NCBI GenBank assembly: GCA_032718475.1
Contig: JAUCBJ010005520.1
Span: 70,521 to 134,520, forward strand
Origin: Nemertoderma westbladi
Lineage: Eukaryota; Animalia; Xenacoelomorpha
Direction: 5' to 3'
Length of the DNA stretch: 64,000 nucleotides
Shown: piece after piece, positions 1-64,000 of the stretch
How the letters are laid out: every line of letters starts with the position of its first letter
How positions within the stretch are numbered: the first letter of the stretch is position 1
Translations under genes and position numbers: made by a program
Notes under the pieces: model-generated
The model's input: only the letters and a program-made list of their open reading frames with translations
Told to the model about the DNA's origin: nothing
Databases searched by the model: none

Positions 1-2201
1 AGAAGAAAACAATTATCAAATAAAAAATACGACATAATTAACCAATCAGTGTAATTATTATAGCAAGATTCTGACATTTGTAGGTTCAGAAAGCAAGAAG
101 AATATACTAAGTTCCGGTACAATTAATAGAAAATTAAAGATGGTGGACAAAACACAACGATGTAAATCTACTACTACTAGGATCGGCATGGTGCATTGAA
201 GCTGCATTTTCAAGAATGCTGTGCATGCTTGTCGACAAAATTGCGCCGCCACAAAGCAGAGGCGGCTTTGTTCTAGTGTCAAGCTTGGAGGAACCAATGA
301 GACACCTCCAATGTTATATAGTTTCTGATTGGAGATGTGTGCATTGTACTTGACACAGTGAACCCGGCGTAGCATTCTTGTGAATGTGCCATCCAGAGAT
401 TTGGTGTCCTCAGCAGTTAGAGCCCAGCATGGACTCCCATAGTGGAGTACTGGAACTACTGCTGCTCTAAATAATCGGACCTTAAGTTTCCCATTAATCC
501 TACGTGACTTCCAAATCCTGGAAAGCCTATTCAAGGCTGCCTGCCCATGCCTTTTCCTTACATATTCAAAGGGCCTCAACTGATTTCCGGATCCATGATC
601 CCAGGTAACATAAGTCATCCACATGCTCAAGCATACCATCCTTTGAGCTTATGCTCATCTGATCAGAGAATTGCTGAGGACTTTCAAAGTTAACTGTCAA
701 AATTTTGGTCTTTTTGAAGTTATTAAAAAGACAAACACTGGAAGCAGCCTGTTCTAATGAGCAGAGGAGCCGTTGGGCTTCCTCTAGTGATTCTGAGAGT
801 ACTCCTCTAAGTCATCAGCAAAGTCTAGATCAGTTAGGTGCTTGGCAGGATTTCCTCTATTTCTGGAGCCAGTAGGTGGAGTTACCATCAATCACCCCAT
901 CATCATTATGATGATCAAGGACATGCGTAGAACATAGTCAACCACAATTCTGAACAAGAATGGCTCAAGTATCTCTTGTCACCCTGGAGGACTCCCCATA
1001 ATACTTCAAATGGTTCTGTGTCACCATCAACAGTAGACACACATGTTGCCGAACCATCGTATACTGATCTGATTGTTGCAATAATTTCATCAGGAATCCC
1101 ATATAATGAAAGTATGGTGAACATACGTGTGAGAGAGACTGAATCAAAGGCATTGAAGAAGTCAACAAAGATAACAGCTAGATGCCTGTCTTTCTTTTTT
1201 GATAACTCTTCAATTATCCTTCTAAGTGCCAAAATGGTCCCTTGACCTTTACGGAACCCATTCTGATGTCCACGGAGCAGTCTCTCAATGGGATCCCTGA
1301 TGCGGTTTAATAGAATTCTATTGTATAGCTTTGCAGCAATCGAGATCAATGAGATTCCCCAAAAAGAACCTCAGAGTGTTAGGTTGCCCTTCTTGGGAAC
1401 TGGCACCAACCTCTTGTTGTTCTGTACATGTCTACTATGATGTGATAGATGAGCTTTAAACACACTGAAAGGAGATATTGCCAATGGGAATATCTGGGAG
1501 TACAGACTCAGACACTTACTTCTATAAAGTAATCAGGCAAATACACTGTCATTATTGAGGAGCTTTTCAAAGTGGGCCTTCCAACCATTGAGGCGATTGG
1601 CTGTTGATTCTGCTTTAACCTTGGTGGTTGGTTGGCTTTCCACCCAGTAAGCAAGTTAATCGATTTCCATGCCTGGGATCATCATCATTGATGGCATCAA
1701 CCTGTTGGTTTATTAGTTCCTGCAGATTAACAGAGTACTGCCTATTCAGGGACCTAGATGCAGCCTTAACTGCATTCTTAGCCACTGTAGTCTGATTGAG
1801 TCAGGACTCTTTCTGCGCCTTATAGAGGTCATTTCGGCACTTCTGAATTTTGTGGTCAGTCCAGGGGCCCTTTTCCTGTTTTGAGGGTATACAGGAACTG
1901 TTTCTGCAGCTGCTAACTTAATTGCTTCTGTGAAGGCAGTATAGCCCTCGTAGTGATCTGCCGCCTCTGAGGCAAGAACCTCATACCTGTTGCTCATCTG
2001 TAGTGTGAAGCTGGATCTCACACTTGGTTGTTGCAACAGAGAGGAACAGTCATGCCGCGGCAAGGCAGATTTCGCACGCAGACTAAGTCTTACCGTGGCC
2101 ACAATGAGGCGGTGATCACTGGAGAAGGGTCGAAGTGTAAAAGCATCACATTGTATAGAGCTCATGTATTTCCTACGAAACAGAATATGGTCTATCTTGG
2201 A

Positions 2202-2729
2202 TGTGACGGGATCCAGGAGGGATCCCGATTTATCCGATGTTTAGTTCACGCGTCCCCGCCGTGTGTAAAGAGTAAAATGAGTTCTGATGTTCGGTGTATA
2301 TAATGATCAGTCTAATAAGATATAGATATAGGTTGTTGTACACGGAAGGCGGGATACGGTAACTAAAGTCCCGGTCCTTCCCTAGCTAAACTATCTAACC
2401 TAACTAGCACCAATATGATACTGGGATAACTGACTGGTATGATTACTGGTAACTGGTTATATTGCACGGTGGCCTTATTGCTGTACCTAATCGATGCCTT
2501 GCCCCCCTCTGATTGGTTGATACCCTTGTTGGCGCCCCGTGGAGTGTTCCCGTTCACTCCATCTGTTCTCTCTGGGTTAGGGGTTTGGCCCCTGACCCTT
2601 GTTGTGTGGTTCTCCTTCCCACTCTATTGGGGTGACACGAGGTTGATATTGGTAATCAACCTCGTGCTCCCAATATTGCCTTATGGCTCACTTTATGGGT
2701 TTGTGTTAGCGGAATTGGATAAGCTAACA
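2202..2729 (-). repeat. 3' LTR of element 1
   Basis: Direct repeat of 9274-9801, TG..CA termini, preceded on the element strand by the PPT ATGGGGGGGAG. Confidence 0.95.
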
Positions 2730-3338
2730 CTCCCCCCCATGCTATCTTCCCGGTAAGAAGATAGCATCCAACTAAAGTGCGCTACAATTCCGCTGGAACT
2801 CGATCTATTATCGGGTGTGGGGTGGGGTTATTTTCTTGGAGTCGACTTTCCAGGCCGCTCCCTATGGGTATGATGTCACTACCCTCTGGCGTCTCGTGTC
2901 GGGCCGATCGTGCGCTTCTCTCACACAATTTTTGTTTCCCCAACACTCTTACCACTCTAACTCCGCTCTCTGACTCAACTCGCTCTTACCCTCTCCCCAC
3001 ACCTGAATCGCACACTTCTCTCTCGCCAACAGCTCCTTTCACTATCTCCTCTCTACTCCCTGCCACTCTCTAAGGCCCTGACCTCTAATGCTACCCCTGT
3101 GCTATCATACTATCTACCTTATCTAAGGTCTAACTTGCTAACTATCTAACTTCTCTAACTCTAACTAACTCCTAACTCTGCTAACTCTACTCTACTCTCT
3201 GCTAACTCTTACTACTTCTAGCTCTAACTAAAAGCCTCTAACTTTCTACTAACTCTAACTAGAACTCTCTAACTTTCTGCTAAGTCTACTAACTCTTTTC
3301 TAACTCTGACTAAAATCCTCCAACTAACTCTATCTCTA

Positions 3339-3851
3339 TCTACGTGGCGCTAACGGTGCCCACAACCACAACCGGTACTACGTACCCTCTTACTAACTCT
3401 ACCTCCATCTACGTGGCGCTAACGGTGCCCACAACCACAACTGGTACTACGTACCCTCTTACTAACTCTACCTCCATCTACGTGGCGCTAACGGTGCCCA
3501 CAACCACTCTACTACTGCTTCTACTCTGCTACTATCTTTCTAACTCTACTAACTCTCTACTATCTCTAACTCTACTAGCTGGCACCCTATGTGCCCTCTC
3601 TACTACTCTACTCTCTGGCACCCTATGTGCCCGTCTCTACTACTCTACTCTATCTACATCTCCACCTCAACTAATACCTCTATCTACGTGGCGCTTGCGG
3701 TGCCCACAACCACTCTCTCCTACTACTTTCTACGTGGCGCTTCCGGTGCCCACAACCTCTCTACCACCGCTACTTTCTACGTGGCGCTTCCGGTGCCCAC
3801 AACCTCTCTACCACCGCTACTTTCTACGTGGCGCTTCCGGTGCCCACAACC
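3339..3851. repeat. Seven copies of a ~29-nt core TCTACGTGGCGCTnnCGGTGCCCACAACC in the 3' non-coding region of element 1
   Basis: Copies start near 3339, 3408, 3477, 3683, 3729, 3776 and 3823, set in G-poor low-complexity sequence. Confidence 0.85.
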
Positions 3852-3962
3852 TCCCTACTACTACTCGTGGCATGACAATATGCCACACTCCCTTACCCGC
3901 CGATTTCTAACTTAACTCTACTTACTATTATTTTAATTATTTAATTATTTATTAATATTTAT

Positions 3963-6767
3963 TTAAATTAAATAATTAATTTTTTGTGGGAAGGGCGTCT
4001 CGCCCCCATTCCCACCCCCCTCAGTCCAAAACCTTGGACGACTAAACTCAAGGTGCCCCTTCTTCCAGTAGGCACACTCCCACTGCCCTTCTATACGTCC
4101 TCTTATTCTTCGCCACACCCTCTTCGCCAATTCCGCCTGACCAGGAATTGGTTCTCCCGCTTTCACCACCCTAAGGTTGGGTCTCTCCACCGTCTTCTTA
4201 ACTAGCTCATCTCCTGGCATCAAAATGCCACCTCTCTCCTTGTTGTCTCCCGCCGGCAGAATGAATAGAAAGTGAAAGAACAGGCAGAACAGTAGGTACA
4301 ATAGTAGTCCTATCCCTTTCCGTCCTGCCTTCCTTCTCGACTTCCCCCTTGTCGGTATGCCTCCAAACCGGACCGGCATCTCTTCCGGACACTCCTCTAG
4401 ACACTCCTCCAGACACTCCTCTGGAGTGTTGTCCTCCGGACACCTCGCCGTCCGCTCCGCTTCATCTCCATACCGATGCTTGCTGGGAAACCTACTCTCC
4501 TCTGCCCACTTTCTTACTGTCACCTCGCTATCTGGCTCTACTATCTCTCGTTTCTCCACTACTTCCTCTGCGTCTTCGGTGCCTGGTATCATGCACCCAG
4601 ATGTCTCTGTCACACTGCATGGGATGTTGATTTTAACTGGGCCGCTAAGCGTCCATCCGAACGGCGTGAGGATCGCCGTCGGGTCCCGCTGCCTGTCTTC
4701 GCCGAAGACCGTCTTCATCCTCTCATGGGCCGTCGGGCAGTCCATTCCTACTATAATGGACACCTTCCTAACGTCCACCTTTGGTATTGAGAAATCGATA
4801 CCGTCCAGGAATCTATACTGCTCGACCTCAATGTTGGTTGGTCGCCTGGCGTTGATGTTTATCGATTCGATGACGTGGATGGGGTCGATCGTCGCCCCAT
4901 AGCCGCATCCAGGTGCAATTGCTGCTATCCTGCACCGCCCCGTCCTCGTCTCCAGGACCTCATCTTTACTCGAGACGGTAGTTACCGCCATTCTGTTCGG
5001 CCTCGTCTTTAGCCCTATCTCTTCGGCCACCCAGTTCTCCACCAGCGTGAAGGCTGCTCCGCTGTCGACCAGCATTAATGTCGTTACTGATCGACCGCCC
5101 TCTCCTGATATCTTTACTGGTACTACCCCGAGTAGTACTTTTCTCTTCTTCTCCTCTTCTGGCGTACTTGTAGCCATTGTTTGGCCTCCAGTCTCGGACT
5201 CTCTAACTGCTGTTTCTCTACACTCTCCGGACCTGTGTCCTTCTACCACACATCGATGACATAGTCCGTTTGCGTCTGTGTAGGCTATACGATCTTGTTT
5301 GGGCAACGCTTGCCAGTGCCTACAACTCCTGGTCTTATGGGTTCCATCCCGATGTAATTGACATTCGAATCCCGGATTATAGCGTTCCCTGTATAGTCCT
5401 TCACGTATCGCGCGTAGGTTTATATGTACCGATTTAGTGTTTTGGTTGTCTGTACTCGGCCTACTGGGTATATTGGGATTATGTTTATTTATGGTGTTAT
5501 TTTCTTTCTGTCCCTGCCACGGTGTGGCCCTACTACCAGCTAACTGTGGACTAGCAGTCCCCTGTGTGGCCGCATGTGGTAGTGATTGTCCTACTCTCGG
5601 GAGTGGATCTGCAGGATCGTGTTCGGGTTTATGGCTTGTCCCCAAACTATCCTCGCTATAGACTGGGTCTGTTATTAATTCGGCTTCATAGTTGAGGAAG
5701 CTCGACATTTCTTCTAGGCCCGGTTCCGCACCTTTCTTCTCTCGAGTGGAGAAGGCGATCTTCCTCCACTTTCTCCGCAGCCAGATCGGCAGTGCCTGCG
5801 CTATCGTGGTGATGTTGTTAGACGCGTTGAGTTCGTATGGTGCATCTAGCGTCTTCAGTACGATTAACGCCTTCTCGACCTTGTTTGCAAAGGTCCTTAT
5901 GCTAACGGGATTGTCCTGTAGGCCATCCGATGTTATGCCTCTCAGGGTTTGCCGGATGATCTTGGCCGGGTGCCCGTATTCCCTATCTAGCGCCCGCCAT
6001 GCTGTCGTGAAGCCTCCCTCGATGCCCTGGTATTGCCTCACGATGTCGTATGCTGGGCCTCCTGTATATACTTGCAGATATTTTAGGCACTCCGCCTGCG
6101 TCAAGTTCTTACTTAATATTTCGTTACTATACATGCGCCGAAACTGTAGATATTCTTCCGGCCTACTCCCATCGAATTTAAACGGTTCCACGGGTGGTAA
6201 CTCGATCCTAGTTTTTAACGCATCGATTAACGTGGCCATCCCCATCGCCTGCGCTTCCAATGGGTTCGATGGATGTTGTATAGTTTCTCTTGCTGGGTAC
6301 GGTCCGTTCATCCTATCTGCTGTTGACTTTGCTTGTTGCGTCGGGTATATCATTGGGGGTAACGGCCCCCTCCATATTTCCGTGTCGCACGATCTGCTCT
6401 CGTCCAAGGGGTTCGATGTTCTCGCTCCTATTGGGGTATATTGTTGATATTGTGATGGGGGAATGTCACCCTGTCCCCCCCCAGCCGGTATGTTTGGTAC
6501 TGGGGTTGATGTTAATAAATTGGGGCCCACACATCTATCTCCAATAGCTCTCCCCTCCCCTGGATATATGTTATGTCCCTGTGTATTATAGTCATGCTGC
6601 TGTACCGATATAGGCCTACCTACCTCTCGCCTACCTACCGGTATGTACTCCGCGACTTCCGGGTTTAATTCCGTCGTTCGCGCTACCCCATCGCCTACTC
6701 TATCTCTCCCAGCATGGCCTATAATAGTATGTGCAGTAAGGCCTACAGTATGTCCTGCAGTCTGCAT
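3963..6767 (-). CDS. BEL/Pao Gag (DUF1759-like, two Cys/His knuckles) + aspartic protease, fused to short integrase-like remnants
   Basis: PPVEPFKFDG..LKYLQVYTGGPA..LDREYG; CQLH..H..C and CHRC....H....C; VLLGVVPV..LVDSGA; IIVGMDC..TPFGWTL. The tail ILMPGDEL..RVWRRIR..YWKK..RFW resembles the BEL integrase C-terminal region. Confidence 0.85.
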   Translation of the reverse strand: MQTAGHTVGLTAHTIIGHAGRDRVGDGVARTTELNPEVAEYIPVGRREVGRPISVQQHDYNTQGHNIYPGEGRAIGDRCVGPNLLTSTPVPNIPAGGGQGDIPPSQYQQYTPIGARTSNPLDESRSCDTEIWRGPLPPMIYPTQQAKSTADRMNGPYPARETIQHPSNPLEAQAMGMATLIDALKTRIELPPVEPFKFDGSRPEEYLQFRRMYSNEILSKNLTQAECLKYLQVYTGGPAYDIVRQYQGIEGGFTTAWRALDREYGHPAKIIRQTLRGITSDGLQDNPVSIRTFANKVEKALIVLKTLDAPYELNASNNITTIAQALPIWLRRKWRKIAFSTREKKGAEPGLEEMSSFLNYEAELITDPVYSEDSLGTSHKPEHDPADPLPRVGQSLPHAATQGTASPQLAGSRATPWQGQKENNTINKHNPNIPSRPSTDNQNTKSVHINLRAIREGLYRERYNPGFECQLHRDGTHKTRSCRHWQALPKQDRIAYTDANGLCHRCVVEGHRSGECRETAVRESETGGQTMATSTPEEEKKRKVLLGVVPVKISGEGGRSVTTLMLVDSGAAFTLVENWVAEEIGLKTRPNRMAVTTVSSKDEVLETRTGRCRIAAIAPGCGYGATIDPIHVIESININARRPTNIEVEQYRFLDGIDFSIPKVDVRKVSIIVGMDCPTAHERMKTVFGEDRQRDPTAILTPFGWTLSGPVKINIPCSVTETSGCMIPGTEDAEEVVEKREIVEPDSEVTVRKWAEESRFPSKHRYGDEAERTARCPEDNTPEECLEECLEECPEEMPVRFGGIPTRGKSRRKAGRKGIGLLLYLLFCLFFHFLFILPAGDNKERGGILMPGDELVKKTVERPNLRVVKAGEPIPGQAELAKRVWRRIRGRIEGQWECAYWKKGHLEFSRPRFWTEGGGNGGETPFPQKINYLI

Positions 6768-7592
6768 GTGCCCTTCCGAACCGAAGTTTAATCTTCGCGA
6801 ATCTCGAGTCTCCCCGCGACTACTGCACTCTCGATCGGCAGCTATATCACGTCGGGAAGCTTCTCTTCGATCCCCTCTCCTGTTCTCGACTTTGTATTGG
6901 TACCTCCTGTACCCCTTTCTTGGCGTGCGGTGCGTTTCTCCGGGGCGACGTCAATCTCCCGAAGTTCGACCCCACTGACTCCCTAACTCCATCTCTACCA
7001 TCGACGGTCCGCTATCTGTCCTCACACTGCTATCGTTCGTGGCGACACTTCTTCTACTATCTTCTCTTCTTCCCCTTTTCGTGCAGTATTCCCGCTCGTG
7101 AGATCTCTCGTCGACCTCCCGGTTAAACTCCACTGTTCTTCTTCTCTCTTCTGATCGGGCTCGACGCTTCGTCTGCCCTCTCGCGACGTCAACCTGCCTC
7201 TCTCTGCTCGATCGCACGCCGCTGGGGATACTCGCAATCCCCCTATTACTCTCCGTCGCCGGGTGTTGCGGTTTACCTGATTCGGCCCGCGCATTATCCG
7301 CTGACGGCTGTGGGACACTCTCTGCCCCCCCTCTCTCTCTACTAACTTCTCGCGGTGGGGTGTCCGTAGCCCCCCCCCCCACCCGCTACTTCTAACTTCA
7401 CTATCTCTTACTACACTTCTGCGTCCCTCTTGTCGGACACTCTCTACCCCCCTTCTCTCGCCACTAATCTTCTGTGGTGGGGCGCCCGTAGCCCCCCCCC
7501 CCCACCCGCCACTTCTAACTTCACTACCTCTTACTACACTTCTACACCCCTCTTGTGGGGCATTCTCTGCCCCCCCTCTCTCGCCGCTAATC

Positions 7593-9185
7593 TTATGTGG
7601 TGGGGCGCCCGTAGCCCCCCCCCCACCCGCCACATCTAACTTCAATATCTCTTACTTCGTCTCTACACCCCTCTCTAGTTGACACACTGTCTCTACTACG
7701 GCTGGGTCTTTTCACCCCCGCCTCTCTCCCTACTACTGCGAGGCCTACCAGGCCCACCCCGGGTTGGCTCAACCCCGCTACCTCCTGCCTACCAACTACG
7801 TGGCCTACCAGGCCGCCGTCGGGTTGGCGCAACCCCGCCACCTCCTGCCTACTAACTACGTGGCCTACCAGGCCGCCGTCTGCCGGGCTATACACGTCTG
7901 ACGCGTTCACATTAATAGCACCATTCCCAATATTATTTGTTAAATCAATTAAATTATTAGAATTTGAAACGGGATTATTATTTAAATTATTTAAGTTAGA
8001 ATTATTATTATTTTCAAAATTTAAATTGCTATTCGAATTATTTGAATTATTTTGATTATTCTGAATATTTGAATTAATATTATTATTTGAATTTAAACTT
8101 AAATTACTACTACCGGGTAAGATATTTCCTGTAATAAAGGGATTAGGGTTATCTACTACGGTACTATCAATACAAACATTTCCTAACGTACTACTACTAC
8201 CCCCCCCGCCCGTACGGTTACTGTACGTATTGTAAGTGTACCGCACGCTCTGTTCTCTTGCCTCACGCTCTTCGCGTTCACTCTCTCGCTCCTTCCTTCC
8301 CCTCAGTCGCCACTCTAATTCTTCAATTTTTAATTTATATGCCATGCGTTCACTCTCTCGCACCCGTCTTTCTTTTGCGGAGGATGTAGCAGACTTATCG
8401 GTTGCGACGGACTCCCGCCGCCCCTCCGTCCTACTAACTTTCCCCCGCTTTCCGGGGTTCTCGCTGACCGACGAGACCGAATCCTCGGAGCTAACCTCGG
8501 ATTCGCCCTCGTGCGGTCCCGCCCAACGCACTAACTTAACTTCCCTGGCATCGACTAAGTATGGCCCTATGTACACTACACCAGGCCCCATACCCCTACG
8601 TTCCCATAGCCCAAACAGTTCGAAGGCAACCCCTCTCGCTCTCTCCTCGGCCAGTTCTCCCTGCCCAGAACGCACTAGGTAATCAAAGTATCTGTTCGAC
8701 TCACCTAGTCGTCTCCTCAACTTCACCTGGTCTATCTCAGCCCCTCTAGCTTCCTTCAGTTGTTCCCGGGTCGCGGTGTAGGCTCGTCGAAGTCGATCAG
8801 AAACCCCGACATCCTCGTCGCCGACCTCCCCTCCATCTCTCCGGGTCCGACGTCGTACCGGCGGCCCCACCGTTGCCGTTCCGGTGGGCCGTCCGTCGCC
8901 CTCGGCCTGTGGCTGGCCGGCGACATCGGTACGTCGACCCTCGCTCCGCATCGACTCGTCTTTCTCCTCTCCCGTCTCACTCTCTCCTCTACTCGACTCG
9001 CTCTCTCCTCGTAGACGACCCCCCACATCTTGGTTCGCCGGGTTGCTCGTTATCGACGTGGCGTCAACCGGCGTCGACGTAGCATCGACCGGCGTCGTGG
9101 GTTCGTATCGTCTCGCCGTGGCCTCGCGGATCGTTAGATCGTCGTCCGGGGTCCGCGGCGGTGTCGTTCCTCTCTCTCGACTCAT
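7593..9185 (-). CDS. N-terminal Gag extension of element 1 (conserved N-domain, E/R-rich coiled coil, Asn-rich tract, 20-aa repeats)
   Basis: First ATG after the leader (MSRERG); homologous to 15736-17866 and 38483-40470; same frame as the Gag ORF at 3963-6767. Confidence 0.7.
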   Translation of the reverse strand: MSRERGTTPPRTPDDDLTIREATARRYEPTTPVDATSTPVDATSITSNPANQDVGGRLRGESESSRGESETGEEKDESMRSEGRRTDVAGQPQAEGDGRPTGTATVGPPVRRRTRRDGGEVGDEDVGVSDRLRRAYTATREQLKEARGAEIDQVKLRRRLGESNRYFDYLVRSGQGELAEERARGVAFELFGLWERRGMGPGVVYIGPYLVDAREVKLVRWAGPHEGESEVSSEDSVSSVSENPGKRGKVSRTEGRRESVATDKSATSSAKERRVRESERMAYKLKIEELEWRLRGRKERESEREEREAREQSVRYTYNTYSNRTGGGGSSSTLGNVCIDSTVVDNPNPFITGNILPGSSNLSLNSNNNINSNIQNNQNNSNNSNSNLNFENNNNSNLNNLNNNPVSNSNNLIDLTNNIGNGAINVNASDVYSPADGGLVGHVVSRQEVAGLRQPDGGLVGHVVGRQEVAGLSQPGVGLVGLAVVGREAGVKRPSRSRDSVSTREGCRDEVRDIEVRCGGWGGGYGRPTT

Positions 9186-9273
9186 CTTCGTCTTTAGTGA
9201 TTGGTGGCTGGTGGTTATTGAGTTTATCCAGGGCAGCAGCACGGATTTAGTTACTGCCGAAGGGTTTAGTTAC

Positions 9274-9801
9274 TGTGACGGGATCCAGGAGGGATCCCGA
9301 TTTATCCGATGTTTAGTTCACGCGTCCCCGCCGTGTGTAAAGAGTAAAATGAGTTCTGATGTTCGGTGTATATAATGATCAGTCTAATAAGATATAGATA
9401 TAGGTTGTTGTACACGGAAGGCGGGATACGGTAACTAAAGTCCCGGTCCTTCCCTAGCTAAACTATCTAACCTAACTAGCACCAATATGATACTGGGATA
9501 ACTGACTGGTATGATTACTGGTAACTGGTTATATTGCACGGTGGCCTTATTGCTGTACCTAATCGATGCCTTGCCCCCCTCTGATTGGTTGATACCCTTG
9601 TTGGCGCCCCGTGGAGTGTTCCCGTTCACTCCATCTGTTCTCTCTGGGTTAGGGGTTTGGCCCCTGACCCTTGTTGTGTGGTTCTCCTTCCCACTCTATT
9701 GGGGTGACACGAGGTTGATATTGGTAATCAACCTCGTGCTCCCAATATTGCCTTATGGCTCACTTTATGGGTTTGTGTTAGCGGAATTGGATAAGCTAAC
9801 A
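9274..9801 (-). repeat. 5' LTR of element 1
   Basis: Direct repeat of 2202-2729; flanked by TSD TTGGA. Confidence 0.95.
9500..9533 (-). promoter_or_regulatory. Predicted LTR core promoter: TATAA at -30 and initiator TCAGTT (+1 = 9503)
   Basis: Spacing is conserved in the two sister LTRs (TATAT at 15388/15390 with TTAGTT +1 at 15420; TATATT at 40821 with TCAGTT +1 at 40790); TCAGTT fits the TCAKTY initiator consensus. Confidence 0.65.
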
Positions 9802-11339
9802 TTGGACTTGTGACCACTGGGTCCACTATGAGTCCATAGCTTTCCAGTTCGCTTCTTGAACTGGGTTCCAGCCGAAAACAATCCATTTGCAGAGATAAGA
9901 TCCTGAAGATGGACGGAATTTCGTAACACTATTGTTATAGACCCAGGGTGATGTAGGTGGTTGATGCAGACTTGCATTAAAGTCTCCCAGGAATGTTAAG
10001 AATGCATGCTGATCCACTCCATCAGTAGCTGCTTGTAGATTGTGGTAGAAATTTTCCACCTCCTCTATAGGGGCAACACTAGTTGGAGAGTAGAACACAA
10101 TTAGAACCACCTTAGGAAACATCTTAGCCAGTCTTCCAGAACATGAGAAGTGGCAACTGATGCATGTGCAGTTGGATTCATAATAGACCAATTCCACCAT
10201 TGCCACTATCATCTGCTGATGCGAGGGTGAGTCGCCAACCGCCCCCCATGCCTTTAATCAGAACCTCATCAATCTGTCCAGTCTGCATTCGGTGCTCTTG
10301 AATTTCCACTGCGCTAAGAGAAAGCTTATCTGCCAAGGCAGTCAGCTCACCTTGTGGAATTGGGGACCTGTGTGTTAGGGTGTTAACTGAGGCTAGTCTA
10401 GTGACTTGCCTCAGATTCACCAATGGCTTAGTTGGTCGGGGTGGAACATGACAGTAGCCTCAAACTCCAGCATCCCTCTCCCCCTCACAATCTGGCTTAC
10501 CTGGTGACCCAGGGTTTCTGCCAGAAAGGTCATCAGGAAAGGGACTCACAGAATTGTTGGCCGCTCTCTCTCCAGAGGGGGTTAGACAGGCAGCCGGTCA
10601 GGAGATAACTGACGCCTGTGAGGCCAATTGTGTGCAGTAATTCCACTGGCCTCAAGTGGCCGGACCTCCGCATTACAAATGTAATCCATAGTGGGGGTTG
10701 GGGGGTGCTTTTTTACTGAGTCAGCTCTCGAGGCAAATACCACACCCTGGTTTGCCATTCCACATGGTGGGTATCGCAGTGGAGTCAGATATGAGGCCCA
10801 TCACCCACACCTACTCTGATGCACATGACTGACCATTGGCTGTGTAGCTCATCTGCTGGGCCATGCCCTGTACCGCTGCTGCCAGGTGCAGGTGCAGGTG
10901 CACTCAGAGTGGATATGAGAACACTCTACTTTGACCAGCCATTGGTAGATCACCCTCTGCCTGGCCAGGCCATATACCCCTGCAGCCAAGTATATGGGTA
11001 CTTAATCCAGGACCAAGGGCATCCTTATCCCAGAACGAAGGGGGTCCTAGTTACAGAACCAGATTTGCCCTAGTAAGAGGGTCTATGCAGCCACAGGTGG
11101 CACCTATTTTATGCTGCATGGAGGTGGCAAGTTTTCTTGATCAATGACCTAGAATACCTGATCTGACCTGTGTAAAGTTGACCCGTGGCTAACAGACAAC
11201 CGTCTATCCTTAAATCTAAAAAAACTCGAAAAATCTAAATCGAAAAAAAAATCTATTTTTTTCAAATAAAAAAGAAACAAAACACAATAACATAAAAATA
11301 CGTAATCAACTAATCAAAAATGTAAATGAAACAAAATTT

Positions 11340-12150
11340 TTAGGAATTTGGTAGACAGAAAGTTATCTTGGAAAATCATTGTGCCTATGTTTTAAAGAAA
11401 ATCCCAAAATCGGCTGGTATATTTTTTAAACTCCGACACTACCTTTTTTAAACTCTACCACTACGTATATTAAAATTACTTTACTGTTCACTGATACAAC
11501 CGTGCATTATTATATATCTGAATATCAGTTAATATCACAAAAGGTACAATATAGGGCATACCAGAATCATGGGGTTAGCTGCGCGAAACAAGCCTTTGTT
11601 ATAAGCAGCACCCTAGGCTATAGTTACCCTAGTCTGACGGTATATTTATACATATTTAGTATACTTTATGTGCTATATGTCAATTATTTAGTGCATATTA
11701 AAAATAACTCCAATAATTTCAACTTCACTAATTATGGTATAGTGATCTGGGGTAACGCTCAATCTATACACACGAAATCTATTAAAATTAAAATAAATAA
11801 ACTAGCCAGAAACCTTCAGTCACTACCATGAACACGCATCGCCACTATACAAACAATTAGATATACTACCGATTGAACAACTGCATTTTCTTGAAACAAC
11901 TAAACTAATGTGGGAAATCCACAATAACAAAAAACACAATTTTATCACTTCGTTGTTTCAACAAAAATCCACTGTACATATTTATACGCCAAGCACAACG
12001 ACAAGCAAAAACTACTATGTACCACGGACCCGAGAAATCATTAAAATATGATGGTGTCATTGTCTGGAACACACTAGATGTAGATATTAAACAAAGTAAA
12101 TCGAAAAAATCATTTTAACAAATTAAAAAACAAACTAATAAATGAGCTAC
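11340..12150 (+). mobile_element. Old CR1-group LINE 3' remnant
   Basis: YGIVIWGNA and other C-terminal RT-like fragments, heavily decayed. Confidence 0.5.
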
Positions 12151-12765
12151 AGTAAGATGAAATATTACGATTTTATTCACTTTCATATCATATCATAAAA
12201 TATATATCCAATATATTAAATTATTAAGTAATTAATTACTTAATTATTATTTTTTTTTATTTTCATTGTTTTTACTTTCTTATGGAATTAAGAATGATAT
12301 TAACAATTATTTTATCGTATCTGTACATTTAATTAACAGGCAATTTTACCGTACCTAATCTAATCTACAAAATGTACATTAATTAATTAAATAAACGAAT
12401 AAAATATAAGTGTTATAATTAATTAAGGTGTACGACCAACTCGGTATAAATAAAAAAAAAAGAAGAGGGGTTGCGTTGGGTTTATCATTATGGTTCTGGA
12501 GTAGGGTGTATCCGAAACCTTTAAGACGAGAAGAAATTGGCGAGTTGGTTTACTAAATCAAAAAAGATCGCAGTTCGCTAATATTGGTTGGAGTCGGCCA
12601 GTCGGGAAATCCGAATGAGCTGGATACCCACTTTTGGTCCGCCCGGATGCTCAAACTATGATAACATAGCCGGCAAACTCGATACTCGGTTGAGCAAACA
12701 CAAATGTATTTGGGTTTAATATATAATAATGTCGTTGACGATTCTCTTCAAGATAGAAAGTACAC

Positions 12766-14010
12766 TCAGCTGTAAGGAGTGAGGAATGTTGTGAGATTTT
12801 GGCTCTCTGGCTCCAGTTCTATTTGCCAGTAACTGTGAGTGGCATCGAACTTGGAGAAATAGTTCATTCCAGATGGTATCGAGATGACAACGTCATGTGG
12901 ACACGGGATTGGGTGGACTGCATGGCAAATAAATTTATTCAGTTTAGTATGGTCCACACAAATTCGAAGTCCACTGGACTTCTTTGAGGTCATGATGAGT
13001 AGTAGGCTGATGAACTCTGTTGGTTCAGCCACTCGTTTAATAATTCCTTTATTTTCCATTTGATCTAAGTTTGCCTTAACTTCATCCCAGTAGGAGAACG
13101 GTAGAGTGCGGTCAGCATGGACAGCATATGGGGTAGATACGCATAGGAGGTCCCTCCATAACAGAGAGGGTGACATCGGGAAAACTTCCATGGAAGATAT
13201 CGGAATACTCATCGAGGAGTTGCATATCGGAATACTCATCGAGGAGTTGCATATCGGAATACTCATCGAGGAGTTCCATAGAGTGGAGTTTGATAAACCC
13301 AAAGGCCAGGTTTGGTATCGATGGAGGTTATAGACAGAATTTGACGGCGATGCGATGTTTAGTTACATAGCAAGGGACCGGGAATTCCAGCAATATTAAA
13401 CCATGGAGTTTACGGAGCTCAAATAGAAAAAGGAATCCAGAGAAGTCCGGTCTCAAGTACGCCATTGTATTAACTGTTCTGTCATAATAGTTTCTATCCA
13501 GATTAATGGAATCCAAACGCTTTAGGGGTGTGGTATTAGCAGCAATATTATCTTTGGTGTTAACGAAACATACAAATTTGTTATGTCTAATGAGCTCTGA
13601 ACAGATAATAGTCATCGGCACCCGTGTTGGCTATTGTATGAGGCGAAAAATAGATACCATGGCAAATAACGGAAACGTTGAACATGAGTTGACGATAGGT
13701 AATGATATTAATAAAGGAGGGGGATTCATAGCGTTTGTGTGGGATTTTATCTCAGAAGTCTCTGTTGTTTCTGAAGTCTCTGACTTACTTTTCATACAAA
13801 TGGGGCGAATGTGCCCTTTGATACTGCATTTGTGACAAATGTTGTCACGGTAGGGGCACTTACTTCATAGGTGGGCAGTCAAGCATTTCCTACAACTTAT
13901 ATTACCGGAAGTTGAAGGGAAGCTTTCTTCTGTGCATTCGCTGGGCAACGAAAATGTCGACCAGTCAGAGAGACATGTCCTAAGGACGTCATCCAAAGAA
14001 GGATCATCGA
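12766..14010 (-). mobile_element. Gypsy/Ty3 remnant (zinc knuckle, RT N-terminal half)
   Basis: LRICVDHTKLN, YFSKFDATHSYWQIEL..TTFLTPY; CHKCSIKGHIRPIC knuckle near 13800-13840. Confidence 0.75.
13197..13277. repeat. 27-bp tandem repeat, three copies
   Basis: atatcggaatactcatcgaggagttgc repeated in tandem. Confidence 0.9.
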
Positions 14011-15128
14011 ATTTTTTGAAAATTCACCAAACCCAAACCCTTATCGGTGTATTTATACCGGTGTATTTGACTTAGGTAGGAGTTATTGGTTACTACGTTT
14101 TGTCCGCAACGTAGTTGCAATGACATTATTGGTATATTGGTGAGATACATAGCATTGCAAGTGTTCGCGCTTTCAGACCTTTAGCAGTTCAACCTGCCAA
14201 ATTTAGGTGTCTTCTAGGTTATAAATCGACTTTAGCCTATGACGAGTATTTGATACACTACATTAGCCGAAGCCAGCCTATGCGCGACCATTCACCCGCT
14301 GGATATACCCGGGAGACTGGATTCGGAAGCTCTGACCTTATTGCGGTGTAGGCCTACTGTATTATTCGACTGATTGTTAATATATAATCCCTGACAAATA
14401 TTATTCACTTTCGGGAAATATTAACAGTTCCTTTAGGACGTGGCGCTCTAAGTATGCAAACAGAGTTATGACTTACACTAAACACAACGGGATGGCTAAT
14501 GATTCACGTATAAAGCGCATTCTTTAGGAGATGCTTTGTTATCTATCACACTCATGCACACTACCGCACAATGCTGCACACCGATCTGCCGACCTTCACT
14601 AATTTTAATCATATATAAGGAGAATGGCAACCGACACATGTAGTGCCTATGAAATAACATTAGATTCACTCCAAAACCAATATAATGTAAGTCGCAATTG
14701 CTATATGTAACCAGTCTCTTACCTTCAGTATATCAAGAAGATTGGGGTTTTATGATTATTTATCGATATTATCCAAATATAACAATATTCCATCAACTGA
14801 TATAATTAATAACCGACAGTAAATAGCAGTAAAATAATGCGGTGTTTGTATGTGACCAGGTTTGTTATGAGTTCGTTAGATAGAGTTGATTTGATAACAG
14901 TTATACGTTTCTATGATCAAAGCCGTTCTAATGTTTGGCTAAAGTCTGAAACACAGAATAATTCCACAGCCGGTGTTCTAGGCTTAGGAAAAATACACAC
15001 TGACACATACTGATTTGCCTAGCAGGTTTACCTAGGCTCAGTTTGTACATACAAAGAAAATCGCTCTGATTGGCTGAATTGGCTGAGCCGAACAAAGAAC
15101 CAAAGCTCCTTGCAAAAAGCTCCACGTG

Positions 15129-18100
15129 TGTTAGCTTATCCAATTCCACTAACACCCCACAAAGTAAGCCGTTAAGCAATATTGGGGGCCACGAAGTTGA
15201 TTACCCAACCTCGTGCCACCCCAACAAAGTGGGAAGGAGAAACACACAATAGGGGTCAGGGGCCATACCCCTGACAGAGAGAGAATAGCAGGAGTGAGGG
15301 GAAACACTCCAAAGGGCGCCAACAGGGATATTAGCCAATGGGGGGAAGGCACCGGCTAGGTACTGTAACAACGGCCAAACCGTGCAATATATATTACCTG
15401 TCATCATGTTATTGTAGTTAGTTATTTCATTCTGTTAGTCGGTTAGCTAGGGTAGAGCGGTGACTTTTAATACCGTCCCCGTCTACTGCCATTATTAGTA
15501 TTCAGTACATACCGTAAATTAATCAGTTATCTCATTCTATACACTATATCCATTTGACGTTTATATCATACATATATCGGAGAATTAATAACATCAGGAC
15601 TCTCAAAACAATCTTTTCACATACACACGGCGGGGACGCGTAATTACAACAACCGGATAAACCGGGATCCTCCTAGGATCCCGTCACAGTATTAGAACTA
15701 AAATCTACCAGCCACCGATCTAAAGCAAAGATAAGATGAGCGACATAACGCCAATGCGGACCCCGGACGAAGACCTAACGATCCGCGAGGCCGCGACCAG
15801 ACGGTATAGGCCCACGACGCCGGACCCATCGGTAATGGGCCATCCGGCAGTTCAGGATGAGGGGGGCCGTCTGGAACCAGAGGTCGAGTCGAGTGGAGGG
15901 GGAGTCGAGTCGAGAGAAAGAGAAAGCGAGATGGGAGAGGAAGAGGACGAGTCGACACGGAGCGGGGGTCGACGTACCGATGTCGCCGGCCAGCCACAGG
16001 CCGAGGGCGACGGACGGCCCACCGGAACGGCGACGGTGGGGCCGCCGGTACGACGTCGGACCCGGAGAGATGGAGGAGAGGTCGGCGACGAGGACGTCGG
16101 GGTTTCTGATCGACTTCGACGGGCCTACAACGCGACCCGGAAGCTACTTAAGGAGGCCAAGGAGGGGGCGAGGATAGACGAGGTAAAGTTGACAACAGGA
16201 CTAGGTGAGTCGGATAAACATTTTAGTTATCTAATGCGCTTCGGGCAGAGAGAACTGGCCAAGGAGAGAGCGAGAGGGGTTGCCGAGGAACTGTGTGATT
16301 TATGGCGGTGTAGGGGTATGCAACCTAGCGTAGTGTACATAGGGCCATACTTAGTCGATGCCCGGGGAATAAAATTAGTGGGTTGGAGGAGACCTGAGGA
16401 GGGCGAATCCGAGGTTAACCCCGAGGATTCGGTCTCGTCGGTCGGAGGAAGTTCTGGGAGGAGGGGGAAAGTTAGTAGATCGGGAAGGCGGAGGGAATCC
16501 GTCACAACCGATAAGTCTGCTACATCCTCCGTAAAAGAAAGACGGGTGAGAGAGATAAATGCGACATACCATCTCGATCTGATAGCGCAAGGTCAGAGAG
16601 AAGTAAAGAGACGGTTAGAGGAGGGGAGAATGCTACTAGAGAAGGAAATGAAACTGATTAGAGAAACCGGAGAGAGGGCCGAAAGGGCCGCGAAAAGCTT
16701 TAGGGAGTGTGAGGAAATAGGGAGGAAGGAACAAGAGGAGCGTGAGGCGAGAGAGCAGAGTGAACGCAAGGAGCGTGAGGCGAGAGAGGAAAATGAACGC
16801 AAAGAGCGTGAGGCGGAACGCAAGGAACGTGAGGCGAGGGAGAAAAGTGAACGCAAAGAGCGTGAGGCGAGGGAGGAAAGTGAACGCAAAGAGCGTGAGG
16901 CGAGACGAAGGGAGGGAGCTAGGAGAGAGGCGGAATTGGCCGACCAGAACGCACGGGAGGGTCGGGAGAGAATGGCAAGAGAGGAGCGTGAGCGAAAAGA
17001 ATTGGAAAGACGCCTAAGCGAGCTTATAGAGTACGAAACTAGACACACGCGCGAACTGGAACTGGCGCGGATAGGGGTGTCAGAGAGCGGGGCTGACTCG
17101 AATGTTTTCGAGGAGCCAAGGGCCGTGGATACATTTATTAATACCCCACTTACAGGGACCGCACGACAGACCCGAAACTGGTGTGACCGTACGGGCGGGG
17201 GGGGGGGGGGGGGGTAATAATAATACTACAGTAGACGACGTTAATATTAATAGTACCGTATTGGATAATCCTAACCAAGCCTTTATTGCAGGAAATACTT
17301 TACCTAGTAGTAGTAATTTAAATTTAAATACAAATAATCTAAATAATAATTTCAATTTAAACGTGCAAAATAACCCGAATAGTAATTTAAATTTAGAAAA
17401 TAATAATAACTCAAATAATTTAAATAATGATCCAAACCCGAATTTACAAAATAATTCAAATAGTGTAGTCGCGCAAAATAATTCAAATGATTTTATTTCG
17501 AACGAACAAAATAATTCCGTTTCTAATATGGGTGCTATTAACGTGAACGCGTCGGACGTGTATAACCCGACAGACGGCGGCCTGGTAGGCCACGTAGTTG
17601 GTAGGCAGGGGGTGCCGGGGTTGAGTCGACCCGACGGCGGCCTGGTAGGCCACGTAGTTAGTAGGCAGGGGGTGGCGGGGTTGAGTCAACCCGAGGGGGG
17701 CCTGGTAGGCCAGGTGGCAGTAGAGAGAGAAGCGGGGGTGAATAGACCTAGCCGCAGTGGAAACATTGTGTCGACTGGAGAGGGGTGTAGAAGTGAAGTA
17801 AGAGGTAGCGGCGTGATATGTGGCGAGTGGGGGGGGGGCTACAGGAGCCCCGCAACGAGAAGTTAGTGGCGAGCGGGGGGGGGGCTACAGGAGCCCCACA
17901 GCGAGAAGTTAGTGGCGAGAGGGGGGGGGGCAGAGAGTGTCCCACAGGCGTCGGCGGATAATGCGCGGGCCGAATCAGGTAAACCGCAACACCCGGCGAC
18001 GGAGAGTAGATAGGGGGATTGCGAGTATCCCCAGCGGCGTGCGATCGAGCAGAGAGAGGCAGGTTGACGTCGCGAGAGGGCGGACGAAGCGTCGAGCCCG

Positions 18101-21100
18101 ATCAGAAGAGGGAAGAAGAACAGTGGAGTTTAACCGGGAGGTCGACGAGAGATCTCACGAGCGGGAATACTGCACTGACAGGAGAAGAAGGGAAGAGAGT
18201 AGAAGAAGTGTCGCCGCGAACGACAGGAGAGCGAGAACGGATAGCGAGCCGTCGGTAGTAGAGATGGAGATGGAGAGTCAGCAGGGTCGAACCTCGGGAG
18301 ATTGCCGTCGCCCCGGAGGAACGCGACCTGACGAGGCGTATTGCGCGCAGAGAGAGGGGTACGGGATGTACCGGCACGAGAGCGAGAGTAGTAGAGGGGG
18401 TCGAAGAGAAACTTTCCGACGGGAAATACCTACCGATCGAGAATACGGTAGCCGCGGGGAGGATTATTCGAGAAGAATAAACTTCGATCCCGAGCGACAC
18501 ATACAGACTGTAGGACGTACTGTAGGCCTTACTGCACATACTATAGGCCATGCTGACAGGAATAATGTAGGCGATAGGATAGCGCGGACGACGGAATTAA
18601 ACCCGGAAGTCGCGGAGTACATACCGGCAGGTAGGCCAGAAGCTGATAGGCCTATACCGGTACCAGTACAGCAGTATGACTACAGCATGCAAGGACATAA
18701 CATATACCCAGGGGAGGGGGGAATTATTGCGGATAGGTGCATGGGCCCCAATATATTAACATCAACCCCAGTACCAAACATACCGGTGGGGGGGGGGGGG
18801 GGGGGGCAGGGTGACATTCCCCCATCACAATATCAACAATATACCCCAATAGGAGCAAGAACAACGAACCCCTTGGATGGAAATAGGTCATGCGACACAG
18901 AAATATGGAGGGGGCCGCTACCCCCAATGATATACCCAAGCCAGAGGAAGGCAGGAAATAGGACGGACGGACCGCACCTAACAGGAGAAACTATACAACA
19001 TCCATCGAACCCATTGGAAGCGCAGGCGATGGGAATGGCCACGTTAATAGATGCGTTAAAAACTAGGATCAAGCTACCACCCGTGGAACCATTCAAATTC
19101 GATGGGAGCAGGCCGGAAGAATACCTACAGTTTCGGCGCATGTATAGCAACGAAATACTAACAAAGAACTTGACGCAGGCGGAGTGCCTAAAGTATCTGC
19201 AAGTATATACAGGAGGCCCAGCATACGACATCGTGAGGCAATACCAGGGCATAGAGGGCGGCTTCACGATGGCATGGCGGGCACTGGACAGGGAATACGG
19301 GCACCCGGCCAAGATCATCCGGCAAACCCTGAGAGGCATAACATCGGGTGGCCTACAGGATAATCCCGTTAGCATTAAGACGTTCGCGAACAAGGTCGAA
19401 AAGGCGCTAATCGTACTGAAAACGCTAGACGCGCCATACGAGCTCAACGCATCCAACAACATAACCACGATAGCGCAGGCACTACCGATGTGGCTGCGCA
19501 ACAAGTGGAGGAAGATCGCTTTCTCCACTCGAGATAGGAAGGGTGCGGAACCGGGTTTAGAAGAAATGTCGAGCTTCTTAAACTAAGAAGCTGAATTAAT
19601 AACCGACCCAGTCTATAGTGAGGACAGCCTGGGAAAGGGACCAAGAACAGATTACCATAGACCGAAGCCGGAACACAACACGTCAAACGCATTGCCGAAG
19701 CTCAGGCAATCACTGCCATACGCAGCGACGCAGGGGACTGCTAGTCCACAGGTAGCCGGGGGTGAGACCACATCATGGAGTGGACAGGGGAAAAATAACA
19801 ACACAAACAAACATGACCCTAGTACGCCCAGTAGGCCGAACCCAAACAATAAGAATAGTAGGGACTTTGGTACAAATGCAACCGCGATACGCAATGCATT
19901 GTATAAGGACGGCTACGACCCAAAGAGCAAATGCCAGCTACATACAAATGCGCTCCATCAGACCATGAACTGCAGGTACTGGCAAGCATTACCCAGGGAA
20001 GATCAAGTAGAATACGCGGCGAGAAATGAGATCTGCTCGCGATGTGTGATGAGTGGACATAGAGCTAGACAATGCGAGGAAACACCGATTAAGTTCGGTC
20101 AAAGTAAAGGCCAAGCGATGGCAACGAGCACAGTAGGGGCGAAGAAGAGAGGAACGGTACTACTTGGGGTAGTACCAGTGCGAGTAATCGGGGAAGGCAA
20201 CCGATCAGTGACCACACTTATGCTGGTCGACAGTGGAGCTGCCTTCACATTAGTCGAGAATTGGGTGGCCGAGGAGATAGGATTGAGAACGAGGCCAAGT
20301 AGAATGGCGGTAACAACAATTTCTAGCAAAGATGAGGTCCTGGAGATGAGGACCGGACGGTGCACGATTGCAGCGGTGGCACCGGGATGCGACTACGGGG
20401 CGACCATCGACCCCATCCAAGTGATAGAGTCAATAAATATCAATGCCAGGCGGCCAACCAACATCGAGGTCGAACAATATAAATTCCTGGATGATATCAA
20501 CTTCTCAATCCCAGAGGTGGACGTTAGGAAGGTATCCATTATAGTAGGAATGGACTGTCTGACGGCCCACGAAAGAATGCGAACGGTCTTCGGCGAAGAC
20601 AAGCAGTGTGACCCGGTGGCAATATTGACACCATTCGGGTGGACGCTGAGTGGCCCAATCAAGAGTAAGATACCATTTAGGATGTTGGAGACATCAGGAT
20701 GCATGTTCGCGGGAACTATGCGAGAAATGGAGGATGAGGGAGCAGAGGAGCAGCTCAGGAGACTGCTCAGGCAGGATTTTGAAGGATTAAAGGAGACCGG
20801 GGTCGGAACCTCGGTAGAAGATATACCATAGGGATGGTATGGAAGCTACCGAAGCTACCGCTACCCGATAATAGAGGGATGGTACTCACGAGGCTTCGTA
20901 AGTTAAAGCAGACACTAAAATGGAGCCCCGAGAAGAATGAGTACGTCCACAGAACGATTAAGAAGTACGTCGAGAAAGGATGGGCCGTGGAGTTACCGGT
21001 CGACGAACCAAGCACGGACAGGACATATTACCTACCACTCCACGTGGCTTTAGATCCAAAGAAAGGTAAACTGCGGATGGTAGTTGACGCATCGGCCAAA

Positions 21101-22464
21101 ACCAACGGAAAATGCCTAAACGACAATCTGCTGGAGGGTCCCAATATCTACAACTCGGGGATCGAGGTCCTACTTAGATTCAGGAATGGAAAACACGCCT
21201 TCACCTGTGATATAGAAGGCATGTTCAACCAAGTCCGTGTAACGGAAGAAGATAGCGATAGCCAACGCTTCTTATGGTACAACGGCGATGAAGAACCGTC
21301 GATTATACCGACGTACAAGATGATAGTACAGAACATGGGAGCCAAGTCGTCTTCATTTACGACGACTATGGCAGTAAGAGACACAGTGAAGGGCAAGGAG
21401 GATAGATACAGCACTAGGGCCGTCGATATGATTCGACGCGGCTTCTACGTAGACGACGGAATGGAGTCTGGAAATACGGTTAAGGAGATATTGGACACAG
21501 GGCGCAGGGTGAGATAGGGCGAGATATGAGTAATAGAGCGTGGAGTGCGGAGTGTGGAGAGGGCGTGGGCGCAATTCAAATGTGGGGGGGGGGGGGGGAG
21601 AAGTAAGAGGCGGAGTGAGGGACGAGGAGGTCCGAGAGTATGCGAGAGTTAGGGTGAGAGCGGAGGAGAGTCAGGGAGAAAGTGTTGGGGAAACAAAATC
21701 GTATGAGAGGAGCGCACGATCGGCCCGACATGGGACGCCAGGCGAACAGGGTAGCATTATCATGCCCATAGGGAGCGGCCTGGAAAGCCGGCTCCGAGAG
21801 AAAACAGGCCCACCCCACACCCGATACTAGATCGGGATCCAACGGAATTGTAGCGCACTTGAGGAGGATGCTATCTTCTCACCGGGAAGATAGCATGGGG
21901 GGAGTGTTAGCTTATCCAATTCCGCTAACACCCCACAAAGTAAGCCATTAAGCAATATTGGGGGCCACGAAGTTGATTACCCAACCTCGTGCCACCCCAA
22001 CAAAGTGGGAAGGAGAAACACACAATAGGGGTCAGGGGCCATACCCCTGACAGAGAGAGAATAGCAGGAGTGAGGGGAAACACTCCAAAGGGCGCCAACA
22101 GGGATATTAGCCAATGGGGGGAAGGCACCGGCTAGGTACTGTAACAACGGCCAAACCGTGCAATATATATTACCTGTCATCATGTTATTGTAGTTAGTTA
22201 TTTCATTCTGTTAGTCGGTTAGCTAGGGTAGAGCGGTGACTTTTAATACCGTCCCCGTCTACTGCCATTATTAGCATTCAGTACATACCGTAAATTAATC
22301 AGTTATCTCATTCTATACACTATATCCATTTGACGTTTATATCATACATATATCGGAGAATTAATAACATCAGGACTCTCAAAACGATCTTTTCACATAC
22401 ACACGGCGGGGACGCGTAATTACAACAACCAGATAAACCGGGATCCTCCTAGGATCCCGTCACA
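15129..22464 (+). mobile_element. BEL/Pao LTR retrotransposon, element 2 (internally deleted after the RT YVDD motif)
   Basis: 560-bp LTRs at 15129-15688 and 21905-22464 (five substitutions seen); TSD ACGTG at 15124-15128 and 22465-22469; PPT at 21895-21904. Confidence 0.95.
15736..21517 (+). pseudogene. Gag-protease-partial RT polyprotein of element 2, interrupted
   Basis: Gag extension 15736-17866; Gag 17937-19586 ends in TAA where element 1 has Tyr; protease LVDSGA; BEL RT YYLPLH..KLRMVVDAS..CDIEGMFNQV..QRFLW..FYVDD. No RNase H or intact integrase follows. Confidence 0.9.
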
Positions 22465-23080
22465 ACGTGGATACAGCTGATAGATGTCGTCATCTGAGTT
22501 CCGATGTTTAGAGTATTTGAGCTTATTGCGGAGAAAAATGGCTTTTTATGTCCGCTAAAGCACACATGCAGACATAGCGGGCAAAATCGCTTGTTATGTC
22601 CGCTAAAATACCTACTCGGTATATTGCGGAGAAAAATAGCTTGTTACATCCGCAAAAGCTTTTACAGCAAGTCACAAAACAATCTTATTATTCACGACAC
22701 TTCCTCTGGGGTCTATCCATATCGCTCGACTGGTTCATCCGACAGTACTAGACTATACTATAGATTAGACAATACTAGATATACACTCTGAAATCGATTA
22801 GTACGATTTCGACTTCTCACCACCTGACAAAATCTACTAACATTTATTGTAATGTATTACTTCAGTTGGAAAATATCGGAATTATTGAGCAAACAAACAC
22901 ATATTACAAGTAAACATGGATTTTTTAAATTATATGAAATGGACTTAACTGTATAAATTTAGTTGTTAATGTTGTAACAAGTTAGGAACTTGACTAACTT
23001 GCTGGTTAGGAACGACAATTTATTTTTCAATTTTCCTCGGGCCCAATTCTTTTATTGTTTGGTGGGTAAGTGTCATTGGA

Positions 23081-23175
23081 GGGCAATTGTTTTCGGGGGA
23101 CAACTGTCCGGCAGGCAATAGTCCGGGGGCAATTGTCCGGTGGCAATTGTCCGGGGGGTGGGGGGCAATTGTCCT
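23081..23175. repeat. Short GGGCAATTGTCC-type repeat cluster, probably MITE-derived; similar cluster at 51115-51242
   Basis: About six degenerate copies visible. Confidence 0.6.
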
Positions 23176-23577
23176 GTCACTAATTGCCACATGGTGTTTG
23201 ACTTATTATTACTTTGAATCAACTTGTAAGGTACCTAATCAGGTATTGGTTCACCATTGTCTTGTGAAATTGTTAAAAAATGCTGTATGATGCTGCATAT
23301 ACAATATACATACATAATATCCATATATCACAATCCCTCAGATCATATTGGCTTTTGTTTTATAATCTATCGGTTATATTTCTAAAACCTGGTATTCATT
23401 CATAAGATGTGATCTGCATAATCATATTCAGTTCACCATCATGAATTGTTTTATCTTATTATATATTAGACAACCTGAATGATAAACACAATACAAATTT
23501 CATATAATTTCTTAAAAAATTTCCAATTTCGATACTTTCATATATAATACTCATTATTATTATTATACAAAATAATT

Positions 23578-23810
23578 ATGGAACTACTCTCCCAACTCAT
23601 CCACACCATTCTGCGAGCTGCGATAATTTTCTACACAGTAAATGAGTTCCATCTCCAATGCGTTCATGGTAATGAAGTCGATTGTCACAGAGACATTACA
23701 TATGGGCAAGGTCGTTATGGGTTCAAAGCGCACCATAAGTTGGTGAACCACGACATTAAAACTATCGATAAACAAGTTTCAAGAATCAATTGTGCTGGAC
23801 TGTGTTCAAG
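23578..23810 (+). CDS. Host gene exon 1: signal-like N-terminus and first half of a PAN/Apple domain
   Basis: ATG..HDIKTIDKQVSRINCAGLCS, donor AG|GTAGGT, phase 2, which joins in frame to 45785. Confidence 0.75.
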
Positions 23811-23886
23811 GTAGGTTGCACCAATATCACATCATTATTATAATATATTATTATTAATATCATATCATGTGATAGACAGAATATTT

Positions 23887-24068
23887 AGGTGTGGTATTTG
23901 CCCTGTGAGCTGACTCTGCAAAAAAAAGCACCCCCAACCCCCACTATGGATTACATTAGTAATGCTGAGGTCCGGCCACTAGAGGCCAGTGGAATTACCG
24001 GACACAATTGGCCTCACAGGCGTCAGTTATCTCCTGACGGCTGCCTGTCTCACCCCCTACTGGAGAGA
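23887..24068 (+). mobile_element. Fragment of the 5' region of the same RTE family
   Basis: Close match to the reverse complement of about 10565-10747. Confidence 0.85.
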
Positions 24069-27000
24069 TGATATAGTCATCCCTTCCTTCTCTGGGTCAA
24101 AATAAAAATGGAAGTTGGTCCAAAATTTGTGGCTCAAATGGCCTCTATAATTTATCAGCCTACATAGTTAATGAAAAGGATCCAAATGTAATTCTAGTTA
24201 TTCTAGGTATATCATAGTTTAAATTTGGTTAATTTCCTCTTTATCCAAATTGCGTCAATTTGGGGTGAATTCTATGAAAATAGAAAAAACAATATAAAAT
24301 AATCTTTATAAAAACATTTAACAGCAGTATTCAGTTAATAAGTAAGGAATGACTCAAAAAGGAATGACAGTGGAGTGTTGTCATTATGGGCTGATACTGT
24401 ACATAACGTATGTACAGTACATGTTCAGGGGATGTTAAAAATGTCCAGGAATCGATGGTCCTGGTTCTGGTAAAGGTTCTGGCCCTGTGCTGGTAGCAAT
24501 TGACTATGAAGGATGCCGCCAATATTTCTGTATGAGTGACGTTTCCTGGTTGTATGCGGTTCTTTGCTTTAGGCTATAAGGGGAGCAGAGTAATGCTCTT
24601 AGGGTTGGAAGGGGATAATTACGGTGGCCCATAGTGGCCACTCCTTACTTAAACAAAATATTTGCAGGATGCGTGCGCGCGCTGGGTTTTATGTATTATC
24701 AATCGGTATTATCAATATTATGTGTGTGCGTGCGGTATTTCATGTGCGCACGCACGGTATTTTATGTGTGCGCACGTGGTATTCTGTGTGAGATGTGCGT
24801 GCGGTATCTCATGTGCACGCACGCGGTTATTTTTCCATATGTTTGGGATGTACTGGTAGAACTTGTGATATGAGAAAATATCCCTAGCAGCAGAGGCCTT
24901 GCCAGTACATACATACATACACTATGCACTACAGACAACTGCCAGCCTGTACAAAAATACACAGCATAGTGTATGTCAGTATGTACGGTACTACTGCTGT
25001 AACTGCTGAACAAAAAAATAGGTACAATAGTCCTACAGTAAGTTATTAGTTTATTAATTATTTACTATTTATACTGTAATTACGTTTTATAATAAATTGT
25101 TCTGTACATTACATCTTTATCGTTGAGTCGGGCATTGTCACGCTCTCGGTAAAGTTGTACATGTACGTACATAGTGTAATTACGTTTTATATTGGTTTTA
25201 GGTTAGCGTAGTGTAATATTGTATTCGTAACCAAGTAACATAAAGGACCCCCTTGGAAATAAGCTGCAAAGCTTTAGGGGTAATCCTATATGTTATGTTG
25301 GACAATACCTTTATACCGGTACATTGTTTGGTGTATTTGTTATTGTTTTTACATAATGTATAAATAAATCTATCTATCTATCTCATACGACCACTAGAAG
25401 TGTTTCTATTGGCAAAACGTCCTTTCGTGACATTACCAATGATCGCGATCATGGGGGGAAAATTTTGGTGGCATTGAGCACCAGGTAGACTTCAATCAAA
25501 TTAAAAAAAAATTCACAGTTTATTTTTTCACCACTTGGCACATTTTTTTTTGGGCCACCCTAGCCTAGGCCTATACAATCAGACTACTGGTAGATTCTGA
25601 GATTCACTGTTTATGTTTGTTATGAAATCATAACTACCTAAGCGGTAGTTATGATTTTATAGCAAATGCTGAAATTGGGTTTTGCCATGGCTGCGGAAAG
25701 CGAATTTTTGACTGTTCTAACTATTGCCACCACTATGGTATTATGGTTTCCGAAGAAAAACCTACCAGTACCTGCAATTAGCTCACCATGGCATAGTCAT
25801 AGTAGTTCCCCTTCACAGCTTATTTCATTCGAGGATTTCTCATTAGAGAAAAAAAGAGGTAATTTAACAGGAGTGGAAGGTACAAGTACTGGTACATGTA
25901 ATGGGAGGTCACTAACCACACTAAAAGAATAGCCTGAAAACATCTGAAAACATACATTAGTAATAATATTTGTGTTGTACTGTGCTGTACTGCTGTACTG
26001 TGTGATACTGCTGTACTGTCTACTGTGTTTGTATTTCTCTTTTATACCGGTATCTATGGTACCGACTTACCATATGGAGTCGGCCTCTGCTAATCCATAT
26101 TCTGTCCTGGCCGATAATAATACTGGCTTGGTCTCGGCTGACCCTACCGAGACAGCCGGGCATAAGACAACTATGTCTGAAATGGATGCTGAAAATTCTA
26201 ATGGTGTACCTACTGTTATTAATGCTTGCCTTGCTTCTATGGTGTAAGGATTAGTGTCTCATACTGTGTCTGAGACAAATGAACTTGTTCTTAAGCACTA
26301 TCTGGCGGAGGAGATATTCACTGCAAAAGGTTGTTTATTCGATTTGTATGGGTTTAAGGTTATTAATAGGCAGGATACTGCGGACCGTTCTGCGGCTGTT
26401 GCTAATTTTCGGGACATTTGGGAAAAATTGCGCGAATTAGATGCTGCGAAACAGCTGCCACTAATCGCTGTCTCGGCGATTGCTGCATTGTCACTCCCAC
26501 GCTTTCCTAGTTCCGGCTCCGGGCTGTTGGGGCTACCGGCAACAGTGCCAGTTTGTCTAGTGTCGTGGATGCAGATTGTATATCGCGTCTAATCAATCTA
26601 GACCAGAAAGTTGATGATATTCATAAGTCGATTGTGGATAAACTGAAGTTAAATAATGATAAAATTATGTTAATCGAGGGAAAAGTTGATCAACTAGATA
26701 TGGCGGCATCGGGCCGTCTTGCGCACCCTGGGCCTGGGGTTCATCCTAATGATTTGGTAGCCCCGCCAGGAGTGTCTCGAACTCAGTATAGCGCTGTAGT
26801 TCGTACCACTCCATTGTGTTCGCACGCAATGCCGGTTCGGGGTTTAGCTCGTCAACAATCCCCGCTCTTCGGTTCGCGTAGTTCTGGGTCTGGTTTACAC
26901 GGCAACTCTTCTGGTCGCACTCCTGGTAGTTTAAAACACCCTCGCCCCAGCTCTCCAGATGTTACGGATACCGGTACCGGTACACAGTTTACTACTACTT

Positions 27001-27583
27001 TGTAAGACCCTGCAAATCCATGGTTACAAGTCAGGTCTCGGAGGCGCCCCTGCGTTGAAGGGACTAAGAGCCCACCTGGGGGTGGTGGTGGTTTGCGGGT
27101 TAGGGCGGCTGCTGGCCCACCACCATAAATCTACATCTGTCGATTGGATAACGATGTTACTGCGAAGCACCTTGCTGAGGATCTCACAACGCTTGGTATA
27201 AAAGTTGACGAAAATGCAATCTTGAGGGTTTCCCCCCGGACTCATGGTCATCTAGTTTCAGGATCAAGGTCAGTCAACTGGATCTAGAGAAAATCCTGGA
27301 GCCTTCTTTCTGGCCGAGGGGAGTTTTCGTTCGTAAGTGGATTAACTTTTCGCATGGTCGTAAATTTGCTACTGGGAGAAACGATTCTAGGGCAGTAGGG
27401 TCAGGCTCTCTAATGAGTAAATCTGGTTGATTATGGATACCGGCCTATTTATAACTTTATAATTTTATATTATATATATATATATATATATATTTTCTTA
27501 ACTTTTTACAATGGCGTCTCAAACTAACTCACCTATTTCAAATCGCAACATTTCAATAGTGTCATATAATAGTACAGGGTTTG

Positions 27584-27621
<38 letters not shown>

Positions 27622-29364
27622 TATATTTATATCGCGCCTTTAAGAATAAAAATATACATGCAAGGCGCCAGCAATAACGATATGAAAGTCATTAAGGTAT
27701 ACACGAATACATAAATGAAGAAGAGTATACATAGAGAAGGTATACATAAATGATAGTCAAAAAACGTAAAAAAGTACATTTATAGTTATTCATATTCTTC
27801 CTTGAAAAGGAAAGTTTTCAGGCGAGATTTGAATGAGTCAACTCCAGGTGCGCTACGGACATTCATCGGCAGAGAGTTCCAAACCTGTGGTGCAGCAACG
27901 GAAAAAGCGCATTTTCCATAATTTGAGAGACAAAATCTTGGTACGACGAGCAACATCTTATCACTGGAGCGTAACTCGCGATGCCAGAACATATGGTGTC
28001 AATAGGTCCCTGAGATATTGAGGTGCCAGGCCGTTCAAACATTTGTAAGTCAACAACGCTATTTTGAAATCAATACGGCGACGAACAGGAAGCCAATGTA
28101 GGCTTTTAAGGACAGGTGTAATATCTTCCCGCTTTCGGACACCCAGTAGAAGACGCGCGGCTGAGTTTTGTACATATTGTAGCTTCTTAATGAGATTATT
28201 CGGCAGACCATAATATAGCGAATTGTTGCAGTCTAGCTTGCTTGTTACCAAGGCATGTATAAGAGTCTCTAGAGTGTCCTTCTGTAAACATTTTCTGATT
28301 TTGGACAGGTTCCGAAGGTGGAAGAAGGAATCTCGCACAGTGATGGCAATCTGTTTACTAAAAGACAAATGAGCGTCTATGTAGAAGCCAATGTCACGGG
28401 CGTCACTGCTACATTTTACTCTATTGTTGCCTATTTGTAGACAAGGCGGGTCTATCTGACATCCAAACCGTGATTGCAACAATAAACATTCTGTCTTGTC
28501 CATATTCATCTTGAGTAGATTTGTATTCATCCAGCTCTGTATGTCACGTAAACATTCCTCGGTAACGGTTCAAATGCAATATATATTTGAGTGTCGTCGG
28601 CATATAAGTGATATGTTAAACCATGCTTTAATATGACAGACGACAGGGAGCGAGTATATATTGTGAAAAGTAAGGGTCCTAAAACGGAACCTTGAGGTAA
28701 GCCATACTTCAGGTCTTTGAATTTCGAGTACGCATCACCAATAAGTACCTGTTGTTTACGTCCTGAAAGGTATGAACGAAACCATTGCAGTGCATTATCT
28801 TTTACCCCAATATCATGTTCTAGAATATTCAGTAAGATACTGTGTTCCACCGTATCAAAGGCCGCGCTTAGATCCAATAGTATAAGTAGCACAGCTGACC
28901 CGCTATCGATACTTCGTAGTACATTATCAGTAACCGACAGTAATGCAGTTTCAGTACTATGTAATGGTCGATATGCACTTTGCATTGGCTCATTAAGAGA
29001 GTTCATATCCATATGTTTCATTAGCTGTATAGCTACGGCCTTCTCAGTTAACTTGGCTATGTATATGAGATGTGAGACTGGTCTAAAGTTCTTAAAAACT
29101 TCCGGATCCAGACGCAGCTTCTTCAGTACCGGCGATAATACCGCTTCTTTGAAAAGTTGTGGAACTGTAGAAGTTGAAAGTGACAAATTAATAATTATTG
29201 TGATAATGGGTAGAAGTAACTTGATGGATAATTTAACTAAACGCGTTGGCATCGGGTCACACGGACTAGATTTCGATTTTGAGTTGTTTATTAGATCTTC
29301 AGTATCAGCTGTGGACAGGTCATCAAATATTCGGAAGGAATTGTTTGGAGATTCAGTTAGAGCT

Positions 29365-29555
29365 GCTGCCGGAGTAACCATTACCGGATTCGGATCCGCT
29401 GGAGTAGCAGTTACCGGATTCGGACCCGCTGGAAGTAACGGTTACCGGATTTGGATCCGTTGGAGTAACCGTTACCGGTTTCGGACCCATTGGAGTAACG
29501 GTTACCGGTTTCGGAACCGTTGGAGTAATGGTTACCAGATTCGGTACCGCTGGTG
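29365..29555 (-). repeat. 30-bp coding minisatellite, second array (about six copies) in the EN-RT linker of the L2
   Basis: Same unit (VTPAGPNPVT-like) as 30790-31467; one 1-nt insertion. Confidence 0.85.
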
Positions 29556-30789
29556 TCTGTTGTAAATCATCCCGTATGTCTGTTATTTTCTTATCGAAAA
29601 AGTCAGCAAATCTGTTTGCCAGCTCCTCTTCACTGTCTGCGTCAGGTAACTTTGTTTTAGTCTTCCGGTACAGTATTGTATCAATTACTGAGAATAATTT
29701 CTTTTGATTTTCTTTTATTATGTCCCGATAAAATGTTTCTTTTGCTGTAACAATAATATCAGAAACGCGTTTACACTGATCTCTATAAGCAGTTTGGTCA
29801 ACAATAAGTTTAGATTTTCGATACTTCCTCTCTAATTATTGCCGTTTTCTTTTCTCCTCTGCAATGTTATCGTTGTACCACTCTGACTCGGGACGTCTTC
29901 GCACGGTTTTCCGCATTGCCGGAGCATGTTTATTCATTATCATGGATAATGTGTCATTGTATTGAAGCAACATCATTGAGATTATCAGAGGGAGTTTGAT
30001 ATAACGGTGATGATTCTAGATCGTATGTAAGGTGATCCCAGTTAATTTTTTTAATGTTTCTATATGTAAATGATTCAAGGGGCATTTCTGGTTTAAGCAG
30101 ATCAATATCGAAATGTACAGCAAAATGGTCGGATAATCCAATATCTTCAATGTGGATGTTTTTGATAGTTTTCTCATCATCTGAATGAACCAGAATAAGG
30201 CAAGAGTGAGCCCATGTCTGTGAGTTGGCTCCGTTACTAACTGCACCAACCCAAAACATTTGATTAGGTTGCCGAAATCATTAGCATCTTTGTCGTTCTT
30301 GTCATCCACATGAAAGTTAAAATCCCCCAATAAAGTAATCTTCCCAGCCATGATGATTATATGCTGCATGAAATCTGCAAATTGGTCAAAGAATTGCTGT
30401 ACAGTTAATCCATTTGTAGCCGAGGGGCACGTCCGATATACTATAATAATCCTCATCAATACCCCAATATAAATCATTGTAAATTCAATATATTCAAAGG
30501 TCGAGTAAACTACACAATTGGCGCTTTTCTTTAGTTTTAGAGTCTCATTGTGTATAGCCACACCTCCTCCCCTACATCCGGTGCGGGCTTGACTCTGCAC
30601 TGTGCCACCAGTGGGGCATATTTCATTAACTATTATGTCATCATCCACATCACCCCTTAACCACGTTTCGGTAATAGCAGTTATGTCAAATTTCTCATCC
30701 ACTATGTAGTCCTTTATTACCGGAGCTTTGTTAACAATGGATCTAGCATTGTATAAGCAACAATGTATCAGCTGAGATCGGGAACCAAC

Positions 30790-31467
30790 CGGTATCGGAG
30801 CCGCTGGAGTAACGGTTGCCGGATTCGGATACGCTGGAGTAACAGTTACCGGATTCGGACCCGCTGGAGTAAGAGTTACCGGATTAGGACCCGGTGGAGT
30901 AACGGTTACCGGTTTCTGACCCGATGGAATAACGTTTCCCGTATTCGTATTCGGACCCGCTGGAGTAACTGTTACCGGATTCGGACCCACTGGAGTAACG
31001 TTTCTCGTATTCGGACCCGCTGGAGTAAGGTTTCGCGTATTCGGACCCGCTGGAGTAACGTATCCCGTATTCGGACCCGCTCGGGTAACTTTTCTCGTAT
31101 TCGGACCCGCTGGAGTAACAGTTACCAGTTTCGGACCCGCTGGAGTAACAGTTACGGGATTCGGACCTGCTGGAGTAACAGTTACTGGATTCGGACCCGC
31201 TGGAGTTACAGTTACCGGATTTGGACCCGCTGGAGTAACATATCCCAGATTCGGACCCGCTGGAGTAATGTATCCTGTATTCGGACCCGCTGGAGTAACA
31301 TTTCCCATATTCTGACCCGCTGGAGTAACGTATCCCATATTCGGACCCGCTGGAGTAACGTTTCCTGTATTCGGACCTGCTGGAGTAACGTATCCCATAT
31401 TTGGACTCGCTGGAGTTACGTTTCCCGTATTCGGACCCGCTGGAGTAACGGTTTCTGGATTCGGCAC
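30790..31467 (-). repeat. 30-bp coding minisatellite, about 22 copies, in frame upstream of the L2 endonuclease
   Basis: ORF 30016-31467 reads (VTPAGPNxxx)n directly into HCCLYNARSIVNK. Confidence 0.92.
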
Positions 31468-31524
31468 CCAATGAACAGATCGACATGCAGTACTTGGATG
31501 TAGGGGTAAGCGTACGGATGGTTG

Positions 31525-32703
31525 TCAATCCAGATCAACCTGCAGCTGCCCTGCAGACCCTGGATTGCTCGGTGTAAGAGTAACCGTTGATTCCTCAATA
31601 ACAGAAACATCAGTGTTAGACAGACCATTCTGTGGATGCTCCGCATCCGACCGTGCACTCCTCTTTAGTGCACTGGAGTCCACAACTTCATTCTTGTAGA
31701 TAACCCAATGGGTTTTCGGATCTGTAGCAATCAAGTCTCGTCGTCGTTGACGCAACTGAAATTGTAAGGTACTTTCTGCAGGAGTGTAGTCGGGCGATAT
31801 ATAGACCTCATTATAACGTCTGCATTTACGAAGCTCTCGAGATTTCTTCAGTATAGCAGTGCGTTTCTCCTTCGGGAGGGTTACGACAATTGGTTGAGTT
31901 CTAATGTTGCCAGCATTCCCAGCTCGTCTCTTTGTCTTTATTTGGGACTCATTTAATTGTATATTCAACGAACAGGCTATGTTGATTACCGCTTTGGTGT
32001 CATTGTCATTCTCACAAGAAGGCAATCCTTTAATAACGAGGTTTAATTCCCGGCGTCGCTGGTCGGCTTCCTCGTCCTTAATCTGACGGGCGAGGACGGC
32101 AACGTTAGTGGCGGCCGGAGTACCCTTCCCCCGCGGACGGCGAGGAGGAACAACGTTCCAGCTCGCACCGTCATTGGTATCAGACACGCCTCGCTCAGTA
32201 GTCAACTGGAGATCAAGATCCTCTAGTTGCTGTTTAATTTCCTCTCTTTTTCGTTCATCACTTTCAATGTAATTGTTTAAATTACTTTGAATTTCTTTTA
32301 CTGAATCCTGGAGCGACTTAGTAACTTGGTCCTGATCTGCAGCGTCGTTTTCGAAGCAGTCGCGTAGCGCATTGAGTTCAGAGTCATGTCGTGATTCCAA
32401 TTCCTTAATCTCATCAGATAGCCGTATGATGTGTTTTGCCATGCATTTCCCACAATAGAATTGAACCGAACCGAAATTTGTACCAGGTTTAGCCACGACG
32501 ATCACAGTAATCTTGCAACTACTTCCGGAGCACTCTACCTCGATCTCTTCCTGTCCGTCGATCCTAGAATCGGATGTTTGTTGGTTGCCATTGCCGTCAG
32601 CCGGTAACTTTTTCCTACTGTTATACTGAAGTTGCCCACTTTGGCGGCGTCGGTGGTTGTCCCCTACTGATAGGGATTTTCTTTCTGGTTGAGAATTACT
32701 CAT
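31525..32703 (-). CDS. L2 ORF1 protein (coiled coil + RRM-like RNA-binding region)
   Basis: Intact 392 aa; RRRELNLVIKGLP..VYISPDYT..QLRQRRR pattern typical of CR1/L2-group ORF1. Confidence 0.85.
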   Translation of the reverse strand: MSNSQPERKSLSVGDNHRRRQSGQLQYNSRKKLPADGNGNQQTSDSRIDGQEEIEVECSGSSCKITVIVVAKPGTNFGSVQFYCGKCMAKHIIRLSDEIKELESRHDSELNALRDCFENDAADQDQVTKSLQDSVKEIQSNLNNYIESDERKREEIKQQLEDLDLQLTTERGVSDTNDGASWNVVPPRRPRGKGTPAATNVAVLARQIKDEEADQRRRELNLVIKGLPSCENDNDTKAVINIACSLNIQLNESQIKTKRRAGNAGNIRTQPIVVTLPKEKRTAILKKSRELRKCRRYNEVYISPDYTPAESTLQFQLRQRRRDLIATDPKTHWVIYKNEVVDSSALKRSARSDAEHPQNGLSNTDVSVIEESTVTLTPSNPGSAGQLQVDLD

Positions 32704-35700
32704 TATAATTCAATCACCAATAATCAGATAATATAATATTACAGAACCAGTTAAACAAGTTGGCGAGTGTAATCAGGTCAGATAGATAGATAAAGTTCCG
32801 TAGATAAAGTTGACTTTATAAAATGGATATCGCTCGGTGCTGATATTGTATGTTTGCAGGAACATTTTAAATTAAAGCAGAATGTAGGTTATATACGCAA
32901 AGAATTTCGTAATTTTCGGTACTTTAGTGTTCCAGCCCATTATAAGAATGATTCACAGTCTGGGCGTCCATCGGGAGGATTGAGTATGTTAATTAATCCG
33001 GATCTGGCCGGTTTTGCTTCGAAATGTAAATCAAGTAATCCCAGATTACAAGGTATGAAGTTTAATTTGCCTGATAAAATTTTTGTAATCATTAATGTTT
33101 ATTTTCCTGTTGATGGGCGTACCAGTTCAGTGTCTGATGACCTACTGTGTTTAATTAATGACATATGTGAATTGATTTCCAAAGTCAACACGCCAAACAT
33201 ACTTATAGTAGGTGATTTAAATTCAGATTTTTTAAGGAATACAGCTCATGTCAATTTGGTGTCTTCTTTCATTAGTGACAATAACCTAGAAATTCTATGG
33301 AATAAATTTCCAGTTGACCACACGTATTTGCAGAGTGCAGACAACAATTTGCACACTAGTACAATTGATCATTTTATTTTGTCCCCTAATTGGTTAAATA
33401 ATTGTGTCGAGGGCGGTGCAGTCCATAGCGGAGCAAACCTTTCCCAGCATAGTCCTATATACGCTAAGTTTAATGTAGAAGACTTTGAGGCAGCCCCTGA
33501 GGTGTCACGAGACCCATCAGGTTTGCCTAGTTACAGCCGTGCTAATGAGGAACAAAGGACAAATTTTAAAAACTCGTTAAATGATAATTTGTGTAATTTA
33601 AATTTACCTTGTGCAGATTGTGACGATTTATTTTCCACTGATAATACACATATTGGCAATATTGATACATTTGCATTTGATTTGCTAGAAGCTATAAATA
33701 ATGCGGTGCAATTTTTGCCTAATTCTGGAATGCATAAAGGCCACTCTGACTCTGACCACCCAACGCTACCAGGTTGGAACGAGCACGTTCGACCATATCG
33801 TGTTGAATCCATTTTCTGGCATAATGTTTGGGAGTCAGCTGGAAGGTCTAATGCATCTCAGAGTAATCTCTACCATGTTAAGAGACGTGCTAGCTTACAA
33901 TATAAATATGCGGTACGACGACTGAAAGGTAAAACCGATCAAATTCGCTGCAACAAATTTTTCCAATTGGTGATTAATAATAACGGTGATATTTTCAATG
34001 AAATAAAGAAGTTAAGGGGTAATTTTTCCGGGTTAAGTCATGTTTTAGATGGGGAAACAATGGGCGAAGGTATTTCGAATAAATTTGCGGATATATATTC
34101 GACTTTATTTAATCAGGGATATTCATCAGATTTTAGTAGTTTAAAAACGCTAATTACGGAAGGCATTGAAAACCTTACGGCTGTTGATTGTCAGTGGGTT
34201 ACTCCAGGTCTCGTAGCTGCCGCTATCTCTAGGTTAAAAGCGGGAAAATCGGATGTTTCTGGCAAGTTTATTTCCGATTGTCTGATTAATGCTCCATATC
34301 AGTTTACTAAATCGCTGTGTGAATTATTTAATGCGTGTCTCGTTCATGGCTCTGTTCCTAAATTTATTTTAATTACGGCATTGGTACCCCTTATTAAGGA
34401 TAGTCTTGGTGACATTTCAAGTTCATCCAATTATCGTGCAATAGCTATATCATCATTAATCCTGAAGATATTTGAGTGGGTCATGGTCCTCTCTCAGCAT
34501 GATTCGTTGCAAGTCGATGAACTGCAATTTGGTTTCCAAAAGAACTCTAGTACTTTGATGTGCACTTGGGCCGCTGGCGAGGTTGTTTCTTTTTACTCGA
34601 GGTTTTCAACTCCGGTGTATGGCTGCTTTATGGACTTATCTAAAGCCTTCGATATGGTTGAGTGGGTTTCGCTTTTCCTTCAACTTCTGAAAAAAGGTTT
34701 CTCACCATTATTTACTAGGGCCCTGTTGTCTATGTACAGTGGTCAATCATGTAAGGTGAAATGGGGTTCATACTTGTCAAATGATTTTGGCATTTCGAAT
34801 GGAGTTCGGCAGGGGTCGGTGGCCAGCCCGATTCTGTTTTGCGTTGTTCTGGATTTGCGTTGTTCTGGATTTGCTAGTCCATAAACTGCGAGAGTCTCAA
34901 GTGGGGTGCTCGATTGGATCCAGATATTTGGGTATTTATATATATGCCGATGACATTTTACTTTTATGCCCTTCTGTGGTTGGTTTACAGTTAATGGTTG
35001 ATTTGTGTGCAGATTTTGCTAAGTTTAGTACTGATAATAATCCCAGTAAAAGTAAAACTAAGTGCATTCCATTTGGTTACAATGGAAACCCCCAATAGCT
35101 AATATTTATCTATGTAATAAAGTTTTACCTTGGGTACAGCAGATTCAACATTTGGGCAACACTTTTCATTATACTGGTATTTTTTCGTGATATTTAAAAA
35201 AAAGGGCGTAATTTATTGGTAAGTAAATAAGTAATAGTAAGTAAGGTAAGTAATAGTCTAAGACAGGAATTTTACTATCTCCATCCCGGTACACTTTCTG
35301 AAATACAACGGATTTATGCCACATCTTTTTACGGTAGTTGTCTTTGGAACTTATGGTCTACAGAATGTACACGTTTATTTACCTCTTGGAATATTAATAC
35401 TAGATTAGTATGGGGCCTACCCATTAATACCCATAGGTTTATCGTAGAAGGTATTGTAACATTTCCTTATCCAATGTCCATGGTTGCCAGTCGATATGTC
35501 AAATTTGCCTCTAGTTTAATGTCAAATTATATGAAACCCTCATTGCAATTTCTGGCTATGCTGTGTTTATTTGATTGTAGATCTAATTCTGGCTCTAACT
35601 TGAAACGTATAAAGCCTAAGTGTGCGCCTAATAATGTTACAAGTGATTCGTGCAATTTGATTAATTGGTTTCCAGACCCACGCGCTGTTTCATATTGTGA

Positions 35701-36009
35701 TTTGTGCAAAGAAATTACTGATTGCAGGTACAACTATTTGGAAGTCCCTGGTTTCTCTAAGGTTGAATTAGACACAATTTTAAATTTTATATGTACCGAT
35801 TAAGTATCAACCAGTGTATACTATTTCACGAATCATTAGGATATTATGTTTTTACTATCTCATTTATATTTATAGACTATAACAACTTAATATTTTGTGC
35901 TAATGCTCTAACATTTACCGGTTTTATGTATACTGTGGCTATACGCTGAGTTATATAACTATATGCACGAAATTAAATTAAATAAAATAAATAAAACAAA
36001 AGAAGACTG

Positions 36010-38041
36010 TCACATCCGAGGATGTTTTAATAGTTAAAATAAACATTGGAGCTTGCGTTTTTAAGGAAAAAAATCATCATGTTGAAGTAGCTATGGCGAA
36101 AATCTATCAAGGTTTTTAGTACCAAATGATATTGACTAGGGAAACTTACTAAAAGTTGCTACAAGTTGGTATAGGGCCTTCTACGGTGATGTATTTAAAG
36201 ACTCAGTACCAGATTCATGAATGGTTTTACTGTATGGTGATCTGAAACCTGCTATGCAATTACCAATGTATGGCGAAGACTTTATTCTGTATCGTGACGA
36301 AATATGTAACGATTTTAGACGACTTACGTTCCTTATTTGCGACAAAATGTATTATGAGCGGAGCTTAGCCAAGAATAGCGATGATGAAAACGAACAGCAG
36401 ACTTATCAACTTCGGTTTCCAACATCCATAGCAGTTGATGATATATCATCAGAGTCTTTGTCAGACACCACTCATAATCGAGTAGATGACGAGGACATTA
36501 GTATTGGTACCGGTGTATCCTATTCCAATAGGCCTACTCCAGTTGATCCAGAAGAAACTTATATTTTGGTTTAATCTGACGATGGAGAAGAGATCCGAGA
36601 ATCCAATGCCCATGCACCCGATAGAGCCCAAAGTGAATTTTGTATTGTATTTACCCCTACTTCATTTGAACTAAGTCAGGGTGATTTAAGCTTTTTAGAA
36701 TATGTAAGCGTTCAGTATAACTATATTAGTGATGATGAATCATTTATTTACATTCGAGTCCGAAGAAAACATATATTAGATGATGTTCTGAAAAAAACAG
36801 CTTTAATGGATCCACATTCACATGTAAAAGTGAAGTTTATAGGAGAGCCTGGCGAAGACCAGGGCAGTGGCTTGCGCAGAGACCTTTTTGGTTATGTTTC
36901 AAGTAGCTTCTCCAGCAGTGCTCATTTCAGAGTCTTTGATGATTTCTTAGTCCCATCATGTAGGAACATGAATAATGTTTTAAGAGGATCTTTATGCGAT
37001 ATTGGTAAGCTTTTGAGTATGATATATTCCAAGGGGAGCAAACGTTTGGTAGAATGCACCCATTAGTTAGTGCTTATATGGTCTATATGTAAAAGTGAAG
37101 TTTATAGGAGAGCCTGGCGAAGACCAGGGCAGTGGCTTGCGCAGAGACCTTTTTGGTTATGTTTCAAGTAGCTTCTCCAGCAGTGCTCATTTCAGTGTCT
37201 TTGATGATTTCTTAGTCCCATCATGTAGGAACATGAATAATGTTTTAAGAGGATCTTTATGCGATATTGGTAAGCTTTTGAGTATGATTATATTCCAAGG
37301 GGAGCAAACGTTTGGTAGAATGCACCCATTAGTTAGTGCTTATATGGTCTATGGTTTATCAGTGGATTATTTAAGCTTACTAAAATCCCACCCTCTGTTG
37401 GCTAAGAGTAGTTAGTGCCTTTTTAATGAGTTTAATCAAACAGGATTCATATCAGCTGAAATTCTAGAAGACAGTTTGATGCTTGGCTTAGCACCAGTCT
37501 CTGTAGATGCTCTGCTTAGTAGCAAAGAAAAGTTTGTATTGGATTATTACAAGACGAAGTTAATATTTGCCAATAAAGCGGCTATTGATATGATAAAAGT
37601 TGAGTTTTCAAAACATGTGGCAAGTATTAGTCAGGATCTTCAGTTCAAATTTTTATGTTGTTTGCCCCTCTTAACCTATCCAACTATATCGATTCAGCTA
37701 TTATTAGTAATCATCAGATCCTGGTTTGAATAGCTTCCAGAAGGAAGAGAACATTTTATATTGGTTTGGTGAGTTAATGGAGGACATGATGGCAACGTCG
37801 TGCCTTACAGATATGGTGAGAATACGTTGGATATTTCCATGTTAAAGTCGTGGTGTGGTTATTTGGATCGAGTAATCCGATATGCCCCGCTAAGCTTACA
37901 TTGGAATTTAAGCATTGTGACCCAGGTTGCAATTGCCACTTAAGTTACTCGACCTGTGCAATACAATTAATATTGCCCATTCATTTTGACAGTAAATTAA
38001 TTATGTGCAGTGCAATTATAAATTCTGTCTTAGAAAGTTAG
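36010..38041 (+). pseudogene. Intronless decayed HECT-domain E3 ligase (G2E3-like) with a ~265-bp tandem duplication
   Basis: IRVRRKHILDD, VKFIGEPGEDQGSGLRRDLF, WLFGSS..STCAIQLILP (catalytic Cys context); duplication 36822-37086 / 37087-37352; stops and frameshifts. Confidence 0.7.
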
Positions 38042-38195
38042 AGACATTTGGTTTGTTTTTTTTGGGGTAATCACCCCTCAAAAAAATATAATAATTTTTT
38101 TTTATTGAAAGAGTGAGTTACTGTCGCTTGTGGTCACACACCCCCCCCCCCTCTTACCATTTAATCGAAATAATTCAATAATTCAATATAATTTG

Positions 38196-41194
38196 TGAGA
38201 TCTCTCTTCAACCTCCCGGAAACTCCACTGCTCTTCTTCCGTCTTCCGACTGGGCTCGACGTCTTGTCGCTCGCCCGCTCACAGCGCCAACCTGTCTCTC
38301 TCTACCCGGTTGGATGCTCCGGGGGATACTCGCAATCCCCCTACTGTTCTCCATCGCCGGGTGCCACGGTTCACCTAACTCGCCCCGCGCATTATCCGCC
38401 GACGCTTGTGGGACATTCTCTGCCCCCCCCCCCCACTCGCCACTAATCTTTCGTGGTGGGGTGCCCGTAGCCCCCCCCCCCATTAGCCACCTCTTACTTC
38501 GCTACCTCCTACTTCGCTTCTACACCCCTCTCTAGTCGATGCATTGTTTCTACTTCGGCTGGGTGTACTCACCCCTGCCTCTCTCTGTGCGACTGTGTGG
38601 CCTTGCATGCTCCTGTCGGGTTGACTCACCCCCGCTACTCCCTGCCTAACTACGTGGCCTTGCAGGCTCCCATCAGGTTGACTCACCCCCGCTACTCCCT
38701 GCCTAACTACATGGCCTTGCAGGCTCCCGTCGGGTTGACTCACCACCGCTACTCCCTGCCTAACTACATGGCCTTGCAGGCTCTCGCTGGTCGGACCACC
38801 TGTGTCCCCTACATTCGTATTAATAGCACCATTATCAATAATATTATTATCTAAGTTATTCAAACTATTTAAATTATTTTGTTCGGGATTAGGGTTATTA
38901 TTTGGATTACTTTGCACGCTTAAATTAGAATTATTTGGATTATTCTATATATTTAAAATGGAATTAATGATATTTGAAAATCAAATGATCATTTTGTGCG
39001 TTTAAATTTAAATTATTATTTTGATTATTTTGTACATTCAAATTAAAATTATTATTACTGGGTAAAATATTATTTCCTGCAATAAAGGTTTGATTAGGGT
39101 TGTCTACTACGGTACTATTAATATTAATTCTTCTAACGTATTATTATTACCCCCCCCCCCACCTGTACGGTTACACCAGTCTTGGGTCTGTCGTCCGGTG
39201 CCTATAAGTGGGGTATTAACAAATGTTTCCATTACTTCTGGCTCCTCGTAAACGCTACCCAAACCAGCCTCACTCTCTGATAGTCCCAACTTCGCCAGCT
39301 CTAACCGGCGCTTTTGCTTCACCTGGTACATACATACTACATACACTTTCCCGCCCTCTCTCTCTCCCTGTCCTCTCTCAAACTTTGGTCGGCCAACTCT
39401 GCCTCTCTCGCAATCCTCTCTACCCTCCTCGCCTCACGCTCCTTACGCTCTTTCGCCTCTCGCTCTTTATCCTCCCTCATTTCTCTCTCCTCACCCTCTC
39501 TATAAAGTTTCTCGAGAGAGAGTTAGCGAGAGAGTGTAAAGAGAGGGCCGAGAGGCCCTCTCTTTACACTCTCTCGCTAACTCTCTCTCTTTCTCTAATA
39601 ATGCAGTTCCCTCATCCAGTTGCCTCTCCAACTCCCTCTGATCCAGCGCCACCAGGTCTAGTGGACACGCCAGATCTATCTCTAACACCCTTCTTGCTTT
39701 TGCGGAGAATGTAGCGGACTTATTGGTCACGACGGACTCCCGTCGCCTCTCTGTCCTACTAACTTTCCCCCGCTTTCTGGGGTTCTCGCTAACCGACGAC
39801 ACCGAATCCTCGGGGTTAACCTCGGGTTTGCCATTGTGCGGGTCCGCCCAACCCACTAACTTAATTCCCCTAGCATCCACTAAGTAGGGCCCTACGTACA
39901 CTACCCCAGTACGGGCTCCATTACCCCGGATCGCCACAATTCAAACAGTTCTGTGGCGACCCCCCTCGCTCTCTCACTCGCCAGTTCTCCCTGTCCAAAA
40001 TGGACTAAATAGTGAAAGTGTTTATTCGACTCATCTAGCCTCTGATATAGTTTAGGCTGGTCTACCTTTCTCCCTTCCTTGGCCTCCTTAAGCAGTTTCT
40101 TGATGGCGTTGTAGGCCCGTCGTAGCTGATCACTCGTCCCGACATCCTCTTCGCCGACTCCGCCTCCTCTCCTCGTCCGGGGTCGTACCGGCGGCCCCAC
40201 CGTCGCCGTTCCGGTGGGCCGTCCATCGCCCTCGGCCTGTGGCTGGCCGGCGACTTCGGTACTCCGACTGCCATCGTGCGTCGACTCGTCTCTCCCTCGT
40301 GGTTGATGGCCGCCCTCCGCTTGGGCTACCGGATCGTCCCTCATCGGCGAATCCGGTGTGGCTGGCCGATACCGTCGCGTCGCGGCCTCACGGATCATTT
40401 GGTTGGTGTCATCCGGGGTCCACGGCAGCGTCCTCTCACCCTCTGATAATCGGGGCTCCCTATTGCTCATCTCGATCTCTCTTCCTTGCAGTCACAGTTT
40501 GTTGGCAGTCAAACTCGGCAGTTAATGACTGTGACAGGATCAGAGATCCCGACCGGGTTAGAAATGTACTCGTTACCATTCTGCTTGGCAATCGTGCTAC
40601 TCGCTTTGGCTGAAGGCTGTTAGGGAAAACAATAAGAGTTTGTGTTGTTTGTCAGTATTGATTAACATAGGCGATAATAGCAAGTCGGTAATTGAATATG
40701 AATATAGCAGAAAATACAGGTTAATTGTTACCGGTATGGTGGTGGCGGTCATTAACTATGACCGGTCTGCACTGACTGAATAACTCAACTGACTGGTAAA
40801 TCAGCAATGTAAGATAATATATGATTAACACACATTGAATATTGGTTTCACCTCCTACTGCACTTTGGCCCTCTGTACCCAATGGATGCTTTCCTGTTCC
40901 CAATCATGTGCTTCCCTCCCCACTATTGGCTAATATACAAATTGTCACTTTGGCACTCCCTGTGAGTGTTTCCCCCCGCTGCTAGCCTCTACTAGCTGTG
41001 TTCCCTCCGAGGTGGTTTGACCTCTCACCTTTCTCTGTGGCTTTGGGGCTTGTGTCACCCACCCAATGTTGGTTATGAGACGAGATTGATATTGGTAATC
41101 GTCGAAATAATTGTCTCGAATCCCCAACATATTGCTAAAATGCCACTGGTCCCATTTTCTGGTGGGTAATGAAGTGGAATTGAATCCGCTTACA
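38196..41194 (-). mobile_element. BEL/Pao element 3: 5' LTR (40530-41194) plus Gag N-terminal extension, 3'-truncated
   Basis: TG..CA LTR with termini similar to elements 1 and 2; ORF fragments 39901-40470, 39500-39937, 38483-38917 and 38208-38483 are homologous to element 1/2 ORF1. Confidence 0.9.
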
Positions 41195-41439
41195 AGTTTT
41201 AATGTTTGGTGGAATCTAGTCTGTCTGTCAGTCTTTTGTTTTACACGAGTATTACATGGACAGACCGTCATACAGAAAAACAGTGATAACTTGAGAACTG
41301 AAAAAGGTCTCACTTTTTTTAAGCGGTTTTTAGATTTGTAATCCTCATTCAATTCTGACCTAAGGGAGGTATAACCCCCCCCCCCCCTTAAGTCTAATAA
41401 ACATCCAAAGACCTGCATCTTGAAGCGTCAGTAAAATGC

Positions 41440-41840
41440 GAGAACTTCAGAAACAGCCCACATGCAGCTAGTTGTTATGGGCTGTCCACCATGCTTATTT
41501 TCTCCATGGGCCTGCAAAATCATAAGATTGGGCGCAGGCTGGTCCTCACAGAGAAAGCAATGTCCTGCAAAGTGGAGGCGCTGTAAGTGTCAAGGCTTGG
41601 AGGAACCAATGAGTCACCTCCAATGTTATATATGGTCTATTTGGATATGTGTGCATTGAATATACTTGAAACAGTGAACCCAGCCTAGAATTCATGTGAA
41701 TGTGCTATCCCGAGATTTGGTGTCCTCAGTAGTTAGAGACCAGCGTGGACTTCAATAGAGGAGTAGTGTTATTCTGGTGCTCTAAATAATAGGAACTTAA
41801 GATTCCGACATATTCTGTGTGACTTCCAAATCCAGGAAAG
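41440..41840 (-). mobile_element. 3' fragment of the RTE family
   Basis: Aligns by eye to about 220-530. Confidence 0.8.
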
Positions 41841-42369
41841 CTTGTTGTGCTCAGCAAATGTGGGGAAGGCCAAAGAGCAACACTAATGGAAATTGGAAAA
41901 TTTTGTCCCCCTCTAGCTGTGTATGACAAAATTAAATATTTCACTAAAAACACTACCGATACGTCTAGTCCCTTGATATTTATCCAAATATTTTGAAACC
42001 AATTTATTTGCTCTCAATACTCTGGTCACAGGTCTTCGTGTCTACAAAAACTCTCCAGCAGTTCTTCTAATTATCAATTTTTAATAAAAATTAATTATAT
42101 TTCTATCTTCTATTAACATTTCTGCACAAAATGATTGTTTTTGGAAATTTTTGTGGATTATATTATTTTCGGTCTATATTTTGGGAAAAAAATTTTTGTA
42201 TCTGTTTTTTTTAGTTTGATATAAGGGCTTTCATGAGGTGACATCGGTTTTCACCATTGAATGATTTTTTTTGACCACAAAACAGCACTTTTCAACAACA
42301 ATATGTAGGCCTATGGCTGATATTCATGACTCTCCGTATAAAACAACCCTTTTCTCAGTTCGCCGTTTT

Positions 42370-45300
42370 TATAATAATTGAGATAACCACAGTACTGCTG
42401 TACAATAATAAATCTTACACCGACACCATAATATATATAGTAAGTAAGGGGCGAGCCATATATTACAATAGTACCATCCTACATGGATACACCATCTGCT
42501 TTTCCCTACAGGATCGAAATTAGTTCAGTTTGTTTTGATCGGTTATGACTGTGGGGTGAAGGTTTGAGTTTCAGTTTCGCCGAAACAGATGGTTTGTTAG
42601 TGGTTGCGTGTGCTTCGTTGTGGTCCTGCTACCGGAATTGTTTCTGAGTTACTTACAGTTTCAGTCCGCGATGACAGTGGTTGGTAGTAGAGGCATAAAA
42701 ATCGCCTGTTTCGCCACCAAATGCGTCCAGATGGGAGTTTAACATGGTAATCCCTCCGTTTCCCAACTTAGACGACCTGACCAATATGGGTTACATTAAC
42801 AAACTGCTGGCTAGATGGAACGGCATTCCACTCCTCCACTATAGGGAAGCCGGAGTAATGATCTGTATATACCAGGAAGTGATTTCCACCAAGTTCAAAT
42901 AAATCAGAGGAAGCGGATTGGAATGCATGGTTGGATACAGGGTCTGTCTGTAATGTCTCATTGTGGAGGCTGGGTAGTACTCCCTGACAGGCATCACATT
43001 GGCCAACCAATGGCCAATATATTGGCTTTGGTGCTGGGCTAATAGGCGCTATTTCGCACGCGCTGTTTCATCCTAGTGACTCCGAGGTGATGGGTGTGTA
43101 GTTGTTTTAGAACTTCACTCCTCTGTGACCTCGGTATTTATTACCAGGCGGTCCCCAAATAATACCAGGTCATTGTTGTATAATGACAAATTGTTGCTGA
43201 TCGACCGGTATTCTTGTACCGAAGGTGGTGCAGTGTGGACTTTGCGAAAGTCGTCCCAAATATTTTCGATTTGTTGTTGGAATTCGGGATCAATGCGTGC
43301 TGCAGCTCATAGTCCCTCCATCAATTCATCTCCACTGTCGGAGTCTGATCCGTGAAGGTGTTGGTTGATTGCGTTAATCACTAATGGTGTAATGTGATTA
43401 GTGTCATCTGGTACTGGTTCCACCAGGAAGCGACTAAGTGCATCTGCTATGGGATGTTGTTTTCCCTTTTGCCATATTAATTCGAATTGGTATCTTGATT
43501 GTAAATCTGCCTTGATCTTTTGTATCTTGCGATTTTCAATCTGGTCGAGGTTATATGAATTAAATATCGCCAGCAGAGGCCAGTGATCAGTGACAACGGT
43601 GAATTTCGGCCAGCAAGATATAGTCAGCACTTTGAGATGGCATAATGAATTTCGATATTCTCCAACTCTATTACCACATACCGTCTTTCTGGGTCTGTAA
43701 GGAATCGGCTCCCACATGCGACTATTTTCCAGTCATCACCATGGAGTTGTAGGAGGTCGAATCCAAAGCCATATAACCTGGGCATCTGTTTCAAGGCGGG
43801 TTTCTCGGGTCGTGTCGAAGGGCGCTGGTACTGGGGGGCTAATCCGTGCTTTTTTTTAACTTTGGTAAATGCGGCGTCTTGATTGTCTGTCCATACGAAT
43901 GCGTTTCGCGCACATAATAATTCACGTAGAAATCAGTCATTGAGATATCACTACTGTAATGACCCAGTTGATTGACCAGGCCCATGAAACTCCGCAAGTC
44001 CGTGATATTCTGAGGAGTTGGAAATTCGCTAATCGCAGGGAGTTTACCAGGTTCGGCGCAATTCCATCCTTGGATAATATATATCCCGCAAATTTCACTT
44101 GTCATTGAGAAAACTGGAATTTGTCTTTGTTAATAGTGATTCCATTCTCCCTGCAACGTTATAGGACTTATCCTACCCGCTTATGATGCTCAGCGACATT
44201 TGTGTCCTTGATAAGGATGTCGTCAATGATTTTGTAGACTTTTGAGAAGCCATCCATCGCCATATCTCCGCGAAAATTTTAGCTATCTCCCGAATTGATG
44301 AATCCAATGGGTGCTCTACAATAGCGGAATCGCTCCTATGGCGTAATGAATGTTGTCAGGTCGTGTGATTCTTCGGCTAATTCCACCTGCCAGTACCCAG
44401 ATTTCGCATCAAGGACACTGAACACGCATGCTCCTGGTGTTCTATGTGAGATAATGTTGTGTGGAGATCGCGCTGTGTGTACTGTCAACTTAACCTGACT
44501 ATTTAACTTGGTCAAGTCAAATGTCATTTGGATTTCGCCCAGTCTGTTTGTCTTGTTGGTTATAACTATGGGGTGGCTCCATCCTACGGGTTGGTTGCTA
44601 ATGCGTTCGATGACGCCCTTTGCCAGCATCCCATCTATCTCTTTTTTTTTTGCTTTGTCTGCATTTAAACAGTATGGTTTCACCCCATCTATGAGTTGTA
44701 TGTTCATCGGCAGCCCCAACATAGTTGGGAGTTCTCCAGGTTGATCAAACACGTCCTTAAACTCCTGTAGGAGCTTCTCTCCTCCGCAATACAGAAATTC
44801 TGGTATTGACCACTCCGACCACATAGGTTGTATGTTGCATTTTCCACTTTGCAGTGCCCGCTGAGCGGTACAGGGTCACCACATTTCATGCACTTTCCAG
44901 TCTCCACCTGTTGCTGTCTCACATTCTGGTAGGTGTCTCTGGATATTGCCTTTCGCCGTGGGCTGTTGTCCCCAAGTTTATTACGTTGATAACGACTTCT
45001 AAATCAAGTTTGTGCGCGTCCATGCTGAGCATCGGTTTGGTTTACCACATCCACGCGGTGTTGTAGACGTTGTGTTTCTCTGCTGGCGACCTCCTGAGTG
45101 TGGCAGAACTCGATCGTCTCTGTGTAGTTCAATTGTGGATGTTTTCCAAAAATTTCCTCCCGAGTTTTATCGTCGTTAATCCCGCAATCGACTATAGTTT
45201 GACGCCAGTCATCCATGTTCATTTGTGCGATTTCAGCATCATTGAATGCTTCACTAAGGCGTGAAAGGTATTCATCAAATGTCTTTCCTTCTGATTGTCT

Positions 45301-45572
45301 CATTTTTATAAGCTGGTATCGGTCCAACTTTATGTTATGTTGCGCCCGAATATACCCGTGTATCAAGTAGGCCTATAGGGTAGGGTAGGTAAGTCCGGAT
45401 TGCTGCGCCATGGTCTGTAAAGAAAGCAGATATATAGTGTAGTGAATAAGTATAATAATTGAGATAACCACAGTACTGCTTAATTAATAATAAATCTTAC
45501 ACCATAATATATATAGTAAGTAAGGGGCGAGCCATATATTGCAATAGTACCGTCCTACATGGATAAACCACA
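42370..45572 (-). mobile_element. Decayed Gypsy (Mag-like) LTR retrotransposon with short LTRs and a canonical tRNA PBS
   Basis: LTRs about 45411-45572 and 42370-42494 (truncated); PBS TGGCGCAGC at 45402-45410 (tRNA-Ser-like); PPT AGGGAAAGCAGA; Gag 45004-45366, RT FSVLDAKSGYWQV, RNase H VTDH.PL, integrase fragment DLFELGG..D.YSG. Confidence 0.88.
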
Positions 45573-45784
45573 TACCAAAATGTGTAGCAGCTTTAGGTCC
45601 TACTTGTACTACTTCTATTTATGATTTGATCATTTGTTATATTTTAATAAGATTACAAAACCGCCGTGGAAGACCGGATGAAATGAAATTAAATAAGTAT
45701 TTTTGTGGCTATGATTATCTCAACTGAAATGGAATTTAAAAATCATGAAGCCAATTCTAATTAATTTTAATTTATTAATTACAG

Positions 45785-45953
45785 AGATCCTAGGTGCAAG
45801 TCATTTAATTATCGTAACAAACAATCTTCTGGATTCTGTTGTCAATTAAATAACCAATATGCTGAAGATGTCAACACAACAGACCTGCTTCCATCTGAAT
45901 CCTATGACTACATGGCAATCAGTGATGATAAACCGGGAACATCTGTACCACCA
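45785..45953 (+). CDS. Host gene exon 2: second half of the PAN/Apple domain
   Basis: Acceptor ttacag|; completes CAGLCSRDPRCKSFNY..CQLN..DLL..YDY; donor GTTAGT (alternative GTAATA about 15 nt later). Confidence 0.8.
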
Positions 45954-46900
45954 GTTAGTGTCCACACAGTAATATACCATAATGTAATGTAGGAGAATAA
46001 GCAATTGATAGAGTACCTAACTGTAGTAGGCATTATATATTACTATTGATTGGATAAACTAAATATCACTGGCAGACACGTTAGGCCTTTATAGATAACA
46101 TAATTATAACAATAAGTCAAGAGTCAGCTGATCGCCACATTCTCTCCTCCACTAAGAAGAGTTCCTGCATCCATACCAATCTGGTTGGCACCAACTACTT
46201 TGGGAGCATCCTGATCATTGAGGTTCCATTATTGGAGCCTCATTTACGAGAGGTTGAGTTAATGGAGGAGGTTCCAAAGTTATAGGTGATTGCGGAAATT
46301 CTTCAGTGGTTTTGAGATGGTCACAACTGCCAATTGTAATGTGACGAACTCGTCAACCAAACCTTGAAAACTTGAAATGAACAAATCGGCGAACAAATAT
46401 TGGATCATTGGTAGCATTCCTGCATCTACATCTATCTAAAATGTATCACCCTTACTGGGTTAAAACGCCAACCGGCCGCCCTTGGCAGGGTTCGGCCTAC
46501 TATACATTGTTATCAGCTGATCGACAGACAACCTGATAATTGGTAATCACACCAATGGTAATGTGGCCTTATAGGTGATTAGCTCTAATATCTTATCTAA
46601 AATCTTATTTTTTTTTTAATAACTACACCCCAGACGGGGTAAAATGATGGTAAAATCTTATTAAAATCTTAATCTTTAGAGCTTAGCTCTAAAGTAGCCT
46701 TAGAGTTGATGCGCCCTACTACTCTTTGGATGACAATATCACACCATCTCCTACTTTAAAAATTCCATTGAATTGAATTTTTGGGCTCAATTTGGGTTAA
46801 TTAACTAATTTACTAGTCTGATGTTTGTTCTGGCCAATATCGTTGGTAAATGTTGGCTGTTGTTCCCTTAATGCAATCCTAAGAAGCATTGATTGCATAT

Positions 46901-47050
46901 AAATAAATGCATATCATAAGCGCAAAAAATAAATGCATATCATAAGCACAAAAAATAAATGCATATCATAAGCGCAAAAAATAAATGCATATCATAAGCA
47001 CAAAAAATAAATGCATATCATAAGCACAAAAAATAAATGCATATCATAAG
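46901..47050. repeat. 26-bp tandem repeat, about 5.7 copies
   Basis: ataaatgcatatcataagc(g/a)caaaaa at 26-nt period. Confidence 0.92.
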
Positions 47051-48881
47051 GTTCAATCAATCAAAGATCTTGTAAAGCAGCTGAAACAATTGCTGCTCCA
47101 CTTTTATCTGAAGTACCATATCAATCGCACTCCCTAGCTACTGTTGGCATTTATAATTTCATTTGTGTGGAGGTGGTTGCTGTAGAAACTCTGATGTTGT
47201 CCCCCTTCATCAACTTCAAATATAGGGAGAGTCTTCAGTTTCATCTAACACCTGCACATCTGGGGAATGACAACGTTCTCTCGTATTGGCTGCTGTTGAA
47301 GAAGCACCACATTCCATTGCTGTTCCGATTTGTTGTTCTCTGATCAGTTAGAAATTTCCATCAGTGCAGTGGAACCTTGAGCCTTTTTCCAATGGTACAT
47401 TGTAATATAATGTAATGTAATATAATTCTCACAACGACAAGCAGCAATTTTAATAAGCTTACTAGAATCATCCTTGAATATTAGTAATTTACCAATATAT
47501 GAAACATCACCTTGAATCTTCGATTTTTGTAATACAACGTGGTAGTTGTCATTATATTTTGTATCATTTTATTAATATTCATAAAGGAGATTGACGCTTT
47601 TGTTGACATTGCTGCAATATGTATCTATTGCAACCTTCCTAGTTATTTCGTTTTTGGTAGGTGAAACGAGCATATTAAATAACAGTGCAGCCAGTTTGTA
47701 GAAACTATCACTGTCGGAATGTATATTACTTTCGGCACTCAGCACTCACTCAATCATTCAGGATGTCAAACCCAGACTAAACATGGTGAAAACGACACAC
47801 TGGCCCATCGAATTTTTGGTGGAAATAATTCACAACATGTCCAGGGGCCTTAGAAAATACTACTTTCAGTGGCTTGTTTTCATGGAAGTGAATTCAAAAT
47901 GAAATAAACTCAAACACCACGACCACCCACCCCACCACAACTGCCAGCAACAGCGCTATCGCTATAGATCCAGGGCGATCCCAGAGTCTCCCAGGAAAGT
48001 TAAGAATGCATGCTGATCAACTCCATTGATGAATACAATAAGGTTCAATTACATCATTGTGGGAAGGTAATATATTTGGTTTCATTTCGGTTAAGTGCCC
48101 AACTGTAGGATATTTTAGCAAAATCCTCAGACGTACCTGGGGAATGGAAGATTGTTCCTCACTAATTATTATTATAAAACTATTTTATATTTCAGATCTA
48201 ATTACCTGAAAAAATTAGTTTGCCAACCGTTGGATTTGCTCATTCTAGTGCTCTTTGGGGAAACGCATCATTAGGTCAATGCTTTGTCAACTTTGGTTGT
48301 TAGGTCATGCACATCTTTAGGTCCTGCTCGCCCTCTATTCTAATACAGTAATTTACCAGTAGTATCATTCATTTGATGTTAGGTGAGGATTAGTTGGTAA
48401 GCCTCAAGTACAGTGTCTTGCAACCGTAAGACTGAGAAATAATCTAACAATTTAGCAGAATTTCGGACATTATTGCCTTGATTGGTTTAGGTTTATGTTA
48501 TGAATTAGGGTTACATGGCACTAAATTTGGGATCGGGACATGCACAGTATTACTTACACTACAATAAAGTTAAAGTTATAAATTATAAGTGTTGGCAAGA
48601 AAATGTGAAATTTTAAATTTCAATGAAGGTCTTATTGGAGTGATCTGAAATTCAAAAAACGGGATTTTTATGTATTTTTTGGCATCATTTCGCAACTTTC
48701 CTACCGCTTTCACTTCAAATTTGAAATAAAAATATTTCGATCAACCCTAATGCAACAACTATCAATCACGAAAGTCATAAAAATCATGTATTTTTTTAAT
48801 GAAACAAACCACTTCAATTATTTTATGTTTGAAATGCATGACTAATAAGCCTTCTCACATGTGTTTTTTCTGTTGTTTCAG

Positions 48882-48951
48882 TGCAAATGTAAAAGTGGAA
48901 CTGAAGAAATTGGTTACGTGGAGGAAGTATGTCTCCTGGAACAAAAAAAAC
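48882..48951 (+). CDS. Host gene exon 3 (CKCKSGTEEIGYVEEVCLLEQKK)
   Basis: tgtttcag| and |GTGAGT; phase 0 to 1 fits both neighbours. Confidence 0.65.
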
Positions 48952-49404
48952 GTGAGTAATGCTATAAATACACTATGGTACAAGTCAGACTAGTCATTAG
49001 TAGTATAGGATGAATTTACAATCATGACAAATATGTTTAACAACCGGTATCACTTTCGAAATGTTTCGAAAATTTATCCGTTTTGAAATAATCAATTCAT
49101 GTTTGTATCCGCAATAATTTTTATTGTCCGTTTAAATCCTTTTTTTTTGTCCTTTTTTTTTTATTTTTTATGTCCTCCAAAAATCTAATGTTCGGTTCCA
49201 TGCTACCGGTTTCTCTACTGCTGTTCTCTCAGGCTATCAGTACCGGTATTAGTATATATAGCACTATTTTGCTGTATTGTATGTACAGATGTAGGTATAA
49301 AGCAGGTATTTCTGTATTTTAGTTCCGGTACCGGCACCGACTGCTGTAGGCCTACTGTGTTGCCTACCATTTAAATACGGTACTGGTAGGCCTAACGGCT
49401 GACT

Positions 49405-50100
49405 GGTTGTTTTGGTTAGAAAATCCCGCCTCTGTAACCTGCTCCTTTCCCCCGCCTCTGTAACCTGCTCCTTTCCCTCAATTAGTTAAGTGATCGTTTA
49501 TTGTTTTGGTTAGGAAATCCCGTCTCTGTAACCTGCTCCTTTCTCCCAATTGGTAATGTTATCGTTTATTGTTCTGGTTAGAAAATCCCGTCTCTGTAAC
49601 CTGCTCCTTTCCCTCAATTAGTTAAGTGATCGTTTATTGTTTTGGTTAGGAAATCCCGTCTCTGTAACCTGCTCCTTTCTCCCAATTGGTAATGTTATCG
49701 TTTATTGTTCTGGTTAGAAAATCCCGTCTCTGTAACCTGCTCCTTTCCCTGATTTGGTAAAGTGACTGTTTATTGTTTTGGTTAGAAAATCCCGCCTCTG
49801 TAACCTGCTCCTTTCCCTCAATTAGTTAAGTGATCGTTTATTGTTTTGGTTAGGAAATCCCGCCTCTGTAACCTGCTCCTTTTTCTCAATTGGTAATGTT
49901 ATCGTTTATTGTTTTGGTTAGAAAATCCCGTCTCTGTAACCTGCTCCTTTCCCTCAATTAGTTAAATGATCGTTCATTGTTTCGGTTAGAAAATCCCGCC
50001 TCTGTAACCTGCTCCTTTCCCTGATTTGGTAAAGTGACTGTTTATTGTTTTGGTTAGAAAATCCGGCCTTAACCTGCACCTTTCCATCAATTGGTAATTG
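49405..50100. repeat. 68-bp satellite, about 10 units with three recurring variants
   Basis: Period 68 (49495, 49563, 49631 ... 50039). Confidence 0.92.
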
Positions 50101-51827
50101 TTTTTGGCTATGAAATGAGTGTTTTGCTACGTCATGTGGTAATCGATTATCGACAACAACCACAAACTATTAAATTTAGAGTCTTTTACCACAGGCGCAT
50201 ATGGAATTCTATCTCATAGTCTATAAATCATGGAATGTTTTGGCACAGGCATAGTGAAACCAACTATCCGACAGACCAGAAATCAACAAATTTTGAATGT
50301 TTTGGCATAGGCATGTTGAAATCAACTGTCTGACAGTCCAGAAATCAGCAGTCTGACAGTTTGAAGAAATACATGTACATAAAAAGTCATTAAAAGGACA
50401 ACAAACGTCATTAAAAGGACAACAAAAGTCATTATGCACAATTCGTAAAAATTCGTAAAAAAGGACATAAAAAATCACTGCCGTTTGTATCATCAGATAA
50501 TAAATTGACTAAGCCTAAAGTAGGAGCTGTATTGAATGTTAACCAATTTAATATATAAATTACTACAATATTATATAATTCAACAAAATCCTATTAAAAA
50601 TATTGCAAGTAACCAGGAAATTTAATATGTAGTGTGTATAATATCTATACATATATATAGTATGTATAGTACTATGTATATCAATATGTAATGCTGAACA
50701 CAGAATACAGGTCGATGCATGTCGATTTTACCCTTGAGAGGTATAATTTTGATTGCAACAATAATATTCATGACCCCATCTGCTACAATTTGAAGAAGAC
50801 TATTATTACATAATAATTAATACCTATAATTAAAATAATTAATTATTATAATTCTATAGTTAATAAAAACAGTATATCATTCGGGGGATGGAATTTATAG
50901 GTCATCTAATTAATTGTTTAAAGATTAGCAAACAATACAATGTAATTGCATTGATAAAACCCATAAATAAAACTTGGATATAAAATGTAAAATCGGGCTG
51001 CAAAAGATCACTTTCTGAGCTAAGAAAGGAAAATTGGATACAACTTGTCTGGATACAAGCGGTCCGTTTACCTTACAAAATGAAAAATACGAATGTGCGA
51101 AGTTAAGAACAATCGGGGGGTAGTGTCCGGGGGGGATCTGGGGGGGAAGTGTCCGGGGGGAAGTGTCCTACTTGAGCGGGGGGGGAACTGTCCGGGGGGG
51201 AAGTGTCCGGGGGGGGGGGGGGGGGGGGGGAGAGTGTCCGAACACCGTTTTTCCTTTATTGTTTTTGTTTTCGGTTTTCTGTTTCTCGTTTTTCTTAATC
51301 TCTTCATCTGTGAAAATTCCCCGGCAACCCATCACCTTAATCAATATGTAGACATTTATCATTATTTTGTATTCTACCTAACCATGCGCTTAGAGTAGAC
51401 ACCTTATAATCCTATGTAACCTACCTAATCCAATTACACCATTTAGTATGTAGACACCTGGGATTTCCCTATCAGCTTTTCCCAATTCAACCCTATATTT
51501 GTACTTTAGATTGACAGCTTACAACTAACTCTATGTATTTTCCCTTATCACAATTACCTTACATTATATATACACGTTAACCTTTTACCTTTAACCTTTT
51601 ACACGTTAACCTGGGTTAAACTATCAGGTATTCTCCATTAAAACTTATATATATATATATATAGACCCCCACCTTTTCCTGTTAGTTGCCAGTACATAGT
51701 CTGATGCAGACCAGTAGGTCGAAAACGTTTACTATTGGATCTTTAATTAATATAATATAACCAGCTAAAGACCCTCAATACTTTATATATTTTTTCTATC
51801 ATCTGTACACTATGATTACTATTGCAG

Positions 51828-52001
51828 ATGATGGTGAATGGACAAATTGGACTACTGATACAAGCTTATGCACCAATCATATACCACCGGAAGAAACTGG
51901 AGGCATCATAGTGAGGTTTTGCGTGAAAAAGAGATGGGGTGGTGGTTGTGAAGGCATAGAAGAGCTACACCCTTGCATTGTTGACACAATGGGTTATTAT
52001 G
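51828..52001 (+). CDS. Host gene exon 4: TSP1-like module
   Basis: ttgcag|; DGEWTNW..C..RFC..GGGCEG..C; |GTATGT; phase 1-1. Confidence 0.75.
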
Positions 52002-52507
52002 GTATGTAATGATGATAGAGATATTTGTTTTGGATGGGGGAAACCATTTCAGTATTATATAGTATATAATATATTATTTAGATTAGTTAGCACAATAGTT
52101 TTAATGTTTATCCCCAATGATATGTTGAATAACACCTAAATACTTCGATTAGACATTATACTGTAGATATACTGTAATTGCCATTATTATGATTATACTG
52201 TGATATTTAATACTGATTTGAATCCATAAACAGTCATATACCAATTATTGAAACATTTCGAAATGATATAATAGTGTAGTTTAAGTAAGCAAAATAATGC
52301 TATACAATGTGTATACAATGTTGTGTTCCTTGTATAATATTCCAGTATATGTACTATCAAAGGATACGGCCCTCAACAGTAAGAACCCAGTAAACTTTCA
52401 TTGGCACCACAAGCTTCGGTTCTGCACTGAAAAGTCCAACCCTCAAAGATGTACTCAATCAGTATTATTTCCAGATCCTGTACATCTGATTGAGCACTGA
52501 ACATATT

Positions 52508-53810
52508 TCAGACTGGACAGACTGATGAGGTTCTGATTAAGGACATGGGGGGAGGTTGGCGACTTGCCCTCGCTTCAGCAGATGATAGTGGCAATGGTGG
52601 AATTGGTCTATTGATGAATCCAACTGCACATGCAGCATTTGGACAACATAGACCAAATCTCTAACCGCATCATCCGTTGCCACTTCTCATGTTCTGGAAG
52701 ACTGGCTAAGAAGTTTCCTAAGGTGGTTCTGATTGTGTGCTACTCTCCAACTAGTGTTGCCCCTGTAGAGGAGGTGGAAAATTTCTACCACGATCTACAA
52801 GCAGCTACTGATGGAGTGGATCAGCATGCATTCTTAACATTCCTGGGAGATTTTAATGCAAGTCTGCATCAATCACCTACATCGCCCTGGGTCTATAGCA
52901 ATAGTGTTAACCGAAATTCTGTCCATCTTCAGGATTTTATCTCTGGAAATGGATTGTTTTCGGCTGGAACCCAGTTCAAGAAGCGAACTCGAAAGCTATT
53001 AATGGACTCATAGTGGACACATTGGTCACAAGTCCCAGATAGACCATATTCTGTTTCGTAGGAAATACAGGAGCTCTATACAAGACTGCAATGCATTTAC
53101 ACTTCGACCCTTCTCCAGTGATCACCGCCTTATTGTGGCCAAGGTAAGACTTAGTCTGCGTGCTAGCAGAACAACGAAATCTGCCTTGCCGCGGCATGAC
53201 TGCTCCTCTCTGTTGCAACAGCCAAGTGCGAGATCCAGCTTCACACTACAGCTGAGCAACAGGTATGAGGTTCTTGCCTCTGAGGCGGCAGATACAGTAA
53301 CTGTGAGGGCTATACTGCCTTCACAGAGGCAGTTAAGTTAGCAGCTGCAGAAACAGTTCCTGTGTACCCTCGAAACAGGAAACGGGTCCCCTGCCTGGAC
53401 TGACAACAAAATTCAGAAGTGCCGAAATGACCTCTACAAGGCGCAGAAAGAGTCCCGACTCAAACAGACTACAGCGGCCAAGAATGCAGTTAAGGCTGCA
53501 TCTAGGTCCCTGAACAGGCAGTACTCTGTTAATTTACAGGAATTAATAAACCAACAGGTTGATGCCATCAATGATGCTGACGACAGCAGGCAATCATCCC
53601 AGGCATGGAGATCGATCAACTTGCTTGCTGGACGAAAAAGCCAACCAACCACCAAGGTTAAGGCTGAATCACCAGCCGATCGCCTCAATGGTTGGAAGGC
53701 CCACTTTGAAAAGCTCCTCAATAATGACAGGGTATTGCCTGATAACTTTATAGAAGTAAAAGTGTCTGAGTATGTACTCCCAGATATTCCCATTGGTGAT
53801 ATATCCTTTG
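52508..53810 (+). mobile_element. Internal fragment of the RTE family (EN and linker)
   Basis: High similarity to 9807-10285 and 1475-2200 in the opposite orientation. Confidence 0.9.
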
Positions 53811-53835
53811 CTCCTTCACTCCTACCAAATTTCAG

Positions 53836-53913
53836 ATGAATCTGATGGTTGGTTCTATAATTACACAGCTACCGGCGAAAAATACAAGTTTGAGAACTCT
53901 TATGCAATTTTAC
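53836..53913 (+). CDS. Host gene probable exon 5 (DESDGWFYNYTATGEKYKFENSYAIL)
   Basis: tttcag| acceptor, |GTATCC donor, phase 1-1, open frame. Confidence 0.5.
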
Positions 53914-54300
53914 GTATCCCATTGAATTCAGAACCCTCACAAACCCATTTAACGCAAGAAACAAGATGACTCAATCAATTTATATTTGATGGATTTCAAA
54001 ATTTGGTTCTAGCACAAATTTTGCAAATTCTGAAATCCAGTTTTTAGGAAATTTGAGATGTCTCGTTAAATAAATTATTAAACCCGTTTAATTATTTATA
54101 CGGGCTATATTTATACCACTGAAATTGAATTCAGAACCCCATAAACCTGTACAATGTGTGACACAATGTGAGATTTTCACAAACAATTGAATTATTTTTA
54201 ATTGTTTTCTAAAAAGTTCGTGCAGGCGCCAAATTTTGCACATAGCAGCAAAAAATATATATGCCTGGAGCAGCAACTCGTATAAATTCCATAATGACTC

Positions 54301-54648
54301 GGGACAATTCGTACGCGGACAATTCGTACCCGGATAATTTGTACCCGAATTTTTTGACGGGTACGGATTATCCGGATACTGAAAGTGCGCTATAATGATT
54401 TGTTATACCAGCTAGTTTTTTCTACTTTTTTATAAATGTTATAGAACACGTGTTAGTTATCAATTTTGATAAATATTTTTGTTCTAGAACACATTTTTTT
54501 CTAGAACATTTTTTTGGAAAAAATACCATCCTACTGTTAGAAGGTCAAATATTTGTTCTAGAAAAATAAACCTACATTATCTGTACCCGGACAATTCGTA
54601 CCCCTCAAAAAAAATTTCTGGTACGAATTGTTCGGGTACGAATTGTCC
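54301..54648. mobile_element. MITE-like element with GGACAATTCGTACCC terminal and subterminal inverted repeats
   Basis: ggacaattcgtac repeats at the left end, gtacgaattgtcc at the right end. Confidence 0.6.
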
Positions 54649-56192
54649 TAACTTTATTCGCATAGACATCACAACCCTTATCTATTATGCAAAAACAGGT
54701 TCAAACAATCTATTTTCAACATTTTTCATATTTTCTAAACTTGGTGTTAGCACCAAAATTTGGCACCCGTCGATAAAAAAAGCTTGAAATTTCTAGCATA
54801 TTTGATAATAATTCCATTTAATTGTAAACACCATAAAACCATGGTAATTCAAAAATAGAGATGTAAATAGAGATCATATTTCGTGAAGTTAAATATTCAA
54901 AAAACGTCTCAAAATAAGTGCCAAAAGTAGGGATTAAAAATGGTTCTATAATTCAAAAACTTCCCAATATCTTTAAAAAACGCTTTCTTTATTATGAAAG
55001 TTATAGATTTTTAGGAAAAGTCGTAAAATTTCATATTCCCAGCTGCATTTGTTTCAGAGTTAAGAAAAACCACTATTAGGGTTTAATAGGGTTAAAACCA
55101 CTAACTCCATGTAGTAAGTAGTTAACTGTTCATTAAAATACTTAGCCAATGAATGGCCACCATGTACTAGCCCAGTTTTAATAAGCAAGATTTAGTTCTT
55201 AGATAAAATTCCTGTAGTTTTATCATAAATAGATCTGTCCAAAATTGTTCCAATTACATCAGATTCATCGGGGATCCCTTAGGATTGAAGTATTGCAAAC
55301 CTAGTCTTGCACACAGTGCTCATAATAAGTCGACAAAAATTACAAACAATAGACCTCTTTCATTCTTTAATTTTTTCTTTCTTTCATTCATGTCATTCTT
55401 TAAGATAGCTATTCAATGATCTTCCTACTTGCCACAATCAGCTCTAAGAATAATCTACCTTTTTGAATACCATTTTGGCTGCCAAGCAAGTCTCTGCTGG
55501 AATAGTCAAATATTATCACCAAGGAAATGTGATTCAAACATGATTCTTTGGAATAGTTTGCTGCGATTGAGAACAGAATAATTCCCTAATACAATCTGAT
55601 GAAATTCAACATAATTATTTAGAATAATTTTGCTGTGAAAAGAATATCTCCGCCGGAGAGGTTACCTTTTTTAGAGACTACGTATAACCAATTAGTCTTC
55701 AATTGCTATGGAACAACTTTCTTCTATGACAGACCTCTTTATTGAAAAAAAAAATATATATAATTGGATATATATATCATCACATATATATACATCACCT
55801 ATCACGGGCCTACCCAGTATTTTCAGATGGGGGGGGGGGGGGGGGGGGGAACTCAAATGCAAAATTGATTACCAGTGGATGCAAACGTTTTTCGCTACAA
55901 GTATTTTTTGGATCCAATAATGTCCTGATTAAAGAGGATAATTGTTTTAAAAAATTGGATATTTGTATTGGAAATATATGAAAATATCTAGGCCTGCCTA
56001 GAATATAAAATAAACTACTAGAAGTAATTTCCCAAAACAGTACTTTTGGTGTAAGTACACTTTCGCCGAGCACCAGGGTAATGGCCCAAGAATTGGAACA
56101 GTGATGCAATCAAGTAAGAAAGGTTGTGTTAGTTTAACAAGTAACTCCTAGAAAAGTACCGGTAATGGAATATTAAATCTTTATATTTGCAG

Positions 56193-56861
56193 TAATTACT
56201 TGTCAACATTTAGCTTACTGGCCCCTAAACATAGAATATGGAGCAAACGACAAGATGGGAAAACAAAATGGGGTCATCAAAAGAAGTCCATCTTTCGGAC
56301 CAGGACCATCCGGAGTGGATAACCAGGCAATGAATTTCCATTACGGATATGTATCAGTTCACCATGGTGTGGAGTTACTATCAGAAACATTCACCATGAT
56401 AGCTTTCGTAAAACCTACGGGACCAGGTCCAATATTTGAATTTGGGACATCTTCAGCCATAGGTTCGCATTTGTGGTTATATCCCCTAGGAACAAGCCTC
56501 TACTATGATCCAAAAAATGGCATATCATCTATACTTACACTGGCTAATGCCGCAGAAATTAATGAATGGTATATGGTGGCTGTTGGAGTCAATGCAGTTG
56601 ATAAAAAGGTGATGTTCTACAGTCGGAAAGTAGGAAATGATGACCATCAGAAGGTGGAGTTTGTTACACCATCAACAGCTAGAGGTAATGTAGATACTGA
56701 GAAGACTCTGTTGATAGGGAAGCGAGGAGAAGAAGATGGAACTTCTTTTAAAGGATATATTGCTCAAGCTCGCTATTACATTTGTTATGTATCATCAGCA
56801 CAAATGGATATTATTTATGATGAGAGTTTACAATTTGAGATACAGATTGGGACAGAAACAG
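56193..56861 (+). CDS. Host gene exon 6: LamG/concanavalin A-like domain
   Basis: tttgcag|; YWPLN..YGA.D; FTMIAFVKP..GPIFEF; W..VAV; IGKR..FKGYIA; possible donor GTTTGT, or stop at 56872. Confidence 0.8.
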
Positions 56862-58526
56862 GTTTGTTATAGTAATTAAAATTAATTAATAAATAGGTAT
56901 ATAAAAATGTAGATATTTAATAATATAAACTGCTGCAGAATATTACAATCTATAATAAATATAATGTAAGTAAATATAGCATCACCTTTATAAAACAATT
57001 ACTACTGTAGTTACGAATACGTGAGTGAAACGTGAAGTAATTATGTAGTAATACAAGCGGTATTTATCAATATTAAAAATATAAATATATATTATTATTA
57101 TTTATATATTGTTAAAAAGGTATCGGTAACTATTTTAATAATAATAATTAATTATTTTATTGCTTGCGGAGAGATTACAGCAGTTAGTTTAGATTTAACT
57201 TTTAGTTTGGAGACTTTTAGAATTTAGTTTAGTCAGATTTAACAGGCCTTTCAGTCCAGAAAACTGCAAAGTTAGTGTAGACTTAAAAGTATAGTGATCA
57301 ATAGAATGGCAGATTCTTCATTTATCAATAGGACCTTTAATAAATGATAAAATATGAACCCGTATAGTATAGGCGGGGTGGGTATTTTGAGTTTTGGTGT
57401 GTATCTATCTATGGCTATATAAGCCTGTGTATGTATCTGTGTATGTATGTACCTATGTATCTAATAAATGTATGTATGTATTATTATATATGTATGTATT
57501 GTTCTAAAATAGTTTTTGTTGTACAGTATGTATCGATCTATGCAGTATGTATCCATCTGCTTGTTTTTCAGTTTTTCACACAGTTTTGAGACTTTGCATA
57601 GATATAAATGGTCTTCAGTAATAATTTAGAGTAAAATATTTTCATACAAAACAGGACGAGCACAACGATGCTTGAAATTTAAGACGATTACTGAGTTAAC
57701 TATACTGAGCGGGTTTGTTTCTAGTTTCTAATATAATTTAAATTGCAAAGAAACTGTAATAAATGTCACTAATAAGAAAATTGTAGGACGTTCGGAAAAT
57801 TATAAAATTGTGAAGAGAATTGTTGTCGAATGAAAATTATTTTGTGTTTATTTATTATAAACTCACAATTATTTATTATATTTACTAATAAAACTGAATT
57901 ATATCCTGCAACCTTAGTAATAACCCTGCAATGATAGAGTTCGTTAATTAAATAAACTTTGCCTGTTCTGCAGGGTGGAAATGTCTGTAACTGTTTACAG
58001 TTCACTGTGAGTCTGGGGGGCAAGTAACGGTTGATACGATTTACTTTCATTACTTCTTGTTAAGTGGAAATGTAATAATTATCTCCATAAGCTGCACCAA
58101 GCTTATGGAGATAATTATTACATGGCCAAAATATCCCTCTAGAAGGTCGGAAATAAACTTTATATATAATATACGTGGATAATATACTATAAAATAATAA
58201 TATATATAAATAATATATAATATACTTGGATAATATACTTTTGTGTAAACACTTCGGAAATTTCGGGCGGAAAAAGATACTCAGTTAGTGCAACTAATGT
58301 GCTGTTGGTGTCGTAAAGTGTATATGAAATCTCTTTGGTCAATGAACGCACTCGGTTGATGTTCGATATTGGGGACATATCCAAGCCAGATGGGCCTATC
58401 CTTAAAAAATACACTGCGCAGTGGTTTACATGGGATTTTACATGAATCTCATTGATAATTATTGAGTAAAGTCGCTTACAGTGTCCTAACGCGTCGAAGA
58501 CTGATGTCAGGAAAGTGTCCAATGAT

Positions 58527-58722
58527 GGGTGTCAACGCTACGCCGACAACCAACGCCGACAACCATTATTAAAGCTAATTTATGTTATTTATTAGTTGGG
58601 GAAAGGAACAGGTTACAGTGGAAGGTTATTCCAACCAAAACAATAAACGAGAATCACGAACTCAGGTAACATTTTCATATTTTCCGTTGTCGGCAGTGGT
58701 TGTCAGCATAGCGTTTACACCC
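58527..58722. mobile_element. MITE with ~37-bp TIRs next to a P-element/THAP9-like transposase scrap (58420-58520, -)
   Basis: gggtgtcaacgctacgccgacaaccaacgccgacaac versus gttgtcggcagtggttgtcagcatagcgtttacaccc; the neighbouring IIINEIHVK resembles the DE..VK motif (weak). Confidence 0.65.
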
Positions 58723-59099
58723 TGCGAAGATAGTTTAACAGTCCTGCAGTTGCATTAGATATACTGTGCAATAACCGTAGGCTAGGCAGTTTCACCTGCT
58801 CACTTAGAATAATATGGTGGAATAGCAAAACCACTGGAAAGCATTTACAGATATCACTAGAGGTGTAGACAACTTACTCTGTTCCATAAGGCAGTAAGGT
58901 GTTTATTAACACATCCTGGCGATACAATACAGTAAGGTCCGTGTCATCAGAAAATGACACTATATTACGGGACATGGTGTATATTTATTTCTTTATTTAC
59001 CGCAGGCAACATATGGAAAATATAATATTATATTATAATCGCACAATCAGCCCATATCGTCTACCTACGCTACAGCACAATAATTAAGTATATAATTGA

Positions 59100-59960
59100 T
59101 TATGTATGTATGTACTTAGTAATACTAATAATTCGCTAAATTAACAGATTTTCGGAATTGCACATTTCAAAAATTCTAGAACTATGCAACGCGGTGTAAC
59201 GATATACAGCATTTACAATATAATTACTGGAACATTTTATCCTACGAAATAAACTTTGATTTGATTTGAAACGTAAATTAATGAAGCACGGAATATTGTT
59301 GCAACCAAAGAAATATGACATACTAGAACCTACAGAGATGAAAAATAGCTTTCTTGTTGCATTATTGTATGCTACCCTTAACCGATTATAGACAACAGAT
59401 GAATAGTTCCTACGTGACCGTAGAGCATTACAGTATAGTGGAGTTATAAACGCTAGAAATAAACGAACTTTCACTGCAACGGTACAGGTACTAAATTTTC
59501 TAAACAACGTATTTGTACGGGCGTACATACTACATATTTGTTTCTTAATGTCAAGATCATCATCACGTGATTCGTGTATTATATGACCTAAATATGTAAA
59601 TTTATCAGTTCTAGAAATAACACGCTGGTATAAATATATTGGAGCTATTGTACTTAAGTTACAAGATTTCAGGCACAAAAACATTACCTTAGTCTTCTTT
59701 AAATTAAACAATATAGAATGTGAAATTGCATAATCCTGACACACATTAACTAACTTTTGTAAACCTATAAAAGTGAATTTGACATTAAACCAATATCGTC
59801 TGCATACATTGTATGATTAATCCTTTGACCATTAATTGAACAACCTACGTTAGCCATTATAAGTTTACGGGATAAGTCGTCCATGTAATCATTAAATAAA
59901 TAACCAGAAAATATTCCGCCTTGCTTCACGCCATTAAACACTGCAAACGTTCTGGGATAT
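59100..59960 (-). mobile_element. 5'-truncated RTEX-like LINE (second family)
   Basis: GVKQGG..YADD; MYARTNTLFRKF..VKVRLF..LRVAYNN; (TACA)n-type tail near 59100. Confidence 0.8.
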
Positions 59961-59969
59961 ATATATCCT

Positions 59970-61220
59970 AAAGGCATATTTTCCCGAAATCAAAATGAAA
60001 ACAGTATGTGCGGTGGCAAGACTTTGAGGTAACTTGTAATAGAGAGAACCTTAAGATAGCCTTCAAAGTAAAAATTGAATAACCAACAACCAAGAACCAA
60101 GAACGTCAACAAGTGGATTTGGAAGATCTTTAGGAAGATCTTAAATTGGCCTACAATATCAGCAATGAAAAGTACATTCAGGGCAATAGAAAATATATGA
60201 CAAGACGCTATAGAAACAGTGGACTTTGAACCTGTCAAACTCCAGAGAAGCACTAAAATCATGTCCAATCATAAAACGAGTGGATTAGATGAAATCCGCC
60301 CTGACGAAGTCTGTAAAATTTGAGTGCTGAACAGACAATTATTGGATGTTTTCAACCAGATGCTAAATGGGGAAAAGTCACCAACATTATACAGTTAGAC
60401 AATTATACAGTAGAAGTTCAAAACTGCTTTGAAGCACTTCAGTCAATGGATGAAGACCAATCCACCGATTCAATATACCAGAATATAATAACAGCCCACA
60501 AGGAATCAGCTAAGAGGCATATCCCCCAGAAACCTAAACGAAAACAGTATGTGCCATGGCAAAACTCTGAGGTTACTTGTAAGAGAGAAGATCTTAAGAT
60601 AGCCTACAAAGGTAAAACCGAACAACCAACAACCGAAAACATTAACAAGGTTGAGAAAGCTAAGGACGATCTTAAATTGGCCTACAACATCAGCCAGGAA
60701 AAGTACATACAGGATAAAACTGAAGCAATTACAACTGCTCACATACAGCAACAATCAAGACTTACCTGGCAAACTGTAAATGAGGTATCTGGTCGGAAAA
60801 GTTGTGCAAAGGGGCGCCTCAAAGCCGATAGTCCTGAAGAACGTGTTGGGAAGTGGAAAAATCACTTCAGCAACTTGCTTGGGCAGCCACCAAACATCGA
60901 GGTCAGCCCTACAAGGAAAATATATGACAAGACACTACCCATAGAGACAGGGGACTTCACACCTACCGAACTCTAAAGAAGCATTAAAAGCATGTCCAAT
61001 AATAAAGCGAGTGGATTAGATGAAATCCCAGCGGAGGTATGGAAAACCGGAGTGCTAAATAGACCATTATTGGATGTTTTCAACCAGATGCTAAATGGGG
61101 AAAAGACACCACCATTTTGGATTAAAAGCCAACTAGAGCCTCTCCCATAGAAAGGAGACTTCGGTATACCAACAAACTATCGTGGGATCTGTCTGCTTGT
61201 GGTAGCTGCCAAAATGATCA
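59970..61220 (+). mobile_element. Two adjacent fragments of a second RTE family
   Basis: ORF 60320-60976 (WKNHFSNLLG), then KASGLDEIP, KGD..NYRGICL; 59970-60383 is an older, deleted copy of 60520-61110. Confidence 0.8.
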
Positions 61221-62943
61221 AAAAAATAGATTTCTATTTCAAGATATTTCAAGATAGTTTCAAATAAATATATTCTTATTTGACACTTGGTAACCATGGA
61301 AACGGCGATTAGTTTTTAATCTCTATAGGTATTTAACTAGAAATGAATTGGAGAGTTGAGTTGAGAATTGGACGTTTCAGCCTAGACTGAAAAGTACGTA
61401 TAGCGCTGGTTAAACCCCCGGTGATGCGCTTTCTCATTTTTTCCATTTCAGAACAAAACCATAATATCATACCTTTAACTAGAAAGCACACGGCCTTCGG
61501 CCACTGCTTCGCGGTCAGGGGTGTGCTTTCACATCCAAGTGATCTGCTTTCCCCACTTTGTAAAAATATAACAATGGCCCTGAAAAGGGCTATTTATTTA
61601 GCAACATCATCAACTTTAGCACCATATAAAATAATAATAGCTCCCCCTATAAAGACTGTCGTTTGTGGAACTTGGTAGTTTTCTTGGCTCGGGCTCATTG
61701 TGACCCCCCTGCAGAGACTGTTGTTATTTCTCGTGACTCGGACTCACTGTGACCCCCCTGTAGAGACTGTCGTTGTTGGAAAGGCAGTTTCTCTTGGCTC
61801 GGACAATAATTGCAGTAACTTATTGAAATCAATAATGCATTTATTTTAATAAGTGTAAATGTACCTAAAAAAAGTGTGTTTACAATATCCAACATAATTT
61901 TTTGTATGTTTTTTATAGAAGCCTAATAATTTATTTTTGTGTTCGAAACTGTTTTTCCTAACCTTTAGAACCAAGGTGTGTGGTGGAAGTCCTGGTGGAG
62001 TTAATATTTTGCGAATCTCCACGGGAACCTTTTAGTCAGGATCGTCTGTGCTGTCTGCGCTATAAAAACATATTGGCTCAAACTTTTAATTTTATATTAT
62101 TTTTCTGGTTTTATTCCGTTGAGGGGTCTTGAATGCAAACAGTCCAGTGTTCCATTTATCTTTTTCATCAATTTTTTCTTTGACAAAGTTTCTTTCAGCT
62201 GGCATAAAAACGTGTGAAATCTTTGCAAAGATCCTTCCACTGTAAGTGGGGTAACAGCCATGGCACATCAATTTGGTCAGATCGTCGGAATATAGCTTGG
62301 TTAAAAGTTAAGTCATGGTAAGTGCGCATGTCTCCTTGTAAAATATTACCAGAACAATTATACTATTTCTGGACCAGGTAAAAATAAGCCTCCGCGGTTT
62401 ACTATGTTAATGAATGTCACCGTCTTCTTGAAATGTATATCCTTCAACAAAATTCTACAATTGTTACATGACCGAACCCCTGATATCATAATTCAATTGT
62501 ATGGTGGCAATCAACTTCTCAACGTCATCACGTTTTCTCATTTTTGTAATTTTCATTTTTATTCAATTATAATTGTTTTTACTAGTTAATAAAAAGTACC
62601 GGTACTAGCTAACACAAAACCAAAACTACTAGCTACAGTACAGGCCACCAGCCAATTCCAGCACAAGCCATTTCATCAAATGTGATCACAAGTGAACACA
62701 TTTGATCAAGTCACCTGATTGGCAGGTCACTACACTAATTCAATGGCGAGTTATCTTCTAGAGCCCACAGCAGGAGGCTGACTTGCTGGGACCGACAAAA
62801 GCTTTGTGTGAGGTGTATGTCTGATATCAGGTAGATGAGAGACCCCCCAGGGCGTAACATTGTGGACATGGGCTGTATTGGTAGAGAGAGAACTACATAC
62901 AAGACCACATGGAGATTAATGGAGTGTATGGGAGTGGATGGGT

Positions 62944-64000
62944 AGACTGTCCCAAAAAACTAAATTTTTGAATTTCTTCACTCTCACCCAAAAATGTGTT
63001 GCTCCTTCATAAAATAACATGCCATGCAAAATTTGAGCACTTTTGAACATAGTTTAGAGGTCCCCCAACTCATGTTTATGTTTGCTAAGTCTACCAAAGG
63101 GGCTGGTCATTCATTAGGCGTATGAAGGTCTTGTTAGGAACATTAGAACCGCAATCATCGGTTTAGTGGGGGTAGACACCATTTACATGCACAGGGCAGG
63201 TCATGAACAAAAATATTACACTTTTTAATTTTTTTTATCAAATATTAGCTAAATTCCATATAATCAACTAACTACAACTAATGAGCCGTCTCAAAAACTT
63301 CCCTGCAAATTTACAGCTTCGCTGTAAATTTCAATAAATGTAGGTCTAAATGTAACCGAATAGAAATAAGAAATAGATTAGCATCTAGCTAGATCCTTAC
63401 GATTACTGCTTCTAAAGTTTTTACGATGTTCCTCGACCATCTGAAGTTGGAGTTGTTTTTGATTCTCATTGATAGAAGCGTGGTTGTAATCAGACATCAT
63501 CTTGATATATTGCTCTGCCAAGTCGTTGACGCAGGGGAGATTTCCTGCCGGTTCCTTATTTGTTTGGTAGGATTTTAGGCCATACCAGTTACATGCAGGC
63601 TCCTTGATGAAGTCGTGATCTGTTTTTATTATATCAAAATAACTTTTAGATATTGAGAGGTCACTTACTCTTTCAGGCAATTGAATTGCACTTGGATTAT
63701 CACATAGACGGTATTGAGACTGTGAAACATCATCAGGTTTAAAAGATTCAGCGAGTATCTGTTTCTGATCTATTGACACCTTGTTAGAAAACAAACACAA
63801 TGTTGCTAATTGTGGAGCAAGGTACCATGAATGACGTTTAATCATCCGAATGCCCACTTCTTTAATAGCAACATCACAGTCTTTCAATCTTTTTATGAGG
63901 CATATGTCATTGACTGCAGCATCAGTTATAAGCCCAGCAGTAAACCATGATTGAATATAGACAGTTAACACAAATTGGTTAAATCGTTGAATACCTTATA
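62944..64000 (-). mobile_element. 3' end of a hAT-related (hATm-like) DNA transposon; transposase C-terminus 63378-63971
   Basis: RHSWYL..LFS; VNDLAE..YN..QKQ..LQMVEEHRK; possible TIR TAGACTGTCCC near 62944. The superfamily name is from recall. Confidence 0.6.

Follow-up and report, generated by a model that had tools for sequence, protein, structure and literature searches.

The ICTV profile of the Belpaoviridae describes BEL/Pao LTR retrotransposons as primed by tRNA-Arg or tRNA-Gly at a site of 18 nt, and regards their replication as poorly understood (PMC8742986). In a 64,000-nucleotide stretch of the Nemertoderma westbladi genome (contig JAUCBJ010005520.1, positions 70,521 to 134,520; hereafter the window), three elements of this kind, E1, E2 and E3, carry next to their 5' LTR a leader that can pair with a segment of the same LTR. 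This raises the question of how their reverse transcription is primed. We propose that the priming site is complementary to the element's own LTR, not to a tRNA, and that the three elements likely use Tf1-like self-priming in an intron-less form; we put the probability of this reading at about 70%.

Three non-autonomous BEL/Pao elements

E1, E2 and E3 are related, non-autonomous BEL/Pao LTR retrotransposons, the identity of their LTRs across elements being 71-82%. On the reverse strand, the 5' LTR of E1 (9274..9801, 528 bp, TG...CA) is 100% identical to its 3' LTR (2202..2729), which is adjoined by a polypurine tract at about 2730-2739. The element is flanked by a 5-bp target site duplication (TSD; 2197-2201 and 9802-9806), and the unsplit target site is present in a paralog at 53005-53060. 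The forward-strand element E2 has a 5-bp TSD, a 5' LTR of 560 bp (15129..15688) and, directly after a polypurine tract, a 3' LTR (21905..22464) with five differences from the 5' copy. Since the LTRs of E1 are identical, those of E2 differ at five positions and TSDs are present, the priming site has been copied recently. E3 is a decayed reverse-strand element with a 5' LTR of 665 bp (40530..41194), cut off near 38195 and found to have no 3' LTR. Thus, TG...CA LTRs, polypurine tract and TSD are found in E1 and E2, E3 having a single LTR; the LTR ends are objective in the first two (paired LTRs, 5-bp TSDs) and set by homology in E3.

The earlier note had called these sequences BEL/Pao elements, and the coding regions bear this out. 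That of E1 (3963..9269, reverse strand) comprises three frames, with a low-complexity N-terminal part, a Gag (DUF1759, E 8e-11 in a domain search) and an aspartyl protease (E 5e-6); ORF and domain analysis found no RT, RNase H or integrase in it. That of E2 (15724..21517, forward strand) is broken, with frameshifts and a stop codon at 19584-19586. It contains Gag (DUF1759, E 6e-11), protease (E 1e-5) and then an N-terminal RT stub (20783-21517) with YVDD, and stops short of RNase H. This stub has 94 homologs, the majority with PF05380 or PF03564, at a top identity of about 40%. E3 was assigned to the group through its DNA similarity to E1 and E2. DUF1759 Gag, aspartic protease, BEL-type RT, LTR length and polypurine tract resemble those of the Belpaoviridae (Semotivirus); unlike the family profile, E1, E2 and E3 have no tRNA site, RNase H or integrase (PMC8742986). 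Of the BEL/Pao Pol order PR-RT-RH-IN, E2 retains PR followed by RT; with RNase H and integrase missing from all three, the elements are non-autonomous derivatives and need a cutting enzyme and RT in trans. Searches found no Gag-protease homologs, no relatives among viral contigs and no close or autonomous RT partner that could act as helper (best RT identity 40-43%). Membership of the Tf1/sushi group, which is marked by a Ty3/gypsy chromovirus RT and a chromodomain integrase, was considered and ruled out, RT and Gag being of BEL/Pao type.

Complementarity between leader and LTR

Every leader begins at the first base past the LTR-terminal CA (offset 0). As the earlier note had observed, TGG does not directly follow the LTR in any of the three elements; nor is the 18-nt tRNA site of BEL/Pao found there, and the 64-kb window contains no tRNA gene. 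In E1, the putative primer-binding site (9265..9273, reverse strand) is the reverse complement, at 9/9 positions, of a putative self-primer segment (9431..9439) whose 3' end lies 157 nt from the LTR end. In E2, the site (15689..15697, forward strand) forms eight Watson-Crick pairs and one G-U with 15465..15473, 215 nt from the LTR end, and the E3 site (40520..40529, reverse strand) pairs 10/10 with 40748..40757, 218 nt from it. Each LTR segment ends in AC and is followed by CG. Strings and coordinates of the three pairings, as well as the AC|CG boundary, had been given in the earlier note and proved exact on re-check. The E1 leader also contains a local duplication, 9254-9246 repeating 9273-9265 and its complementarity to 9439-9431; contig depth is low over 9238-9261, which suggests that this repeat is a feature of a minor subfamily.

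The strength of the pairing was assessed with the leader offset fixed at 0 and the LTR dinucleotide-shuffled. It was reached in 11 of 5000 shuffles for E1 (no wobble), in 6 of 5000 for E3 and, allowing one wobble, in 23 of 2000 for E2, whose match without wobble is just 6 nt (1630/5000); as the elements are kin, with LTRs 71-82% alike, these probabilities are not to be multiplied. Pairing with the own LTR extends over 9, 9 and 11 nt in E1, E2 and E3, versus at most 5 nt in all six foreign leader-LTR pairs, and the two genomic 3' flanks gave 4 and 5 nt. Changes affect both sides of the duplex at leader positions 4, 5 and 6 between E1 and E2, and at positions 3, 5 and 9 between E1 and E3. Thus, the view that the sequences differ while pairing is kept was upheld. 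The homology of the three primer segments is here deduced from the AC|CG anchor in three related copies, MAFFT having left these segments unaligned and the three-way alignment having broken down over the variable loop.

Could these matches be due to chance, or to a single duplication or inversion that the three sister elements inherited? They are short, the elements are related, the E1 leader has undergone a local duplication, and a loose search (seven offsets, one wobble, splicing allowed) gave at least 9 nt in 43 of 210 foreign pairs. The length of a match is thus a weak signal by itself, and its position carries the signal. The fixed offset of 0, a common AC|CG anchor with letters that differ in each element, and the same geometry in loci of 27-41% RT similarity (see below) make this explanation very improbable. 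The possibility that E1, E2 and E3 themselves build their primer by splicing was rejected, no donor/acceptor pair outdoing the contiguous match. A Gypsy element of the window had been put forward as a control with a normal site; TGG is indeed found at 45410-45408, 5 nt after a CA, but the assignment is only plausible, the element being decayed and its LTR end presumed.

Predicted RNA folds and a proposed mechanism of priming

In the folding predictions, a stem A begins right after AC|CG; it is strong in E1 (9323..9430, reverse strand; 9430-9420 with 9332-9323, pair probabilities 0.79-1.0), where it encloses an AT-rich variable loop, and in E2 (15474-15483 with 15629-15638, forward strand; 0.98-1.0), and weak in E3. 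A U5 hairpin ahead of the LTR end is predicted in all three elements: an 8-bp inverted repeat in E1 (9279..9299, reverse strand), 5 nt short of the LTR end and with a common variant at 9288 within its loop, 15663-15683 in E2 (forward strand) and 40551-40535 in E3 (reverse strand). When DNA contigs are aligned to the elements, depth peaks at the stem arms, primer segment and U5 hairpin and falls in the loop, E1 stem A being high on its arms and low in its loop; variants of primer and leader cannot be linked across such short contigs and divergent copies stay unaligned, so that depth measures conservation, not covariation. Rfam gave no matches, nor did metagenome contigs searched with the LTR pattern of the family.

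U5 also holds a predicted look-alike of the primer-binding site, at 9312..9321 in E1 (reverse strand), with one extra purine after GT, at 15640-15649 in E2 (forward strand) and, weakly, at 40569-40560 in E3 (reverse strand). In E1, it is a predicted competitor for the primer segment and is favoured in the folds. The primer duplexes are weak (-7.3, -5.1 and -10.6 kcal/mol in E1, E2 and E3) and are not favoured by folding. In folds from a guessed start, the duplex lies above the ensemble by 2.3 kcal/mol in E1 and 2.7 in E2, and by 0.1 to 8.5 kcal/mol in E3, varying with the fold window; its probability is 0.57, 0.29 and 0.78, respectively, solely with an RNA that starts at the primer segment. 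On the 3' side of the site, the LTR partner of the leader lies upstream of the primer rather than downstream, and the shuffle test was passed in one of three elements. In 3/3 elements, the LTR window that pairs best with the downstream leader is found immediately upstream of the primer segment. The predicted outer helix of E1 (9200..9486, reverse strand; LTR 9486-9452 with leader 9233-9200) was equalled in 8 of 1000 shuffles, versus 66/1000 for E2 and 130/1000 for E3, so that it beats shuffles in E1 only, and it is not element-specific.

Such a competition could also mean that the pairing is a structural switch serving packaging, dimerisation or translation control, priming being left to some other host RNA, such as a tRNA fragment. 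The look-alike preferred in E1 folds would fit this explanation, as would the half-tRNA primers without TGG known in Copia lineages (PMC6317226); in half-tRNA-primed elements such as Osser and Bianca, the leader is complementary to an internal segment of a tRNA. However, three different leaders, and many in relatives, each follow their own LTR, a pattern that a fixed set of tRNAs leaves unexplained; pairing begins 0-4 nt past the LTR end, the position required for priming; and relatives of the TGG type lack the pairing. We therefore regard a purely structural role as unlikely.

In E1, motifs that we take to be TATA-like (9535-9530, reverse strand) and initiator-like (9505-9501) suggest where transcription starts. 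Promoter-like motifs lie 33-64 nt upstream of the primer segment in E1, E2 and E3, and the primer segment is thus probably internal to the RNA rather than made of its 5'-terminal bases, unlike in Tf1; the predicted outer helix, too, points to a start at this distance. The LTRs contain no AATAAA that would place the 3' end of the RNA. These features leave room for self-priming without an RNase H cut, in which a transcript ending at AC|CG would anneal to the site, be it a short RNA made from the 5' LTR or the partner genomic RNA with its 3' end; pairing and covariation would be equally accounted for. A polyadenylated RNA end, however, cannot be extended. Moreover, in the predicted stem A the bases directly following AC|CG are paired with U5, which favours a continuous RNA as in the Tf1 fold (PMC10085805). 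Priming by an uncut transcript seems improbable to us.

In the self-priming mechanism that we favour, the RNA would fold its primer segment back onto the priming site, and cleavage at AC|CG, for which a helper element would probably supply the RNase H, would provide the 3' end for reverse transcriptase. Until its transfer to the priming site, the primer segment would be held by the weaker U5 look-alike. With a start 33-64 nt upstream, the primer would form the 3' end of a longer fragment from the 5' part of the RNA, and strong-stop DNAs of 157 (E1), 215 (E2) and 218 nt (E3) would be expected. Finally, the site would be copied anew from the primer during plus-strand synthesis, so that the two sequences would stay matched.

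Distant relatives and elements with known or predicted self-priming

The same geometry was found in distant BEL loci, 13 of which have objective LTR ends. TGG sites occur in two, without visible pairing to their own LTR, and are absent from the other 11. In nine loci, 11-15 nt of the leader are complementary to a predicted junction of spliced exons within the LTR of the same locus, a pairing reached in 0/100 shuffles in eight cases and 1/100 in one; under a looser filter, two further loci pair over 10-11 nt with a predicted junction. Pairing starts 0-4 nt past the LTR end, and pairs of at least 11 nt were obtained in 9 of 10 own versus 1 of 210 foreign combinations. The RTs of the loci are only 27-41% alike. 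A few additional loci pair contiguously, as E1, E2 and E3 do; several contiguous matches of 9-11 nt among the relatives were set aside as chance, many shuffles reaching them. In an RT tree of unnamed loci only, a 97/90 branch separates the TGG loci from all self-complementary loci and E2, the placement of the latter being unsure on its very long branch (2.33). The earlier note's proposal of a self-priming BEL/Pao lineage is supported by these relatives, but by appearance it is not a local invention. Rather, E1, E2 and E3 seem to belong, in intron-less form, to a wide BEL/Pao branch whose members mostly have a predicted splice junction as their primer. A more general scenario, in which a large animal branch dropped tRNA priming, the spliceosome assembles the primer from two LTR exons in most members, and the window elements descend by intron loss and retain a contiguous internal primer, which a U5 anti-primer switch keeps back before handover and cut, may be right or wrong with equal chance.

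PMC7175516, PMC10085805 and PMC4600332 describe an own-LTR-complementary site and no tRNA for Tf1/Tf2 of Schizosaccharomyces pombe, Tj1, Tosmo/Tcry and the Tf1/sushi group. A site adjoining the terminal CA is common to this group and to E1, E2 and E3, which may also have counterparts of its flanking duplexes with U5 (the two further duplexes of the pretzel fold), the U5 hairpin being predicted on the 5' side in 3/3 elements; predicted stem A and U5 hairpin resemble the multi-duplex Tf1 fold (PMC10085805). Nevertheless, Tf1/sushi elements are Ty3/gypsy chromoviruses, whereas ours are BEL/Pao elements. The primer of Tf1 consists of the first RNA bases, while that of E1, E2 and E3 is probably internal and would be subject to competition by the U5 look-alike, and their relatives appear to splice the primer together. 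Self-priming was also predicted, from LTR-leader complementarity alone, for the plant Tcn1 clade (gypsy) and the TAR lineage (Copia: Houba, Osr-1), following a rule that asks for a match of 10 bp or more, with its start 0-5 bp past the LTR (PMC6317226); by this length, E3 qualifies, and E1 and E2, with 9, do not. The Copia TAR prediction in that text was absent from the earlier note, which named Gypsy only. Canonical primer-binding sites are also lacking in fungal GalEa Copia elements, with their 'conserved hairpin site', and in bivalve TRIMs; their inverted repeats lie inside the internal region, whereas the partner in E1, E2 and E3 is inside the LTR (PMC6934838).

A prior description of BEL/Pao self-priming was not found in the freely accessible literature searched. 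A nematode BEL element is said to encode its own primer; the literature search found nothing on it. To our knowledge, self-priming has been shown only for fission-yeast Tf1 and predicted in related Gypsy and some plant Copia elements. If our reading is true, it would extend to a third LTR superfamily and, in animals, beyond the Tf1/sushi group, with consequences for the question, raised in PMC3601003, of whether tRNA priming is the ancestral state or a late one. For a family of high copy number that has inserted recently, the model predicts definite cut sites and strong-stop DNAs of 157, 215 and 218 nt. Neither tRNA supply nor tRNA fragments would then control the elements and, if the splice-junction primers of the relatives are true, splicing may be a host checkpoint on copying.

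Structure and affiliation of the three elements

E1, on the minus strand, is bounded by two identical LTRs of 528 bp each (9801-9274 and 2729-2202), and E2, on the plus strand, by two LTRs of 560 bp each that differ at five sites (15129-15688 and 21905-22464). E3 has a single LTR of 665 bp and is truncated near 38195. Both E1 and E2 are flanked by a 5-bp target-site duplication and contain a polypurine tract, directly 5' of which lies a short inverted repeat (about 2735-2760 in E1 and 21870-21895 in E2). E1 is inserted in a repeat (1468-2207 and 9804-10285, compared with 52509-53809), and since its unsplit target is visible in a paralog of this repeat at 53005-53060, it is a true insertion.

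The assignment to BEL/Pao made in the earlier note is borne out: E1 and E2 encode a DUF1759-containing Gag and an aspartic protease, and E2 additionally an RT stub, the 94 homologs of which are BEL/Pao polyproteins. A long, low-complexity, repeat-rich stretch precedes the Gag core (7022-9269 and 15724-17866), and 47/69-nt tandem repeats occur in the 3' region of E1 (3317-3863). RNase H and integrase are absent from all three elements, which are therefore non-autonomous. Among 1.84 billion representatives, no close partner element was found, the top RT identity being 43%. Contigs from four DNA runs, covering three samples, show that the family is diverse and present in high copy number.

The window also holds a decayed Gypsy-type element (42370-45564, minus strand; TGG at 45410, 5 nt past CA), LINE-like endonuclease/RT remnants (27961-31524, minus; 32794-34884, plus; 915-1370, minus), of which one includes a 30-nt tandem array, further tandem arrays of 68-nt and 26-nt repeats (49315-50137 and 46875-47076), a 265-nt tandem duplication (36822-37352) and an ORF (56177-56872, plus) with a laminin G-like match under the Pfam cut-off.

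Complementarity between leader and LTR

In each element, the leader, which abuts the 5' LTR, is complementary to a segment of that LTR ending at AC|CG, the putative primer segment; the strings and coordinates first reported for this pairing are all exact. When the leader was required to begin directly past the LTR, the match was equalled by 11 of 5000 shuffles in E1, 6 of 5000 in E3 and, for the E2 match with its one wobble, 23 of 2000. Leaders pair with their own LTR over 9 (E1), 9 (E2) and 11 nt (E3), and with a foreign LTR over at most 5 nt in all six combinations. The claim that pairing is kept despite differing sequences also stands: with the LTR end and AC|CG as anchors, three positions have changed in both pairing partners between E1 and E2 and a fourth in one partner only (a G-U pair), and three have changed in both partners between E1 and E3. 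It should be noted that these are related elements, whose LTRs are 71-82% alike, that MAFFT left their primer segments unaligned and that 43 of 210 foreign pairs reached at least 9 nt under a loose search; the evidence thus lies in position and specificity, not in length. Pairing by chance is very improbable, and we conclude that the complementarity is a real feature.

Predicted RNA structure and priming

In the predicted folds, a helix with U5 (stem A) begins immediately 3' of AC, with pair probabilities of 0.79-1.0 in E1 and 0.98-1.0 in E2; it is weak in E3. A hairpin of 7-9 bp is predicted 5 nt upstream of the LTR end in all three elements. Just past the 3' arm of stem A lies a sequence that resembles the primer-binding site except for an additional purine (the look-alike). 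Its predicted pairing with the primer segment is weaker (-4.4, +0.1 and -1.1 kcal/mol in E1, E2 and E3) than that of the true site (-7.3, -5.1 and -10.6 kcal/mol), although the predicted E1 fold prefers the look-alike. Motifs that we take to be TATA-like and initiator-like lie 33-64 nt upstream of the primer segment, the TATA-like motif of E3 being identified by eye. If the RNA is assumed to start there, the primer duplex lies 2.3 (E1), 2.7 (E2) and 0.1-8.5 (E3) kcal/mol above the ensemble; with the primer segment as the 5' end of the RNA, the duplex has a probability of 0.57, 0.29 and 0.78, respectively. In all three elements, the LTR window just 5' of the primer segment is the best partner for the leader downstream of the site, a pairing matched by 8 (E1), 66 (E2) and 130 (E3) of 1000 shuffles, so that only E1 passes. 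The E3 leader contains a second 9-nt LTR match 30 nt downstream (40499-40490), which by eye covers the LTR end and may be a further competing fold. Contig depth is highest over the arms of the stem, the primer segment and the hairpin, and falls off in the loop; none of the variants listed lies in these arms, the variant table having 16 rows beyond this listing and divergent copies dropping out.

Most likely, transcription would begin upstream of the primer segment and the RNA would fold into stem A and the hairpin in U5; within a particle provided by a helper element, the primer segment would shift from its U5 look-alike to the true site. That the pairing is instead a structural switch, with priming by a tRNA fragment, appears rather unlikely. 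By analogy with the RNase H of Tf1, cleavage at AC|CG would leave a 3' end copying the LTR terminus; a primer consisting of a transcript that itself ends at AC is unlikely. A copied primer-binding site is reported on about half of Tf1 cDNA ends (PMC11042837), and such copying in the window elements would keep site and primer matched. Beyond complementarity, these steps are predicted or inferred.

Predicted splice-junction primers in distant relatives

The relatives sampled are 93 BEL loci, 78 of them from metagenomes and 15 from genome contigs, with 27-41% RT identity. A candidate objective LTR end was present in 14; L035, whose end is at a contig edge, was excluded, leaving 13, among which L017 and L018 are one family. 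In nine of the 13, the leader pairs over 11-15 nt, beginning 2-4 nt past the LTR, with a predicted exon junction between canonical donor and acceptor (matched by 0/100 shuffles in eight and 1/100 in one). L002 (11 nt) and L011 (10 nt) show junction pairing under a looser filter, and L081 and L085 have TGG-type sites without self-match. With L017 omitted, at least 11 nt were reached by nine of ten own pairs and one of 210 foreign pairs. A wider pass gave a usable RT match in 92 of the 93 loci; 14 were without flank and 78 were tested, 27 of which have a junction match of at least 10 nt (0/40 shuffles in 25). Because this filter was chosen after the first junction results were known, and because shuffling also breaks splice motifs, the own-versus-foreign comparison is the fairer control.

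The predicted introns, canonical-looking and of about 70-325 nt, lie in LTRs among L001-L078. AC forms the 3' end of most of these putative primers, just as it does in E1, E2 and E3. In L065 the LTR ends in TA instead of CA, with its TSD intact and the junction match starting 4 nt downstream. L079-L093 come from records titled as bacterial genomes, probably through contamination by an animal host; five have TGG-type sites.

After L090 and L092 (short) and L093 (without usable match) had been dropped, the RT tree had 91 rows. It contains a 97/90 branch separating the four TGG loci from all 33 spliced-labelled rows, six contiguous-labelled rows and E2, to be read with a very long E2 branch, a midpoint root, some weak labels and sampling with E2-like patterns. 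Contiguous, intron-less matches of 11-12 nt (L013, L035 and L060, each 0/40 shuffles; weaker in L040, L042 and L055) are scattered among spliced relatives, which suggests repeated intron loss. A splice-built primer was rejected for E1, E2 and E3, which lack such an intron.

BEL/Pao priming has been attributed to tRNA-Arg or -Gly, with replication poorly understood (PMC8742986); text searches of three BEL/Pao surveys (PMC3118150, PMC554778, PMC6238403) found no mention of PBS or tRNA. In the openly accessible literature, Repbase, the original Tf1 papers and most paywalled journals aside, we found neither self-priming nor splice-built primers described for BEL/Pao elements. The window elements are not members of the Tf1/sushi group, but judging from sequence their feature would work like Tf1-type self-priming. 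It may represent a new variant of this mechanism in the BEL/Pao superfamily, with a primer that is probably internal and apparently linked to the splice-built primers of the relatives.
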